Shown here: piece after piece, positions 1 to 39,294 of the stretch
How the letters are laid out: each line of letters starts with the position of its first letter
Position numbering within the stretch: the first letter of the stretch is position 1
Assembly (NCBI GenBank): GCA_002685895.1
Contig: NYYK01000002.1
Span: forward strand, 1 to 39,294
Source of the DNA: Methanobacteriota archaeon
GTDB taxonomy: Archaea; Thermoplasmatota; Poseidoniia; Poseidoniales; Thalassarchaeaceae
DNA length: 39,294 nt
Reading direction: 5' to 3'
Made by a program: the position numbers and the translations under genes
The notes under the pieces: generated by a model
Databases searched by the model: none
Told to the model about the DNA's origin: nothing
The model's input: only the letters and a program-made list of their open reading frames with translations

Positions 1-83
1 CGTAGCCATAGCGTCGCTGTACTAGAAACGCCATCCTGCGCGCTTCGCGACTTCGGATGGCAGTCTTCGCTATGCGAAGGCTG
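1..83. repeat. GC-rich palindromic mini-element (possibly truncated by window edge)
   Basis: Stem GCCATCC (30-36) / GGATGGC (55-61) around the 18-nt loop TGCGCGCTTCGCGACTTC. Partial outer arms at 4-13 / 69-83. The loop is nearly identical to that of the element at 36492-36520. Confidence 0.45.
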
Positions 84-101
84 GGGGGCGGGTGTATCTT
101 T

Positions 102-127
102 AGGTGTGATTTTGAGGTGTGATTTTG
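102..127. repeat. perfect tandem duplication of 13-mer AGGTGTGATTTTG
   Basis: AGGTGTGATTTTG occurs at 102-114 and again at 115-127, just downstream of the stop of the minus-strand gene ending at 135. Confidence 0.8.
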
Positions 128-134
128 ACTGGGT

Positions 135-1127
135 TTATTGAATCTTATCTGCAATAACCCCCGCTGCCTTCTCCAGCGACTCCGGATTTGGATGAACAGT
201 ATCCCACGGCAAAGTCGGGACTTTATTTTCAAACGTATCGTACAAATCAATAACCTGGAACTCATAAGCCTCTGCAATCTTCTTGAGTCTTGGTCGCGCA
301 AATTCATGCAATTCCTGATCTGGCCAGATAACAAAGTATTTGCGATCAAGCGGAACCAGTTTGCTGAATTGTTCAAGTTGGATCGAGTACTGCGTCAGTA
401 TGTTTTGCTCAACAGAATCTTGATCAGGATTTTCGATTGAGCTTTTCTGCTCGGCTTTCTTCCTTTTCTTCCCAGCTCTTAGATCATAAGTCTTTTTGAA
501 TGCTTTATAAAATGTGCTATGGTCAGCAAGCCAACATTTGCCCGGCAAGTAATTCATAATTCCTGTTGTAATTGGTCTGCAAGTTTCCTGTGATGGATCC
601 CAACCTTTTGGTCGCAGTATTCCTTTGTCATCCAGGAAGCCCGCAGTTCCGCCAAGGTCATTAAAGTAAAAAACTAGAACAATGATCTCGGGATCAATTG
701 GAACTATCTTTTTTCTGAGTATGCCGGTTTCTTGTTCCAGATTATATCCTGGCACTGCAGTATTAATTAAATTGTAACCGGGTAGGAGATCGGCCATGTA
801 AGCAGTCAAAGTCTGATCATCATTCACTCCATATCCGAATGTTATCGAGTCTCCGAAGACTGCAACTGTCGGAGTGTCTTCAATTAGTTCCGGACTTCTG
901 AACCCCAAACTGTTTGTGGAGATTTTTGCTTTGTAGGCTTTCTCTTTCTTTAGATTGGATTTAAGTTCGTAGCTTATCTCTGGATGCTCGTTGGTTTGGA
1001 AGATCTTTGGGGGATTGGGGGAAGTTCGTTGTAATCCTGTGATTCTTAAGCCCAATTCAGCAATCAGAAAGAAAACGAGGATTGAACCTATCAGGAGCGA
1101 GCCGTTGGATATCCAGGTATTTCTCAT
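135..1127 (-). CDS. membrane-anchored SGNH/GDSL-family hydrolase
   Basis: 330-aa ORF with an N-terminal TM helix (LLIGSILVFFLIAELG). SGNH block I is VAVFGDSITFGYGV. A C-terminal DTVHPN matches the DxxH block V. Confidence 0.75.
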   Translation of the reverse strand: MRNTWISNGSLLIGSILVFFLIAELGLRITGLQRTSPNPPKIFQTNEHPEISYELKSNLKKEKAYKAKISTNSLGFRSPELIEDTPTVAVFGDSITFGYGVNDDQTLTAYMADLLPGYNLINTAVPGYNLEQETGILRKKIVPIDPEIIVLVFYFNDLGGTAGFLDDKGILRPKGWDPSQETCRPITTGIMNYLPGKCWLADHSTFYKAFKKTYDLRAGKKRKKAEQKSSIENPDQDSVEQNILTQYSIQLEQFSKLVPLDRKYFVIWPDQELHEFARPRLKKIAEAYEFQVIDLYDTFENKVPTLPWDTVHPNPESLEKAAGVIADKIQ

Positions 1128-1166
1128 ATGGGCATTAAAGGTAATCGTGGAAAGGATACAACATTA

Positions 1167-1236
1167 GGATATAAAGGATATAAATGATTTAAAGGATTTT
1201 CATCCTTTATATCCTTTAACTCCTTTATATCATTTT
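1167..1236. repeat. intergenic AAGGATAT-word repeat with inverted arm (hairpin)
   Basis: GGATATAAAGGATATAAATGATTTAAAGGAT faces ATCCTTTATATCCTTTAACTCCTTTATATC. It lies between the carbamoyltransferase stop and the SGNH start. The same word family recurs at 3322-3388. Confidence 0.7.
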
Positions 1237-1237
1237 A

Positions 1238-3064
1238 TTAGTCCAAATCAAACTTCTCCAAGTAGTCCTTCTTATTAAGTACTCTGTCTTCAGGCATTTC
1301 AATCTTACTTAGCAGGAAATTGCCAAGAACAAGATAATCCATGTGTGTGTTTAAGAAACAATTAATTGCATCTTCAGGGCTTCTGACAATTGGTTCACTT
1401 CTCACATTAAATGATGTGTTTATAATTACTCCGCATCCGGTTTTCTTATCAAAAGCTTTTATTAAATCATAATACTTAGCATTCTGGTCGCGATTGATGC
1501 TTTGTATTCTTGCGGAGCCATCCACATGAGTAACAGCGGGAATTTCTTCTCGCTTTGCAGGATGAACATCAGCAACAAGAAGCATGTAAGGAGTCGGACA
1601 GTCCAGATCAAAGTAGTCAGACACTCTTTCTTCCAGCACAGTTGGTGCAAAAGGACGGAATGATTCGCGGAATTTAATTTTCAGGTTAACTTTTTGCCAG
1701 TTATCCATATTTCTTGCGTCGGCAATGATAGATCTGTTGCCGAGTGCGCGAGGACCGTACTCCATTCTTCCTTGGAACCAACCAATTACGTTATCTCCCT
1801 GCATCAGAGTTGAAACGCGATCAATAAGTCCGTCGCCTGACATCTTAACGAATGGCAATCCTTCTTTATTTAAAGTTTTTTCAATTTCCTCATCAGAATA
1901 CTCATCTCCAAAGTATGCGTGATCCATTCGGGGAAGTTTAGATCCGTTAAACTTCTTGTACCATATAGCAAGTGCAACACCCAGAGCTCCTCCTGCATCA
2001 CCTGATGCGGGTTGTATATAAACTTCTTTAAAAAGACCGCTTCTGAGGATCTTCCCGTTAGCTACGCAGTTGAGTGACACACCACCCGCCAGGCAAAGAT
2101 TATCCGAACCAGCTAAATTCTTGGCATGTTTAACAATTTTCATCATAACCTCCTCAGTCAGATCTTGCAGAGAACGGGCAATATCCTTGTGGAATTGCTC
2201 AAGCTCCGATTCCGGCTTCCTTCGTGGCCGGCCAAGCAGAGATTCAAGCTTCCTTCCGGTCATTCTAAGGCCATGCTCAAATGTGAAGTACTTCATATTG
2301 AGCGCGAAGCTTCCATCTTCTTTTACATCGATTAGCTCCCGCATCTTTTCCAAATACTTAGGCTCACCATAAGGGGCAAGGCCCATCACTTTATACTCAG
2401 CGGAGTTAACTTTGAAGCCGAGGTAGTAAGTTATTGCGGAGTATAGGAGACCGAGTGAATGGGGATAGTGGATTTCTTTAAGAATAGTTACAGGAGAGGT
2501 GTCATCCTGAGCTCTGTCGAAGGATGACGCCGCATGACATGGTTCGACAGAGCTCACCATGACATGCTTACCCTTCCCAATAGTAGCCGTCGCCCATTCG
2601 CCAACGCCATCAACTGTTACTATTGTTGCATCATCAAACCCGGAGACACCGAAACTTGAGTACGCATGTGACTCGTGATGGGGGATAAAGAAGATATCGC
2701 CTTTGTAATTAAGCTCTTTTTTGATGTTGTGAGGTATCCAGAGCTTTTTAATCATCCAATCCTGCATTGCATACTGATACTGCATGAAGCCGAGTGGCCA
2801 GACTTTGAAAAGCGTCTTTAAAATCCTATCGAAAAACTTAGTGAAAGGTTTTTCATAGAATCCTACCGCACTTAAACTCTCAGAAGTAATTCCTGCAAAA
2901 CTCAGAGCCTCATTAATTGCGTTATTTGGAAAAGAATCGTCTTGTTTCTTTCTTGTGTAACGTTCTTCCTGCGCCGCGAAGATTATTTCTCCATCCTTGA
3001 TCAGCACGCAAGCTGAGTCGTGGTAATAGCAACTAATGCCGAGGATGTAGATTGGCTTATCCAT
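1238..3064 (-). CDS. carbamoyltransferase, NodU/CmcH family
   Basis: ORF 1238..3091. I moved the start to Met10 (MDKPIYILGIS) at 3064, which gives TAAtATG coupling to the upstream gene. Family hallmarks present: ILGISCYYHDSA, AAQEERYTRKK, DGVGEWAT, PHSLGLLYSA, EYKVMGLAPYG, HVDGSARIQ, NTSFN. Confidence 0.92.
   Translation of the reverse strand: MDKPIYILGISCYYHDSACVLIKDGEIIFAAQEERYTRKKQDDSFPNNAINEALSFAGITSESLSAVGFYEKPFTKFFDRILKTLFKVWPLGFMQYQYAMQDWMIKKLWIPHNIKKELNYKGDIFFIPHHESHAYSSFGVSGFDDATIVTVDGVGEWATATIGKGKHVMVSSVEPCHAASSFDRAQDDTSPVTILKEIHYPHSLGLLYSAITYYLGFKVNSAEYKVMGLAPYGEPKYLEKMRELIDVKEDGSFALNMKYFTFEHGLRMTGRKLESLLGRPRRKPESELEQFHKDIARSLQDLTEEVMMKIVKHAKNLAGSDNLCLAGGVSLNCVANGKILRSGLFKEVYIQPASGDAGGALGVALAIWYKKFNGSKLPRMDHAYFGDEYSDEEIEKTLNKEGLPFVKMSGDGLIDRVSTLMQGDNVIGWFQGRMEYGPRALGNRSIIADARNMDNWQKVNLKIKFRESFRPFAPTVLEERVSDYFDLDCPTPYMLLVADVHPAKREEIPAVTHVDGSARIQSINRDQNAKYYDLIKAFDKKTGCGVIINTSFNVRSEPIVRSPEDAINCFLNTHMDYLVLGNFLLSKIEMPEDRVLNKKDYLEKFDLD
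2501..2566. repeat. 66-nt nested GC-rich palindrome inserted in frame in the carbamoyltransferase
   Basis: Hairpin A: GTCATCCT (2501-2508) / AGGATGAC (2521-2528). Hairpin B: CATGACATG at 2533-2541 and 2558-2566. The two loops, GAGCTCTGTCGAA (2509-2521) and TTCGACAGAGCTC (2543-2555), are exact reverse complements. The element is exactly 22 codons (HVMVSSVEPCHAASSFDRAQDD) between conserved GEWAT..IGKGK and ILKEIHYPHSLG. Confidence 0.8.
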
Positions 3065-3065
3065 A

Positions 3066-3293
3066 TTAAAACTGATATTGCATTCCGGCATCTTTCGGCG
3101 GATCGATCCAGTAAGTTGAGACAGGTTTCTTGAAAAGATTTTTTAGATTCCAAATTTTTAGCCCGAGTCCGTATATGCTGAAACACACAAGCCAAAATAA
3201 GCTCAGGATTATAAAACTCATCACTTTGCCAAGCACGTGACTAAACGAGCACCAGGCTTTCCAGAAAGGCTGTAGAGGCTTAGGCATGTGCAT
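3066..3293 (-). CDS. small membrane protein, SxtJ-like (carbamoyltransferase-associated)
   Basis: 75-aa ORF with one or two TM segments (VMSFIILSLFWLVCFSIYGLGL). Its stop lies 1 nt from the carbamoyltransferase ATG. Position and pattern recall SxtJ-family proteins encoded next to carbamoyltransferases; this is from memory, not searched. Confidence 0.55.
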   Translation of the reverse strand: MHMPKPLQPFWKAWCSFSHVLGKVMSFIILSLFWLVCFSIYGLGLKIWNLKNLFKKPVSTYWIDPPKDAGMQYQF

Positions 3294-3321
3294 ATGTTAA
3301 TTGTAAGCTATGTGCGTATCG

Positions 3322-3388
3322 AAGGATATAAAAGAGATAAAAGATTTAAAGGATTCTCATTTATATCTTTTATATCCTTTATATCTTT
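3322..3388. repeat. intergenic AAGGATAT/AAAGATAT-word repeat with inverted arm
   Basis: AAGGATATAAAAGAGATAAAAGATTTAAAGGAT faces ATATCTTTTATATCCTTTATATCTTT. It lies between the DUF5989-like ORF and the SxtJ-like ORF. Confidence 0.65.
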
Positions 3389-3545
3389 AAAACACAGTAT
3401 AAATAAAGGGCGCTAACGGCGATCCCTGGGCAAACACAAGTATCAGTCCCAAAAGTGCAATCATTACTACAATGGGCAAAAGCCACCACTTTTTGCGTAT
3501 TCTCATGAAATGCCATAATTCTGAGAAGATCGAGAGTTTGCTCAT
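3387..3545 (-). CDS. DUF5989 / SxtK-like small membrane protein (52 aa, below the ORF-track cutoff)
   Basis: Hand translation of the minus strand gives MSKLSIFSELWHFMRIRKKWWLLPIVVMIALLGLILVFAQGSPLAPFIYTVF followed by TAA. The KKWWLLPI...GSxLAPFIYTxF pattern is that of the tiny membrane proteins that accompany carbamoyltransferases. Confidence 0.7.
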   Translation of the reverse strand: MSKLSIFSELWHFMRIRKKWWLLPIVVMIALLGLILVFAQGSPLAPFIYTVF

Positions 3546-3565
3546 TAATTAGATTGTACATATAT

Positions 3566-3676
3566 AAAGAAACAGAAGAAACAGAAGAAGCAGAAGAATC
3601 AGAAGAATCAGAGGACTTCGTTAAAATAGAATCTGAAGATTTTTCTCTTCTGTTTCTTCTGATTCCTCTGTTTCCT
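3566..3676. repeat. 9-mer (AAACAGAAG)-type tandem repeat plus inverted arm, forming a long hairpin
   Basis: Left arm AAACAGAAGAAACAGAAGAAGCAGAAGAATCAGAAGAATCAGAGGA. Right arm TCTCTTCTGTTTCTTCTGATTCCTCTGTTTCCT. It sits immediately after the stop of the SGNH gene at 3675. It also generates the spurious low-complexity ORFs 3379..3744 and 3554..3790. Confidence 0.8.
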
Positions 3677-4802
3677 AATAAAGGATATTGCACATTTCTT
3701 TGGCAATTAATTCTCCGGCCAGCCTGTTCCCCTCGACATTCCAATGGCCTTCACCCGAATCATCAAAGCCATGTAGATAGGTATTATTAGTCTTAGCGTA
3801 TGTGAGGAACTTAGGTGCCAAAGTAATTACAGGCACATTGATCGATTCGCCGAGTTTCCCAATACGTCTTTCGGGATAATTAAGATCAGCTTTATTTTCA
3901 GGCTTAACCTGAACACCGTTGGTCAAAGTTACAATTACAAACTTCGAATTATGAGATTTAACCTCCTCATTCATCTTTTTAATAATTTCTTCGGTTATTC
4001 TCCATGCTTCTTCCCATTCTGGTGCCGGCGGATCAGAATAAATTTCTGTATCCAAGCCGGGGTCACCTCTCTTTGCATCTTCATCTTCTTTGTTAATGCC
4101 AAGTTCTTTCATTAGTCTCTGGTTGCGCGCGGAAATTTTGATCTTATTTATCATTTGCATCGTCCTAAAGTTATTTACAATCAAGTGTGAGCCTTGATAA
4201 AGAAACTTCTGTGAGCTTTTAAACTCTTTTGTGTCTTTAAAAGATTCATCCAGCTTTAGTTCGCTTCCATCCAAAAAGAAATATGGAATATTGTGAACAT
4301 TATTAAGTGCTTTTGAGTTTTCTCTTACATCGTTTCCGGAAAGGAAAGAAAGCAGAACAATATCAGGCTGATAATCCCAGACTATGTGCTTAAGAAGCAG
4401 GTATTCCTGCGCAGTCGAGAAGCCGGACATTCCGAAGTTCAAAACTTCAATCTCCTTACCAGCACAGGTGTTCAGTTCATTCTCCATTATGGACCAATAT
4501 GCATTCTTAGCATTAACATGACGGGCCTCTGTATATGAATCTCCCAATACAGCGACTCTGATTACTCCGTCAGCTTTTTCTTTTGAATACAATTTGTCTC
4601 TGAAACCATCGTGATTCACCTTGAAGTGCGCCTTTCCTTCGTCTTGCCAATATCCTTCCGCTTCCGGACGGAGAGAAAACCCGGTCACAGGGTCTATTCT
4701 CATATAATAAGGGAAAGAGAACCCCACTAATCTGAGGATGATTTCGAATATTAAAACTGCAATGGTTACAGATATGATGATAAGAAGTAGCTGTTTTCTC
4801 AT
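3675..4802 (-). CDS. membrane-anchored SGNH/GDSL-family hydrolase (paralogous type to 135..1127)
   Basis: ORF 3675..4862. The preferred start is Met21 (MRKQLLLIIISV...) at 4802, which forms an ATGA overlap with the upstream M50 protease stop. It has a TM helix, block I VAVLGDSYTEA, and a C-terminal GEGHWNVEGN. Confidence 0.75.
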   Translation of the reverse strand: MRKQLLLIIISVTIAVLIFEIILRLVGFSFPYYMRIDPVTGFSLRPEAEGYWQDEGKAHFKVNHDGFRDKLYSKEKADGVIRVAVLGDSYTEARHVNAKNAYWSIMENELNTCAGKEIEVLNFGMSGFSTAQEYLLLKHIVWDYQPDIVLLSFLSGNDVRENSKALNNVHNIPYFFLDGSELKLDESFKDTKEFKSSQKFLYQGSHLIVNNFRTMQMINKIKISARNQRLMKELGINKEDEDAKRGDPGLDTEIYSDPPAPEWEEAWRITEEIIKKMNEEVKSHNSKFVIVTLTNGVQVKPENKADLNYPERRIGKLGESINVPVITLAPKFLTYAKTNNTYLHGFDDSGEGHWNVEGNRLAGELIAKEMCNILY

Positions 4803-5476
4803 AAAACTCCGGCAATAATATTCATTATTACAAGGAATGGCGTCATTATCCCAAACACCCATGTGGAAAGAATTGGAATATTAAATACCATCCCTGCGAT
4901 TATCAGTCCCAACAGAATTATCGGACCGCGTGCCATGAATTCAAAATATTCACGTTCATATCTAAGCGGAATGAAAGCGTAAAGAACTTTTGAACCGTCC
5001 AATGGATTAATCGGCAACAGATTGAATGCCATAAGAGCTAGATTTACAAAGATGCAACGGCTTAGAACGCGCTCGAGCATTATCATTACAGTAGAGCCTC
5101 CACCAGAGCCTCCAAGAAGTCCGATTGCAGATGTTGAGTTCCATTCAAAAAGTCCGATCATCAAAAAGAAACAAATAAACGCTGTGATCAGATTAGCCGC
5201 AGGGCCTGCGAGAGCTACAAGTGTAGTATCGCGTTTAACATTCTTAAAATATCGCGGATCAATAGGAACAGGTTTTGCCCAACCGAATCCAATTACAAAA
5301 AACATCAGTGTTCCTATCGGGTCCAGATGCGCGAGGGGATTGAGGCTGACACGATTATCCATCTTTGCTGTTGGATCCCCCAGTTTCAAAGCAATGTATC
5401 CGTGTGCAAACTCATGAACAGAGAGGCCGATTAAAACGGCGATGATGAAAGTAGGGTTTAGGAAAGTCATTGGCAC
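4799..5476 (-). CDS. site-2 protease family (peptidase M50) membrane metalloprotease
   Basis: 225 aa and polytopic. It has HEFAHGYIALKLGDPTAK (HExxH), LNPLAHLDPIGT and NLLPINPLDGSKV, all typical of M50 proteases. Confidence 0.88.
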   Translation of the reverse strand: MPMTFLNPTFIIAVLIGLSVHEFAHGYIALKLGDPTAKMDNRVSLNPLAHLDPIGTLMFFVIGFGWAKPVPIDPRYFKNVKRDTTLVALAGPAANLITAFICFFLMIGLFEWNSTSAIGLLGGSGGGSTVMIMLERVLSRCIFVNLALMAFNLLPINPLDGSKVLYAFIPLRYEREYFEFMARGPIILLGLIIAGMVFNIPILSTWVFGIMTPFLVIMNIIAGVL

Positions 5477-5519
5477 TACTTTAGCGCAGTATCTTACCCT
5501 TAGACAGACTCTCTTTGAT

Positions 5520-5750
5520 TTACTGAATTAAATCGTCATCTGTCTCGATAACCACTTGTCCAGGATAATGTGGTACCAAATCAGCAAGTAGTTTTTCAAC
5601 CTGCGATTTTATTTCTCCGGTATCGACGCCGGGAAGAGTCGTGACTACAAGAATATCGGGTGTAAAAGTAGCGCCTTCTACTCCTTCTATAGCAAGTACT
5701 TGTCCCCCTGCCTTTTCTGCTATACAGTGAGGATCTGGTCCGCGTCTCAT
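5520..5750 (-). CDS. hypothetical protein (76 aa)
   Basis: ORF only, with no recognisable motif. It is co-directional with, and 43 nt upstream of, the M50 protease gene. Confidence 0.4.
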   Translation of the reverse strand: MRRGPDPHCIAEKAGGQVLAIEGVEGATFTPDILVVTTLPGVDTGEIKSQVEKLLADLVPHYPGQVVIETDDDLIQ

Positions 5751-5840
5751 ATAGTTGTATTATAGCAGAATATGAGAAATAATCAAATAGCGTTAAATTT
5801 GTTGACGTATTCAATAACAAACCTTAGGCTTCTTTAGCTC

Positions 5841-6050
5841 ATGTCACGTAAATGCTCCAAGACTGGCAAAAAGACTGTTTTCGGAAATACCCGAAGCCAC
5901 TCGATGAGACATACAAGGCGCCAGTTCAAGCCGAATATTCAAAAGAAGCGAGTTTATGATCCTAAAACAAAGACTTACAAAGTTATAAAGGTCTCGACAA
6001 GTTACCTTCGAACTTTGGCGAAGAGAATGCAGGAGGGGAAGAAGGTTTGA
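5841..6050 (+). CDS. rpmB: 50S ribosomal protein L28
   Basis: MSRKCSKTGKKTVFGNTRSHSMRHTRRQFKPNIQKKRV... is a canonical L28 N-terminus. Confidence 0.93.
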   Translation: MSRKCSKTGKKTVFGNTRSHSMRHTRRQFKPNIQKKRVYDPKTKTYKVIKVSTSYLRTLAKRMQEGKKV

Positions 6051-6085
6051 TTCGGGTTCGGCTATCGGGTTCGGTTTTCGGGTTT
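6051..6085. repeat. TCGGGTT-type heptamer tandem repeat
   Basis: TTCGGGTTCGGCTATCGGGTTCGGTTTTCGGGTTT fills the convergent spacer between rpmB and the GGQ protein gene. Confidence 0.7.
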
Positions 6086-6086
6086 A

Positions 6087-6500
6087 TTATTCATCCTCCT
6101 CAGGATCCACTTTCTGCCTGGATTCCTTTTTATCAGCTTGGTGGTGCTTCTCTTCGAGCATCTTTTGCTTTGACCTTCTGGATCTGCGTTGTTTTTGCTT
6201 TTCTATCTTATGATGTTTCTGGGCAAGTTCCGATTTTGCGTCTAATTGCTCTTCCTCGATCTTATCAATTAATAACTCATAAGCTTCTTTTCTATTCTGA
6301 TGAAGACCTCTGTGATGCTGGTATCTGACTGTGATTCCAGTTGGCTCATGCGTCAGCTCCACACAATTGGTCGATTTATTGATCTTCTGGCCCCCATGCC
6401 CGCCGCCGCGCGTATGGTGCTCCTCGATATCCTCCAATTTGATCTCGAGCTTAGCTATCTTCTTCAAGTACTTTTGTTGTAGGTCATCTGGTAAGTGCAT
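6087..6500 (-). CDS. ArfB/ICT1-like GGQ-domain peptidyl-tRNA hydrolase (class I release-factor domain protein)
   Basis: 137 aa with GGHGGQKINKSTN (the GGQ motif), followed by a long Lys/Arg/Glu-rich C-terminal tail, as in ArfB-type rescue factors. Confidence 0.75.
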   Translation of the reverse strand: MHLPDDLQQKYLKKIAKLEIKLEDIEEHHTRGGGHGGQKINKSTNCVELTHEPTGITVRYQHHRGLHQNRKEAYELLIDKIEEEQLDAKSELAQKHHKIEKQKQRRSRRSKQKMLEEKHHQADKKESRQKVDPEEDE

Positions 6501-6504
6501 GACT

Positions 6505-6597
6505 CAAGTATTAAGTATTGAGTATTAAGTATCAAGTATGGAATGCCAGTTGTCTGAACCTTGATTTGCTTGATTACAGGATTAACTTGATTACAGA
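6505..6597. repeat. two adjacent word repeats (TAAGTAT x5; CTTGATT(ACAG) x3)
   Basis: CAAGTATTAAGTATTGAGTATTAAGTATCAAGTAT at 6505-6539, then CTTGATTTGCTTGATTACAGGATTAACTTGATTACAGAG at about 6560-6597. Confidence 0.7.
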
Positions 6598-6721
6598 GAA
6601 TTACCTTAAATCCTGTTTATCATGAAAATCATGTTGATCATGGTCTTTTTTGTAAGAATCACAAACCTCACTCGTCTTAAGCACTGTCACAGACACTTTT
6701 ATTCTTTCCCAACCATACTCA

Positions 6722-7111
6722 ATGAAAAGGCTCGACAGATTCGTATCACTCTCTCTATTAGGAGTCCTTACTGTTGCACTGGTGCCCGTAGCATCAGCAC
6801 AGGGACAATTCTGGGGACAAATTCCCGAAGGCGCTCGCGAGGAGCTTAGGGAATGCAAGGAAAAAGAAACAAGAGAAGAGAAACGCGAATGTGCGAAAGC
6901 GGTATTCGAGAAATACGACATCGATCCGCCTGTAAGACGTATACGTAGGCATTTCAAGCACAAGATAGGAAGAGGGGTTGGCAAATGTTTACGTTTAGAG
7001 GATAGAGGAGAGGCTTCACAATGCTTCCTTAACATTTACGACAAGGTGAAACAAATGAGGGAAGAAGGGGGACCCACGCACCAGAGCGCTAGCGCGCTCG
7101 GTTCGGGGTAA
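6722..7111 (+). CDS. secreted hypothetical protein (signal peptide, four Cys)
   Basis: 129 aa. The N-terminus MKRLDRFVSLSLLGVLTVALVPVASAQG looks like a Sec signal peptide. The mature part is charged and helical with paired Cys (RECKEK / RECAKA / GKCLRL / SQCF). Confidence 0.6.
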   Translation: MKRLDRFVSLSLLGVLTVALVPVASAQGQFWGQIPEGAREELRECKEKETREEKRECAKAVFEKYDIDPPVRRIRRHFKHKIGRGVGKCLRLEDRGEASQCFLNIYDKVKQMREEGGPTHQSASALGSG

Positions 7112-7112
7112 A

Positions 7113-7197
7113 AATCCTGAAGTGTAGTTTCAGGATTACATCATCGGAATACTGCTGCAGTTGATTACTGCGGCAGTATTTGTTAATTATTGGTTTT
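7113..7197 (+). terminator. two consecutive hairpins after the secreted-protein gene
   Basis: First hairpin: AATCCTGAA (7113-7121) / TTCAGGATT (7129-7137), a perfect 9-bp stem. Second hairpin: AATACTGCTGCAG / CTGCGGCAGTATT (7148-7180, 1 mismatch), followed by T-rich TGTTAATTATTGGTTTT. Confidence 0.45.
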
Positions 7198-7206
7198 AGT
7201 TGAGAG

Positions 7207-7289
7207 CAATTAGCAGATTAGCAATTAGCAATTGGCTTTTTTTTAATCAAAAAAATAGCCAATCTGCCAATCTGCCAATATGCTAATTG
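7207..7289. repeat. ATTAGCA/ATTGGC heptamer repeat with inverted arm (long hairpin)
   Basis: CAATTAGCAGATTAGCAATTAGCAATTGGCT, then T8AATCAAAAAAA, then TAGCCAATCTGCCAATCTGCCAATATGCTAATTG. It lies directly upstream of the ECF sigma gene. Confidence 0.8.
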
Positions 7290-7328
7290 CCGGTAATTTG
7301 TGTAAGAACATACCTCTTCATTCGTCTT

Positions 7329-7859
7329 ATGATCTGGATGCCCCATTCTTCCGTAGAACGCCGTTTCACAAAAGCGTACGACCTATACGCAGACTCGATC
7401 TTTAGACATTGTTACTTCCGGATTGGAGACAGAGAAAGGGGCAAAGAGCTGATGCAGGACGCATTCCTTAAAACCTGGGAGTACATCGCCAAGGGCAACG
7501 AAGTGGAAGATATGAGGGCATTTCTGTACCGTACGGCAAATAATCTGATAGTCGATCTGTACAGGCGTAGAGCCAAGAGGACAGAGGAGTCGTTCGAAGA
7601 CTTGCAGGAAAAAGGTTTCGATGTTGCAAGTTCAGAAAGAACCGAAAAGGAGACCGAAGAAGGTTTTACTTCAGATGAAGTAGTATCGGTGCTTGGCAAG
7701 ATAGAAGAGCCGTACAGATCAGCAGTAATAATGAGATACATTGATGATCTGAGTCCCAAGCAAATTGCACAGTCCCTTGGAGAATCGGTAAATGTAGTAT
7801 CCGTTCGAATAAACCGCGGAATGAAGAAGTTAAAGTCACTATTACCAAAATATGGATGA
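7329..7859 (+). CDS. ECF-type RNA polymerase sigma-70 family factor
   Basis: ORF 7287..7859 starts at a TTG inside the repeat, so I prefer the ATG at 7329 (or 7338). Region 2 is DAFLKTWEYI...FLYRTANNLIVDLYRRR. Region 4 is VIMRYIDDLSPKQIAQSLGESVNVVSVRINRGMKKLK. Confidence 0.85.
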   Translation: MIWMPHSSVERRFTKAYDLYADSIFRHCYFRIGDRERGKELMQDAFLKTWEYIAKGNEVEDMRAFLYRTANNLIVDLYRRRAKRTEESFEDLQEKGFDVASSERTEKETEEGFTSDEVVSVLGKIEEPYRSAVIMRYIDDLSPKQIAQSLGESVNVVSVRINRGMKKLKSLLPKYG

Positions 7860-8658
7860 ACTAGAAAAATTTTTGGCCTCAGCAAAAGCAGTATCCCTAT
7901 CGGATACAGAGCGTTGTGCAATGCGTGATGAGATATTTGCGGGAACCGTTGCAAAGTCGGTCACTGGCATTGAGCTAAGTAAGTGCGAAAAAAGGAGTTT
8001 TAAAAAAGAATTGAAAAGATTTATTAAATTGAATCCAATTGTTTCTTTTGGTAATTCGTTTGGAGGTCTTATGCATCTTAAGTTTGCTGCAACTGCTGTA
8101 ATTGCCGCGATTATTATTACTTCGACCGGCGGAGGAGTTGCATATGCGGCGGAGGATACTCTGCCCGGCGATCTGCTTTATCCGGTCAAGGTAAATGTTA
8201 CAGAGCCCTTGCGCGAGCACATGCATTTTAATAAAGATACTCGTGCACGATGGGCGGAAAAAAGACTCAAGCGCAGACTCTCGGAAGCGGAAGCACTTCT
8301 AAACAGGGGAGAAGTTTCTGATGAAAGAATGGAATGGATACAAAAACGCATTGCCATGCATCAAGTTCACTTAGAAAAAAGAATGCAGAGTTTGCCGGCA
8401 GGAATTCCCGGAGAGATCAGAAACCATTTGGAAGAACGTATGCAGGAGCATATTGATTTTCTAACTGCGATCGAAAAAGGTGAAATTCCAATGCCGAAAC
8501 TGGAAAGAGTACGCGGACATGCAAAAAAGCAAAGGATGCATATGCAGATGATCAGACAGAAGCCTCAAATGCAGCATCCAAAACTAAAGGAGAGGATGAG
8601 GGGAAAGGGGATGAAGCAGGGTGGGCTGTTTAAAGAAATGATTGAGGAGAGACATTAA
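7852..8658 (+). CDS. anti-sigma-like membrane protein with DUF5667-like extracytoplasmic domain
   Basis: Its ATG overlaps the sigma stop (ATGGATGA). It has a single TM (FAATAVIAAIIITSTGGGVAYA), then LPGDLLYPVKV and a helical, basic C-terminal part. Confidence 0.6.
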   Translation: MDELEKFLASAKAVSLSDTERCAMRDEIFAGTVAKSVTGIELSKCEKRSFKKELKRFIKLNPIVSFGNSFGGLMHLKFAATAVIAAIIITSTGGGVAYAAEDTLPGDLLYPVKVNVTEPLREHMHFNKDTRARWAEKRLKRRLSEAEALLNRGEVSDERMEWIQKRIAMHQVHLEKRMQSLPAGIPGEIRNHLEERMQEHIDFLTAIEKGEIPMPKLERVRGHAKKQRMHMQMIRQKPQMQHPKLKERMRGKGMKQGGLFKEMIEERH

Positions 8659-8665
8659 TAAATAA

Positions 8666-8693
8666 AACTTAGAACTTAGAACTTAGAGCTTAG
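8666..8693. repeat. AACTTAG heptamer x4
   Basis: AACTTAG AACTTAG AACTTAG AGCTTAG. The same word occurs at 19758-19799. Confidence 0.85.
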
Positions 8694-8720
8694 GGGCAGT
8701 TTTTGATATATCATTAGAGT

Positions 8721-8810
8721 GGAGGGATGGCTGAGTGGTCGAAAGCGCACGACTCGAAATCGTGTTAACCCTCACGGGTTACGAGGGTTCGAATCCCTCT
8801 CCCTCCGCCA
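8721..8810 (+). tRNA. tRNA-Ser (anticodon CGA), class II with long variable arm, CCA encoded
   Basis: Acceptor GGAGGGA / TCCCTCC. Anticodon stem CACGA / TCGTG with loop CU-CGA-AA (anticodon at 8755-8757). Variable arm AACCC-TCAC-GGGTT. T arm GAGGG-TTCGAAT-CCCTC. It ends in GCCA. Confidence 0.93.
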
Positions 8811-9121
8811 TGCATTACACTAATGGCACCCTAAGAATAGCTTCACTATAGGCAGCAAACTTCGTGCCTTTTACCCTTAAAATCCTATTTAGCTCTTGTT
8901 ATCCTTACAAGGGTACCAATCCTGCTTAGTTAGGTATATAGAACACTAAGGGCACTTTGAAAAGTTTTGTACCTGCTCTCATACGTGAAGATATTCTTAG
9001 GTTGCCAAACATTATCTGTCGAGTTTTCAGATATATATCTGGGGTAAACATTTGTATTTTTTTGCTTTAATTCTTCAAATCTGACTAGATAATGCTAGTT
9101 ATCTGATAAATTTACAAGATA

Positions 9122-12100
9122 TTATTCTTCAGTTTTCTCAATTTTGATTACCTCTTCTGGTGACAATTGAATCGGTAAGAATCCTTGCAAGGCAGATGAT
9201 AATTCTCCAGTTTCTAATGCTTTATGAACAGCAGGCTTTACAGATGTTTCAAAGGCTGCACGAAAGGCTTCGGGCACCTTTGCACTAACCTCATTCATTA
9301 TTGCAGCTTGCATCTTTGGATTCATACCACCAAGCAATGCTGAAACTATAACACGCATTAAATCATCTCGGCCTATAAACTGTGTGTACTCACCATCTGT
9401 TAATAATCCTTTTTGCACTTCTGTTACAAATGGGTCTAACTGTTTACCTTCTGCTTGTAATCTATCTCTCATTAGCCGCTCTTGTTCTACAAGGTCATTG
9501 AAGAATTGCTTTACTGTTTTTTCACCATTTAATGTACTTAGGAGTAATGATGCAAATTGCTGATAACCTTCTTCAGACCACTCATCCATTGCCATAGACT
9601 TAAAATCGAAGTGTCCGCTACATAATGAATCCCTTTTTACCTTAAGATTTCCACCATGACGATCAGAGTCAAATTTTCCTCGTAATTTGTTATTAATTTC
9701 TAAAGTTAGATTGATCATTGCATATTCCCTTTTTTCATCGCTTTCATCCTCTAGCTCAATGAAGTGATCACCTTCCATTTCGGTCATTAAGAAGAAGTTA
9801 TCACCTGCTGCAATTACATCAGGAGCATCAAATGTATACTGCCTTTCATCCATTGTAACAGTAGACTTTCGATAAATATCTGCAGCTGTACCGTATTGTA
9901 ATTTTGCAATACTACAGTCAGTCTCTATATCAAGACGACTACTTGCGTGTTGTACTAGTTCACGAGTGGTTTGCAGGGTAGTTTCACCCATTGCTGTTCC
10001 CAAATTATCAGCCATTCTACTCATAGTATCAAAACCAGCTCTTCCTCTTTCAAGAGAGTTTGGTCTAACAATTGATAGCATGTAGCTACCTCCATTACTA
10101 AGCTGAACTCTCGTAACTACATTAATTGAACCAGACCCAACCACATCGCCAATATGAGTTATAGTAGTTGGTTTACCAAAGTGCTGACTACACTGTCTTT
10201 CTAAATCCTCTTTTATTTCCTCTATCCACTCGGTTACTTCCCATCGTTCTGGTTCATCAGCATTATACTTTAAACGCTTTAGGTCTGTTCTTATGTCTTC
10301 AGGGACAAGTGGGTGACTTTGAGCTGCTTGACCAAATTTAGTTTCGGCAGGACCCATATTTTCAAGGAATAGTGCCAATGATTCGCCAAGTCTCATGGTG
10401 GTAACATCTTTCTTCTCAGAAGCAGACATCATAGCCGCTAAGCATAGATGCTTCTGATAATGAGGCAATGCGTCTACGTATGCTCTTATAAAATATCGTG
10501 ACTCTTGTTCATATAATCCACCGCCTGGGAATAACTTAGATATTGCATAGTCAAAAGTTTCTGCATCTACTGCACCCAATGAATCCTCTGGCGATATGAG
10601 CAATTCTCTTGAAAGAATAGCCCTAATCTCAATAGGTGCTGACCAGAAGTTTTCGTAAAAGTAACGAGTAGATTGCATGGCAAGCTGATACCTAAATGCA
10701 GAAAGTGCAGTATCAACTTGCTGTTCATCGCTTTCCGACTTTAGCGCGAAAGCACCTCTAATAGGATCATTTGGGTCTACAAACTCTAAGGCATCTATAG
10801 TCGAATCAATAAAATGTTTAGCTGAATTTAAAGAATAAGGAGTAGTCAAAAAATCTAAAGTAGATTGTCTATGCTCTGGCGATTTTCTAATGGCATCAAT
10901 ACATCCATCAGTTAAAATTCCATAGTATGCTGGCTTATCTATCATTTCTTTTGTTACTTCATAAACTTTATCCCTCATCACGCTACTCACTCTGTGCTGT
11001 GCTTCTACATCTTTTGCTAATTGACCAAGGATATGTTTCTGATCAACACGGTTAACATTGGCCTGTATTCTTTCTGAGATTGCTACTGCTTCTTGCTCGT
11101 ATTTACTACTGCCATCATCTATGCCATTAGCAGCCAGTACATTAGTAGACCAAAGCTCAATTAGTTCTGTTCTTAGTCCAGGATTTTGCACTCTACGACC
11201 ACCTAAAATTGTCTCACATAAACGTATCTGCTCATCTTGTGGCATACCACCATTACCATTTTTATGCTTAATTCGAGCTAATATTTTAGTTAAGACTTTA
11301 TCAACCATTTCTGGGAATATTAAATCAGCTTCACTCAATAGTTTCCACTGACGAACAGTGCCAGTTAGATTATTGGTACGACTTATGCTTCCAAGAAATG
11401 CGGTAGCAGATTTTGTTAATGCCTCTCGAAGATTTTCTTGGAATACAGAACCAGAAATATAATTTGCACCCATTACTTCTACAAGCTGGGCTGCCTCTTT
11501 CAATGATGGAGTTCTTTCAATCATTAATACAACAGCTTCTGCCATTAATACAGAAGTTCTTAAGCCCACTTCCTCTTCGCTCTCTTTTGATTCTGCTAAA
11601 ATAGACAAATACTTCTTCCAGGTACGTGGCTGCAATTCATAACTTTTATTCACATCGGTGAGAACCGAGTCCAGTTTTTTTATGTAAAGAGCAGCCAGCT
11701 CAGAATCGAATATAGGAAAACGTCCATCAAAATGACTTCTTTCCTCTTGACCCTTTATATATGTAATACTATCACCAGTGAGCAATTCCTCAAACAGCTC
11801 ATATTTTTCTTCTGGGCTAAAAACGCCAGTGTCTTCTTGGAGGATGAAAGTTATATAAGGGTTTCTTGATACTGCGAATTGATCTGTATCCACTGCATCT
11901 TCGTGATAACTTTCTAGCCTTTCTTCTGTCATACTAACAAATGCCATTTCACCAGGCATAGAGTTGGCTATCAGCTTTTTACCCTCCTCAGAATCAAACA
12001 ATTGTCGAACAGTATTCTGATAACGCTCTAAATCTTCATCCTTTAATTTCCTTAACCAATCCATAAAAGTTCGTATCCTTCTTTCCTCTGTAGTTAAAGG

Positions 12101-14464
12101 ACCTGAATTCAATTCAGTAAAAAGAGCAATATTATGATCACAATGCTCCATGCATATTGGAGGCCTATGTTCAAATGGATGCCAGATTTCAGTTAACCCT
12201 TTTAATTTTTGCAATGAGTTTGGATTGTCCGAATCTAAGAAATATGCAACTGCTCTAGTTGTTAAATGTAACTCCATTGCTCTACTTTCTTCTGATAAAT
12301 CTAAGGCACCTCTACCTAAAGATGTGCCAATTACTTCTCCTTCTTCATTATATCGAAGTTGCTCAAGTGTATCACCTTCACCAGATGGACCATTCGAGAT
12401 AGAGGGAATAATATTTATCGCTGCCTCTGAATTAAATGCTTCTTCTGACATATCAAACAAGGCAGCCATAGATTCTTTTTGCGCTGTCATTTGTTGCCCA
12501 GCACGGTCAAGAATGTAGTCGTATACCACATCGCCATGGTTACATAGTGCCTCAAAAACAAATGGATCACGTTTTAACCCTGCAAAAACTGCAGCTTTAG
12601 CAACTTGTGGATGTTGAGCACTTAACCTCCGAAGAGCATGCCATGGAGGTAGCTCTGGTATGTATTCATTTTCTTCGTCATCTCCATCTGAATCATCAGT
12701 TGAACTTTCCCAACTAAAACGGTCTTCATCATCGTCGAAATCATCACTTTCATCACCATAAATACCTTGTCCATAATCTGTATCGTAAAAGCTTTTCACT
12801 TCTTCTTCTTCTTCTTCTTCTTGGTCTATCTCTTCTCTACGCAAATCCTTACTTTCAACAATTGCATCTACATTAGGGAAGGAAAACTGATTCCATTTTA
12901 TACCTCTTAAGAAGTTAACTCCTTTTAGAGTTCCATGCAGATTTTCACTTTCAACCACCTGAACCAGTTTGTCTGCTGCTTGTAAAACAGCTTCTTTGTC
13001 TATTTCCTCTTCATTAATTCCATCAACTGTTTCAACAAATTTAGCAATCGCGGTGCCAACTTTTCTTAGTCTCCCTAGTGGTTTTGAAGAACGTGTAAGC
13101 GATCTAAGTTCTCCATATAGATAGTCCAAGTGACTAAAGCGTCGCTTTGCATCTTCATGCTCATCATCATCGGAGATTGTAAGCAATGTATCCGCCAACC
13201 TATGAATTGCACCCATGTCTTTACTAGTTTCTACTGACTCTCTTAATGATTTTATTTCGTCTCCTATATCCGTAATGCGAGTGCTGTATCTACGATCTAA
13301 TGCGGATAATATTCTACCTAATGTATCCAATTTTTCTGATACTGTAGCAGCTTCATAATTTTCAACTTCAGAAAGACGATTTGCTAGATATGACTGGTGT
13401 TGTGCATTATTTACTACAGTCATTATTCTATCGCTGTTGTTGTAATCGGGTAACTCATTTTCTTCTGGTGCAAGCTCACCATTCTCTTTGCGAAGGTATG
13501 CAAGTGTATCACTGACAACAGAACGGATATTATCATGCGTAGGATGAACATCCATGTACTTAGACCAGCTGTCATATGCTTTCAGTTGAGAATTCATAAC
13601 ATTATATATGCCTGAAGTACCATCTTCATCCATCACGCGTTCGGGGTTTAATCCAAGCTCTCTACCATGTTCATACATGATGGCTAATGGCAATGCGTAT
13701 GCAAAACCTTCTTCAATTTTTGAATTAGGAATATTGCCATATACCTTACGCATTTTCATGTGAGTCATTTCGTGGCAAAGAATTGCTGCCAAATCATGTG
13801 GAGATGTTACAAATGGTCTAAAAACCTTACCTTCTTTTTCTTTGCTCTTGTATTCTCTGAATAATCCTTCTGTAAGCACAATGATAGGTGGCTTACTGTG
13901 TCTCATAAACCATGCATTTGGCTCTTTTTGTTTAGAGAGCATAAATCTAACAGGTTCTTTCTCAAAGTCATGGTGCTTAAATTCATAATGTGGCAAATGT
14001 GCCTTGCTAGGGTCTTCTTTGTACAAGGTAGCTACAAAAGTTTGTATCATATCTTGAAATTCCTTACCTTCGGCTGAGCTTGGCTCAACCAATCGCCAAG
14101 ATTCTGCAATTGGCAGTGGAATCTCTCCTTTTTCTAAAGCTTCAATGATGGCATCTTTTTCTTCAGCGTCATCATCAGGCTCGTCTCCGTTACCCTCTGT
14201 GTCATCAGCTATTTCATCTTCATCCAATTCATCTATTTCTACCATGCTAGTATCTGCTGTAGCTGCCATTCTTAACCGATAGCCACTAGCAAGCCTACCT
14301 GTGGAGATAGTTGGCTGTTCAGGAATGGTGTTTTTAGGGTCTAAGCGTTCATCTAGTAAATCTCTAATTCGTGTACGACCTTCATCAACATCTTTGAGGT
14401 TGTTTTTAGGGGGAATCTTGGAAGTTCCAGCCAAATCTTTGTTTTCATCTAATGGTTGCATCAT
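9122..14464 (-). CDS. giant multidomain protein (1780 aa): N-terminal HExxH gluzincin-like module, acidic linkers, C-terminal UbiB/ABC1-like kinase module
   Basis: The ORF is uninterrupted. The protease-like motif is AAILCHEMTHMKMRKVYGNIPNSKIEEGFAYALP, i.e. HExxH with a downstream EEGxA as in MA-clan gluzincins. The C-terminus has MGPAETKFGQAAQSHPLVPEDI (a KxGQ-type motif), VVGSGSINVV, SIVRPN, KFDSDRHGGNLKV and HFDFKSM, collinear with ABC1/UbiB kinase motifs. There are two Asp/Glu-rich tracts. Confidence 0.8.
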   Translation of the reverse strand: MMQPLDENKDLAGTSKIPPKNNLKDVDEGRTRIRDLLDERLDPKNTIPEQPTISTGRLASGYRLRMAATADTSMVEIDELDEDEIADDTEGNGDEPDDDAEEKDAIIEALEKGEIPLPIAESWRLVEPSSAEGKEFQDMIQTFVATLYKEDPSKAHLPHYEFKHHDFEKEPVRFMLSKQKEPNAWFMRHSKPPIIVLTEGLFREYKSKEKEGKVFRPFVTSPHDLAAILCHEMTHMKMRKVYGNIPNSKIEEGFAYALPLAIMYEHGRELGLNPERVMDEDGTSGIYNVMNSQLKAYDSWSKYMDVHPTHDNIRSVVSDTLAYLRKENGELAPEENELPDYNNSDRIMTVVNNAQHQSYLANRLSEVENYEAATVSEKLDTLGRILSALDRRYSTRITDIGDEIKSLRESVETSKDMGAIHRLADTLLTISDDDEHEDAKRRFSHLDYLYGELRSLTRSSKPLGRLRKVGTAIAKFVETVDGINEEEIDKEAVLQAADKLVQVVESENLHGTLKGVNFLRGIKWNQFSFPNVDAIVESKDLRREEIDQEEEEEEEVKSFYDTDYGQGIYGDESDDFDDDEDRFSWESSTDDSDGDDEENEYIPELPPWHALRRLSAQHPQVAKAAVFAGLKRDPFVFEALCNHGDVVYDYILDRAGQQMTAQKESMAALFDMSEEAFNSEAAINIIPSISNGPSGEGDTLEQLRYNEEGEVIGTSLGRGALDLSEESRAMELHLTTRAVAYFLDSDNPNSLQKLKGLTEIWHPFEHRPPICMEHCDHNIALFTELNSGPLTTEERRIRTFMDWLRKLKDEDLERYQNTVRQLFDSEEGKKLIANSMPGEMAFVSMTEERLESYHEDAVDTDQFAVSRNPYITFILQEDTGVFSPEEKYELFEELLTGDSITYIKGQEERSHFDGRFPIFDSELAALYIKKLDSVLTDVNKSYELQPRTWKKYLSILAESKESEEEVGLRTSVLMAEAVVLMIERTPSLKEAAQLVEVMGANYISGSVFQENLREALTKSATAFLGSISRTNNLTGTVRQWKLLSEADLIFPEMVDKVLTKILARIKHKNGNGGMPQDEQIRLCETILGGRRVQNPGLRTELIELWSTNVLAANGIDDGSSKYEQEAVAISERIQANVNRVDQKHILGQLAKDVEAQHRVSSVMRDKVYEVTKEMIDKPAYYGILTDGCIDAIRKSPEHRQSTLDFLTTPYSLNSAKHFIDSTIDALEFVDPNDPIRGAFALKSESDEQQVDTALSAFRYQLAMQSTRYFYENFWSAPIEIRAILSRELLISPEDSLGAVDAETFDYAISKLFPGGGLYEQESRYFIRAYVDALPHYQKHLCLAAMMSASEKKDVTTMRLGESLALFLENMGPAETKFGQAAQSHPLVPEDIRTDLKRLKYNADEPERWEVTEWIEEIKEDLERQCSQHFGKPTTITHIGDVVGSGSINVVTRVQLSNGGSYMLSIVRPNSLERGRAGFDTMSRMADNLGTAMGETTLQTTRELVQHASSRLDIETDCSIAKLQYGTAADIYRKSTVTMDERQYTFDAPDVIAAGDNFFLMTEMEGDHFIELEDESDEKREYAMINLTLEINNKLRGKFDSDRHGGNLKVKRDSLCSGHFDFKSMAMDEWSEEGYQQFASLLLSTLNGEKTVKQFFNDLVEQERLMRDRLQAEGKQLDPFVTEVQKGLLTDGEYTQFIGRDDLMRVIVSALLGGMNPKMQAAIMNEVSAKVPEAFRAAFETSVKPAVHKALETGELSSALQGFLPIQLSPEEVIKIEKTEE

Positions 14465-14679
14465 TGTATTTTATCGCATTTATTGGATGATATCTATCCT
14501 TTATATGCAATTCAAGCCACTAAGCAACATAACAAAGTTCCTTTTTCTCTTCCTCAAACTCCAACATCTCCAACCTTCTATTCAATTCCGTCAGCCCAGA
14601 AAGTAGAGTAAGGATGTCTCCGTAGGGTTCCTTTTTCAACTGATAAGCTCCACCTTAATCGAGTTAAAAAGTGCTATTC

Positions 14680-15903
14680 CTACAGCATTATCCGCCCCTC
14701 CTTCAGCAACAACCTCTCCTTAAAATTCCTCAGCACATTGCTTTTCTCTAAACTCGATCCCTCACGAAAAATCCCAATCAAGTATTCTTCAATGCTGATA
14801 GGATCGTTCTCTGGTCGGAAGCGATTAATCTTCGCAAGATCCTCTTTAATTCTGCGGTTTAACCGTAGGTGTTTCTCTTTAATCTTGCCAATAATGGCGG
14901 CTGCCTCTTCAAACAGTGCTTCCTCTCGTATGTACTTACATTTACACACTCTCGTACCACCATACTTATTGCACTTGTAATACACATAGGTTTTACCGTG
15001 CCGATTCGTATGTTCAGTGCCACTAACACCAGACCCACATTCCGCACACTTCAGTACTTGATTGAAGTAAAAATTCTTACGACCCCATTTACCCTTAGCC
15101 GTGCGTTTAAGGCTACCTTGTACCTTGGTGAATAATTCCTTGCTAATAATAGGCTTATGATTCCCTTGGTATCGAATACCTCCGTACACAAATTCTCCGT
15201 AATAAAAGGGCTCTTGAAGTATGTTAAAGATACGGCTAAACCCCACCGTACCACCACTAATATTTCTAAATCCTTCCTGTTGTAGTTTTTCTTTTGCCTC
15301 TCTGCCTGTCATACCTTTCTCGGCTATGTTGGTAAAAAGTTTCTTAATGTACGGTGCTCGTTCTTCATCTACCACTATAGAACTAGGATCACCAAAGCGG
15401 TCGGCTCGCACCAGCTTATAGCCAATAGGAGGTCGACCTGGTCGTACTCCCATCTCACACTTGGTACGCAGGCCACGTTTTACATTCTTACTTCGATTAT
15501 CGTTCTCTAGCTTCGCTTGACTACAAAGAATCATCAGTAAAAACTTTTCGTCTGGGGTGTTGGTAAAGGTTTGTCCGCTCGTTTGAATTTGCACCAGTAC
15601 CTGTTGATCCATTAAGTCGACTAGCTTTCCTAGGTCACCAGCATTTCTACTTAAGCGATCTGGTGCCCACGTTAAGATTGCGTTGAATCTTCGTTCTTGG
15701 AGTCCTATTAGTAGGCTTTGATATCCTTTTCTTCCGCCAGAATCTTTAGCAGATTTACTTTCTTGAATCGTTTCTACAACTTTAAGACCCTGTTTATCTG
15801 CAATCTTCTGCATGGCTGCAATCTGTGAATCAATGGAAAGAGCTTGTCGCTCATCTGATTCAGATGATTTACGAGCGTAGAGGCAGTGGGTAGTCTTTTC
15901 CAT
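14680..15903 (-). CDS. large serine recombinase (resolvase/invertase catalytic domain + recombinase domain + zinc ribbon)
   Basis: ORF 14680..15963. The likely start is Met21 at 15903 (or Met18 at 15912), so that the catalytic LYARKSSESDERQ lies near the N-terminus. Other motifs: DRLSRN, RPPIGYK, and a Cys-rich CAECGSGV...YYKCNKYGGTRVCKCKY. Confidence 0.88.
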   Translation of the reverse strand: MEKTTHCLYARKSSESDERQALSIDSQIAAMQKIADKQGLKVVETIQESKSAKDSGGRKGYQSLLIGLQERRFNAILTWAPDRLSRNAGDLGKLVDLMDQQVLVQIQTSGQTFTNTPDEKFLLMILCSQAKLENDNRSKNVKRGLRTKCEMGVRPGRPPIGYKLVRADRFGDPSSIVVDEERAPYIKKLFTNIAEKGMTGREAKEKLQQEGFRNISGGTVGFSRIFNILQEPFYYGEFVYGGIRYQGNHKPIISKELFTKVQGSLKRTAKGKWGRKNFYFNQVLKCAECGSGVSGTEHTNRHGKTYVYYKCNKYGGTRVCKCKYIREEALFEEAAAIIGKIKEKHLRLNRRIKEDLAKINRFRPENDPISIEEYLIGIFREGSSLEKSNVLRNFKERLLLKEGRIML

Positions 15904-16031
15904 GTACCTCATGGATGACGCAACCGCGTCCCAAAGGCTAGGCGATTTTACGCTTAAATACATCTTCTAAAGAACTAGAATTTGTTATTCTATAAATATG
16001 TCAAGCCCTTGCAAACGGAACAGAATTTCCC

Positions 16032-16097
16032 CCTTTTTATAGGTGTTCCATTTGTTCCATTTCTCCTTTTTTTATAGTGTCTCATTTGTCTCAATTT
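16032..16097. repeat. tandem ~33-bp direct repeat upstream of the recombinase gene
   Basis: Copy A: CCTTTTTATAGGTGTTCCATTTGTTCCATTT (16032-16062). Copy B: CCTTTTTTTATAGTGTCTCATTTGTCTCAATTT (16065-16097). Each copy contains an internal GTYYCATTT doublet. Confidence 0.7.
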
Positions 16098-16403
16098 AAA
16101 GACAAGAATACTATTCAAAGGGTAGGAGACCTGTATGCTCCGCCATGGCCACTCACTTCGTTCGGGTTCATAGCAAGCCACCAGAGCTGATATAGCCTTA
16201 TAAGAGCCCAATTTGCGACTTTCCGCTACCTTGAAAGGAAAGATTTATAGTTCTTGTTGGGCTAGATTGACTAATATAGTTCAACTGGAGATTTTGGCTT
16301 GTATTAGCCAATTCGCGATAGAATATGCAATTTTCCCACATAATGCGCTCGATCTGTCAATTGAAAATTCACTCTAAAACACCCAATTGAATCAAGAATT
16401 TGC

Positions 16404-16433
16404 TTGCAGAGCTCCTCGGGACATGCGTAAAAT
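16404..16433 (+). promoter_or_regulatory. candidate sigma-70 promoter of the histone-fold gene
   Basis: TTGCAG, 18 nt, TAAAAT, ending about 35 nt upstream of the ATG at 16468. This is a pattern match only. Confidence 0.3.
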
Positions 16434-16467
16434 CTCCATGTTCTTTAATTACTTACCCACTACTCCT

Positions 16468-16638
16468 ATGAGTTACGTAGTAGCTTCCAAGATCAAAGAT
16501 CTTGTAAAAGCAAAAGGTATGATGTCATCTGGTGACCTCTCAGACGCTGCAAGCGCACTTCTAGAGGACGCAGTTTCCAAAGCTGTCGCACGCGCAAAAG
16601 CAAACGGCAGAAAGACTGTTCGCCCAGAAGACCTTTAG
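16468..16638 (+). CDS. bacterial histone-fold protein (HBb/Bd0055-like, DUF1931-type singlet)
   Basis: ORF 16387..16638 begins at a TTG; the ATG at 16468 gives 56 aa: MSYVVASKIKDLVKAKGMMSSGDLSDAASALLEDAVSKAVARAKANGRKTVRPEDL. It aligns by eye with my recollection of the Bdellovibrio histone (VVTSKVKKLIKEKGQM...AKADGRKTV..RDI). The C-terminal GRKTVxxED motif is typical of histone folds. Confidence 0.75.
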   Translation: MSYVVASKIKDLVKAKGMMSSGDLSDAASALLEDAVSKAVARAKANGRKTVRPEDL

Positions 16639-16660
16639 TCTTAATTCGTTAAGTAATCAA

Positions 16661-16687
16661 AAAGGACACCGCGTGGTGTCTTTTTTG
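16661..16687 (+). terminator. Rho-independent terminator of the histone-fold gene
   Basis: AAAGGACACC-GCGT-GGTGTC followed by TTTTTT. Confidence 0.7.
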
Positions 16688-16694
16688 ATTGTAA

Positions 16695-16795
16695 GAAATA
16701 CAAAATACGAAACACGAAACAAATTAAAAATCCGAAAAAATAAAGTTTCAGATTTTGTATTTCGGATTTGTTTCAGATTTCGGATTTAGAATTTG
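16695..16795. repeat. GAAATAC/GAAACAC word repeat with inverted arm
   Basis: GAAATACAAAATACGAAACACGAAACAAATTAAAAATCCGAAA faces TTTCAGATTTTGTATTTCGGATTTGTTTCAGATTTCGGATTT. It fills the convergent spacer between the histone gene and prfB. Confidence 0.75.
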
Positions 16796-16804
16796 AATTA
16801 GTTA

Positions 16805-17882
16805 TTAACCGCGCTTCAATTCCGAATCTATGAATTGTTGTAGATCCCCATCTAACACATCCTCCGTATCACTTGTCTCAACTTCAGTCCTCAAGTCCTT
16901 AACCATCTGATATGGATGTAAGACGTAACTTCTAATTTGCTGTCCGAAGTCTGCACTTTTGGTTGCCCCCTTTAATTCCTTTTTCTTTTCGGTGTCTTCT
17001 TCACGTTGTTTTTCCAAAAGCTTAGCTCGCAGAATATTCATAGCTTGTATCCTGTTTTGTTGTTGGCTTCTTTCATTCTGACATGAAACAACTATGCCGC
17101 TAGGTGCGTGAGTAATTCTTACGGCTGAGTCAGTAACATTAACATGTTGTCCTCCTGCTCCGCTCGATCTGAATGTATCGACTCGTAAATCTTTTTCATC
17201 AATTTCAACTTCAGTCGACTCAGCAATTTCCGGAATAACTTCCACTAGAGCAAAACTAGTTTGCCTCAGATTTTTTGCATTAAAAGGGGAGAGGCGAACT
17301 AGGCGATGTGTTCCGCGTTCACATTTCAGATATCCATAAGAAGGAGATCCTGTTACATGAACTGTTACTGATTTAATTCCTGCTTCCTGCCCATTAGTTT
17401 TTTCCAAAGTATCTGTCTTCCATCCCTGTCTTTCGCAGTACCTCAGATACATTCTAAGAAGCATCTCCGCCCAATCTTGCGCCTCGGTTCCTCCCGCACC
17501 TCCGCTGATTGAAAGATAACAGTTATTCATATCAAACTCTCCACTCAGATAAAGTTGCGTCTCAATTTCCTCCCACCTACTCAGCAATTTTGCTGTCTCT
17601 TCCTCCATACTGGGGCGATCGGATTCCTCAGCTTGTCCAATCAATTCAATTAAATCCCTTGTCTCCTCAGCCAAATCCCGCACAGGCTCCCATTGGCTTT
17701 TAAGTGCCTTTAGCTCTGTAAACAAGGCATTGGCAGCCTTTTGATCATCCCAAATATCAGGGGCTTGTGATTTCTTTTCAAGCTCGGCTATACACTCAGG
17801 AATCTTCCTGGCATCAAAGAGAGTCCTTCCCCGTGTTTACGGCTGTTTGAAGTTCCTTTAATTTAGTTAGCAAGTCCTCCAT
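16805..17882 (-). CDS. prfB: peptide chain release factor 2, requires programmed +1 frameshift
   Basis: Frame 0 runs 17882..17817 (MEDLLTKLKELQTAVNTGKDSL) into an in-frame TGA at 17816-17814. A +1 shift at CTT TGA T continues DARKIPECIAELEKK... into ORF 16805..17725. SPF (RLSPFNAKN) and GGQ (SGAGGQHVN) motifs are present. Confidence 0.92.
17814..17834 (-). promoter_or_regulatory. RF2 autoregulatory +1 frameshift site
   Basis: Minus-strand ACG GGG AAG GAC TCT CTT TGA. The CUU UGA slippery/stop context has a purine-rich GGGGAAGGA upstream. Confidence 0.85.
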
Positions 17883-17937
17883 GAGGAAGGGGGAAAGTAA
17901 GTATCTGACTATTATTATAGCATTAGTGCCTCTGATA

Positions 17938-17976
17938 CAGAATTGATAATTCAGAATTGATAATTGAGAATTAAAG
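17938..17976. repeat. AATTGAT/AATTCAG/AATTGAG heptamer repeat
   Basis: CAGAATTGATAATTCAGAATTGATAATTGAGAATTAAAG, in the divergent spacer between prfB and the DUF1653 gene. Confidence 0.75.
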
Positions 17977-17977
17977 A

Positions 17978-18196
17978 GTGTTAGAGCCAGGTATTTATAA
18001 GCATTACAAAGGCAAGAAATATCGTGTTCTTGGAATCGCCAAACATAGCGAAACCCTCGAAGATTTGGTTGTGTATGAGGCTTTGTATGAAAATGAGAAT
18101 TCTAAGCTTTGGGTGAGGTCCGTGGATATGTTTAAGGAGCGATTAGTCATAAATGGCAGGGAAGTACCCAGATTTGAGTTTATTTCGTCACAATAA
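17978..18196 (+). CDS. DUF1653 domain protein
   Basis: YKHYKGKKYRVLGIAKHSETLEDLVVYEALYENENSKLWVRSVDMF...VPRFEF matches the DUF1653 pattern. The start is GTG. Confidence 0.75.
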   Translation: MLEPGIYKHYKGKKYRVLGIAKHSETLEDLVVYEALYENENSKLWVRSVDMFKERLVINGREVPRFEFISSQ

Positions 18197-18284
18197 ATCT
18201 TAACTGGCAAGTATCATAAATAGCTCTAAATCGCGTTTTCCGCTATAATTAGAGGATAGTAACTTGTATTGAGCCCGTCGAAAT

Positions 18285-18915
18285 ATGCCCAAAACAAATA
18301 CAAAAACTTCAGCTACTCATCCATCTGTGGGAGACGTACTCCACCACGTTTCTGTGCCGTTTCTTATATTCACAGCAGTTCTTTTGGGATTCTTGTCATT
18401 ATCAGCAACTTTGATTCTCCCTCAATTGACGCAGGTTGATATTGCTGGAAAAGAACACGATGCAGTAGAACTAAAGGAGCTTGTTAAGAAATTGGATACG
18501 AGAGTGCAGGAATTGGAGAGAGCAAGAGGAGAATTTGTAACCCCGCTTCGCGAGGGGCTTTTTGGAGATGCTATGGACCAGAAATACAACTCGAGAGATT
18601 TACTTTTGTTTAAATCTCAATTGGAGGAAATAACGCAACAAATTGAAACTGCCAGCCTACGCCAAGGCTACGGCCGGCGAGAAAACAAAGATACAATAAG
18701 TATTAGTTCGATGACGTTTGATCAGGAAGAGTTAAGTTTAAAAGTGGAAGGCAAGGTCCAGAATGTTGGCCCGAGAAGCATGACTGTTCTCGCACAATTT
18801 ATAAATGCTGCACAAGAATCTAAGTGGGTCTCTGATATAAGCCCTCCGAAATTCACTCGCGAACATGACGACGAGAATGGTTTTTATTCTCCATTTATTT
18901 TCACACTTCTATTAA

Positions 18916-18923
<8 letters not shown>
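18285..18923 (+). CDS. membrane-anchored coiled-coil protein (possibly PilN-like)
   Basis: 212 aa with an N-terminal TM (VPFLIFTAVLLGFLSLSATLIL), a coiled coil, then ISISSMTFDQEELSLKVEGKVQN...VLAQFINAAQES. That C-terminal part resembles the PilN layout, which is a weak call made by eye. Confidence 0.55.
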
Positions 18924-19799
<876 letters not shown>

Positions 19800-19804
19800 G
19801 TTTT

Positions 19805-19833
19805 TTGTATTGTTTCCCTTGTATAAGTATAAA
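19805..19833 (+). promoter_or_regulatory. candidate sigma-70 promoter for infC-rpmI-rplT
   Basis: TTGTAT, 17 nt, TATAAA, ending 27 nt upstream of the infC ATG. This is a pattern match only. Confidence 0.35.
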
Positions 19834-19859
19834 TACCCCTTTAACATCCTTCTGATCTA

Positions 19860-20420
19860 ATGCAAAAGCGACGAAGATACATTACAGCTTATAAACGGGA
19901 AAAACGTCCACGTATAAATGAACAGATTCGAGCGCCTCGAGTACTTCTTGTGGATGGAGAGGATGCAGAGGAGATGACACCGGAAGAGGCAATAGTTCGT
20001 GCGAAAGAACAAGAGCTAGATCTTATAGAAGTGTCGCCCAAAGCAAAGCCTCCTGTTGTAAAGATAGGAGATTTTGGCCAGTATCTTTATCAGATAAAGA
20101 AGAAGGAGCGCAAACAGCGCTCTCATAGCAAGCCCACGGAGGTTAAGACTCTACGAATGAGCTTTAGGACAGATACTCATGATATAGACAGGTTAAAAGA
20201 ACGTGCACAGGAGTTTATGGGAGAGAGACATTTGGTCAAATTTGTCATTCAACTAAGAGGTCGCGAACTTACCAACAAAGCATATGCCAAAGAAAAACTG
20301 CTTGGAGTTGTAAAGGATCTGGCAAATGTTTCCGAAGTCGAACAGGAGATCAAGCCTCAGGGGAATCAGTTTATAGTCATTTTAAGGCCGAAACGTGGTG
20401 GTAAAAAAATCGAGGATTGA
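19860..20420 (+). CDS. infC: translation initiation factor IF-3
   Basis: INEQIRAPRVLLVDGEDAEEMTPEEAIVRAKEQELDLIEVSPKAKPPVVKIGDFGQYLYQ..., followed by the C-domain. The true start codon is uncertain, because IF3 genes often use non-ATG starts. Confidence 0.9.
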   Translation: MQKRRRYITAYKREKRPRINEQIRAPRVLLVDGEDAEEMTPEEAIVRAKEQELDLIEVSPKAKPPVVKIGDFGQYLYQIKKKERKQRSHSKPTEVKTLRMSFRTDTHDIDRLKERAQEFMGERHLVKFVIQLRGRELTNKAYAKEKLLGVVKDLANVSEVEQEIKPQGNQFIVILRPKRGGKKIED

Positions 20421-20426
20421 AGGGGT

Positions 20427-20538
20427 GTCAAATTGCTAAATTGTTCGACAGAGCGTTACGCACGCTGGTTTCTGCAATTTATAGTATCTTAAGTTATTTA
20501 TTCACTCTGTGAGCAATTTGGCAATTTAACAATTTAAC
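20427..20538. promoter_or_regulatory. long imperfect hairpin built from AATTG-word repeats in the infC-rpmI spacer
   Basis: Left arm GTCAAATTGCTAAATTGTTCGACAGAG (20427-20453). Right arm CTCTGTGAGCAATTTGGCAATTTAAC (20505-20530). About 22 of 26 positions are complementary, around a loop of about 51 nt. An extra AATTTAAC unit extends to 20538. Confidence 0.55.
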
Positions 20539-20600
20539 TTATTTACCACTTTCTTAAGTTTTTTCTTTTCTTAGACTGAATCTTCAATATAATCTCCCCA

Positions 20601-20795
20601 ATGCCTAAGCAAAAATCACATTCAGGCGCTAAAAAACGTGTCCGCAGGACAGGATCCGGCAAGATTGCTATTAAGCGAGCTGGCCGCGGTCACTTGCTTC
20701 TGCAAAAGGGCAAGAAGCAGAAGAAATTAAGCAGGACTCTACTTCCAAAGAAGTCTGAGCATAAGAAGCTTAAATCGTTACTCCCGTATCTATAG
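20601..20795 (+). CDS. rpmI: 50S ribosomal protein L35
   Basis: MPKQKSHSGAKKRVRRTGSGKIAIKRAGRGHLL... Confidence 0.92.
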   Translation: MPKQKSHSGAKKRVRRTGSGKIAIKRAGRGHLLLQKGKKQKKLSRTLLPKKSEHKKLKSLLPYL

Positions 20796-21137
20796 ATGAG
20801 AGTTACACGTGGTTCAGTTCGGCACAATAGACACAAGAAAATCCGCAAACTCGCGAAGGGATATCGCGGTATGCGCAGGACTACATTTAAAAAGGCAAAT
20901 GAGGCTGTGATGAAAGCCGGAGAGCATGCTTACATTGATCGCAAAAAGAAGAAGAGAGTATTCAGACAGCTATGGATTGCCCGCCTAAATGCTGCAGTAA
21001 GAGAACAAGGAGTTTCTTATTCAAGATTTATTAAAGCTCTAAAAGATAAAAAAATTGAATTAAATAGGAAAACATTGTCGGAGCTTGCCATCAATGAACC
21101 TAAGGTATTCGAGAAAGTTGTTGAGGCAACAAAGTGA
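20796..21137 (+). CDS. rplT: 50S ribosomal protein L20
   Basis: MRVTRGSVRHNRHKKIRKLAKGYRGMRRTTFKKANEAVMKAGEHAYIDRKKKKRVFRQLWIARLNAA... Confidence 0.93.
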   Translation: MRVTRGSVRHNRHKKIRKLAKGYRGMRRTTFKKANEAVMKAGEHAYIDRKKKKRVFRQLWIARLNAAVREQGVSYSRFIKALKDKKIELNRKTLSELAINEPKVFEKVVEATK

Positions 21138-21225
21138 ATAGTGAAAAGTGAATAGTGAATAGTGCTTTATAAAATATGATTCTCTTTAGTAACTATTCAC
21201 TTTTAACTATTAACTATTCACTATT
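21133..21225. terminator. AGTGAAT/AGTGAAA heptamer repeat with inverted arm, candidate bidirectional terminator
   Basis: AGTGAATAGTGAAAAGTGAATAGTGAATAGTG faces AACTATTCACTTTTAACTATTAACTATTCACTATT. It lies between convergent rplT and the 134-aa membrane protein gene. Confidence 0.6.
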
Positions 21226-21625
21226 TATTCATTCCTTTCAACAACTTATCTCCCTCTCCATAAAGTTGAGTTGCCATTTGATCGATTACAGCTCCAAACA
21301 CAGCGGCTATTATCATTGTTTTCCAAAATAAAGGTTGGTCGGACCATGTGTAGATCGTGTAATCCAAATGAACAAAAGCAGCGATCAGAGCTCCGCGGAA
21401 AATTGGATGCATACGGAACTTAAAAACAGGATGCCATGTGAATACTCCAACGAAGGTCAGCATCGTGCCGATCACAAGTCCGTTTATTATCATCCCTGCT
21501 TGTACCATTGGTACTTTTTCTATTAGTTCGGCAGGCAGAGTAAATGCAACAGCGATTGATGCAAGAAGAGAAGCGCCAATGCAGAAGAATTTGCGTTTAG
21601 CGAGTGGTAAGGAGAGTGGATTCAT
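21221..21625 (-). CDS. hypothetical integral membrane protein (about 4 TM), last gene of the V/A-ATPase transcription unit
   Basis: 134 aa and hydrophobic. It starts 27 nt downstream of the atpD stop on the same strand. Confidence 0.6.
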   Translation of the reverse strand: MNPLSLPLAKRKFFCIGASLLASIAVAFTLPAELIEKVPMVQAGMIINGLVIGTMLTFVGVFTWHPVFKFRMHPIFRGALIAAFVHLDYTIYTWSDQPLFWKTMIIAAVFGAVIDQMATQLYGEGDKLLKGMNK

Positions 21626-21652
21626 AGTGAGAGTAGCTTATCAGTCAACTAC

Positions 21653-22273
21653 TTACTTTTCCATCTCCGCTTTAATCTTCATTGTACTTATAATTCCGGC
21701 TCGTTCAGATTCATCCAGCTTCATTGTTATATATTTAATTGTTTCGGTCATATCCGGAATCATCTTGTACTCGAGCGCGTTTACTCTTCTCCTTGTCGTC
21801 TCCAATTCAATTGCCATGCTCTCAGCTTGTTTCTCAATCTGTGCTAATTGAATCAGAATTTCGAACAGTTCATCAAACTTCTCAACTGCCTGATCCAGAA
21901 GTGCGTTAGTCCCAACAAATCCATAGTTCTTTATATTTCCTTCCTTCTTAATTTCGAAGAAGGGGATTCGCACACTCATTACGTTCTTTGTCTGCACGCT
22001 CAAACTAATCTTTGCTTCTGGACTTGAAAGAGCATTCTTTAATTGAGCATCACTCAGCCACATAGAAGCGAATAGGAATGCGCGGAAAGCATCACCTAAT
22101 TGTTCTTCAACACGTTCCCGCAGAGTCTTGGCTTCTCTGATAATACTCATAAACTGCTGCATAAGGCCGTCCTGCTTGTCCTTAAGTAGCTTATGACCGC
22201 GTTTTGCAGACTTTGCTCTGCGCTTAAGGTCCATGAGTGCCATTCGTGTGGGGTTAACTCTTAGTAAGGCCAT
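21653..22273 (-). CDS. atpD: V/A-type ATP synthase subunit D
   Basis: MALLRVNPTRMALMDLKRRAKSAKRGHKLLKDKQDGLMQQF... is a canonical V-type D N-terminus. Its ATG overlaps the upstream stop (TAATG). Confidence 0.9.
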   Translation of the reverse strand: MALLRVNPTRMALMDLKRRAKSAKRGHKLLKDKQDGLMQQFMSIIREAKTLRERVEEQLGDAFRAFLFASMWLSDAQLKNALSSPEAKISLSVQTKNVMSVRIPFFEIKKEGNIKNYGFVGTNALLDQAVEKFDELFEILIQLAQIEKQAESMAIELETTRRRVNALEYKMIPDMTETIKYITMKLDESERAGIISTMKIKAEMEK

Positions 22274-23019
22274 TATTTCTTGGGATTAGGAAGCTTCTTA
22301 ATTTCTCCGTAAAGAATAATTGTTGCGAGTGCAAAGAGAAGAATTGCGTAAGATAAAACAGTATTAGCAATTATATTTGCTGCAAATAACAGTCTGGTAT
22401 CTAAGCCTCGAGCTAGTTCATCTACTGATGCGGCTACAATGATTGCAGGGAAGAAAATTACAATTACCAAACCAAGCAAATGCCAAAAAGTAGTCCAAGT
22501 ATGGCCTTTTACTACCTCTTTGCTTCTTCTTAAGGCCTTTCTATATCCGAGCCCCTCACAAACAATTGTGACGTTATAAAATGCGGTTCTAATTGCGTAA
22601 ATAACTCCCGGAATGATCAGAAGTATGCCCCAGAAGATCGTGAAACAATCTCGAAGAATACCTGTTAAGAACATGTTAACGATATACTTGGAGCCTTCTT
22701 TTCTTACTACTGTAAAAGAACTTCTATTTCTTCCTGCTTTTGAAGTCAAAAGCCTCTTGCCTACAACTGTTATGCTGGCAATTCCCCAAATAATTATTAT
22801 CGTAAGTAAAAATTCAGCAGCTCCGATCAAGAGTAACGGACGTAAGTCAGTTTCTCTCCATGCAAACTCGCCCAACGTTTCGTTAATACCGATAGATCCC
22901 TCAACGATGTACATTCCCGTGAATGGAAGTATCAACATCCAAAGCAATATGGAGTTTAGAACCGGCTGCTTCTTGTAGAAGTCCCAGGCGGAGCCGATTA
23001 TTGAGAAAACTGAAGGCAC
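22273..23019 (-). CDS. polytopic membrane protein (DUF975/YciC-like pattern) embedded between atpB and atpD
   Basis: 248 aa with about 6 TM. Its GTG start overlaps the atpB TAG by 1 nt, and its TAA overlaps the atpD ATG by 1 nt. Motifs are IGSAWDFYKKQP... and PGVIYAIRTAFYNVTIVCEG...ALRRSKEVVKGHTW. Confidence 0.7.
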   Translation of the reverse strand: MPSVFSIIGSAWDFYKKQPVLNSILLWMLILPFTGMYIVEGSIGINETLGEFAWRETDLRPLLLIGAAEFLLTIIIIWGIASITVVGKRLLTSKAGRNRSSFTVVRKEGSKYIVNMFLTGILRDCFTIFWGILLIIPGVIYAIRTAFYNVTIVCEGLGYRKALRRSKEVVKGHTWTTFWHLLGLVIVIFFPAIIVAASVDELARGLDTRLLFAANIIANTVLSYAILLFALATIILYGEIKKLPNPKK

Positions 23020-24443
23020 TATTTCTTAGGTAAATATTTATCGATGTATTCATCCTTAACACGCTTGAGTTCTTCGCGAGGAATCTCGGTCAAAAGATCC
23101 CAGCCAATGCTAAGTGATTCATAGATTGAACGGTTTTCGGTTGGTCCTTGTCGGATGAATTCGTTTTCAAATCTCTCTGCAAACTTCAAGAATGCTTTAT
23201 CAGTCTCGGATAGCGAAGATTCACCCAAGATAACTGCAAGCTCGCGAACTTCAACTCCTCGTGCGTATGCGGCGGTAAGCTGAGCATCCATTCCGGAGTG
23301 GTCGGCACGGGTCTTTCCTTCACCTTGAGCTTTTGGTTTAAGTCTCGACAGAGATCCCATCGGAATAATCGGGGGATAGATTCCTTTTTGATGAAGTCCT
23401 CGGTCGATGTAGATCTGCCCTTCCGTAATGTATGCGGTAAGGTCCGGAATCGGATGTGTAATATCATCTTCCGGCATACTGAGGATAGGAATCTGAGTAA
23501 TGGATCCGTTCTTCCCTCTTACACGACCTGCGCGTTCGTATAAAGTCGCAAGGTCCGTGTACAGATAACCCGGATAACCTCTTCGTCCTGGAACCTCCTT
23601 TCTAGCTGCGGAAACTTCACGCAGAGCTTCGCAATAGTTGGTCATATCTGTAAGAAGAACGGTCACATGGTAGTCTTTTTCGTATGCCAAATATTCCGCT
23701 ACAGTAAGCGCTAAACGCGGGGTGGCAATTCTCTCAACTACCGGATTATCAGCAGTGTTTACAAAGAGGACTGCTCTAGAAAGTGCTCCGGTCTTCTCCA
23801 GCTCATTTTGGAAGAACTGTGCCTCCTCGAACGTCACTCCCATAGCTGCAAAGATAACGGCAAACTTCTCATCAGATTCTCCGCGTTGTTCATCCGATAT
23901 TCCTTTACCCTTCTCAACTTCTTCCGGACTTAGAACTCTCATCTGTCTTGCAAGCTGCGCTGCGATTTGGTTGTGAGGAAGTCCTGCACCCGAGAAGAGG
24001 GGAAGCTTTTGCCCTCGCACAAGAGTATTTAGAACGTCAATTGTAGAAATACCTGTCTGGATAAAGTCATCCGGATACTCGCGAGAGTAAGGATTAATCG
24101 GCGCACCGTTAATATCCAACTTCTTTTCCGGAACAATTTCGGGGCCGCCATCGATAGGCTTTCCGGAACCCGAAAATACACGTCCGAGAATATCTTCCGA
24201 TACTCCGATCTCGAATGTACGTCCTAGGAAGCGGACTTTGGTACCCTCAGTCGTGGCACCCTTGGCGTCCTCAAACATTTGGACGACTGCAAGATCCGAT
24301 CTGGCATCGAGAACTTTACCAAGGCGCTTGCTTCCGTCAACGAGCTCGATTTCACAAAGCTCATCGTAGGTTACACCTTCGATACCTTCGACCATCATCA
24401 GAGGACCGGCGATATCCGTTACGGTTTTGTAGGCTGTGGACAT
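23019..24443 (-). CDS. atpB: V/A-type ATP synthase subunit B
   Basis: 474 aa: [16 protein letters not shown]..., [50 protein letters not shown]. Confidence 0.95.
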
Positions 24444-24446
24444 ATG

Positions 24447-24543
24447 ATTAGTGGGTAGTTGGTAGGTTGTAGTAGTGTTGGGGGTCGCTTGTCACTAGTC
24501 ACTGGTCAATTGTCAAAAGCGAGCGAAGCGAGCGTGTCAATTG
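24447..24543. repeat. word repeats (TAGTTGG-type; GTCACT/GTCAAT-type; AGCGAGCGA) in the atpA-atpB spacer
   Basis: TAGTGGGTAGTTGGTAGGTTGTAGTAGTGTTGGGG, then GTCACTAGTCACTGGTCAATTGTCAAAAGCGAGCGAAGCGAGCGTGTCAATTG. Confidence 0.7.
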
Positions 24544-26355
24544 TTAAGCGGTAGCAACAGGTTCTTCAGACACGGTCTTTGTCTCTGCGCCGGACTCCTT
24601 GAGTCCAGCCATCTGGCTTCTGATCTTGTCTTCGATCTTATCAAACTCGGCCTCCATTCCTTCTTCGGGGATAAAGCTGCACTTTGTGATGTCTTCTTTG
24701 ACTATGAGCTTCTGAACTCGCAGAAAATCAAAATCTTCCTGATCGATTACAGGTAAAGCTGTATCCATGAATAGCAAGATTGCTCGCATCATTCTGTATT
24801 GCTTCTTGATTGATGTGTAAGCGTCTACTGGATCAAGAGCATTTTGGAATAGGAAGTCCTCTCGAATCATTTTCGCAACATCAAGCGTCAGTTGCTCTTT
24901 GGGTGACAGTGCTTCCGTACCAACAAGCCTTACAATTTCCTCAAGCTTGCTTTCTTGCTGAAGAATTTCTGATGTGCGAGTTCTATTCTTTGAAAAGTCT
25001 TCCGCAACTTCCTTTGAGTAGAAGTTTTCTAATGCTTCTGTGTAAAGCGAGTAGCTTTGAAGCCAGTTGATGGAAGGGAAGTGCCTCTTGTAAGTCAGTT
25101 TCGCATCCAATGCCCAGAAGACTTTGGTAACTCGGAGAGTATTTTGCGTAACAGGCTCAGAGAAGTCCCCACCTGGAGGCGAAACGGCTCCAATTGCAGT
25201 CAGCGAACCACGTCTTTCGTCAGTTCCAAGGCATTCACATGCTCCAGTTCTTTCATAGAATCCTGCAGTTCGCGATCCAAGGTAAGCCGGGTATCCTTCT
25301 TCACCAGGCATTTCCTGAAGTCGTCCGGACATCTCGCGCATTGCCTCTGCCCAGCGTGAAGTCGAGTCAGCCATAAGAGCAACGTCATATCCCATATCTC
25401 TGTAATACTCAGCAATCGTAATTCCTGTGTAAACAGATGCTTCACGAGCGGCTACAGGCATGTTCGAAGTATTCGCAATCAGAACAGTTCGTTTCATCAG
25501 AGGCTCACCTGTGTTTGGATCTTCTAGTTCCGGGAACTCTTTAAGTACATCCGTCATCTCGTTGCCTCGCTCTCCGCATCCGATGTAAACGATAACCTGA
25601 GCGTCGGCAAACTTTGCCAAGCTTTGCTGTGTAACAGTCTTACCTGCTCCGAAAGGCCCCGGGATTGCGCCTGCTCCTCCTCTTGCAATTGGGAACAGGG
25701 TATCCAGAACGCGCATTCCGGTTGCCAAAGGTTCTGTGGGCAAAAGTTTCTTACCTGTTGGGCGTGGTACGCGGATAGGCCACTTCTGAAGCATCATAAT
25801 GTCTTCATCTTTGCCATCAACTTTGATTGTTGCAATCGTATCTTCGATTGTGAAACTTCCGGACTTAATATCCTTCAAAGTTCCACCTTTCCCCGGAGGA
25901 ACCATTACTTTGTGTTCAATCAAAGTTGTTTCCTGAACAGTTCCCAAGATATCTCCCTCAGCCACCTCATCTCCGCTACTTGCAATTGCTTCGAAATCCC
26001 ACTTTCTATCACGGTCCAACCCCGGCGCTTCGATTCCGCGAGTGATGTATTGGCTTTTCGCTTTCTCCTCGATCAATTTAAGAGGGCGCTGGATTCCATC
26101 GTAGAATTGCTCCAGAAGACCGGGTGCAAGTTCTACAGAAAGTGTTGCGCCAGTCAGTTCAACAGGCTCACCCGGACCTACGCCGGCTGTTTCTTCGTAA
26201 ACCTGAATAGAACCTTCGTCTCCGTGAAGCTCGATTACTTCTCCTACGAGTTTCTCTTTGGAGACGCGTACAACCTCGTTCATCTTGGCATGTTTCATAC
26301 CTTTTGCGACTACGAGGGGACCGACGACCTTCACAATTGTTGGTTGGTTTGTCAT
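24544..26355 (-). CDS. atpA: V/A-type ATP synthase catalytic subunit A
   Basis: 603 aa with Walker A GPFGAGKTV, then VYIGCGERGNEMTDVL, ADSTSRWAEAMREMSGRLQEMPGEEGYPAYL. Confidence 0.96.
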   Translation of the reverse strand: MTNQPTIVKVVGPLVVAKGMKHAKMNEVVRVSKEKLVGEVIELHGDEGSIQVYEETAGVGPGEPVELTGATLSVELAPGLLEQFYDGIQRPLKLIEEKAKSQYITRGIEAPGLDRDRKWDFEAIASSGDEVAEGDILGTVQETTLIEHKVMVPPGKGGTLKDIKSGSFTIEDTIATIKVDGKDEDIMMLQKWPIRVPRPTGKKLLPTEPLATGMRVLDTLFPIARGGAGAIPGPFGAGKTVTQQSLAKFADAQVIVYIGCGERGNEMTDVLKEFPELEDPNTGEPLMKRTVLIANTSNMPVAAREASVYTGITIAEYYRDMGYDVALMADSTSRWAEAMREMSGRLQEMPGEEGYPAYLGSRTAGFYERTGACECLGTDERRGSLTAIGAVSPPGGDFSEPVTQNTLRVTKVFWALDAKLTYKRHFPSINWLQSYSLYTEALENFYSKEVAEDFSKNRTRTSEILQQESKLEEIVRLVGTEALSPKEQLTLDVAKMIREDFLFQNALDPVDAYTSIKKQYRMMRAILLFMDTALPVIDQEDFDFLRVQKLIVKEDITKCSFIPEEGMEAEFDKIEDKIRSQMAGLKESGAETKTVSEEPVATA

Positions 26356-26361
26356 GATGGG

Positions 26362-26392
26362 AAAGTTAAAAGTTAAAAGTTAATAGTGAAAT
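26362..26392. repeat. AAGTTAA/AGTGAAA heptamer repeat
   Basis: AAAGTTAAAAGTTAAAAGTTAATAGTGAAAT. Confidence 0.75.
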
Positions 26393-26393
26393 G

Positions 26394-26645
26394 TTATGAA
26401 TCAGCCGTTGGAGTTAACGCATCTCGAATTTTAAAACAACTTGGCAAATGATAATCTTGCCGTACAACTGCTGCTGCTGCTTCACCGGTTCTATCGGTTG
26501 AACCAAGAAGTGTTTGAGCAACCAGTGCCTGATCAACTGCTTGCTGTTCGTGGAAATTACGTGGTTCAAATCTTTTTACATTTGTACCGGGTTCTATGGC
26601 TAATTGTTGAGCCCGGATAATGGATCTATCTGTTTCGAATAACAT
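26394..26645 (-). CDS. hypothetical soluble protein (83 aa) between atpF and atpA
   Basis: ORF only. It fills the F-A gap, is bracketed on both sides by heptamer-repeat spacers, and has no recognised motif. Confidence 0.45.
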   Translation of the reverse strand: MLFETDRSIIRAQQLAIEPGTNVKRFEPRNFHEQQAVDQALVAQTLLGSTDRTGEAAAAVVRQDYHLPSCFKIRDALTPTADS

Positions 26646-26674
26646 GGTTAAAGAGTTAAAAATTAAAAAGTTAC
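26646..26674. repeat. AGTTAAA-type heptamer repeat
   Basis: GGTTAAAGAGTTAAAAATTAAAAAGTTAC. Confidence 0.65.
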
Positions 26675-27021
26675 TTAAGAATATCCGACCCCACAGCTCG
26701 TTCGACTATTCTCTTAAGTCTCTGAAGACCGTAACCGGTCGAACCTTTGTGAGAGGGGAGTGGAATAATTGCTGGCAAGGCGCCGCGGGCGAGTTTCTTT
26801 TCATCGTCGGGAGTAATCCCGCCCGCGAGGTCTTCTGTTATAAATACGATTGCGTAAACGTTTCTCTCAACTCCGTGTTCATCCGGTGCTGTCTCTTTCT
26901 TTAATCTGTGCAGTTCAGCCACAGCCTCATCAGAATCATTTACCGGCGTTACATCTACTCCAAGGAGCGCGAATCCTGCGACTGCTTCCCAAGTGCCGAC
27001 AATGGCTATCTTATGATTCAT
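26671..27021 (-). CDS. atpF: V/A-type ATP synthase subunit F
   Basis: 116 aa: MNHKIAIVGTWEAVAGFALLGVDV...YAIVFITEDLA. It has an ATGA overlap with atpC. Confidence 0.85.
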   Translation of the reverse strand: MNHKIAIVGTWEAVAGFALLGVDVTPVNDSDEAVAELHRLKKETAPDEHGVERNVYAIVFITEDLAGGITPDDEKKLARGALPAIIPLPSHKGSTGYGLQRLKRIVERAVGSDILK

Positions 27022-27989
27022 GATGTGAAGTTCGATGCAGTTAAGAAAGGAGGAAGCATCCTCTTGGTTTCCTGAGGACTAAGCTCAGAGCGCTTAGCAA
27101 TAAGAATAGTTCTGACTATTTTAAGTTGGTTCATTGTTATTGCCGCGAATGCAAACAGTGGATCAATACTCAGAGGCACATTCCACATCTTGGAAAGATC
27201 AGAAGAAATGATATGTGCAGCGGCTTGCTCAAACTCAACCGGATCGCTAAGTAACGACTCAAGGTCATTGGGCAAGAACATAGAAATATTTGATCTCTTA
27301 AGAGCTGAAATGATTATGTCTCGATCACCTGCAAGCTCCTTCCTTGGTATTGTTCCCCCTTCCAAGAGGTAAGGAAGGACTTCTTCGGGGTTATCATTGG
27401 AAAGCCTAAGAGCAGTTCGAATGTTCTTTAGATCTATATTGTGGGAAACGTAAGTTGCAATAAGATCAGACTCGCTTTCACGTGCCAACTTAACCTGAAG
27501 TCCGGCGATGTAAGCAGAAACTGCAGAATCAATTTCGCGCACAGTTATTCCTTCTCGTTTTTTCATATCAATAATAAATTCGATTTTCTCATAATCCTCC
27601 GGTTTGTAAGAACACATACCGCTTATCGGTTCTTCACTTACTTCCGAAAGCAATCCGTGATGTTTCTTTATTACATGCGACATCAAAGCGCAGTCATTTT
27701 CTAACCACAGGATATGGAATACAGAACGCTTCTCTTCCGGCGACATCTGCTCAACTTGGTTTCGCATCCACATGCCTACAGCTTCCAAAATTGCAGATCC
27801 TTCCGAGATTCCCTGATCAATCACATTCGTCATCTTAACCTCAGTCAAAATCTTCTCCACTTCACGCGCATCCTTGGCCCCAAGCATTCGATCAAGATCG
27901 GTCTGCTCAAGCAATAACAGTTTGAGCACCCCCATTCTTCCGTGGGAGTAGGCGAATTTTGGCGCGAAGGTTGATTGAAGAGTTGGCAT
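27018..27989 (-). CDS. atpC: V/A-type ATP synthase subunit C (eukaryotic d homologue)
   Basis: 323 aa, helical, in the operon position between E and F. The C-terminal IDPLFAFAAITMNQLKIVRTILIAKRSEL is typical of this subunit. Confidence 0.8.
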   Translation of the reverse strand: MPTLQSTFAPKFAYSHGRMGVLKLLLLEQTDLDRMLGAKDAREVEKILTEVKMTNVIDQGISEGSAILEAVGMWMRNQVEQMSPEEKRSVFHILWLENDCALMSHVIKKHHGLLSEVSEEPISGMCSYKPEDYEKIEFIIDMKKREGITVREIDSAVSAYIAGLQVKLARESESDLIATYVSHNIDLKNIRTALRLSNDNPEEVLPYLLEGGTIPRKELAGDRDIIISALKRSNISMFLPNDLESLLSDPVEFEQAAAHIISSDLSKMWNVPLSIDPLFAFAAITMNQLKIVRTILIAKRSELSPQETKRMLPPFLTASNFTS

Positions 27990-28550
27990 TTAAGCTGCAG
28001 TAAATAGGGAATCAGCAATTTCTAGTTCTGTTGCAGGACGTAACACTTCGGCAACTAGATGCTCCAGCGTGCAATCCTGTTCGCGGTTTTCAGATATAAA
28101 TCGGAATCCTCCTTTGGCTTTTACAGTCGAACCCATTTTGAACTTGTCGGAATCAGCCAATTTCTTCATCAGCACTGTGTGCTTATCGGCAGGCTGGATT
28201 GTTCCTTCAGATGTAATTGACTTAAGGCATGCGAGCATAAGTGGCTCCAACTTGTCGTCGGGCAACTTGGCGAGCTCATCCACAACTTCGTCATAAGTCT
28301 CGTCCAGAAGTTCGCGCTTTTTACTAAGTAATGAGTTTTTCACATGCATATCAGCAGCATTCTCTGACTTAGCTTTCATCTGAGCCTTTTTTACTTCCTT
28401 CTGCCTTGCGATTTCCTGTTTGCGCTCGGAAACAGTTCTTTCTCCATCTTCTCTGATTTTGGTAAGACCTTTCTGATGAACGTTTCTGGCGTCAGTGATT
28501 TTTTGATCTGCCTGCTGGGTAATTGCCGTTAGAATGTCTTGGAGGGCCAT
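27990..28550 (-). CDS. atpE: V/A-type ATP synthase subunit E (peripheral stalk)
   Basis: 186 aa with a long N-terminal charged helix (ALQDILTAITQQADQKITDARNVHQKG...KQEIARQKEVKKAQ) and a globular C-terminus (GGFRFISENREQDCTLEHL). Confidence 0.8.
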   Translation of the reverse strand: MALQDILTAITQQADQKITDARNVHQKGLTKIREDGERTVSERKQEIARQKEVKKAQMKAKSENAADMHVKNSLLSKKRELLDETYDEVVDELAKLPDDKLEPLMLACLKSITSEGTIQPADKHTVLMKKLADSDKFKMGSTVKAKGGFRFISENREQDCTLEHLVAEVLRPATELEIADSLFTAA

Positions 28551-28572
28551 GTTAATTATTGGTAGAGGGTAA

Positions 28573-28652
28573 GTGTCACAGGTCGCAGGTCACAGGACTG
28601 GTCACAGGTCACAAGTCGCAAGTCTTGTGACTTGTGACTTGTGACATGCGAC
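28573..28652. repeat. GTCACAG/GTCGCAG/GTCACAA heptamer repeat with inverted arm, intra-operon hairpin between atpK and atpE
   Basis: GTGTCACAGGTCGCAGGTCACAGGACTGGTCACAGGTCACAAGTCGCAAGTC faces TTGTGACTTGTGACTTGTGACATGCGAC. Confidence 0.85.
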
Positions 28653-29230
28653 TATCCCAAAATTCCTGCCTTGAAGTTGTTCAACATGAAGAAGGAAATC
28701 AAGAATCCAAGAAGAGCGTATGTCTCGACCAAGGCGGCCATTGTAATAACACGTCCTGTCATCTTGTCATCCTTTGCGAGCATGTGCATACCGGCTGCGC
28801 AGACTTTTGCCTGGTAAGGTCCTGAAGTTACGCATGTGAATGCAACAGGCAAAGCGGCCGCAAGAATTGCAACTCCCTGGCTAACGCTGATTGCAACTTC
28901 GCCCGAGATTACCGGTGCGTAGTTGAAGATAAAGAGAAGAGCGATAACCATTCCGTATAGTCCTTGCGATCCGGGCAGAACCATCAAAGTGATGACTTTA
29001 CCTGCAAGGTCAGGCTTTTCGGTCAAAAGACCTGCACCTGCTTGTCCTGTAACAGAAACTCCGATGATGGAGCCGATACAAGAAACAAAAGTGGCGATTG
29101 CAGCGCCAAAGAAGGCGAATGCAAGGCCCCATTGCACTTCACCGGCGTGGGTTGCAGCTGCCACGGGCTCTTGTGCGAAGACCGCAATAGGAGCTAGTAC
29201 TCCGGCGGCAACGATTAGTGAGCGTTTCAT
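28652..29230 (-). CDS. atpK: V/A-type ATP synthase proteolipid subunit K (4-TM duplicated c subunit) with N-terminal signal-like extension
   Basis: 192 aa. LPGSQGLYGMVIALLFIF, SGPYQAKVCAAGMHMLAK and MAALVETYALLGFLISFF align by eye with my recollection of Enterococcus hirae NtpK. The N-terminus is MKRSLIVAAGVLAPIAVFAQEP. Confidence 0.9.
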   Translation of the reverse strand: MKRSLIVAAGVLAPIAVFAQEPVAAATHAGEVQWGLAFAFFGAAIATFVSCIGSIIGVSVTGQAGAGLLTEKPDLAGKVITLMVLPGSQGLYGMVIALLFIFNYAPVISGEVAISVSQGVAILAAALPVAFTCVTSGPYQAKVCAAGMHMLAKDDKMTGRVITMAALVETYALLGFLISFFMLNNFKAGILG

Positions 29231-29243
29231 ATATAGAAGGGGA

Positions 29244-29278
29244 AAAAGTTAATAGTTAAAAGTTAAGAGTTAAAAATT
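29244..29278. repeat. AGTTAAT/AGTTAAA heptamer repeat
   Basis: AAAAGTTAATAGTTAAAAGTTAAGAGTTAAAAATT. Confidence 0.75.
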
Positions 29279-29279
29279 A

Positions 29280-29477
29280 TCATTTTTCTTCTGCTACGGT
29301 ACATCCAGCAAATTCAGATGGATTGGTATTAAACTCAGTCCAATCGTCCGCATTTGCTATTAGAGGTCCTGCGACTTTTCTAACGTGCGCCGTTGCCTCA
29401 GGACATGGATGTTCATCTTCAATAGCTAATGCTTGAGCTAATTGTTCTGCCTGTGTTTCGTGTGAGTCGAGACCCAT
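29280..29477 (-). CDS. hypothetical acidic protein (65 aa) between atpI and atpK
   Basis: ORF only. It starts 15 nt after the atpI stop. It has no TM segment and no recognised motif. Confidence 0.4.
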   Translation of the reverse strand: MGLDSHETQAEQLAQALAIEDEHPCPEATAHVRKVAGPLIANADDWTEFNTNPSEFAGCTVAEEK

Positions 29478-29492
29478 GAGATAGGGGGAGAA

Positions 29493-31418
29493 TTAGATAG
29501 AAGAACGTTTAAATGGACTAAACGCCTTGCCGCCACCTTCGAAGAATTGCGAGAAGAACTCGATAAACTGAAGACGACCGGAGTGTATGAAACTCCCAAG
29601 AGTGTTTAGTGCTATAGAAATTAAGTGTCCCATGCAAAAGATCAGAATGATCACGGGGACTGCTATAAAAATCGGGAAAAGTTTGCCAACTTCAACTGCA
29701 ACTTGATTCACCGCCATTGCAATTGCTCCTGTTACAAGTCCGAGCGCCAAGATCCTTAGGTAACTAAGAGTATTACTAAGCATTCCAATTGCAAAATTCA
29801 AAACTCCGATTGCACCCATCAATGGTCTAAGGAATAACTTGGTCCCGTGACCTTTGCCCCATGCAAGCATCAACAAACTTGCGTAAAAAATGTACTTAGC
29901 AATTGGCTTCAGGCTGACCGGTGCAAACACCATAAAGAGAATGGCTCCCAGCAGAATATGTGGAGTGAAATTCATCCAAAAAGCCTCCATTTTCTTTCCG
30001 TGAATCCACTTATGCAGACCCGCCAGGAACATTCCGTAAAAGAGGTGAGTGAGCCCTAAAAACAGTGACAAATTTTGAAGGAAGGTAATACCCGATTGGT
30101 CGTTTAAGTTCCAAATTTGGCCTTTAAACAACAACATACCATCAGCGTTAGTTTTGGTTAGAAATGCCGGAACCTGAGAAGGTGCAAATCCGAAGTAGCC
30201 TCCGAACGGGATGGAAACGATTATGGTTACGACGCCGCCAAGGAACAAAGTCCAAGCCAGTTTAGATTCACGCATCTTTAGTTTCTTCTTTAGGATTGCG
30301 ATTCCAAAAACAGTAGCTAGTACTGCTCCATACCCCGCGTCGGTCAAGCAAAGTGCAAAGTAAAGAGCGAAGAATGGCATAAGTGATACTGTTGGATCAA
30401 ATTCATGCTGAAGTGGAAGTCCGTAAAGTGTTGTTACACTTTCAAACGGAGTTACTCCTTTGGAATTCCATAGTGCAACAGGTACTTCTTCATCTTCATT
30501 GGGCTTTACCTTTAGAAGAGCGACAGCCGGGCCAACGTCTTGCAGTCTTTGTTCCAGTTTTGCAACTCTTTTCTTTGGAACCCATCCAAGAATGGTAGAA
30601 GTTTCCTCAGTTGAACTCATAGACTCGCGTGCTTCCTGTTTTTCATCCAGCCACATCATAAATTTTGCGACTTTAATCAAGTTTGGAAGTTCCACGCTCA
30701 GTCTTGCGCGTTCTTTTGCATTTTTATTGCGTACTTTCTGCATTTCTTTTGCATGCATCAGAGCTTGTTCGTGTAGTTCAGAAGCTTTCCCCTCCAATTT
30801 TGGAAGATCAACATTAGTCCATCCATATTTAATTGCTAATTCTTCGAATCGTGGAGCGTCATCTTTCCAAACGTGTGCAACACAGTAAATAATTCCTGTC
30901 TTATTATTAACTTCGCTAAGTTCCAGTTTAAGTTTGCCAAGCTCTTTGATCATTTCTGAAAGTTTCACTTTGGGAATAGATCCTTCAATGCGAATTGTAG
31001 TCTCCGAAGCGTTTGGAACATCCAGTGAATAGGGAAGGGCTCTCCAGGGATCAAGTACTTCTGCAATTTGCTGCGATTGCTTAATCTGTTTTTCCGCATC
31101 CGTGTCTTCTTCCTCCAGCTCATGCAATCTATCCACTATTCCTCTTACGTCTGTATGCTTTGAGGCGTGAATTATATCTCGCTCATTCGAGTATTTACCT
31201 GCAACAGCAAGAGTCTCCTTGGACGCGTAGTCTTTGAGAGTGGTAATTGCGAATTGGAGCTCCGCTGAGCGGAAATTGACCTCCGTATGATCTATTACGA
31301 CAGGGGAATCAGATTGAGTGATCTCCATCACCCCTTCCTTATGAAGAGATTCGATGAGTTGTTCTTTCGCAGACTCATGCGAGATAATGGCCACTTTTTG
31401 CATCTCAACGACTGCCAT
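29493..31418 (-). CDS. atpI: V/A-type ATP synthase subunit I (a-subunit, 116-kDa family)
   Basis: 641 aa with an N-terminal soluble coiled-coil half and a C-terminal polytopic half. It contains LSYLRILALGLVTG, the conserved Arg helix, and SGRLQFIEFF. Confidence 0.92.
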   Translation of the reverse strand: MAVVEMQKVAIISHESAKEQLIESLHKEGVMEITQSDSPVVIDHTEVNFRSAELQFAITTLKDYASKETLAVAGKYSNERDIIHASKHTDVRGIVDRLHELEEEDTDAEKQIKQSQQIAEVLDPWRALPYSLDVPNASETTIRIEGSIPKVKLSEMIKELGKLKLELSEVNNKTGIIYCVAHVWKDDAPRFEELAIKYGWTNVDLPKLEGKASELHEQALMHAKEMQKVRNKNAKERARLSVELPNLIKVAKFMMWLDEKQEARESMSSTEETSTILGWVPKKRVAKLEQRLQDVGPAVALLKVKPNEDEEVPVALWNSKGVTPFESVTTLYGLPLQHEFDPTVSLMPFFALYFALCLTDAGYGAVLATVFGIAILKKKLKMRESKLAWTLFLGGVVTIIVSIPFGGYFGFAPSQVPAFLTKTNADGMLLFKGQIWNLNDQSGITFLQNLSLFLGLTHLFYGMFLAGLHKWIHGKKMEAFWMNFTPHILLGAILFMVFAPVSLKPIAKYIFYASLLMLAWGKGHGTKLFLRPLMGAIGVLNFAIGMLSNTLSYLRILALGLVTGAIAMAVNQVAVEVGKLFPIFIAVPVIILIFCMGHLISIALNTLGSFIHSGRLQFIEFFSQFFEGGGKAFSPFKRSSI

Positions 31419-31490
31419 CTAATAGATTTGAAGAGTAAAAGAATACATTATTAAATGAATATTCATTAATTTGATTGGCTTTTCCGTATC

Positions 31491-31555
31491 TCCTCTCCCC
31501 CTCAGAAGGGGGAGAGGATGGGTGAGGGGTGCCTGTGCTGGCAATATCCATCCTC
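31491..31555. repeat. GC-rich palindromic element in the spacer upstream of atpI
   Basis: A perfect 12-bp stem TCCTCTCCCCCT (31491-31502) / AGGGGGAGAGGA (31507-31518) with loop CAGA. A second pair is GAGGATGG (31514-31521) / CCATCCTC (31548-31555). Confidence 0.75.
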
Positions 31556-31559
31556 ATAA

Positions 31560-31961
31560 TTATTTTTGAAGTTCTTTCAAGATGGGGGAATCGGGATTTG
31601 TCATATCAGAAACTAAATTGGCAACTATAACTCCTTTCTTTTGCTTCCAAGTTGCCCCTAGCTCTTTACATTCTTCTTCTGCCAGTTCTTGAGCTTCACC
31701 TAGGATTTGAGAGCATTTATCTGCTTTAAACTCCTTCAATTCCTCGTTTGCCTGCGATTTTAGCTCTTCTTCGGCTGTTGCGGTTTTGTCAGTCACAGCT
31801 TTCTCCACCTCGATTTTCTCCTTTTCCATGGCATCAATCTCTTTTTTTGTTCTTTCTGCCTCCTTTTTTTCCATTTCTGTTATCTTGTTAAAAGGGTCAG
31901 AGCCACCGGTACCGGCAGATCCTGATTTTTGGCTTTGTGAAGCGGATTTCTGTGGATTCAT
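31560..31961 (-). CDS. coiled-coil protein, possible V/A-ATPase peripheral-stalk subunit (G/H-like)
   Basis: 133 aa. It is the first gene of the operon, Glu/Lys-rich and helical (EMEKKEAERTKKEIDAMEKEKIEVEKA...). The assignment rests on position and composition only. Confidence 0.45.
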   Translation of the reverse strand: MNPQKSASQSQKSGSAGTGGSDPFNKITEMEKKEAERTKKEIDAMEKEKIEVEKAVTDKTATAEEELKSQANEELKEFKADKCSQILGEAQELAEEECKELGATWKQKKGVIVANLVSDMTNPDSPILKELQK

Positions 31962-31985
31962 AGGCGTATATGTTAAAGCGGGCGG

Positions 31986-32014
31986 AATATACGTGTTTAC
32001 TATACATAAATCAA
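31986..32014 (-). promoter_or_regulatory. candidate sigma-70 promoter of the V/A-ATPase operon
   Basis: Minus strand: TTGATT (32014-32009), 17 nt, TATATT (31991-31986), about 25 nt upstream of the ATG at 31961. This is a pattern match only. Confidence 0.35.
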
Positions 32015-32026
32015 GGCTCTTAGACC

Positions 32027-33004
32027 CTATTTCCTTTTAACCCTCATAAATCCGGAGAATTCATGAACCTTGAGTTTTGGCTCATCCTTTGTCAATTTGT
32101 CGAGCATTAGGTTCAAACCGATGTTATCAGAGGCAATATGAGAACACTGAACGAAGTTGATATGGTGCTCTTTTGCCTTTTCGAGCGATTTTTCGGTCAC
32201 ATGCATCGTCAGGATAGTCCCGATTCCGGCTTTGGCCTGTTCCTCTATATACTCTTCCGGTCCGTTTGTTCCTCCCGTGAACTCAGTTGCAACCAGTTTG
32301 CCAACTCTCGAACTCTTAGATCCGTTTACCAATATTGGAGGATTGCCCAGTTTTGCGTAGGTTTTGTATTCGGGAATTTCAAGAAGCGCATTCAAGATCT
32401 CACCCAAGTTATCAAACTTCTTTTTACAAATTTTCTTTTCGACAAATTGATATACGAGGTTGTCTGCGGGTGTGTGGCAGCTGAAGAAGGGGAGGTCCAA
32501 AAACTCGGCAGCTTGCTGGCTCCTAAACAGATTGTCTGCATGAATTGCTCTCCAGATCTTCTCCATTCTCGGGCGCATAAGGGCATCAGCTCTATTTTCC
32601 GGTACTCCGTGTTGAGCCAATAGGTCAATTTGCATATCCATAACCTTATCCAAGTCAGCCAAGCCTCTCGCTTCCGGATGATGCGCCATTACAGCATCAA
32701 TCTTCTTGCCTTCTTTATTCATGCGATCAACCAGAAGAAGTTCGGGGGTTTCCACATCGATTCCGACAATTACTGATTTAACTTCTGCATCAGGTTTGTT
32801 ATAAATACGTGAATCTGCAAACGGATTCCACAGCCGTTCTTCATCAAAAAGCTCAGCTTCCTTCTTAGAAAGTTTCTTTTGTCTGGTCTTATATTTCATA
32901 AGAGCCTTTTCAACCTCTTTTTTGGAGCGGGGATCGGCTGCAATGCCGTGGGCGACTATTCTTTGTAAGAGTTTTGATAGTTTCATAGCCGATAAAGAGT
33001 ACAT
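32027..33004 (-). CDS. NIF3-family dinuclear-metal-centre protein (YbgI/GTP cyclohydrolase 1 type 2 homologue)
   Basis: 325 aa with AVMAHHPE, FFSCHTPADN, TGGTNG and CSHIASDNIG, corresponding to the NIF3 metal-ligand blocks. Confidence 0.7.
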   Translation of the reverse strand: MYSLSAMKLSKLLQRIVAHGIAADPRSKKEVEKALMKYKTRQKKLSKKEAELFDEERLWNPFADSRIYNKPDAEVKSVIVGIDVETPELLLVDRMNKEGKKIDAVMAHHPEARGLADLDKVMDMQIDLLAQHGVPENRADALMRPRMEKIWRAIHADNLFRSQQAAEFLDLPFFSCHTPADNLVYQFVEKKICKKKFDNLGEILNALLEIPEYKTYAKLGNPPILVNGSKSSRVGKLVATEFTGGTNGPEEYIEEQAKAGIGTILTMHVTEKSLEKAKEHHINFVQCSHIASDNIGLNLMLDKLTKDEPKLKVHEFSGFMRVKRK

Positions 33005-33041
33005 GGTTTAGGCTTATCTAGGCAAGGGAAGAGATATAATT

Positions 33042-33114
33042 AAAAGTGAAGAGTGAAAAGTGAAAAGTGTCACTTAAAAAGAACTTTTAACTATTCACTT
33101 TTAACTTTTAACTT
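33042..33114. repeat. AGTGAAA/AGTGAAG heptamer repeat with inverted AGTTAAA arm in a divergent spacer
   Basis: AAAAGTGAAGAGTGAAAAGTGAAAAGTG faces CACTTAAAAAGAACTTTTAACTATTCACTTTTAACTTTTAACTT. Confidence 0.8.
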
Positions 33115-33128
33115 CTAAGATATTCAAT

Positions 33129-33608
33129 ATGGTTGTAAATATCATATATACGACTTCAACGGGAAATACCGAACATGTTGTAGGAGTACTCCGCAAATCA
33201 CTGGAATCAAAAGGCATTAGTGTCAGTTCACAATTAGCTGAAGAATCAAAGTCGGAAGACCTTTTGGAAGGAGACGTCTTAATACTCGCTTGCGGAACAT
33301 GGAATACAGGAGGATCCGAAGGTCAGTTACACATTAGGATGGATGCGTTCTTGAATAGTAAATCTAAAGATGTTGATCTGGGTGGGAAACAAGTTGCGAT
33401 CATTGCACTTGGAGACGAGGAGTATTACTTCACAGGACGTGCAACGGAGCATCTGATTAGATTTGTAATGGAACATAATGGGAAATTGCTAGGATCTCCG
33501 CTTCTAATAATGAACGATCCCGAAGAACACGAAGAAAAAGTTTGTAAGTGGGGAGAAAGGGTAGTAGAACTCTCTTCAGTATGTCACGCATCAGCATCAA
33601 AATCGTAG
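33129..33608 (+). CDS. flavodoxin
   Basis: MVVNIIYTTSTGNTEHVV is the FMN phosphate-binding T/S-x-T-G-x-T loop. Also LILACGTWNTGG and IIALGDEEYY. Confidence 0.85.
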   Translation: MVVNIIYTTSTGNTEHVVGVLRKSLESKGISVSSQLAEESKSEDLLEGDVLILACGTWNTGGSEGQLHIRMDAFLNSKSKDVDLGGKQVAIIALGDEEYYFTGRATEHLIRFVMEHNGKLLGSPLLIMNDPEEHEEKVCKWGERVVELSSVCHASASKS

Positions 33609-35323
33609 GCGCACAAGGCCAAGGAGTTAACTCTGTTGGCGAAATGTGTGCTAAGGGGCTTAAACGTGCAGGATATTGCGTATTCGGAGAGCGGGAGTAT
33701 ATGTCAGTTATAATGAATGGACACTCTTCATATCAGTTGGAGATTAGCAACGAAAAAGTCAGAAGCGCACAGGAAAAGTCAGACGTTTTGGTTACATTCA
33801 ATCATCACGGAATTAAAAATAATCTCAGAGATTTGATAGAAGGAGGGGTGTTGCTTCATCAAACTCCGCAATGGAAGTTCGGTGAAGAGGATCAGAAGTT
33901 TATTGATGCTAATTCAATCAAAGTGATTTATTTGCCGACGGAAGAGATTCTAAAAAAGTTAAATGCAAAACCTGTACTTGGAAATGTGCTCATTACATCA
34001 GTTGTCTGGTCATTGATTGGGCGAAGTTCAGACGAACTTAAGGAAATGGTCAGAGAAAGGTTTGGACACAAGAAGGATTTGTTGGAGTTGAACTTTAAGT
34101 GTATTGATGAGGGAACTCAACTGATTGAAATTGAGAAGCTGGTTTTGCCTGAACCTGACGATTGTTGGAAAAGTCAGTTACTGATAACGGGCAGCCAGGC
34201 AATGGGACTCGGTGCTATACATGCCGGGTGCAGAGCGCTATTCGGATATCCGATGACGCCGGCGTCGCCTCTTCTTACGTTCTTAGCTGATATACAGGGG
34301 GAATCAAAAATGCTTGTAAAACAGGCAGAGGACGAGATTACAGCTGTTCAGATGATGGTTGGAGCGATGCACGCGGGAACGCGTGCGATGACCGCAACGT
34401 CGGGGGGCGGCTATGATTTGATGACGGAAACGATCTCGTTGTGCGGGATCAGTGAGACTCCGGCAGTAATTGTATTAGCTCAACGCCCGGGTCCCGGAAC
34501 GGGACTCCCAACATGGACTGCCCAGGGAGATTTGCTTATGGCAGTTAGTGCCGGACATGGTGAATTCCCTCGCGTAGTTATGAGTGTAAGCGATGCGGAA
34601 GATTCATTTAGCTTAATGATGGATGCGTTTAATTATGCGGAAGAGTTCCAAATTCCGGTGACTGTTCTTACAGAGAAGCAAATAGCGGAGTCATTGTTTA
34701 CGATCGATGCGTTACAGGTGAGAGGTGACAGGTTACAGGTTAGGAGGGGGAGGTTAGTTGATGGTGATGGGCTTAAATTACTTAGAGCTTCTGACCGTTA
34801 TGACCCGGATGCGCCGGATGGCGTGAGCGCGAGATGGCTTCCGGGAAGCGATGCACCGACGTATTGCGCGCAAAGTTATGAACATAATGCGGATGGATCG
34901 TTCGATGAAAGCGGAGAAAATGCGACAGCTCAAATGGAAAAAAGAATGAAGAAGATGAAGGGGCTCAAGAGGGTGTTGCCGGAGCCAGAACTTTGGAAAG
35001 TTAATAGTGAAAAGTTAATAGTGAATAGTGACTTCTCCGGCGAAATAGATGTGTTGGTTGTGAGCTGGGGGAGTAATAAGAACGTCATTCTAGATTCCAT
35101 CAATGATGAGTCAGTTGCATATCTTCACTACACATATCTTTGGCCGCTTAAGACGGAGAAGTTAGTTGAACTTGCGGCAAAGGCGAAAAAGACTGTTCTT
35201 GTTGAAGGCAATGCTCAAGGACAGTTAGGTATGTTAATTAAGCAAGAGTGTGGACTTGAATTTGATGAGAGGGTCCTCAAGTTTGATGGGAGAGTTTCTG
35301 TTCCATTACAGCTAATTTCATGA
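33581..35323 (+). CDS. korA: 2-oxoacid:ferredoxin oxidoreductase, fused gamma-alpha subunit
   Basis: ORF 33548..35323 starts at a GTG; I prefer the ATG at 33581 (MSRISIKIVGAQGQGVNS...). The gamma domain is GAQGQGV. The alpha domain is ITGSQAMGLGAIHAGCRALFGYPMTPASP, EDEITAVQMMVGAMHAGTRAMTATSGGG, QRPGPGTGLPT. Confidence 0.88.
   Translation: MSRISIKIVGAQGQGVNSVGEMCAKGLKRAGYCVFGEREYMSVIMNGHSSYQLEISNEKVRSAQEKSDVLVTFNHHGIKNNLRDLIEGGVLLHQTPQWKFGEEDQKFIDANSIKVIYLPTEEILKKLNAKPVLGNVLITSVVWSLIGRSSDELKEMVRERFGHKKDLLELNFKCIDEGTQLIEIEKLVLPEPDDCWKSQLLITGSQAMGLGAIHAGCRALFGYPMTPASPLLTFLADIQGESKMLVKQAEDEITAVQMMVGAMHAGTRAMTATSGGGYDLMTETISLCGISETPAVIVLAQRPGPGTGLPTWTAQGDLLMAVSAGHGEFPRVVMSVSDAEDSFSLMMDAFNYAEEFQIPVTVLTEKQIAESLFTIDALQVRGDRLQVRRGRLVDGDGLKLLRASDRYDPDAPDGVSARWLPGSDAPTYCAQSYEHNADGSFDESGENATAQMEKRMKKMKGLKRVLPEPELWKVNSEKLIVNSDFSGEIDVLVVSWGSNKNVILDSINDESVAYLHYTYLWPLKTEKLVELAAKAKKTVLVEGNAQGQLGMLIKQECGLEFDERVLKFDGRVSVPLQLIS
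34711..34757. repeat. GTTACAG/GTGACAG heptamer repeat inside the korA coding sequence
   Basis: GTTACAG GTGAGAG GTGACAG GTTACAG GTTAGGA GGGGGAG GTTAG, translated as ALQVRGDRLQVRRGRLV. Confidence 0.75.
34998..35032. repeat. AGTTAAT/AGTGAAA heptamer repeat inside the korA coding sequence
   Basis: AGTTAAT AGTGAAA AGTTAAT AGTGAAT AGTGACT, translated as KVNSEKLIVNSD. These are the same words as the intergenic repeats at 21133, 26362, 29244 and 33042. Confidence 0.8.
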
Positions 35324-36192
35324 ATCAGCCAAAAGAAAACGCAGGTCTTTCCATGAAGGATTACAACCACAATAATCTATGCACATGGTGCGATGGATGC
35401 GGGAATTATGGGATTCTGACTGCTATAAAAAGGGCTTTGATTGAGCTTGAATTAGCTCCTCATCAGGTCCTTATATGCTTCGACGTTGGATGCCATGGGA
35501 ATATGTCAGACACGTTAGTTGGTTACAGATTCCACGGTCTTCATGGTCGAGTCATCTCACTTGCCGCCGGAGCAGCTTTGGCAAATCCGGATGTTCCTGT
35601 AATTGCATTTGGAGGAGATGGTGCATGCTTCTCTGAGGGTGTCGGTCACTTGGTTCACGCAGTCAGATCAAACTACAACATGACATTCATACTCCATAAC
35701 AATGCTAACTATGGGCTTACAACGGGGCAGGCAAGTGCACTTACTCCACATGGAGAAAAAATGAATACAGCACCTCACGGAACAGTAGAGGAGTTGCTTA
35801 ATAGCATGGACTTTGTATTTTCATTGAATCCAAGCTTCGTTGCGCGGGGAACAAGCGGGAACATAAAGCAATTAACTGATATCATCAAAGCTGGAATCAA
35901 TCATCAGGGTTTCTCTTACATTGATGTCCTGCAAGCGTGTCCGACTTACAACAAGTTCGCGACGCATGAGTACTTGCTAGGAAAATGTTATGAAGTTGAA
36001 ACTTCAGATTTCGAAACTGCAAGAAAGGCTGCAGTAGATACATCGGAAAAAATCGCGACAGGAGTTTTGTATCAGGATAAAACAAGGTCTACTTTCTTGG
36101 ATCAGTTGGAAGCTAGAAAGGGGATAGACACTAGGCTTGTCGATGAAGTCAGGAAAGTCGATGTTAGTGCTTTATTGGCAAAATTTTCTTGA
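35320..36192 (+). CDS. korB: 2-oxoacid:ferredoxin oxidoreductase beta (TPP-binding) subunit
   Basis: CTWCDGCGNYGIL, GLHGRVISLAAGAALANPDVPVIAFGGDGA, NNANYGLTTGQAS. It has an ATGA overlap with korA. Confidence 0.9.
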   Translation: MNQPKENAGLSMKDYNHNNLCTWCDGCGNYGILTAIKRALIELELAPHQVLICFDVGCHGNMSDTLVGYRFHGLHGRVISLAAGAALANPDVPVIAFGGDGACFSEGVGHLVHAVRSNYNMTFILHNNANYGLTTGQASALTPHGEKMNTAPHGTVEELLNSMDFVFSLNPSFVARGTSGNIKQLTDIIKAGINHQGFSYIDVLQACPTYNKFATHEYLLGKCYEVETSDFETARKAAVDTSEKIATGVLYQDKTRSTFLDQLEARKGIDTRLVDEVRKVDVSALLAKFS

Positions 36193-37081
36193 AAAGCTTG
36201 AGTGCCAATAGTGGATGCTTGAAAGCATGAAAGACCATCCTCAAGATCTGTATAACAAAGGCAAAAATCGCAGTCACTCTGGTCAGGACCGACCCCTTTT
36301 TGATGAATCTGGAAATAATCTCTAACCTATCGAAAATTCCTCTTCCATCTACTCTGTTTTGAGCAGTTGCCGCGCCGCCGTGCACACGAAATTGGCCTAA
36401 GTTTTTGGTCTCGTTATAAAGGTCAGTAATCTCCAGCATCCTGACCCAATACTCAGTGTCCAGTAACTGCTTCATCGTGGGGTGGAAAGGTCCCGCCTGC
36501 GCACTTCGTGCTTCGGCGGGCAGGCCTGCAAGTTCCATCTCGCCTCTGCTCATAACAACAAAGTCCGGTTCTCCGACTAGGTTTGGCCAGAAACTTCGGC
36601 GCAACCATTTCTTAAGGAACTTATCTCCGTCAATTATGCCTGACGGAAATCTTTTTTTCTTTATCCTCAATAATCTTTTAAAACATCTCTTCGATCCGCT
36701 CGTATCTTCAAACTTGTATTCATGCCCCATCGCAACAAGTCCAACGCCGGTATTATCATTCATAATATTCACAGCAGTTTCCAGATAATCGGGAGTCCAT
36801 AGATCATCCTGAAAAAGATATGCAATAATTGGAGCTGAAGTCGCATTAAAACATGCGTTCCAGTTGCCTCCTATACCTAATCTCTCAGGCGATTTTTTGA
36901 AAGTGATTCGTTCATCAGACAAAAAAGGTTTAACAATCGACGCCGTATCTCCATCAGACGGATCCTCATGAATAAATGCTTTCCAGTTCGTAAAAGTTTG
37001 GGCCTGGAGGGACTCCAAAGCCTCCTTAAGAAACCTTGGGTCGGGATTGTACGTTGGAATCAGAACGTCGACTGAGGACAT
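36164..37081 (-). CDS. family 2 glycosyltransferase
   Basis: VDVLIPTYNPDPRFLKEALESLQAQTFTNWKAFIHEDPSDGDT and YLFQDDLW (the DxD region). Confidence 0.8.
   Translation of the reverse strand: MSSVDVLIPTYNPDPRFLKEALESLQAQTFTNWKAFIHEDPSDGDTASIVKPFLSDERITFKKSPERLGIGGNWNACFNATSAPIIAYLFQDDLWTPDYLETAVNIMNDNTGVGLVAMGHEYKFEDTSGSKRCFKRLLRIKKKRFPSGIIDGDKFLKKWLRRSFWPNLVGEPDFVVMSRGEMELAGLPAEARSAQAGPFHPTMKQLLDTEYWVRMLEITDLYNETKNLGQFRVHGGAATAQNRVDGRGIFDRLEIISRFIKKGSVLTRVTAIFAFVIQILRMVFHAFKHPLLALKLFKKILPIKH
36492..36528. repeat. GC-rich palindromic mini-element inside the GT2 coding sequence
   Basis: CCCGCC (36492-36497) / GGCGGG (36515-36520) around the loop TGCGCACTTCGTGCTTC, then the palindrome CAGGCCTG (36521-36528). 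The loop matches that of the element at 30-61 at about 15 of 18 positions. It is translated as LPAEARSAQAG. Confidence 0.6.
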
Positions 37082-37095
37082 GAATTAATTGTATA

Positions 37096-37123
37096 CGTTA
37101 ATTCGTTAATTCGTTAATTCGTT
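37096..37123. repeat. TCGTTAAT octamer tandem repeat
   Basis: CGTTAATTCGTTAATTCGTTAATTCGTT, in the divergent spacer between GT2 and trmD. Confidence 0.8.
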
Positions 37124-37247
37124 TATCTAATTATTAGTTCAAGTTATATCTATAAGGAACCTTTCGCGCGAATGGTAGACTAATGACTATCGGAAATATA
37201 TTGCATAAACACGTGCTGAAGCTAAAAATTTATATATAATCACCGGG

Positions 37248-37898
37248 ATGAGAATCGACGTAATCACACTTTTTCCGGATATGTTTAAGGGGCCTCTTAC
37301 AGAGAGCATCCTCGACAGAGCTCAAAAAATGGAGCTATTGGAGCTTGAATTTAATGATCTGAGGGAATTTGGGACAGGGAATTATAAGCAGGTTGATGAT
37401 AGCCCGTATGGCGGTGGAGCGGGGATGGTGATGACTGCGCCGGTCCTTGTGGATGCGATAGAGAAGGTCAAAGGTGAGGGGGATCCATATGTAATATATC
37501 TGTCTCCGCGTGGTGAAAGGCTCACTCAAGAGAAAGTTGAAGGGTTAGCTAAGAATCATGAATGGTTAATCTTAGTCTGTGGTAGATATGAGGGAATAGA
37601 TCAGCGTGTAATTGATGGTGGATGGATTGATGAGGAGATTTCAATCGGAGATTATGTGCTTACGGGCGGGGAATTGCCTGCTGCGGTTTTGATTGATGCG
37701 GTTGCGAGGCAGATTCCCGGAGTTCTTGGTAAAGACGAGTCAGCTGAGGAGGAAAGTTTTTCGGAAAGCTTAGATAGAAAAAGGGAGTACCCGCATTACA
37801 CCAGACCGGAGGAGTTTAAGGGACTTAAAGTTCCTGATGTTTTGCTTGGGGGGAATCACGGGGAGATTGATAAGTGGAGAAAAGAAAACTGTAAGTAA
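37248..37898 (+). CDS. trmD: tRNA (guanine37-N1)-methyltransferase
   Basis: MRIDVITLFPDMFKGPLTESILDRAQ..., VDDSPYGGGAGMVM, LVCGRYEGIDQRV, SIGDYVLTGGELPA. Confidence 0.94.
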   Translation: MRIDVITLFPDMFKGPLTESILDRAQKMELLELEFNDLREFGTGNYKQVDDSPYGGGAGMVMTAPVLVDAIEKVKGEGDPYVIYLSPRGERLTQEKVEGLAKNHEWLILVCGRYEGIDQRVIDGGWIDEEISIGDYVLTGGELPAAVLIDAVARQIPGVLGKDESAEEESFSESLDRKREYPHYTRPEEFKGLKVPDVLLGGNHGEIDKWRKENCK

Positions 37899-37932
37899 AT
37901 TGACAATTTACAATTGACAGTTGACAATTCGC
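37898..37932. repeat. AATTGAC heptamer repeat
   Basis: AAATTGACAATTTACAATTGACAGTTGACAATTCGC. Confidence 0.8.
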
Positions 37933-37936
37933 AGGC

Positions 37937-38203
37937 ATGCTTCAGAAATTTCATCAGGAATTAAATGAATCAGGCTCAGTTCATTTTACGGTTCGCGCTG
38001 TTCCAAATGCTGCGGAGTCAAAGATTCTCGAAGTTATGGATGATGAGAGTATCAAGATTGCAGTAAATGCTCAGCCGGAGAAGGGGAAGGCGAACAAAGA
38101 ATTGGTCAAATTTATTGCAAATGAGTTCAGTGTAAAAAAGTCGGACGTATCCATACTTTCTGGTGAATTTGCGCGAATAAAGATAGTAAAAGTCAGTTCA
38201 TAA
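37937..38203 (+). CDS. DUF167 (YggU/UPF0235) family protein
   Basis: VRAVPNAAESKILEVMDDESIKIAVNAQPEKGKANKELVKFIANEFSVKKSDVSILSGEFARIKIVKV. Confidence 0.8.
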   Translation: MLQKFHQELNESGSVHFTVRAVPNAAESKILEVMDDESIKIAVNAQPEKGKANKELVKFIANEFSVKKSDVSILSGEFARIKIVKVSS

Positions 38204-38204
38204 T

Positions 38205-38903
38205 TCACCTAAGTTTTTCTTCGATCGTACCCTTAAGATCGGCATAGTAAGGGAGTCCAACGAATTTTTCTCCGTTTATAAAGTAAGTTGGTACCAGAGT
38301 TACATCCAGGCTCTTGCTCCAAGCTTTTTGTTGCTTGAGGATGATTCCAATCTCTTCGCTTGTCATGCATTCGTTGAATTTCTTCATATCAAGTCCAAGC
38401 TCAGTTGCATAATGCTCAGGTTCCAATCTTTCTGCATCCAGTTTTTCCGAAAGGATCTGATGCATTGCCATTCCTTTGGACTGTATTGCGGAGCAGATGA
38501 GTCCTATCGCCGCATTTTGCGATCCGGGATATTTTTTGAGGGGAAGTATGGCTATCTGGAATCTGAGTATTCCTTCCTCAATAAAGTCAGAATATAGTCT
38601 GGGGAAAATATCCAGCTGAAAGTCGCGCGCATATTTTGCGTGGTGTTCAGTAAAAAGGAGGAGGGTAACCGGTGTATCGCGTCTGCCGATATCAATCACA
38701 CCCGTGGCAAGTAAACGCTCAGAAAGCGCTCCAGTTCCAGAAATAAGTTCTTCAATATCAATTGAGGCGATTTCTTCCACCCGTTCTTCTGGCATCATAG
38801 GTGGTGGATCTTCGGTTTTTTCGACCGGAGTGGCCCTTTCAGGCACTTGTATGCAGGCGAATAGGGTTAGGGTGAGGGCGAGGGTTAGAAGTCGAAAGCT
38901 CAT
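38205..38903 (-). CDS. DsbA/thioredoxin-fold lipoprotein lacking the CxxC active site
   Basis: The lipobox is LTLFAC. VTLLLFTEHHAKYARDF sits where DsbA-family proteins carry F-x-D-x-x-CPYC. The C-terminal LVPTYFINGEKFVG is a DsbA-like cis-Pro region. Confidence 0.6.
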   Translation of the reverse strand: MSFRLLTLALTLTLFACIQVPERATPVEKTEDPPPMMPEERVEEIASIDIEELISGTGALSERLLATGVIDIGRRDTPVTLLLFTEHHAKYARDFQLDIFPRLYSDFIEEGILRFQIAILPLKKYPGSQNAAIGLICSAIQSKGMAMHQILSEKLDAERLEPEHYATELGLDMKKFNECMTSEEIGIILKQQKAWSKSLDVTLVPTYFINGEKFVGLPYYADLKGTIEEKLR

Positions 38904-38946
38904 GTTTGTATGTTAGCAGATTGTTAATTAACGGTATCATATAAGT

Positions 38947-39294
38947 ATGGATCGAAGGACAGTTACTCTACTTGGCATTCCCATAGATGCCATCAGGCAA
39001 AAAGAAGCAATTCAGATCATTTTGGAAATGCTTGAGGGTGGACATCTTAAACGGTTCTTTAAGGTGGGAGGACAGCACCATGTGATTACTCCCAACAGCG
39101 AGATGCTTGTTGAGTCATTCAAGAACGAAAAGTTCCGTGAAGTTCTCCAGTTGGCAAGTTTAAATATTCCAGATAGCGTTGGGCTTTTGTATGCTGCAAA
39201 ATTCAAAGGAAAAAAACTCCCGGAGCGCGTAACCGGAGTTGATACAGTTGTAAAACTTTGCAGTCAGCTTCCCAAAAAACATTCAGTATTTTTA
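38947..39294 (+). CDS. WecB/TagA/CpsF-family (GT26) glycosyltransferase, 5' partial (runs off the window)
   Basis: Hand translation gives MDRRTVTLLGIPIDAIRQKEAIQIILEML...HHVITPNSEMLVESFKNEKFREVLQLASLNIPDSVGLLYAAKFKGKKLPERVTGVD. The frame is open to the window end and is not in the ORF track. Confidence 0.7.
   Translation, partial: MDRRTVTLLGIPIDAIRQKEAIQIILEMLEGGHLKRFFKVGGQHHVITPNSEMLVESFKNEKFREVLQLASLNIPDSVGLLYAAKFKGKKLPERVTGVDTVVKLCSQLPKKHSVFL

Follow-up and report, generated by a model that had tools for sequence, protein, structure and literature searches.

Short tandem word arrays, often forming hairpins, occupy most gaps between genes in a clade of Candidatus Peribacteraceae

Most of the gaps between genes in a clade of uncultivated Candidatus Peribacteraceae consist of short tandem arrays of 7–9-base words, which often form hairpins. 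The window (the whole stretch of 39,294 nucleotides analysed here) comes from a marine Candidatus Peribacteraceae bacterium (CPR/Patescibacteria) and not from an archaeon. Our preferred explanation, to which we give about an even chance, is that slippage would make the arrays, copying would spread them and selection would keep them as cis-acting mRNA elements, a function that we infer from sequence features.

Word arrays in the window and across the clade

Arrays were defined as merged TRF calls with a period of 6–16 and at least 2.8 copies. The window contains 31 such arrays compared with 0.40 ± 0.63 (maximum 3) in 200 dinucleotide-preserving shuffles, so that they exceed compositional expectation, and they are not confined to the window. 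Their density is 0.79 per kb, and the median for comparison loci, mostly unrelated V-ATPase loci, is 0.064 per kb. The arrays are concentrated between genes: in the window there are 7.4 per kb in intergenic and 0.085 per kb in coding DNA (the densities range over 5–7.4 and 0.09–0.40 per kb, respectively), and 35% of the spacer bases of the host lie within arrays. A period of 7 is commonest, accounting for 56 of 94 arrays from four species, followed by periods of 9 (13), 8 (12) and 6 (8).

The first-pass annotation had described word repeats in nearly every host spacer, which somewhat overstates their extent: of the 27 host spacers that are 25 nt or longer, 18 carry arrays by TRF and 20 by eye. 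The loci that it listed are all present (Table 1), including the AACTTAG arrays (8666 and 19757), the AGTGAAA family (21133, 26362, 26646, 29244 and 33042), the GTCACAG type (24491 and 28575), the AATTGAC type (17938, 20427 and 37898), AGGATATAA (1166 and 3322) and AAGAAACAG (3567). As it had noted, arrays follow convergent genes and also lie inside the operon for the V-ATPase and between divergent genes, and are lacking from a putative island, where none of the three spacers (1030 nt) contains one. The hairpins are genuine: the fold z-scores of 26 loci, V-ATPase operon spacers included, range from −4 to −10.

The subclade with the trait comprises six sampled lineages with AtpA at least 80% identical and 42–45% GC, and the array-rich lineages come from marine and other samples, groundwater included. 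At AtpA identities of 100, 96, 87, 82, 81 and 80%, array densities are 0.81, 0.69, 1.30, 0.58, 1.10 and 0.46 per kb, falling to 0.05, 0, 0.16 and 0.06 per kb at identities of 78, 76, 74 and 66%. The boundary of the clade is sharp, the trait being missing from sister Peribacteria (AtpA identity at most 78%). A genome-specific process, as had been proposed, is thus not what we see, since at least six lineages share the repeats. In the species of the window, arrays continue beyond it (L090), and independent assemblies from TARA, ENA, JGI and NCBI agree exactly on the window arrays, which are therefore not assembly artefacts. Our literature search found no earlier account of heptamer-word arrays for Peribacteria or the CPR phylum. 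Programs that call genes or predict terminators will misread such genomes.

Table 1. Arrays catalogued in the window, with their positions and gene context
Feature	Position	Strand	Context	Remarks
(GGTGTGATTTTGA)x3 13-mer array	91..128	.	Convergent spacer after GDSL-like gene	TRF; identical array at L090 11000-11037
Two-arm 9-mer AGGATATAA + complement hairpin	1166..1235	-	Starts 2 nt past carbamoyltransferase stop	3' arm G-free
Two-arm AGGATATAA / AAGATATAA family hairpin	3322..3388	-	Overlaps DUF5989 stop codon	
Two-arm (AAGAAACAG)5 + (CTGTTTCTT)3 hairpin	3567..3674	-	Start = stop of 375-aa GDSL-like gene	
TTCGGGT / TCGGGTTCGGCTA array	6051..6085	.	Convergent spacer, L28 / RF-1-domain gene	97% of 36-nt spacer
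Three arrays: AAGTATT x4.9, CTTGATTAA x3.9, AATCATGTT x3.8	6506..6642	.	Divergent spacer	
Two-arm AGCAATT / GCCAATCT hairpin	7205..7291	+	Upstream of ECF sigma factor gene	
Single-arm (AACTTAG)x4	8666..8693	+	After DUF5667 stop codon, before tRNA-Ser	
Two-arm GAAACAC / TTTCGGA hairpin	16695..16795	.	Convergent spacer	Separate canonical terminator adjoins at 16665-16680
(CAGAATTGATAATT)x2.5 array	17938..17972	+	5 nt upstream of DUF1653 start codon	
(AACTTAG)x6 array	19757..19799	+	Includes stop codon of 282-aa gene	Strain L001 one unit short
Long-range hairpin, AAATTGC-type words (20427-20446) with (CAATTTAA)x3 (20514-20538)	20427..20540	+	infC / rpmI spacer	
Two-arm AGTGAAT x4.6 / TAACTAT x5.1 hairpin	21133..21225	.	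Convergent L20 / 134-aa gene	Arms overlap both stop codons
CAATTGAC hairpin with AAGCGAGCG loop, then GACCAGT words, then ACTAC-word leader	24444..24543	-	atpA>atpB spacer cassette	
Single-arm G-free leader (sense CACTATT AACTTTT AACTTTT AACTTTC)	26356..26396	-	From stop of 83-aa gene to 6 nt short of atpA start	
Degenerate AACTCTT / AATTTTT words	26646..26670	-	25-nt spacer	Under TRF threshold
Two-arm GTCACAG / CTTGTGA hairpin	28575..28653	-	Start = atpK stop codon	Missing in sister species L099; other-word hairpins instead in L100, L101, L105
Single-arm G-free leader (sense AACTCTT AACTTTT AACTATT AACTTTT)	29244..29279	-	Upstream of atpK	
Inverted arrays AAAAGTG x4 / AACTTTT x5.3	33042..33118	.	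Divergent spacer	Each arm = ACTTTTN in sense orientation of its own gene
GTTACAG x4.6 heptamer array	34711..34742	+	Within PFOR coding sequence	Variable region
AAAGTTAATAGTGA x2.4 heptamer array	34997..35031	+	Within PFOR coding sequence	L099 orthologue without matching residues
(CGTTAATT)x3.5 array	37096..37123	-	14 nt upstream of GT2 start codon	Same word as hairpin at L090 16524-16575
(AATTGAC)x4.6 array	37898..37929	+	Fills trmD>yraN-like spacer, stop codon to start codon	
Hexamer (ACCCTA)x4.5 array	38862..38888	-	Within 5' end of DsbA-like gene	Word recurs in window species and L099

Resizing, copying and conservation of cassettes

Arrays arise and change size by whole units, as expected of replication slippage. 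Among strains that are ~99.5–100% identical, the true indels are whole-unit changes only (L001 has lost one unit of AACTTAG, and L097 differs in a 23-bp unit), and heptamer arrays lie in-frame at the indel sites of PFOR and AtpB. These observations point to a generative process, as had been suggested at the outset. Cassettes, hairpins and leaders included, are also copied among spacers and occasionally into genes. Three AGGATATAA hairpins (1166 and 3322 in the window and 17609 in L090) contain variant words in the same order. The atpA>atpB spacer of the window is homologous to the DUF7847>atpD spacer of L100, and AtpB of L100 has a 14-aa in-frame insert formed by both arrays of this window spacer, their order unchanged. 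The sequence GCAAGCGA lies exactly at the arm/loop junction in five of its ten occurrences, which span four species and mostly non-orthologous spacers. Exact cross-species word pairs number 29 compared with 2.5–4 expected. The words are not freely variable: the vocabulary is shared far above chance, and cassettes are copied between sites.

Such copying might reflect miniature mobile elements (REP/REPIN- or MITE-like) moved by a dedicated transposase encoded elsewhere, the word texture being secondary. The occurrence of the same cassettes in non-orthologous spacers and also, in-frame, within atpB would fit this explanation, as would the conserved core GCAAGCGA that one hairpin family has at its arm/loop junction in four species, the clean presence or absence of elements between sister species and the swapping of cassette types by adjoining cistrons. 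We nevertheless regard it as very unlikely. Inspection by eye of the L002 and L099 presence/absence boundaries revealed neither terminal inverted repeats nor target-site duplications, the many unrelated word families have no ends in common, and single-arm arrays are anchored on stop and start codons. Moreover, the sole recombinase in ~140 kb of clade DNA is the serine recombinase of the island, and this DNA contains no RAYT.

Retained cassettes are under strong purifying selection, and others are replaced wholesale from the clade-shared vocabulary. In the hairpin spacer at 21133..21225, 2 of 83 positions distinguish the window species from L099, and neither of them lies in the arms that TRF defines, against a fourfold-site divergence of 25%. 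The I>K leader is identical at all 44 positions between L101 and L105 despite 38% fourfold divergence, and the leaders adjoining it have swapped cassette types. The same gene junctions carry hairpins in up to six species; in the K>E, NIF3>, 134aa><L20 (convergent) and IF3<282aa spacers the hairpins are present but their words differ among species. Species whose AtpA is 96% identical differ in whether spacers a, b and f contain a hairpin, so that an individual element is dispensable. Since perfectly conserved, cassette-swapped and absent elements occur side by side in six related lineages, comparative tests of function versus mutation are feasible.

Arrays at stop and start codons

Two classes of array stand out, namely inverted arrays running from the upstream stop codon and sense G-free arrays before starts that lack a Shine–Dalgarno (SD) sequence. 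Hairpins between tandem genes start −16 to +12 nt from the upstream stop codon in 16 of 19 cases, and the G-poorer arm is the 3' arm in 15 hairpins compared with 4. Among the 13 arrays within 12 nt of a start codon, 10 are G-poor in the sense strand and 1 in the other, with 2 ties. The leaders contain 8.9% G, and SD-like 4-mers precede 4 of 118 genes.

In agreement with the first-pass annotation, the repeats are not canonical terminators. Sites with a GC-rich stem and a T-run are no commoner than in shuffles (16 versus 15.6 and 11 versus 17.3), and none of the terminator-like sites listed coincides with a word hairpin. As the word hairpins lack U-tracts, a terminator role would be non-canonical. 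Co-variation of words between arms, which had been put forward as a test, is not seen: arm complementarity is 456, compared with 454.5 ± 7.6 for block-permuted arms. Since variant words are not mirrored between arms, the exact pairing register is not under selection. We observed no G-U wobble asymmetry in favour of sense RNA, the sense strand being more stable in 10 hairpins and the antisense in 9, so this measure does not tell RNA-level from DNA-level structure. When Rfam covariance models were compared with the window, tRNA-Ser alone scored above threshold.

In the explanation that we prefer, the arrays would persist through cis action on mRNA by two routes. By the first, inverted array pairs would fold into imperfect 25–50-bp stem-loops starting on the upstream stop codon or a few bases from it, and these may serve as 3'-end or intercistronic elements, that is, as transcript stabilizers, processing sites, U-tract-independent attenuators or translational-coupling switches. 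By the second, sense G-free arrays of the form A[A/C]T[T/A][T/A]T[C/A] upstream of starts may provide an unstructured leader in SD-less genes, perhaps under a coat of RNA-binding protein whose footprint is ~7 nt, for example a cold-shock domain protein or S1. The idea of such a footprint is drawn from cold-shock-domain binding sites. The expression of island genes without any arrays counts against a cis-acting role. A bolder version is decidedly doubtful, in which the cassettes would form a lineage-specific post-transcriptional syntax replacing SD sites and canonical terminators: a heptad-footprint protein would read the G-free arrays for translation start, stop-anchored hairpins would set cistron stoichiometry, and copying would be active, by an undescribed mechanism. 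The arrays are in any case a pointer to how SD-poor bacteria might organize translation and operon stoichiometry.

It is possible that the arrays have no function, and that a clade-specific defect or quirk of replication or repair causes frequent 6–9-nt slippage and fold-back copying, with debris piling up where it is tolerated (protein loops, and spacers outward from the stop codons). Whole-unit polymorphisms among strains, arrays within coding loops, rapid gain and loss between close species and the array-free foreign island are all consistent with this, as are the lack of position-specific arm compensation and of sense-strand wobble bias. Arrays often start with the stop codon itself, where duplication does no harm, and polymerase slippage has been proposed for heptamer excess (Mrazek et al., 2007, as summarized in PMC4679880). 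However, neutrality would not account for the 2/83 and 0/44 differences in retained cassettes set against 25% and 38% at fourfold sites, nor for the orientation bias relative to transcription, the recurrence of hairpins at the same junctions in up to six species and the cross-species vocabulary. We therefore consider it unlikely.

We judge it quite improbable that the words are a recognition code, in which they would be sites where one or several DNA- or RNA-binding proteins peculiar to the clade bind periodically (for example nucleoid proteins, regulators or RNA binders of ring shape), with arrays acting as operators and not as structural RNA. Many factors would be required for the dozens of unrelated words, whose periods are 6, 7, 8, 9 and 13, and words differ at orthologous sites. 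The 56-aa histone-fold-like protein put forward in the first-pass annotation as a partner falls below the Pfam cut-off and is 82% identical in an array-poor relative; it thus does not track the trait. On the other hand, retained arrays conserve sequence and not merely pairing, a limited vocabulary is common to several species, and arms without register-specific complementarity suggest that words matter more than the helix. A binder has been speculated for the heptamer repeats of Nostoc (bioRxiv 10.1101/2022.06.06.494920) and for TAACTGA repeats (PMC4679880).

Relation to known repeat systems

The word arrays were compared with four repeat systems. The heptamer arrays of filamentous cyanobacteria (short tandemly repeated repetitive sequences, STRRs) have been known since around 1990, and neither a function nor an origin is accepted for them. 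[quoted passage not shown] The STRR1-3 words CCCCAGT, TTGGTCA and CAACAGT are absent from our Peribacteraceae word list. The claim that the arrays belong to no described family holds in part: we found no account of them for Peribacteria, but they correspond to known phenomena, namely the heptamer class of long simple-sequence repeats, the STRR hairpins of cyanobacteria and TAACTGA repeats (PMC2670836, PMC4679880). STRRs resemble the Peribacteraceae arrays in their tandem 7-bp units in non-coding DNA, in inverted arrays that form hairpins between operon genes, such as hupS-hupL (PMC2670836), and, in Nostoc/Anabaena, in arrays near start codons (PMC2670836; bioRxiv 10.1101/2022.06.06.494920). 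An effect of the hairpins on transcript stability or translational coupling has been suggested (PMC2670836), and no function is accepted (PMC2670836; bioRxiv 10.1101/2022.06.06.494920). The Peribacteraceae differ in belonging to the CPR phylum, with small genomes and other words, in the frequency of periods 8 and 9, in stop-codon-anchored hairpins and in a much higher local density (0.5–1.3 arrays per kb, compared with 0.12 per kb in a scan covering 50 kb of the Nostoc plasmid pCC7120alpha). They thus provide a second, independent and much denser case of STRR-like heptamer repeats, in small CPR genomes.

Long simple-sequence repeats with 5–11-nt units (Mrazek et al., 2007), as summarized in PMC4679880, share with our arrays a length beyond compositional prediction, a predominance of heptamers, the exclusion of most non-multiple-of-three units from genes, a sporadic phylogenetic distribution and slippage as the proposed origin. 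That survey is older than the CPR genomes and, in the same summary, is silent on inverted-arm hairpins, cassette copying and a cross-species vocabulary. TAACTGA direct repeats occur in marine Beggiatoaceae, some Cyanobacteria and Bacteroidetes, just upstream of starts without a ribosome-binding site, and S1, Csp and CsrA are proposed binders (PMC4679880). As two to six tandem forward heptamers a few bases before starts lacking a canonical RBS, with occasional copies within ORFs (PMC4679880), they resemble the single-arm ACTTTTN, AATTATC and CTTAATT leaders of Peribacteraceae. The word itself, as TAACTGATAACTGA, was not found among 105 loci. BOGUAY has one dominant word, with related heptamers rare, and one indirect repeat has been reported for TAACTGA (PMC4679880), whereas Peribacteraceae have dozens of words and inverted pairs are common.

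The REP/BIME/REPIN elements of proteobacteria, which are credited with mRNA stabilization, are like the Peribacteraceae hairpins short, dispersed and extragenic, lying at gene 3' ends and within operons (PMC3116915). A REP family is one conserved, RAYT-linked sequence per genome (PMC3116915), whereas the Peribacteraceae arms are degenerate tandem words of many families. Some dispersed families with a conserved core do occur in Peribacteraceae, beside dozens of unrelated word families.

Array density in the window and across the clade

The gene spacers of the window carry tandem runs (arrays) of 7-9-nt words, often as inverted pairs that form hairpins. On reading through every spacer, we found each of the loci listed in the first-pass annotation. 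Tandem Repeats Finder (TRF) gave ~45 short-period rows, and merging left 31 arrays with periods of 6-16 and 2.8 or more copies. This exceeds what composition would produce: 200 dinucleotide-preserving shuffles yielded 0.40 ± 0.63 arrays (maximum 3). Density was 7.4 arrays per kb in intergenic DNA and 0.085 per kb in coding DNA, and 35% of the bases in host spacers (those outside the island) lay within arrays. The description of nearly every such spacer as array-bearing was a little generous; arrays are indeed present, in 18 (by TRF) or 20 (by eye) of the 27 host spacers that measure 25 nt or more. The reported absence from the island held for all three of its spacers (1030 nt), and arrays of the same kind extend beyond the window into same-species DNA (locus L090), AGGATATAA, TAATTCGT and AAAGTTA being used again outside it. 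Across four species, period 7 was the commonest (56/94 arrays), followed by 9, 8 and 6.

The window codes for bacterial L28, L35, L20, IF3 and RF2 next to a V/A-type ATPase operon, and its closest named relatives are Candidatus Peribacterales/Peribacteraceae (CPR). The host is therefore a bacterium and not an archaeon. Independent TARA, ENA, JGI and NCBI assemblies of marine samples contain this DNA, 99.8-100% identical, so the arrays did not arise through faulty assembly. The comparison with relatives used their syntenic V-ATPase regions, set in order of AtpA identity to the window. Densities were 0.81, 0.69, 1.30, 0.58, 1.10 and 0.46 arrays per kb at identities of 100, 96, 87, 82, 81 and 80%, respectively, and 0.05, 0, 0.16 and 0.06 per kb at 78, 76, 74 and 66%. 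The arrays are a clade trait, with a sharp boundary between 80% and 78% AtpA identity. Array-rich genomes have a GC content of 42-45%; assemblies of this kind include GCA_030760135.1, GCA_002434705.1, GCA_030750465.1, GCA_018818235.1, GCA_018814875.1 and GCA_021734665.1. The genome paper on Ca. Peribacter riflensis describes no comparable repeats (PMC4736985).

Position of arrays relative to genes

Placement of the arrays is strand-specific. Of 19 hairpins that lie between genes of the same direction, 16 had a 5' arm starting between −16 and +12 nt from the stop codon upstream. The 3' arm ended 17-117 nt ahead of the next start codon, save in two that reached the start, and was the G-poorer arm in 15 cases versus 4. 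Altogether 38 intergenic arrays overlapped a stop codon or started 12 nt or less from one. Beside start codons the sense strand of the arrays is G-poor; leaders contain 8.9% G, and only 4/118 genes have a Shine-Dalgarno (SD)-like 4-mer. In one divergent spacer, each arm of the apparent hairpin is the ACTTTTN leader of its own gene. The stop-anchored stem-loops may be intercistronic or 3'-end mRNA elements, and the G-free arrays could provide SD-independent leaders. The programmed frameshift of prfB, preceded by the SD-like GGGGAAGGA and found at the same site in the array-rich relative L100, suggests that an anti-SD interaction is kept, though 114/118 genes are without an SD-like leader. Words containing a stop codon showed a modest excess (66% versus 50%, P about 0.005); we set this aside as a function and take it as a by-product of arrays growing from stop codons.

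Co-variation of words between arms had been put forward as a check for conserved structure. The check failed: complementarity showed no excess (456 versus 454.5 ± 7.6; block permutation, 24 hairpins), and variant words were not mirrored. On this result we rejected a recent inverted duplication and, likewise, selection for an exact pairing register. Folding of whole spacers gave an apparent preference for the antisense strand, but when the analysis was limited to hairpins neither sense nor antisense RNA was favoured (10 versus 9), leaving no strand signal either way. Canonical terminators were not enriched, in agreement with the earlier statement that the arrays are not simply terminators; nor were sigma-70 promoters. 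Rfam returned no repeat family at the gathering threshold over the whole window. One 287-nt convergent spacer holds a GC-rich non-coding stretch that looks structured; an E-value search of the region around it (L090, 10900-11400) likewise gave no Rfam family with E of 0.1 or less. A protein recognition code stands as a rival explanation of the words. The histone-fold-like 56-aa protein was rejected as their reader because its Pfam hit is weak and it is conserved in an array-poor relative, so that it does not track the trait.

Exchange and change of words between genomes

Orthologous spacers hold hairpins made of unrelated words. After atpK the words are GTCACAA, AATATTCG, GTTATTTC or CGTTACG according to species, with none in one species and a single arm in another. 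The spacer of the convergent 134-aa/L20 pair has TGAATAG (two species), GGTCACT or GTCGAAAG, and the one separating infC from the 282-aa gene has AACTTAG (single arm), AGCTTAT, TTGGCAA, TAGCTTCAT or AAGTTCC. Exact cross-species matches of canonical heptamers numbered 29, against 2.5-4 expected (maximum 10). The word vocabulary is common to the species, and cassettes (sets of arrays) move between sites. The order of variant words is identical in all three AGGATATAA hairpins; L100 has a homologue of the window atpA>atpB spacer, matching it along its length, between DUF7847 and atpD, and this pair of arrays, in unchanged order, also makes up a 14-residue in-frame insert in AtpB of L100. In 157 kb there are 10 copies of the 8-mer GCAAGCGA, with five placed exactly at the arm/loop junction of hairpins with ATTGTYC/ATGGTTC words, in four species and mostly in non-orthologous spacers. 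Comparison of the array-rich relatives L101 and L105 shows the leader cassette types before atpA and atpB exchanged. A transposase-driven element family stands as a rival to the mRNA-element reading.

Arrays also grow and shrink by whole units. Among strains ~99.5-100% identical, the only true indels were one AACTTAG unit and one 23-bp tandem unit; within PFOR, heptamer arrays lie at indel sites between orthologues, both as slippage predicts. Pure mutational debris remains as a rival reading. Retained copies are under purifying selection. Fourfold-degenerate sites diverge by 25% between the window species and its sister species (L099). Of the 83 nt in the hairpin spacer of the 134-aa/L20 pair, 2 differ, both beyond the TRF-defined arms, and a 27-nt spacer free of words has 12 differences. 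Between L101 and L105 this divergence is 38%, and the atpI>atpK leader is identical at 44/44 positions. Measured against fourfold divergence, such identity means that retained cassettes are either constrained or replaced whole.

Over the whole locus, nucleotide identity between L002 (window species) and L099 is a mosaic of 83-97% blocks (94% over 4335-5821, 97% over infC), which suggests recombination between the sister species. The word-free spacer upstream of atpI could serve as a conserved leader or encode a small RNA; alternatively, it may fall within a recombination tract.

Known heptamer repeats and neighbouring elements

In filamentous cyanobacteria, heptamer arrays that fold into hairpins in operon spacers are named STRR and are of unknown function (PMC2670836). 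In the majority of genomes that Mrazek (2007) surveyed, long simple-sequence repeats were most often heptamers, as related in PMC4679880, and slippage was proposed as their cause. In Beggiatoaceae, TAACTGA repeats lie immediately upstream of SD-less start codons (PMC4679880), and in Nostoc heptamer repeats influence recF/recO reporters (bioRxiv 10.1101/2022.06.06.494920). The Peribacteraceae arrays have these features of STRR, long simple-sequence repeats and TAACTGA repeats, but fall outside these groups by word identity and host; the exact word TAACTGA was absent from the fetched loci. Compared with the known systems they are denser, draw on numerous word families, are anchored on stop codons and exchange cassettes. 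In 50 kb of the Nostoc plasmid pCC7120alpha there were only 6 arrays, a figure that gives scale only, being from a plasmid and not a chromosome.

Coordinates of individual features in the window and comparison loci
Locus	Position	Feature	Observation
Window / L090	1-90 / 11038-11280	GC-rich non-coding stretch	
Window	8811-16467	Island adjoining tRNA-Ser(CGA)	Missing in L099, whose tRNA-Ser has DUF5667 and 56-aa gene as immediate neighbours on either side; other content in strain L093
Window	9122-14464	1780-aa protein	Within island
Window	14680-15963	Serine recombinase	Within island
Window	16024-16097	34-nt direct repeat near island right end	2.1 copies, 78% matches; unlike word arrays
Window	16468-16638	56-aa protein	PF00808 match E 0.0095, below cut-off; 82-100% identical across clade, including array-poor L104
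Window	17813-17882 (minus)	prfB (RF2), classical programmed +1 frameshift CTT TGA	Joined frames give 358-aa RF2, start at 17882
Window	19757-19799	AACTTAG array, one unit of which varies among strains	
Window	31419-31559	141-nt spacer, GC-rich hairpin (CCTCTCCCCCTTCTGAGGGGGAGAGG)	141/141 identical in L099 despite 25% fourfold divergence
Window	33005-33128	Divergent spacer with an ACTTTTN leader in each arm	
L094 (strain)	3467-3512	Perfect 23-bp tandem duplication (TAAATATTATACCTTATTTTGCC x2)	Single copy in strain L097
L099 (also L098)	8871-9338	23S_rRNA_IVP gene (four-helix-bundle, Avd-like)	Inserted between atpC and atpF
L099	8906-8937	Inverted array, TGGGACCAGGGAAT type	One end of insert
L099	9299-9331	Inverted array, CCCCAATCCCCATT type	Other end of insert
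L102 (Nostoc plasmid)	3776-4185	Four-helix-bundle gene likewise	Followed by STRR

For the direct repeat close to the island's right end, a relation to an attachment site is possible. A scan of viral contigs for the leader-word pattern gave many matches, none assigned to a host, and is not informative on the nature of the arrays. In one IMG/VR contig (L160), six ORFs compared with Pfam gave one CarboxypepD_reg domain and no other match. This contig and four others (L126, L157, L182 and L200) are related 7-11-kb 'viral' contigs of ~44-47% GC with 1.6-2.4 arrays per kb, and their heptamer arrays reach 27 copies (AGTGAAA/AGTGAAC, GAATAAT, ATTGAAC, TCACTCT).

Follow-up and report, generated by a model that had tools for sequence, protein, structure and literature searches.

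Characterised large serine recombinases (LSRs) mostly target protein-coding or intergenic sites. The phage enzymes A118, TP901-1, Bxb1 and phiC31 have the same Resolvase/Recombinase/zinc-ribbon architecture as the recombinase described here, which is matched by the A118 and TP901-1 structures; they also share with it the PHROG 95 family, a short core between imperfectly symmetric half-sites and, among its relatives, a terminase neighbour. Typical attB sites are found in tRNA and tmRNA genes (PMC12884075). The tyrosine-integrase islands at tRNA genes (P4-type, Islander/TIGER) resemble the present element in their insertion at the tRNA 3' end, the rebuilding of the tRNA, the end repeat at the far boundary, a variable and compositionally odd cargo, and tandem remnants. 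No literature was found on LSR islands in Peregrinibacteria. We have analysed a window of 39,294 nucleotides (the whole stretch of DNA under study, from a marine Peregrinibacteria genome) together with related loci, designated by L numbers, and propose that it most probably contains a compact phage-derived LSR element, inserted into the 3' end of a tRNA-Ser gene, with an old backbone and a swappable cargo slot. It should be emphasized that the tRNA-targeting LSR island is real, while its current mobility, present-day excision included, is unproven, since neither an empty site in the same species nor a directionality factor was found.

The integration target is the tRNA-Ser(CGA) gene (8721-8810, plus strand), which is intact with an encoded CCA (ARAGORN; Rfam tRNA, 63 bits). 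Between this gene and a histone-fold gene at 16423-16638 (PDB match to DUF1931/bacterial histone, E=3e-8) only two credible ORFs are situated, both on the minus strand; they are the LSR and a 1780-aa ORF, exactly the two genes that the earlier note had placed there. The repeat reported in that note was recovered as well: CTCCGCCATG occurs in exact copies at 8803-8812 and 16138-16147, which are 7,335 bp apart from start to start, and the distance between the right copy and the recombinase ORF is 175 nt. The left copy (plus strand) begins with the core CTCCGCCA (8803-8810), in which the 3' strand of the acceptor stem is followed by the discriminator base and by CCA, and it ends with TG. Chance would yield 1.5 matches to a 10-mer per window when one mismatch is tolerated, and taken alone the repeat would be weak evidence for the ends of an element. 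The caveat that this repeat could be accidental was dispelled by the comparative data, because its right copy terminates a conserved block upstream of the recombinase.

The recombinase gene (14680-15963, minus strand) is a 427-aa ORF with the Pfam domains Resolvase, Recombinase and Zn_ribbon_recom; its homologs begin at the equivalent of M21, at position 15903 of the window. The N-terminal resolvase domain (PF00239, 80.4 bits) is followed by the Recombinase domain (PF07508, 49.3 bits), the zinc ribbon (PF13408, 35.9 bits) and a tail of about 85 aa; the motifs YARKSS...Q and DRLSR are invariant across 11 homologs. The protein falls into the PHROG 95 integrase family (E=2e-64) and is matched by the C-terminal domain of the A118 integrase in the PDB (E=2.7e-7). 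Its top NCBIfam match is CcrB, with 101 bits against an equivalog cut-off of 900, so it is not a CcrB equivalog; nor is it an equivalog of CcrA (68 vs 700 bits), CcrC (59 vs 900 bits) or XisF, a weak match (84 vs 375 bits). The dN/dS values of 0.02-0.04, obtained with saturated synonymous sites, point to very strong purifying selection. No recombination directionality factor or other phage gene is encoded in the element, as judged by Pfam from its two ORFs. Among the relatives a gene for the terminase large subunit stands directly upstream of the recombinase in L037, with a truncated one in L011, and relatives are present in IMG/VR contigs, which supports the phage origin.

The right end of the element (16120-16147, plus strand) is composed of the P' arm GGGTAGGAGACCTGTATG, the core CTCCGCCA at 16138-16145, and TG. 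In reverse complement the P' side, TGGCGGAGCATACAGGTCTCCTACCC, fits the consensus TGGCGGAGCATGTGGGTCTCCTACCC of L010, L033, L034, L035 and L048, with variants in L036, L038, L045, L060, L066, L073 and L112. The recombinase-upstream block (TGGCGGAG-CATnnnGGTCTCCTACCC) is found again with unrelated flanks in at least six instances, and the similarity between loci breaks off precisely at TGGCGGAG, which is the tRNA-Ser 3' end in reverse complement; the left core agrees with this conserved end of the block at other loci. The inner part of the block (15964-16119, minus strand), kept in the window, L010, L033, L035, L036 and L048, contains a promoter-like site at 15987-16015, recognized by a promoter consensus scan, and a 2 x 34-nt repeat with paired 9-mers at 16024-16097. 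A related half-site is present in relatives down to 43-49% identity. In six of the loci (L034, L045, L060, L066, L073, L112) the distance from the P' motif to the recombinase downstream of it is 0.2-10 kb, and the core adjoining the motif is TGGCGGAG, (A/T)TGCGGAG or, in L045 beside a tRNA-Gln, TGGCTGAG/TGGCTAAG. That the element ends at the repeat of the earlier note was thus upheld, the core being the last 8 nt of the tRNA and standing in a conserved end motif.

On the other side the core is followed by the P arm TGCATTACACTAATGGCACCCT (8811-8832, plus strand), which is identical in the strain with the alternative cargo and conserved beside tRNA-Ser genes with cga, gga and tga anticodons (L011, L016, L033, L035, L048). 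It opens a conserved, element-borne non-coding module of about 180 nt (8811-8988, plus strand), delimited by multi-locus alignment, with the internal direct repeat CACTAATGGCAC (8818-8829) and CACTAAGGGCAC (8944-8955). An RNA function of the module was considered and set aside: it matched no Rfam family, and its covariation in RNAalifold was weak on both strands. A possible 18-codon micro-ORF starting at its cargo-side end was likewise set aside, as L128 does not have the ATG. The att sites are short, with an 8-bp core between conserved P and P' arms; at least six loci show conservation stopping at this core. The predicted attP is GGGTAGGAGACCTGTATGCTCCGCCATGCATTACACTAATGGCACCC, and the reconstructed site displays dyad symmetry (TGTAATGC / GCATACA and GGGT / ACCC); the predicted attB is the tRNA 3' end plus GGCCACTCACTTCG. 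The predicted right arm of attB (16148-16202) had no match in any other genome, which counts against this model. These 55 nt form a lineage-specific spacer between the right core and the sequence common to L011 and L015, its boundary at 16203 having been set by BLAST limits. There is a weak indication that the spacer may derive from an older tRNA-Ser copy in the opposite orientation, of which it would be the decayed 5' half: it has AAGCCACC in common with a half-tRNA remnant in L015, as read by eye, and a MAFFT alignment of it was uninformative.

The relatives share a fixed geometry. Of 63 loci, 26 have an opposite-strand tRNA in the 1.5 kb that follow the recombinase stop, and 19 of these 26 are tRNA-Ser; a same-strand tRNA in that range occurs in none of the 63. 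On the upstream side of the recombinase, none of 69 loci has a tRNA within 1.5 kb. About 50 relatives were also searched upstream of the recombinase for long direct copies of the tRNA end, with no consistent result. LSRs are not expected to have long direct repeats, therefore repeat length was dropped as a criterion, but the element boundaries in relatives are thereby left putative. The contig L009 begins exactly at the core, which is at most suggestive of excision.

At the same locus the sister species L015 (flanks about 88% identical) lacks both genes. The homology to it stops at 8605, position 8606 being inside the last codons of a DUF5667 gene, and resumes at 16203. L015 is not a clean attB, since its tRNA-Ser is only 84.6% identical and on the other strand, and it contains a truncated DUF5667 gene together with the remnant of half a tRNA. 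The empty site that the earlier note had asked for in relatives was consequently found in part only, in a rearranged form; within the species all contigs crossing the site are occupied, and no circular junction, empty attB or excision product of the element was seen in the contig comparisons. The same backbone with other cargo was detected in the same interval, from prfB/histone to tRNA-Ser(CGA), in the more distant relatives L011, L016 and L033, L011 having two inverted tRNA-Ser(CGA) copies around a 16-kb insert. It stands at tRNA-Ser(gga) and tRNA-Ser(tga) in L035 and L048, the recombinase of L048 being truncated. Taken together, the LSR domains, the conserved end motif and the absence of both genes from L015 substantiate the original suggestion of an integrative element built on a large serine recombinase.

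Comparison of the window with L128, L125, L021, L020 and L023, together with a mismatch map, delimited a segment that differs between co-occurring strains (8833-14706, minus strand). The flanks of L128 are about 99.9% identical to the window, with a different giant ORF inside this segment, and L021 likewise matches the window outside it and has a different giant ORF within. Between the window and L128 there are no mismatches up to 8832 and 56 in 8833-8988, and the cargo proper (8989-14688) is not homologous with that of the other strain. These comparisons identify the recent event at the locus as a swap of 8833-14706 between near-identical strains. Every close relative has different cargo in the slot; elsewhere it holds an HD-domain giant (L128 and L035) or A2M-PBP1C (L011), and in L036 a gene for a Hhe-like nuclease-helicase stands beside the recombinase.

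The cargo of the window is a single gene (9122-14464, minus strand), in agreement with the claim that it is the sole payload, and encodes an acidic protein of 1780 aa in which no transmembrane helix or signal peptide was found (maximal KD19 hydropathy 1.22). It is separated from the recombinase by a spacer (14465-14679, minus strand) inside the swapped segment, with promoter-like hexamers at 14468-14515 according to a consensus scan only. Near the N-terminus an M48-like metallopeptidase region (aa 166-259; 13688-13969, minus strand) scores 27.2 bits with PF01435 against a cut-off of 20.3, and five of seven family members match this profile. HEMTH occupies aa 231-235 (13760-13774) and is accompanied by Glu251/252; T234, H235, E251 and E252 are invariant, and the HEXXH motif stands in the family consensus. 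The region lies outside an integral-membrane context such as that of Ste24 / HtpX, and the N-terminal model gave no significant match to PDB folds. A UbiB/ABC1-type protein-kinase-like domain follows (aa ~1327-1648; 9521-10486, minus strand), with KFGQ, FDSDRHGGN and HFDF, most residues of which fall in invariant columns. The profile matches are weak and under the curated thresholds (PF03109, 17.6 vs 22.9 bits; TIGR01982, 41 vs 488 bits). The AF2 model of the domain (pLDDT 77.7) has MSMEG_1954, Rv3197 and ADCK3/COQ8A as top Foldseek matches, with E from 1e-7 to 1e-6; the PDB entries at the top are 7cyr, 4ped and 5yk2. Sequence and predicted structure thus define the giant protein as an M48-like HEXXH domain combined with a UbiB/ABC1 kinase-like domain. 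It matched no PDB sequence and no PHROG, and in PADLOC nothing except a marginal CARF3 (E=0.0034). An initial count of just seven family members was overturned by an exhaustive profile search, in which 251 representatives revealed a widespread, uncharacterised family. A 44%-identical homolog stands right after a tyrosine integrase, 1.3 kb from a tRNA-Pro 3' end; this neighbourhood suggests that the giant gene travels on integrative elements. A search of L027 for a direct repeat of the tRNA-Pro end yielded only 8-mers with altered spacing.

The composition separates the two genes. The earlier note described the whole block as poor in G+C, and its G+C content is indeed 39.0% against 43.0% in the rest of the window, but the deficit sits in the giant ORF (G+C 38.5%; GC3 26.3% vs 41.1 +/- 4.1% in 31 other genes, 3.6 sd below them), while the recombinase is host-like (G+C 43.0%, GC3 40.7%). 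By its composition the giant gene is to be regarded as foreign and horizontally acquired. The description of the island as recently acquired accordingly fits the cargo, not the recombinase and the ends, which are host-like, with the low dN/dS and the presence of the backbone in distant relatives. Tandem 7-9-mer arrays were detected by TRF in most host spacers. In the non-coding DNA of the block only the 2 x 34-nt repeat with its 9-mer doublets (16024-16097) was reported, so the statement that word repeats are missing there is largely, though not entirely, correct. The window also holds a V/A-type ATPase, whose A and B genes (V-type) have a G+C content of about 47.5%, and heptamer repeats are present, from which a cyanobacterial host was first suspected; this idea was rejected, the ATPase being among the reasons.

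By analogy with known LSR action, the following course of events is proposed. A circular attP (P-core-P') would recombine with the attB of the tRNA within the core, and the insertion would rebuild the tRNA. Both ends have the 8-bp core, the final 8 nt of the tRNA, in common; it is followed on the tRNA side by the element-borne P arm and the module, and on the other side by the conserved P' half-site and then a promoter block, some 150 nt long, from which the recombinase gene continues directly. The backbone, that is the recombinase with both ends, has long been resident at the locus and is functionally constrained, and interchangeable cargo occupies a slot that extends from the module to the stop codon of the recombinase gene. 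The cargo is most likely exchanged by a double crossover between related elements, in the tRNA/P arm and in the last recombinase codons. Since the element has no directionality factor of its own, its excision, if it takes place at all, probably depends on a helper phage.

The main competitor of this interpretation, which we regard as possible but considerably less probable, is that the backbone of a former prophage has become immobile, its recombinase having been domesticated as a landing pad or for resolving, and that the cargo changes solely through ordinary homologous recombination after DNA uptake. The host-like G+C and GC3 of the recombinase, the single chromosomal position in the window, L011, L016 and L033, the lack of a directionality factor and of further phage genes, and the missing empty site in the same species are all compatible with it, as are the swap breakpoints, which lie inside backbone homology and away from the cores; dN/dS of 0.02-0.04 with saturated dS and the conserved position would also fit a domesticated gene. 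However, recombinases with 88-91% identity stand at other tRNA-Ser isoacceptor genes (L035, L048) and in a tRNA-less context (L010), and these varied contexts imply movement after the backbone was formed. The half-sites and the core, which a fixed gene does not need, are intact and conserved, and decayed copies such as the truncated recombinase of L048 indicate that loss does happen when constraint lapses.

We consider it unlikely that the tRNA itself belongs to the inserted DNA, with the true boundaries at about 8606 and 16202 and an incidental 8-10-bp repeat. The limits of the L015 homology, its divergent tRNA-Ser on the other strand and the two inverted tRNA-Ser(CGA) copies of L011 would suit such an insert, but L015 is rearranged itself, the core matches the neighbouring tRNA 3' end beside the P' motif at many loci with differing flanks, the strand and side of the tRNA adjacency are fixed across the family, and L033, L035 and L048 keep the tRNA, the P arm and the module beside different upstream genes. 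Even less can be said for an integron-like capture, in which the recombinase moves cargo cassettes at secondary sites near 8833 and 14700 and not the whole element. Strains whose backbones are about 99.9% identical do show sharp cassette limits, and the slot cargo differs in every close relative, yet no common site motif was seen at the two cassette junctions (window, L128/L021, L011, L033, L035); moreover, the right limit is the end of the recombinase ORF and the left one is followed by the divergent homologous module, as a homologous crossover predicts. That there is no island at all, only a chance 10-mer around two ordinary chromosomal genes, is highly improbable: the chance expectation given above would allow the repeat, and the end motif, the tRNA geometry of the family, the lack of both genes in L015, the exchange of cargo and the outlying GC3 all speak against it.

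Mobile elements and strain-level variation are poorly charted in CPR bacteria, where the att model (core, P, P') informs on gene flow in Peregrinibacteria. In this locus marine strains that are otherwise identical differ by the exchange of whole giant genes, each as one unit. The M48-like plus UbiB family and the HD-domain family are candidates for host-interaction or conflict functions, and the ~410-aa serine integrases of tRNA-Ser 3' ends are possibly small integrases with a predictable target. It may be put forward, quite tentatively and with more doubt than conviction, that minimal phage-derived LSR elements in Peregrinibacteria (CPR) serve as a single-slot exchange platform at tRNA-Ser genes, whose ends and recombinase are under housekeeping-level constraint and whose slot is refilled with giant or defence genes differing between co-occurring strains. 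Such a platform could generate strain-level diversity in host-interaction/conflict functions of episymbionts.

Compared with the phage LSRs, the enzyme described here is compact (about 410 aa) and is accompanied by no encoded directionality factor, the target of the element is the outermost 3' end of tRNA-Ser, the tRNA being rebuilt by an 8-bp core, and the whole phage is reduced to the recombinase, two ends and a single cargo slot. From the tyrosine-integrase islands it is distinguished by a recombinase of the unrelated serine family, a repeat of 8-10 bp and one cargo slot. The cargo domain related to the UbiB/ABC1 kinases (COQ8A/ADCK3, Rv3197, MSMEG_1954) has their KxGQ, catalytic-loop FDSDRHGGN and DFG-like HFDF, but it resides within a protein of about 1,600-1,800 aa with an HEXXH N-terminus, a long helical middle and no membrane anchor. 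The XisF-type excision elements of cyanobacteria likewise have an insert that is flanked by an LSR and has short direct repeats, whereas here no gene is interrupted, no XisH/XisI partners occur and the host is not a cyanobacterium. With SCCmec / Ccr the element has in common an LSR-driven insertion at the 3' end of one conserved gene, a conserved recombinase, a highly variable cargo and the accretion of remnants at the site; it differs in its single recombinase in place of the CcrA/CcrB pair, in the tRNA instead of rlmH as target, and in its CPR host.

Between the intact tRNA-Ser(CGA) gene (8721-8810, plus strand; ARAGORN, Rfam) and the next host gene, a bacterial histone-fold (DUF1931) gene (16423-16638; PDB 9qt0, E=3e-8) which is followed by prfB, only two credible ORFs were found, both on the minus strand, as the earlier note had read the interval: one of 427 aa (14680-15963) and a giant one of 1780 aa (9122-14464). 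The names carried by identical proteins, together with the genes present, assign the window to a marine Candidatus Peribacteraceae genome (Peregrinibacteria, CPR). The product of the shorter ORF is a large serine recombinase (LSR), as its Resolvase, Recombinase and Zn_ribbon_recom domains show; further matches are PHROG integrase family 95 (E=2e-64) and the A118 and TP901-1 integrase structures. The 10-mer CTCCGCCATG, proposed to delimit the element, does occur in exact copies at 8803-8812 and 16138-16147; about 1.5 chance matches of such a word are expected per window with one mismatch permitted. As a piece of sequence the repeat is not meaningful by itself, and it is the comparative evidence that alters this.

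The recombinase-upstream block is kept in five loci with differing surroundings (L010, L033, L035, L036 and L048), where the recombinases are 71-91% identical, and in all of them it terminates in TGGCGGAG-CAT(N3)GGTCTCCTACCC; past TGGCGGAG the loci are wholly unrelated. On the complementary strand TGGCGGAG reads CTCCGCCA, the 8 nt with which the tRNA-Ser ends (acceptor 3' strand, discriminator base and CCA), referred to here as the core. The core and the same half-site recur 0.2-10 kb ahead of the recombinase gene in L034 and in five loci whose recombinases are only 43-49% identical (L045, L060, L066, L073, L112); there the core is TGGCGGAG or (A/T)TGCGGAG, and in L045, which adjoins a tRNA-Gln, it is TGGCTGAG or TGGCTAAG. 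On the other side, the 22-nt arm directly after the tRNA (TGCATTACACTAATGGCACCCT, the P arm) and a roughly 180-nt module are kept beside tRNA-Ser genes with the anticodons cga, gga and tga in L011, L016, L033, L035 and L048, and therefore belong to the element and not to the host DNA. When the two ends are joined, an attP with dyad symmetry is obtained, GGGTGCCATTAGTGTAATGCA-TGGCGGAG-CATACAGGTCTCCTACCC; the predicted attP junction would read GGGTAGGAGACCTGTATGCTCCGCCATGCATTACACTAATGGCACCC and the predicted attB junction GGTTCGAATCCCTCTCCCTCCGCCATGGCCACTCACTTCGTTCGGG. The identity of the recombinase and the conserved core with its half-sites are established.

Two side observations concern these ends. 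A Logan contig, L009, begins exactly where the core does (TGGCGGAGCATACAGG...), which could reflect an assembly-graph branch at the att core, i.e. alternative left flanks in that sample. In the recombinase-upstream block, 16024-16097 contains two units in which a doubled 9-mer precedes TATAAAAAGG (ATGAGACAAATGAGACAC-TATAAAAAAAGG and ATGGAACAAATGGAACACC-TATAAAAAGG on the recombinase strand), with a third such unit in L010, L033 and L035; they may be operator or accessory-protein sites.

It was demonstrated that tRNA genes are targeted across the recombinase family: in 26 of the 63 loci with enough flank an opposite-strand tRNA followed the recombinase stop at a distance of at most 1.5 kb (19 tRNA-Ser, the remainder Gln, Asn and Lys), a same-strand tRNA did so in none of the 63, and within 1.5 kb upstream of the recombinase there was a tRNA in 0 of 69 loci. 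The conserved end motif and this geometry bear out the island and its boundaries as they had been proposed.

Alignment reveals that the island is absent from one relative, the GTDB MAG locus L015, about 88% identical on both flanks, where 7301-8605 joins 16203-19752 via 175 nt with neither recombinase nor giant gene. This site is not a clean attB: L015 8538-8680 holds a divergent tRNA-Ser(CGA) (84.6% identical, on the opposite strand), then 13 nt and a decayed tRNA-Ser 5' half which abuts the histone flank, and its DUF5667 gene is truncated by about 14 codons. These features record previous events at this hotspot. In L011 and L016 a recombinase of 88% identity has the same flanks with PBP1C, alpha-2-macroglobulin and a 376-aa ORF as cargo, and the more distant L033 carries NUDIX, radical-SAM, HAD, AAA_28 and SEC-C genes in the same interval from prfB/histone to tRNA-Ser(cga). 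In L035 (recombinase 90% identical) the element stands at a tRNA-Ser(gga) with an unrelated 1893-aa ORF, in L048 the recombinase is truncated (88% identical over the remaining fragment), and L010 (91%) has the same end motif without a tRNA gene. L011 also contains a phosphoesterase, a helicase, a terminase gene that is truncated and, truncated as well, a second LSR (a pseudogene, 33% identical); the latter two lie between its two apparent elements, and two full inverted tRNA-Ser(CGA) copies, 98% identical (L011 4020-4109 and 20207-20296), surround this 16-kb insert, which has the look of a head-to-head pair of integrative elements. In L037 the gene immediately upstream of the recombinase is an intact one for a terminase large subunit, and ten relatives occur in IMG/VR contigs; the family is therefore of temperate-phage origin, and the window's version has been reduced to the recombinase, both ends and a single slot.

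Defence-type genes were seen among the neighbours of related recombinases: a Hhe/PDC-S37-like helicase-nuclease (L036 11214-16683, E=3e-133), a Shedu (SduA_C) gene with DNA methyltransferases (L014 2501-6644), and in L033 (5327-7743) the radical-SAM cargo gene with a weak pVip match, adjoined by the AAA_28 kinase-like gene. In L036 a 30-nt sequence with a truncated tRNA-Ser 3' end (TGGCGGAGAGAGGGGGATTACTTCGTGACG) is present twice (4022-4051 and 9610-9639). A P arm precedes the latter copy, and the core and P' arm (the recombinase-side arm) of the recombinase-bearing element follow it after 150 nt; this suggests tandem accretion of elements.

Contig alignments demonstrate that the cargo has been swapped between strains of the same species. 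Two contigs, L128 and L125, match the window by 98.8% over 4476-8988, with only 5 mismatches in 4476-7800, none in 7800-8832 and 56 in 8833-8988, farther on there being no homology; three others, L021, L020 and L023, are 99.87% identical over 14689-25536, without mismatch in 14707-16400 and fully divergent left of 14689. These limits set the exchanged unit at 8833-14706, with no change to the tRNA, the 22-nt P arm, the entire recombinase or the P' end. L128 and L021 share one sample of origin, and several contigs of other samples break at the same two junctions. Tara samples in which this population is present include ERZ908531, ERZ908567 and ERZ27286384. No shared site motif was seen at these cassette junctions, therefore we infer a homologous double crossover of related elements and not a second site-specific system. 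The alternative cargo of L128/L125 is a 186-aa ORF and an ORF of at least 1628 aa, the latter with an HD-like region in common with the L035 giant. These giant ORFs (L128 5305-10191; L035 11714-17395, 1893 aa) have no Pfam match, the common region with HD-like motifs extends over about 400 aa (27% identity, E=3e-30), and they form a second giant-ORF family whose members fill this cargo slot, one of them in a co-occurring strain and the other at a tRNA-Ser(gga) site.

The giant protein of the window is acidic, with no transmembrane helix and no signal peptide. Its N-terminal part reaches the Pfam M48 threshold, and HEMTH and Glu251/252 are conserved in the family; the AF2 model of aa 100-560 (pLDDT 76) gave no significant PDB fold match. 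The model of the C-terminal 540 aa (pLDDT 77.7) has the UbiB/ABC1 proteins MSMEG_1954, Rv3197 and ADCK3/COQ8A as top matches (E from 1e-7), and the UbiB signature motifs KFGQ, FDSDRHGGN and HFDF are conserved, with invariant columns at most motif residues. A word-indexed search returned only 7 homologs; exhaustive profile searching, with the N-terminal region as query, yielded 251 cluster representatives (154 at E<=1e-10), mostly of 1,450-1,750 aa and named 'AarF/UbiB family protein', 'M48 family metalloprotease' or 'hypothetical protein' in their sources. One member, P0129, is surrounded by ordinary chromosomal genes, two adjoin type IV or Tad pilus genes, and in a freshwater Peribacteria genome (L027 6914-14423, also L028 and L029) a 44%-identical homolog directly follows a tyrosine integrase, 1.3 kb from a tRNA-Pro(CGG) 3' end; L029 and L027 differ upstream of a breakpoint within the integrase gene. 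The giant gene is thus a member of a widespread, uncharacterised family and has been picked up by integrative elements of two unrelated recombinase types.

Some host features of the window were also recorded. Most host intergenic spacers have short arrays in which a 7-9-mer, differing from spacer to spacer, is repeated in tandem (3-6 copies), e.g. at 1166-1235, 3325-3388, 3567-3674, 6506-6593, 16695-16795, 28575-28653 and 33042-33118; several spacers contain two mutually reverse-complementary arrays, so a long hairpin is possible, and the arrays may be terminators or another spacer-specific element. In the prfB (RF2) gene (16805-17882, minus strand) the classic site of programmed +1 frameshifting, CTT TGA T, lies at 17813-17819 after a short first ORF starting at 17882, which explains the missing N-terminus of the listed prfB ORF. 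The G+C maximum of the window, about 47-48%, is an operon for the A, B and D subunits of a V/A-type ATPase (21653-26355).

The recent acquisition suggested in the earlier note holds for the cargo and not for the recombinase. The giant ORF (GC 38.5%, GC3 26.3%, 3.6 sd low against the 31 other genes) is of foreign composition, whereas the recombinase (GC 43.0%, GC3 40.7%) is host-like against 43.5 +/- 2.3% and 41.1 +/- 4.1% in those genes, and its dN/dS is 0.02-0.04 with dS > 1 (window versus L010, L011, L034 and L035). That the backbone, i.e. the recombinase with both ends, has been domesticated and is no longer mobile is a serious alternative, consistent with this very low dN/dS and with the stable position; it is opposed by near-identical backbones beside other tRNA-Ser genes and by att half-sites that are still intact. 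In the proposed mechanism, attP and the tRNA attB would cross over inside CTCCGCCA, cargo would be exchanged via homologous recombination, and excision would rely on a helper, because no directionality factor is encoded by the window element. The system is best described as a tRNA-gene integrative island with a compact serine integrase in place of a tyrosine integrase, pared down to a single exchangeable cargo slot.

Follow-up and report, generated by a model that had tools for sequence, protein, structure and literature searches.

The UbiB/ABC1 proteins are an ancient group of medical relevance (COQ8A/B), and their actual function is still debated. Cardiolipin and phenolic lipids activate the COQ8/UbiB ATPase, whose KxGQ domain attaches it to membranes, and in the M48 peptidase BepA the plug is freed when the lid inserts into the membrane. 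It has been reported that the UbiB-family ATPase is activated by lipids or membranes, that its active site does not admit protein substrates, and that the KxGQ glutamine of COQ8 positions the water for ATP hydrolysis (bioRxiv 10.1101/149823), and COQ8 has been described as an ATP-gated lipid extractor (PMC13418538). On the protease side, the role of the HPX4R plug and latch residues is known from BepA (PMC13655028). ABC1K kinases and the M48 protease PGM48 of plant plastoglobules are discussed together in two further publications (PMC8956952, PMC12223511). On plastoglobules the two enzyme families meet on a lipid surface. The plant enzymes are separate, co-localising polypeptides, whereas in the locus described here both families are represented within one chain; the likeness is one of function, with nothing to link the two systems by descent.

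The window, that is, the whole stretch of 39,294 nucleotides that was analysed, contains a giant gene with an ATG start and an uninterrupted 5.3-kb reading frame (Table 1). An identical protein, of 1,779 aa when counted from the second methionine, has been deposited as 'MAG: M48 family metalloprotease [Candidatus Peribacteraceae bacterium]', a CPR label that fits the symbiont-type genome supposed in the first-pass annotation. Sequence comparisons confirm the giant protein as a predicted zinc protease fused to an unusual kinase-like ATPase. Its parts are arranged in the order of a variable acidic N-terminus, an M48 core, an alpha-helical scaffold of ~900 aa, and a C-terminal UbiB-fold domain. 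The protein is soluble; the maximum Kyte-Doolittle value in a 19-residue window is 1.22, the net charge of the whole protein is -126, two acidic tracts lie at ~aa 78-103 and 545-600, and a sequence scan of the 1,780 residues found no signal peptide, transmembrane segment, or recognisable secretion signal. Every motif quoted in the first-pass annotation is found in the translation, and its reading of two modules, an N-terminal gluzincin and a C-terminal divergent UbiB/ABC1 fold, is supported by profile searches and Foldseek, with profile searches of separate segments recovering both the zinc-protease N-terminus and the UbiB-type C-terminus. Across 30 relatives with no more than 17-46% identity to one another, each catalytic residue of the two modules is either invariant or conserved to at least 90%.

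Table 1. Features of the giant gene, its protein, and the island carrying them (nucleotide positions are those of the window).
Feature	Residues (aa)	Position (nt)	Strand	Basis
Giant gene, 1,780 aa + stop codon		9122..14464	(-)	ORF list and translation; homologues along the full length, 28-46% identical
Variable, poorly conserved N-terminal region with first acidic tract	1-105	14150..14464	(-)	conservation absent in homologue alignment
M48-type zinc metalloprotease catalytic core (predicted)	150-335	13460..14017	(-)	PF01435; profile vs PDB; predicted model
HEMTH, zinc-binding and catalytic HExxH	231-235	13760..13774	(-)	predicted helix, pLDDT >90
EEGFAY, glutamate helix	251-256	13697..13714	(-)	HMM alignment to 3c37 and BepA
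DVHPTHDNIR, putative counterpart of M48 HPX4R autoinhibitory plug	305-314	13523..13552	(-)	aligned to BepA 'THPLPESR'
Alpha-helical repeat-like region after protease	336-540	12845..13459	(-)	AF2 all-helical, pLDDT ~55-93
Second acidic, low-complexity linker	541-605	12650..12844	(-)	absent/variable in homologues; pLDDT <50
Orphan alpha-helical (solenoid-like) middle region	606-1250	10715..12649	(-)	AF2 helical, mostly pLDDT 70-90
UbiB/ABC1-fold atypical kinase-like (ATPase) domain	1251-1700	9365..10714	(-)	TIGR01982; Rv3197 profile match; Foldseek
GPAETKFGQ, UbiB KxGQ signature	1371-1379	10328..10354	(-)	K1376 in 28/30, Q1379 in 30/30
GSGSINVV, nucleotide-binding loop, counterpart of UbiB Ala-rich loop	1443-1450	10115..10138	(-)	aligned to Rv3197 'ASASIGQV'
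LSIVRP, beta3 strand	1463-1468	10061..10078	(-)	aligned to Rv3197 'VAVKIQYP'; Ser1464 at ATP-binding Lys position
FDSDRHGGN, catalytic loop	1598-1606	9647..9673	(-)	aligned to Rv3197 'HGDAHPGN'
DFK, counterpart of DFG metal-binding aspartate	1620-1622	9599..9607	(-)	aligned to Rv3197 'DFG'; FDFK = aa 1619-1622
Conserved helical C-terminal tail	1701-1780	9125..9364	(-)	homologue alignments; model helices pLDDT ~66-89
7.4-kb insertion (island), sole cargo besides integrase = giant gene		8812..16202		empty site in L035
tRNA-Ser(CGA), left edge of island		8721..8810	(+)	ARAGORN
CTCCGCCATG, left 10-bp direct repeat overlapping tRNA 3' end, putative att core		8803..8812	(+)	
CTCCGCCATG, right 10-bp direct repeat		16138..16147	(+)	
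Large serine integrase (427 aa), next gene upstream of giant gene, same direction		14680..15963	(-)	Pfam; PHROGs

The N-terminal module is recognised by Pfam Peptidase_M48 (PF01435) over aa 166-259, with 27.2 bits against a gathering cut-off of 20.3, and the same model matches 12 of 25 diverse relatives (best E=7.7e-17). A PDB search with the single giant-protein sequence gave no matches and profiles were needed; the one for the catalytic core, for which 29 diverse relatives were aligned, matches the solved M48 peptidases 3c37 at E=2.7e-13 and BepA (6ait/6sar) at E~1e-10, aligning both core halves (NAF...GL...HExxH and ExxA(D)...HP). The residues H231, E232, and H235 are each kept in 29 of 30 diverse members, as are E252, which aligns with the zinc-ligand glutamate of the ExxAD motif of M48 peptidases, and H307, which aligns with the histidine of the BepA 'THP' and is followed by P308; E251 is kept in 28. 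In the predicted core model (pLDDT 80-97), three strands are followed by the HExxH helix and then by the glutamate helix, the order expected for a zincin. When a 456-aa N-terminal model with the core uncropped was submitted to Foldseek, only generic helical-repeat matches of ARM/TOG/TPR type were returned (E>0.09). At the level of sequence, the Pfam and profile matches confirm that the N-terminus is a genuine M48 zinc-protease core of the BepA/HtpX type, for which proteolysis is predicted. The gluzincin-like HExxH module of the first-pass annotation is upheld, while its assignment as 'Peptidase_MA_2-like' gives way, on PF01435 and the PDB profile matches, to family M48.

The module has in common with characterised M48 peptidases (BepA, HtpX, LoiP, Oma1, Ste24) both halves of the catalytic core and the plug histidine, and with BepA a helical-repeat region after the protease. 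In contrast to them, the giant protein lacks a signal peptide, a lipobox, and a transmembrane helix, and its protease is embedded in 1,780 aa with a kinase-like domain at the C-terminus. The latch also differs, since the clade of the window protein has ExxAY in place of ExxAD and a hydrophobic residue, isoleucine in the window protein, in place of the HPX4R arginine. Position 256, that of the ExxAD aspartate, is Tyr in 14 and Asp in 13 of 30 members, of which 12 retain the HPX4R arginine (10 with ExxAD, one with ExxAN, and one outlier without HExxH). The two positions covary: ExxAD is combined with HPX4R in 10 members, and all 14 ExxAY members have a hydrophobic residue at the arginine position.

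Between the two end modules, the middle region has no sequence homology in Pfam, NCBIfam, or the PDB. The last ~170 aa of the solenoid-like part are strongly conserved, with R1098, G1114, D1116, and Q1156 as invariant columns. Foldseek returned weak matches to PIKK proteins (mTOR/ATM) with a TM of ~0.1, and a relationship to this group was discarded, the matches being read as a generic resemblance to a helical region plus a kinase.

The C-terminal domain matches TIGR01982 (UbiB) at E=8e-11 and 41 bits, below the cut-off of 487.55, and PF03109 at E=2e-3 and 17.6 bits, below the gathering cut-off of 22.9; some relatives pass the latter, such as P0014 at 28.2 bits. A C-terminal profile matches Rv3197 of M. 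tuberculosis (5yjz) at E=2e-5. The AlphaFold model (pLDDT ~57-95, mostly 70-95, in this domain) gave a Foldseek top 10 consisting entirely of UbiB-family proteins (MSMEG_1954, Rv3197, and COQ8A; E from 7e-6 to 6e-5), with target-normalised TM values of 0.36-0.57, or 0.42-0.57 for the best entry of each protein. The predicted structure thus has a UbiB-type kinase-like fold with the N-terminal KxGQ extension, the fold found in E. coli UbiB, COQ8A/ADCK3, Rv3197, and MSMEG_1954. The motifs of the UbiB/ABC1/ADCK family are present as KxGQ, a Ser/Ala-rich loop, the 'RP' after beta3, DxH.G[NQ], and the DF[GK] aspartate; G1443 is kept in 30 of 30 members and S1446 in 28, SIVRPN lies at aa 1464-1469 and DIETD at aa 1512-1516, and D1601, R1602, H1603, G1604, and D1620 are kept in all 30. 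The residue two positions after D1620 is Lys in 17 and Gly in 13, and the metal-binding position 1606, Asn in the window protein, is Gln in 16 and Asn in 13 of the 30.

Several characters set this domain apart from UbiB. Its catalytic loop reads D-R-H-G and not D-P-H-P-G, there is no transmembrane anchor, the Pfam and TIGRFAM scores fall below their cut-offs, and the domain is fused to a protease and the helical scaffold. The gene, moreover, is accessory and borne by an island, and no quinone pathway was seen within the window. The VAVK lysine, which the first-pass annotation had seen to be replaced in this protein, is absent from all 30 members examined (the beta3 column has A in 11, S in 7, R in 6, T in 2, D in 1, and L in 1, and K never), so that its loss is a family trait and not the decay of a single gene. 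Judging from these residues, with the lysine lost and Gln for Asn in half of the family, the domain may turn over ATP weakly or not at all.

The position of the gene on a mobile element, as the first-pass annotation had it, is now demonstrated by an empty site. The syntenic contig L035 aligns to window positions 141-8605 and 16203-26078 at 76-97% nucleotide identity (most blocks 86-90%) and does not have the 8812-16202 segment, that is, the giant gene and the serine integrase. The G+C content across the gene (9-14 kb) is 0.37-0.39, lower than the 0.42-0.48 of most flanking intervals. The integrase contains Resolvase (PF00239), Recombinase (PF07508), and Zn_ribbon_recom (PF13408) domains and matches phrog_95 at E=2e-64. 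The direct repeat CTCCGCCATG occurs in two copies only in the window, where 0.03 would be expected by chance. Promoter and terminator signals were no more frequent in the island than in shuffled sequence. In its integrase domains, tRNA adjacency, short flanking repeat, empty site, and cargo of lower G+C, the element resembles other small tRNA-adjacent serine-integrase islands; it differs from typical ones in having a single cargo gene, no recognised excisionase, and a tRNA that is inverted relative to the empty-site genome. In a second Peribacteria lineage, a homologue lies between a tyrosine integrase and a tRNA-Pro. As the sole cargo of a serine-integrase island, the giant gene is an accessory trait, acquired by horizontal transfer and independent of any conserved partner gene.

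The family is large and not rare. Word-indexed searches had given just 7, 3, and 3 relatives, a false impression of rarity that was corrected by an exhaustive HMMER profile search, in which at least 518 clusters at 50% identity (E<=1e-30), mostly of 1,450-2,000 aa and built in the same way, were found. Since this search returned only 858 hits in total, canonical UbiB proteins probably remained for the most part below significance, and the giant family would form a separate clade. Homologues were placed in Peribacteria (CPR), ~10 Bdellovibrionota, one Melainabacteria (Caenarcanales), one Dadabacteria, and uncultured Proteobacteria, including Alphaproteobacteria. As this picture comes from 24 loci, all from MAGs, retrieved with two narrow peptide patterns from a 10-sequence alignment, the enrichment in predators and symbionts is an impression and not a statistic. 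Additional domains occur in some relatives, namely SidE-PDE (E down to 1e-54), ankyrin, LRR, and EF-hand; one relative with SidE_PDE plus ankyrin comes from an ankyrin-rich, ZipA-encoding genome, and in at least one relative SidE_PDE plus ankyrin form the N-terminal module, with no detectable M48 domain.

Apart from the islands, the gene is found mostly in ordinary chromosomal contexts. No recurrent partner gene emerged from a conserved-neighbour analysis of 35 loci, and the 20 directly adjoining genes scanned with Pfam at 11 independent loci were a heterogeneous set, with ordinary housekeeping genes at most loci and no further integrases; two homologues adjoin type IV/Tad pilus genes. Searches of phage and plasmid collections found no copies, PHROGs gave nothing meaningful for the giant protein, and PADLOC-DB gave no credible match, its only hits being a 49-residue stretch at E=0.003 and a short stretch at E=0.024. 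No entry of Pfam or NCBIfam describes the giant family, and full-text searches of the literature on M48-UbiB fusions, including those on Bdellovibrionota and Peribacteria, found no description, in agreement with the first-pass view that no described family has this architecture. UbiB-like effectors of this kind were not found in the Legionella pan-kinome paper.

Taking these elements together, it is tentatively proposed, with a confidence somewhat short of even, that the giant protein is a latent protease gated by membrane or lipid contact and ATP and used in cell-cell interaction with a host or prey. The UbiB-like module would bind lipid and hydrolyse ATP, the conformational change would travel along the helical scaffold, the His307 plug would be released, and the M48 site would then cut membrane-associated proteins, the target membrane being most likely that of another cell, either host or prey. 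Licensing by the membrane is proposed because membranes or lipids activate characterised relatives of both end modules, and the membrane of another cell is favoured because the family seems to cluster in lineages of predatory, episymbiotic, or intracellular habit and some relatives add SidE-PDE, ankyrin, LRR, or EF-hand domains. The conserved catalytic residues of both modules, the retained His307 with its covarying latch, and the two homologues beside pilus genes also speak for the proposal; the missing secretion signal, the loss of the beta3 lysine, and the housekeeping character of most neighbouring genes speak against it. On this reading the protein would be delivered to another cell; the two end modules could also act independently. 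The effector- or toxin-like role raised in the first-pass annotation is still a matter of interpretation, somewhat strengthened by the taxonomic spread and by these added domains. Modular translocated effectors of intracellular bacteria, such as the SidE family of Legionella, offer a likeness in their large size, lack of a signal peptide, and mixed enzymatic modules, and some relatives share SidE_PDE, ankyrin, LRR, or EF-hand domains. In contrast, the window protein has neither eukaryote-type modules nor a known translocation signal, its host is a CPR bacterium, and no secretion system was seen in the window. Effector-translocating secretion systems are not known from CPR bacteria.

Other explanations have to be weighed against this proposal. 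That the fusion is an artefact, either a chimeric assembly or two genes misread as one, might be suggested by the genome L009, in which the gene is split into overlapping ORFs of 725 and 902 aa, and by its fragmentation in L029; however, the reading frame in the window is unbroken and the end-to-end architecture is repeated in independent assemblies from several phyla, so this explanation is rejected as having a practically negligible probability. An ordinary UbiB orthologue of quinone biosynthesis, fused to a housekeeping HtpX-like protease, would account for the weak TIGR01982 and PRK04750 matches, but 41 bits is far under the equivalog cut-off of 487, the membrane anchor is absent, and the family probably forms a clade of its own. 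A housekeeping role does not fit a gene that sits on an integrase island and is missing from a closely related syntenic genome, and this reading is also rejected, being very improbable. It is more conceivable, if still doubtful, that the UbiB-like domain is a dead pseudokinase that only binds or scaffolds (lipid, nucleotide, or protein) and leaves the M48 core as the sole enzyme. The missing beta3 lysine, the Gln at the metal-binding Asn in 16 of 30 members, and the Pfam ABC1 score below the gathering cut-off for the window protein point in this direction. The strict retention of Q1379, D1601, R1602, H1603, G1604, and D1620, with K1376 in 28 of 30, exceeds what a scaffold needs, however; in COQ8 the KxGQ glutamine serves hydrolysis, and six members have an Arg at the beta3 position.

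The same biochemistry might instead be exerted inside the producer, in a stress, quality-control, or anti-phage (abortive-infection-like) protein with the UbiB-like domain as sensor and user of ATP and the protease as output. We consider this possible but rather improbable. Such a protein would follow the modular logic of STAND/Avs-type defence proteins and would require neither the secretion signal nor the partner or immunity gene that are absent here; moreover, in two lineages the gene travels alone on a small integrase island, a frequent situation among defence genes, and the N-terminal module is swapped in at least one relative. Against a defence role stand the lack of a credible PADLOC match and of phage or plasmid copies, and the neighbours, which are not defence genes, while the domains added in other relatives (ankyrin, LRR, EF-hand, SidE-PDE) are more typical of effectors directed at a host.

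Returning to the proposal of a membrane-licensed protease acting on other cells, it is possible, at a probability well below even, that the giant protein is the first representative of a widespread and so far undescribed group of protease effectors gated by ATP and lipid, with a UbiB-fold module coupled covalently to a latent M48 protease. Predatory, episymbiotic, and intracellular bacteria would direct them at the membranes of partner cells, and they could spread as the single cargo of minimal integrase islands. The apparent concentration of the family among uncultured predators and bacteria that depend on a host, and its presence here as the only passenger of a mobile island in a CPR genome of reduced size, make the protein a concrete candidate for a factor of cell-cell interaction in organisms for which hardly any are known. 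The existence of more than 500 clusters with a UbiB fold fused to an M48 protease suggests that the two act jointly on a membrane or lipid surface, and the 30 members examined, all without the beta3 lysine yet with the KxGQ and the catalytic aspartates, offer a natural experiment that can show which residues UbiB-type ATP chemistry requires. If the proposal is true, the fusion would be a 'Rosetta stone' that links UbiB-family ATPases and M48 proteases functionally and would provide a testable handle on the long-unclear role of UbiB proteins, including the pairing of ABC1K with PGM48 on plastoglobules.

Translation of the window at 9122..14464 on the minus strand yields a protein of 1,780 aa, soluble and very acidic, in which sequence analysis detected no secretion signals. 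All the motifs listed in the first-pass annotation were found in this translation, at the relative positions it had indicated, and the two acidic tracts are genuine, sitting in linkers with poor conservation and low model confidence. An identical protein, begun at the second Met, has a database entry named 'MAG: M48 family metalloprotease [Candidatus Peribacteraceae bacterium]'; thus, the window comes from a CPR (Peregrinibacteria) genome.

The N-terminal module is a predicted M48 zinc protease. Pfam Peptidase_M48 matches aa 166-259 with 27.2 bits (gathering score 20.3), and a catalytic-core profile (aa 150-335) built from 29 diverse relatives matches the solved M48 peptidases 3c37 (E=2.7e-13) and BepA (6ait and 6sar, about 1e-10). 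Both halves of the core are aligned to these structures, 'NAF...GL...HExxH' and 'ExxAD...G.nP...HP...R', so that E252 corresponds to the glutamate of ExxAD that serves as third zinc ligand, and H307 to the 'THP' histidine of BepA. In an alignment of 30 diverse family members (numbered here by the window protein), H231, E232, H235, E252 and H307 are each present in 29, and E251 in 28. The AlphaFold model of the N-terminal 456 aa (mean pLDDT 79) shows three strands, the HExxH helix and then a Glu helix; since Foldseek with this whole model gave generic helical-repeat matches only, it is the profiles and motifs that support assignment to M48. The earlier reading of this region as an HExxH zinc protease stands, its 'Peptidase_MA_2-like' label being replaced by M48.

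In BepA, the histidine of the family-wide HPX4R motif is the fourth zinc ligand and lies on an autoinhibitory plug. The ExxAD Asp and HPX4R Arg form the latch of this plug, which is freed when a lid inserts into the membrane (PMC13655028). The HPX4R arginine (column of aa 313) is found in 10 of the 13 ExxAD members, and all 14 ExxAY members, including the window protein, carry I, V, A, T, M or S there, described as hydrophobic. This covariation of the latch pair (columns of aa 256 and 313) is a coupled substitution, and is suggestive rather than independent evidence because the split follows clades.

The middle region (aa ~336-1250) had been described as helical with no nameable motif, and it is indeed all-helical in the AlphaFold models and has no sequence relatives in Pfam, NCBIfam or PDB. 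The last ~170 residues ahead of the kinase-like domain are strongly conserved.

The C-terminal module, proposed to be UbiB/ABC1-like, scores under the gathering cut-off of Pfam ABC1 and matches TIGR01982 (UbiB) at E=8e-11, far under the equivalog cut-off. A profile from 7 sequences matches Rv3197 of M. tuberculosis, a member of the UbiB family (E=2e-5), pairing GSGS with ASAS, LSLLRP with VAVKIQYP, DRHGGN with DAHPGN and DFK with DFG. The model of aa 615-1780 (pLDDT 76, pTM 0.66) retrieved UbiB family proteins throughout its best ten Foldseek matches (MSMEG_1954, Rv3197, COQ8A), with target-normalised TM values of 0.36-0.57, or 0.42-0.57 for the best entry per protein. Q1379, D1601, R1602, H1603, G1604 and D1620 are kept by all 30 relatives and K1376 by 28, and the metal-binding Asn position is Gln in 16. 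The suspected replacement of the VAVK lysine is borne out across the family, the beta3 column holding A, S, R, T, D or L and K in none. The TIGR01982 score and this column led to the rejection of a UbiB orthologue; a one-off decayed kinase was likewise rejected, the catalytic residues being invariant and the beta3 Lys missing across the 30 relatives. Taking into account the sub-cut-off scores, the UbiB fold, the invariant residues and the family-wide loss of the beta3 Lys, this module belongs to a separate clade within the UbiB superfamily.

Word-indexed searches recovered 7-13 relatives only. When the aa 615-1780 profile was run exhaustively with HMMER against 1.84 billion cluster representatives, 858 matches were obtained at E<=1e-3, 518 of them at E<=1e-30, and about four-fifths of the best 150 are at least 1,400 aa long, with the match running to the C-terminus. 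The HExxH core is present in 29 of the 30 aligned members; of 25 members tested with Pfam, 12 gave a match to M48 and 8 a match to ABC1. Database names include 'hypothetical', 'M48 family metalloprotease', 'AarF/UbiB family protein' and 'ankyrin repeat protein', and, as the first-pass annotation had supposed, the literature search found no description of an M48-UbiB fusion. The family is thus undescribed, yet made of known domains. In two other genomes the homologous gene is split into two ORFs, overlapping or abutting. Either the reading frame is broken, by a frameshift or an error in sequencing, or the gene is a pseudogene, or it has truly separated into a protease half and a kinase half.

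GTDB species genomes, scanned with two narrow peptide patterns, yielded 24 loci, all in MAGs: 4 in Peribacteria, Peregrinibacteria and Patescibacteria, about 10 in Bdellovibrionota (including Bacteriovoracaceae and Pseudobdellovibrionaceae), one each in Caenarcanales (Melainabacteria, class Vampirovibriophyceae) and Dadabacteria, and about 8 in uncultured Alphaproteobacteria and other Proteobacteria. Searches of phage and plasmid collections found no copies. Some long relatives carry extra modules: SidE_PDE and ankyrin repeats in P0125 (3,069 aa), EF-hands in P0096, LRRs in P0050 (5,715 aa), and PG-binding domains. The gammaproteobacterium-like genome of P0125 also encodes ZipA, a Rickettsia-17-kDa-antigen-like gene and other ankyrin proteins.

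Coordinates of features in the window and in homologue loci of other genomes
Feature	Location	Strand	Remarks
tRNA-Ser(CGA)	window 8721-8810		bounds giant gene on one side
Large serine integrase	window 14680-15963		co-directional with giant gene; bounds its other side
prfB-like release-factor gene (PCRF and RF-1 domains)	window 16805-17725	-	ORF of 306 aa
Short ORF MEDLLTKLKELQTAVNTGKDSL	window 17814-17882	-	22 codons; upstream of the 306-aa ORF
Stand-alone RF-1-domain protein	window 6087-6500	-	137 aa; ~10 kb from prfB-like gene
V/A-type ATPase operon	window 21653-31418		subunits D, B, A, C/AC39 and others
Locus of P0002, closest full-length homologue	L001 8914-16423		also L002-L004, L011
Pilus-adjacent loci of homologues P0007, P0006	L005 3225-3599, 11935-15878; L008 10466-14624, 18079-18576
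Split gene	L009 1424-3601, 3564-6272		725 and 902 aa
Split gene	L029 6921-8828, 8828-10081		635 and 417 aa
Surroundings of P0125, with another giant gene (>3,578 aa) and two further ankyrin-repeat proteins	L036 1-5497, 5792-7471, 27122-29210

The location on a mobile element was confirmed by comparison with L035, a 104-kb metagenome contig. It shares gene order with the window over 141-8605 and 16203-26078, at a nucleotide identity of 76-97% (86-90% in most blocks), but window 8812-16202 is missing from it. Besides this empty site and the adjoining integrase, there is a repeat: one copy of the 10-mer CTCCGCCATG reaches into the 3' end of the tRNA and a second lies at 16138-16147, with 0.03 copies expected by chance. 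G+C falls to 0.37-0.39 over the giant gene (9-14 kb), which is the sole cargo of the island and has demonstrably been acquired. The tRNA-Ser(CGA) itself (window 8721-8811, L035 10767-10857) lies in opposite orientations and is just 85% identical, its flanks being ~88% identical, and in L035 part of the 5' half of the tRNA is repeated, in degenerate form, beside the intact gene (~10868-10910); these features suggest repeated recombination at this site.

Another Peribacteria lineage provides an independent island-like setting with a different integrase family: here the homologue P0002 is flanked by a tyrosine integrase and tRNA-Pro(CGG). This setting also has a 237-249-aa ORF of no known function and a small HTH/terminase-small-subunit-like ORF; L003 shows a truncated integrase and a different upstream flank. 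Neighbour analysis of the other homologue loci revealed no integrase and no recurrent neighbour. Being the sole cargo here and lacking a recurrent neighbour elsewhere, the giant gene is regarded as a stand-alone unit. Two homologues, P0007 and P0006, directly adjoin type IV/Tad pilus genes (N_methyl prepilins, TadE, RcpC, Tad, T2SSE/MshEN and T2SSF).

The window flanks are housekeeping: a sigma factor and an anti-sigma-like gene, release factors, IF3, L20 and the V/A-type ATPase operon, where G+C (0.46-0.48) is higher than in the rest of the window. The prfB-like gene carries the classical prfB programmed +1 frameshift, which accounts for its apparent N-terminal truncation: a GGGG Shine-Dalgarno-like element precedes the CTT TGA T end of the short upstream ORF, whose +1 frame leads into the 306-aa ORF. 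The 137-aa RF-1-domain protein resembles ArfB/YaeJ-type peptidyl-tRNA hydrolases.

The initial observation is confirmed and its interpretation supported. Both catalytic centres are under strong constraint, and the parent families of both modules are enzymes switched on at membranes. Published work on canonical UbiB proteins leans towards a lipid-activated ATPase activity: the KxGQ Gln places the hydrolytic water, protein substrates are shut out of the active site, and membranes are touched by the KxGQ domain (10.1101/149823; PMC13418538). The most economical model would be that of a latent M48 protease; the UbiB-like module would bind lipid and hydrolyse ATP, and the helical scaffold would couple both to release of the protease plug. 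As a rival to this coupling, the UbiB-like module may be a pseudokinase scaffold, a proposal to be weighed with the beta3 column on one side and the invariant catalytic residues on the other. The giant protein might also be a self-acting or defence protein. Taking into account the lineages that carry the family and the effector-type domains accreted by some members, we lean towards the membrane acted on by this latent protease belonging to a host or prey cell rather than to the producer itself.

Follow-up and report, generated by a model that had tools for sequence, protein, structure and literature searches.

Profile searches and a structural model identify the short ORF at 16468-16638 as the gene of a real bacterial histone; it lies in the 39,294-nt stretch of DNA analysed here (henceforth the window). 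Its product is probably an alpha3-truncated histone of the FtF type, encoded by a monocistronic unit with a conserved sigma70-type promoter, an SD-less leader, and a bidirectional terminator.

It was only in 2023-2025 that bacterial histones, until then a curiosity, became chromatin proteins of known structure, with the focus on Bdellovibrio and Leptospira. An HLp-like histone that is near-universal in a CPR order with genomes of ~1-1.7 Mb, and which occurs there alongside HU, contrasts with the situation in Leptospira, where HU is lacking, and would provide a second evolutionary context for bacterial histone function and for its exchange with DPANN archaea. The features of the locus are as follows:

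16203-16403, forward strand: native upstream intergenic DNA, starting at the right edge of the adjacent island, from where island-free relatives are collinear again
16404-16409, forward strand: -35-like box TTGCAG; TTGCNN at the equivalent position in all 52 singlet orthologue loci
16428-16433, forward strand: -10 box TAAAAT, 18 nt past the -35 box; TANNNT kept in the same 52 loci
16434-16467, forward strand: short SD-less pyrimidine-rich leader; the in-frame ATGs at 16423 and 16438 are upstream of or at the inferred transcription start
16468-16638, forward strand: histone gene, 56 aa, alpha3-truncated histone fold, probably FtF/HLp-like; stop codon TAG at 16636-16638
16656-16689, both strands: predicted bidirectional intrinsic terminator (A-run, GC-rich hairpin, T-run) common to the histone gene and prfB
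16805-17882, reverse strand: prfB (RF2), the convergent neighbour; NCBIfam prfB 435.7 bits over profile positions 48-352

The histone gene and its transcription unit

On re-translation, positions 16468-16638 of the forward strand give MSYVVASKIKDLVKAKGMMSSGDLSDAASALLEDAVSKAVARAKANGRKTVRPEDL followed by TAG, an exact match to the translation in the initial annotation, which had read the product as a singlet histone-fold protein of the HBb/Bd0055 kind; the C-terminal GRKTV-x-x-ED to which it had pointed is present as GRKTVRPED. By direct count, the 56 residues include 7 K, 3 R, 5 D, and 2 E, with a net charge of +3. In phmmer searches against the PDB, the protein is matched over its full length by HLp of Leptospira perolatii (9qt0, E=2.3e-8), HBb/Bd0055 (8fvx and 8cmp, E ~3e-7), and the archaeal HTkC (9f2c, E=2.8e-4). 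A family profile built from 44 homologues likewise recovers HLp (65.3 bits, gapless), HBb (56.6), HTkC (53.8), and HMfA (22.5). The AlphaFold2 model of the single chain, computed on the alignment of homologues, has a pLDDT of 93.4, and DSSP assigns to it a helix at residues 6-15, a 22-residue alpha2 (24-45), and a 3-residue alpha3 (52-54), the chain ending at residue 56. When this model was compared with PDB structures using Foldseek, as the initial annotation had suggested, HLp came first (TM 0.97, rmsd 0.6 Å, all 56 residues), next HBb and HTkC (TM ~0.90), and all further matches were to histones and histone-fold factors of eukaryotes, archaea, and viruses. The top 50 matches are all histones or histone-fold proteins, while the TM to HMfA/HMfB reaches only ~0.67-0.69. 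The claim of a singlet histone fold thus stands on both the full-length PDB matches and the structural match to HLp.

The features by which Schwab et al. (2024) define alpha3-truncated histones, namely the histone fold, an alpha3 of only 3-4 residues, and an alpha2 shorter than that of nucleosomal histones, are all found in the model. So is the RxTxxxxD motif or RD clamp (R48-K-T50-V-R-P-E-D55), whose R48, T50, and D55 are invariant across the 44 homologues together with R42, N46, G47, K49, V51, and R52. The features of the nucleosomal HMf/HTk type were not found in the protein, given the truncated alpha3, the 22.5 bits of HMfA, and a TM of ~0.67.

In the profile searches that had also been suggested, scores were low. 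The single sequence falls below the gathering cut-offs of Pfam CBFD_NFYB_HMF (PF00808, 16.6 bits vs 21.4) and DUF1931 (PF09123, 15.1 bits vs 21.8), and below that of NCBIfam archaea_histone (18.2 bits vs 50), whereas the histone fold is upheld by the PDB, family-profile, and structural matches. The Pfam and NCBIfam models cover only the C-terminal half of the protein, which explains why many database entries for the family are labelled 'hypothetical'. The sub-threshold scores reflect this limited reach of the models and are not evidence against a histone fold. In practical terms, Pfam thresholds miss this gene, and the HMMER test alone would have looked negative.

As the initial annotation had remarked, the ORF list holds the histone frame solely as an 83-aa TTG-started ORF (16387-16638). 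Sequence conservation identifies the ATG at 16468 as the true start: M1 is invariant among the homologues, and the core opens with an invariant MSYVV. A longer product of 66, 71, or 83 aa (from ATG 16438, ATG 16423, or TTG 16387) with a functional N-terminal tail would be compatible with a frame that is open back to 16387 and with the 66-95 aa products that some gene callers give for homologues. We nevertheless regard it as extremely improbable, since the extensions of the longer calls have neither length nor sequence in common, gene calls for the majority of homologues give precisely 56 aa, and both boxes of the conserved promoter sit within the would-be extension, which leaves ATG 16423 and TTG 16387 upstream of the inferred transcription start. 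More generally, the Peribacteria histone gene is routinely mis-called with false N-terminal extensions or left 'hypothetical'. The initial annotation had named two outcomes that would speak against it, a lack of significant profile or structural similarity to histones and a TTG-initiated product; both came out the other way, with significant similarity found and the 56-aa form upheld.

The TTGCAG-18-TAAAAT promoter proposed for the gene is present in the sequence 34 nt before the ATG. To obtain a footprint, the 90 nt 5' of the ATG were aligned for the window and 51 singlet orthologue loci (n=52), all of which carry TTGCNN, a spacer of 16-19 nt, and TANNNT ending 30-35 nt before the ATG, against a shuffle expectation of 0.77 of 52. 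The -10 box is TAGAAT in 38 loci, TACAAT in 6, and TAAAAT in 4; spacers of 18 nt predominate (39 loci), followed by those of 16 nt (12 loci). A generic promoter scan of the window did not report this promoter, because its -35 box agrees with TTGACA in just three of the six positions. The position of the -10 box would place the transcription start near 16440. Pyrimidines make up 76% of the 25 nt that precede the ATG in the window, and on average 85% over the 52 loci. An SD-like motif is missing from 34 of the 35 genes in the window, so its absence characterises the lineage at large, not the histone gene. We hence rejected the pyrimidine-rich SD-less leader as a histone-specific translation signal, its composition also lying within ~1.4 standard deviations of the window mean. 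The full promoter motif has only two copies in the window, the second being TTGCNN-N16-TAGAAT at 15987-16014 on the reverse strand, 23 nt upstream of the serine recombinase gene of the neighbouring island.

Downstream, the clean intrinsic terminator described for the gene proved to be a 15-bp hairpin (16656-16689) followed by T6, with a stability of -19.6 kcal/mol on the forward strand (z = -7.7; 0 of 200 shuffles as stable) and -17.2 kcal/mol on the reverse strand (z = -6.9); it is also matched by a generic scan. Folding on both strands points to a bidirectional terminator common to the convergent prfB. Hairpin and T-run are kept, with stems of differing sequence, in 11 of the 12 orthologue loci inspected, and together with the promoter conserved in 52 of 52 loci they support the earlier description of the gene as a stand-alone unit.

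The prfB gene has a programmed +1 frameshift at CTT TGA (17819-17814), 22 codons after its ATG at 17882; the frameshift site is preceded by the SD-like GGGGAAGG, though nearly all window genes lack such a motif before their start. Of 80 Peribacteria loci (L032-L111), 64 have RF2 no more than 6 kb to either side of the histone, where it is usually convergent and directly downstream, mostly with a common bidirectional terminator. It represents a conserved linkage outside the histone unit.

On its other side the gene adjoins what had been called an integration hotspot, and the 7.6-kb insertion there is real: L032, the closest relative, which comes from a marine ETNP Peribacteraceae MAG, is collinear with the window except for positions ~8605-16203, which it lacks; from 16203 on, the window aligns with L032 and L034 at ~94% identity. 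The island absent from L032 carries a tRNA-Ser (8721-8810), a giant gene, and a serine recombinase; in L033 and L034, a tRNA-Ser lies ~300 nt upstream of the histone in the orientation opposite to that of the window tRNA-Ser. The histone gene itself is just outside the island, in native DNA. An interpretation of it as cargo of the serine-recombinase island was rejected, as island-free relatives keep both the histone and the upstream region from 16203.

Host lineage, distribution, and fused forms

The contig that contains the window (C2:1-39294) is a marine Peribacteraceae (CPR) contig mis-binned in an archaeal MAG (G000). The archaea-specific ribosomal protein S3Ae is found in all 11 genomes of the bin's genus, and in G000 itself on contig C9, whereas no RF-1 domain was detected in any of 10 genomes of the same genus, RF2 being likewise absent from the ten. 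In this setting, only three of 86 contigs stand out more strongly than C2 in tetranucleotide composition; C2 has 42.5% GC vs 45% for the bin, and carries the bacterial prfB and an ArfB-like gene, observations which together argue for an archaeal MAG with a mis-binned bacterial contig. C2 is 87-94% nucleotide-identical to JASMHZ010000010.1; the L032 histone is 100% identical to that of the window, with which the L032 locus is collinear at 87-94% nucleotide identity. Two tRNAs are duplicated in G000, Ser-cga (C2, C79) and Val-cac (C92, C94); together with further low-GC contigs (C86, C94, C67, C81, C101, C61, C20, and C51), this suggests that more of its contigs are foreign.

Such a chimeric bin would mislead any genome-level inference on the histone. 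The check for HU/IHF that the initial annotation had proposed is a case in point: none was found in the bin itself (0 of 1) or in the 61 genomes of its GTDB family, a result that is misleading because the bin is archaeal, while the true relatives of the contig carry HU. We accordingly set aside two readings, namely that the histone replaces HU, as the search of its own bin would have it, and that it is patchy and laterally acquired, as its presence in 4 of the 61 genomes of the bin's GTDB family would have it; the genus of the bin is archaeal, and the contig is of Peribacteraceae. The PF00808 matches in the archaeal relatives were likewise discarded, being weak and located inside frames of ~260-310 and 745-860 aa that are not small histones. 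A separate FtF-like doublet of 116-117 aa (MVYNSKMKEAIKAGGCNTAGDA...) occurs at L002-L007 (G009, G033, G044), in one archaeal genus of the bin's family.

In a scan of GTDB species representatives, 182 genomes encode a relative of the histone, and the best 80 of these are nearly all Ca. Peribacteria, Peribacteraceae, or Peregrinibacteria MAGs, along with three Ca. Iainarchaeum. The order that contains the genome of L032 has the histone in 114 of 120 sampled genomes (95%), and the wider class in 21 of 161, at least 16 of which are also in the order sample. The histone is thus a near-universal, order-restricted core gene of the uncultured Peribacteria lineage, and is usually single-copy across the order. 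For comparison, Hocher et al. (2023) put the share of bacterial genomes with a histone fold at 1.86%, and that of Bdellovibrionota with a Bd0055 homologue at 67%; if the assignment holds, Peribacteria, at 95% vs this 67%, would have the highest histone prevalence among the bacteria known to us. HU was found in 37 of 38 histone-bearing Peribacteria genomes (92-107 bits) and was not found in the three Iainarchaeum genomes. The histone therefore coexists with HU in Peribacteria and does not replace it, and given the presence of HU it need not be the main chromatin protein. Compared with the window, the coding sequence differs at 6 nt and 0 aa in L032, 18 nt and 1 aa in L033, and 30 nt and 5 aa in L035, a pattern that indicates strong purifying selection.

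Beyond the singlets, 20 Peribacteria loci (L081, L085, L086, L088-L091, L093, L094, L096-L101, L103, L104, L106, L107, and L109) encode a fused doublet of exactly 119 aa (e.g., L098:5812-6171). Its N-half has R42 replaced by A, G47 by D, and a conserved W, and is joined by a 7-aa linker (LAFxPGK) to a canonical C-half. The AlphaFold2 model (pLDDT 93.1, pTM 0.84), in which beta-bridges connect L1 and L2 as is usual in a handshake pair, is that of an intramolecular pseudodimer. The best Foldseek matches of the doublet are single-chain pairs, namely Methanopyrus HMk (1f1e, TM 0.71), H2A-H2B chimeras, and Melbournevirus doublets; taken singly, the two halves each fit HLp (target-normalised TM 0.94). 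In the tree, both fall among the Peribacteria singlets with 98/84 support, which places the origin of the fusion within this lineage. In the two surveys searched, we found no account of alpha3/FtF doublets.

Sub-type and proposed role

Alpha3-truncated histones were divided into two main groups by Schwab et al. (2024), and the 'bacterial dimers' such as HBb are without the conserved R48 and N52 of the FtF logo (PMC11390915). In HLp, the dimer-dimer interface is formed by R49, N53, and R55, DNA is contacted by A13, S14, K15, K17, K21, T27, G29, T56, and T57, and the tetramer wraps ~60 bp of DNA (PMC12701072). In the aligned sequences, subtracting 7 from the HLp number gives the number in the Peribacteria histone. 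The interface residues thus correspond to R42, N46, and R48, which are invariant in the 44 homologues, and seven of the nine DNA-contact residues are identical (A6, S7, K8, K10, K14, G22, and T50), the other two columns having S20 for T27 and K49 for T56. With the dimer core, the interface residues, and the DNA-contact residues conserved, every testable mark of FtF histones is found, and the residue loss that marks bacterial dimers is not seen. We accordingly consider the assignment to the HLp-like FtF histones likely on sequence and modelled structure, and abandon the earlier HBb/Bd0055-like label, since nothing matches the protein as well as HLp does, whether in sequence, profile, or structure.

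The competing assignment is to the bacterial dimers, in which case the protein would stay dimeric and bend DNA locally, like HU/IHF, without forming a DNA-wrapping tetramer. It draws on significant full-length matches to HBb (by phmmer, at 56.6 bits in the family profile, and at TM 0.90), on an identity to HBb in the Foldseek alignments slightly above that to HLp (44-45% vs 41%), and on a maximum-likelihood tree that favours neither affinity, its 56 columns being too few to separate HLp from HBb. We judge it unlikely, because the R and N whose absence marks bacterial dimers are invariant here and are S and D in the R42 and N46 columns of HBb, because the alignment with HLp is gapless whereas that with HBb needs a 1-residue insertion in loop L1, and because the structural fit to HLp is better (TM 0.97 vs 0.90). 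A different objection accepts the histone fold but gives the protein a specialised role as a low-abundance regulator or complex partner, comparable to the histone-fold transcription factors. The presence of HU in 37 of 38 histone-bearing genomes would leave room for this, and Schwab et al. caution that not all histone-fold proteins organise genomes. Such a role appears distinctly improbable in view of the conserved DNA-contact residues and basic alpha1 face, the strictly conserved promoter near consensus, the order-wide and usually single-copy occurrence of the gene under strong purifying selection, and the precedent of its closest characterised homologues, which occur in the nucleoid as abundant proteins (PMC10627809, PMC12701072).

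Under the FtF assignment, and by analogy with HLp (PMC12701072), two histone chains would pair into a handshake dimer, and two such dimers would meet face to face to form a tetrameric ring whose rim is basic. This rim, made up of the alpha1 lysines and the L1/L2 bridges, would bind the DNA backbone without sequence specificity, such that the tetramer would wrap roughly 60 bp of DNA. The protein may therefore, on the HLp precedent, act as a nucleoid-associated architectural protein beside HU, compacting and shaping the nucleoid. More broadly, we tentatively propose that the Peribacteria order (CPR/Patescibacteria) may build its nucleoid with a core, vertically inherited FtF histone and HU, that the histone may share ancestry with that of DPANN (Iainarchaeota), and that in a subclade it was perhaps fused into a 119-aa asymmetric alpha3 pseudodimer; we put the odds of this whole scenario at somewhat below even. 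If true, these bacteria would offer a natural system for studying how a very small genome is divided between a histone and HU.

Relation to known histones

The initial annotation had called bacterial histones rare and poorly studied. This is only partly right, as orthologues are listed, though not discussed, in Hocher et al. (2023) and HLp has had DNA-bound crystal structures since 2025. Among the bacterial histone-fold proteins in Supplementary Table 1 of Hocher et al. (2023) are the 56-aa ALM10226.1 of Ca. Peribacter riflensis and entries from two UBA genomes of Peribacter and two CG genomes of Peregrinibacteria, and the database labels of some homologues are 'histone H3/H4' (JGI) and 'DUF1931 family' (NCBI). 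Hence, although the gene is that of a well-conserved histone from an understudied phylum, the family is already catalogued, and its closest member is structurally characterised. In the main texts searched, there was nothing relevant on histones of Peregrinibacteria, Patescibacteria, Peribacter, or the CPR, and none appear in the text supplements of Schwab et al.; the lists of bacterial phyla with FtF histones (Spirochaetota, Planctomycetota, Bdellovibrionota, and Myxococcota) likewise omit Peregrinibacteria, Patescibacteria, and the CPR. We found no report of the sub-type, of how nearly universal the histone is in the order, of its occurrence alongside HU, or of the conserved promoter, and we take these points to be new.

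Among the characterised proteins, HLp of Leptospira perolatii (FtF; PDB 9QT0/9QT1/9QT2; PMC12701072) is of the same length class and aligns without gaps over residues 3-56. It has in common with the Peribacteria histone the truncated alpha3, shortened alpha2, RD clamp, R/N/R interface, and single-gene unit. The two differ in that they are only 41% identical, in three interface residues (S52, T61, and F63 of HLp are A45, E54, and L56 in the Peribacteria histone), and in loop 2, which is RKTV in the Peribacteria histone vs RTTV in HLp. Their hosts and surroundings also differ: the Peribacteria host keeps HU, whereas Leptospira is without HU and Dps (PMC12701072), and the Peribacteria histone adjoins prfB and a tRNA-Ser, whereas Leptospira hlp adjoins smc and map. 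Further, the tetramer and DNA wrapping of HLp are established, while its Peribacteria counterpart is known from sequence and a single-chain model.

HBb/Bd0055 of Bdellovibrio bacteriovorus (PDB 8FVX, 8CMP, 9EZZ, 9F0E) is similarly an alpha3-truncated singlet with RKTxxxD, at 44-45% identity and TM 0.90, and co-occurs with HU/IHF in its host. It differs in having S/D for R/N, an extra L1 residue, and a C-terminal extension, and in being dimeric and bending DNA. HTkC of Thermococcus (archaeal FtF, PDB 9F2C), a crystallographic tetramer, differs in its longer L1 loop and in the E that it carries in the N46 column. Outside Peribacteria, the nearest relatives among the matches listed are the 58-aa histones of Iainarchaeota/Diapherotrites (53-62% identity), which have the NGRKTVRPED tail and the R and N residues but come from archaeal hosts and have an N-terminus 2 residues longer (MxxLLVV). 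Finally, Ca. Peribacter riflensis ALM10226.1 and the other Peregrinibacteria entries are direct orthologues of 56 aa (MSYVVASK...NGRKTVR.CDL), which Supplementary Table 1 of Hocher et al. (2023) lists as histone-fold hits, with no sub-type, discussion, or lineage prevalence.
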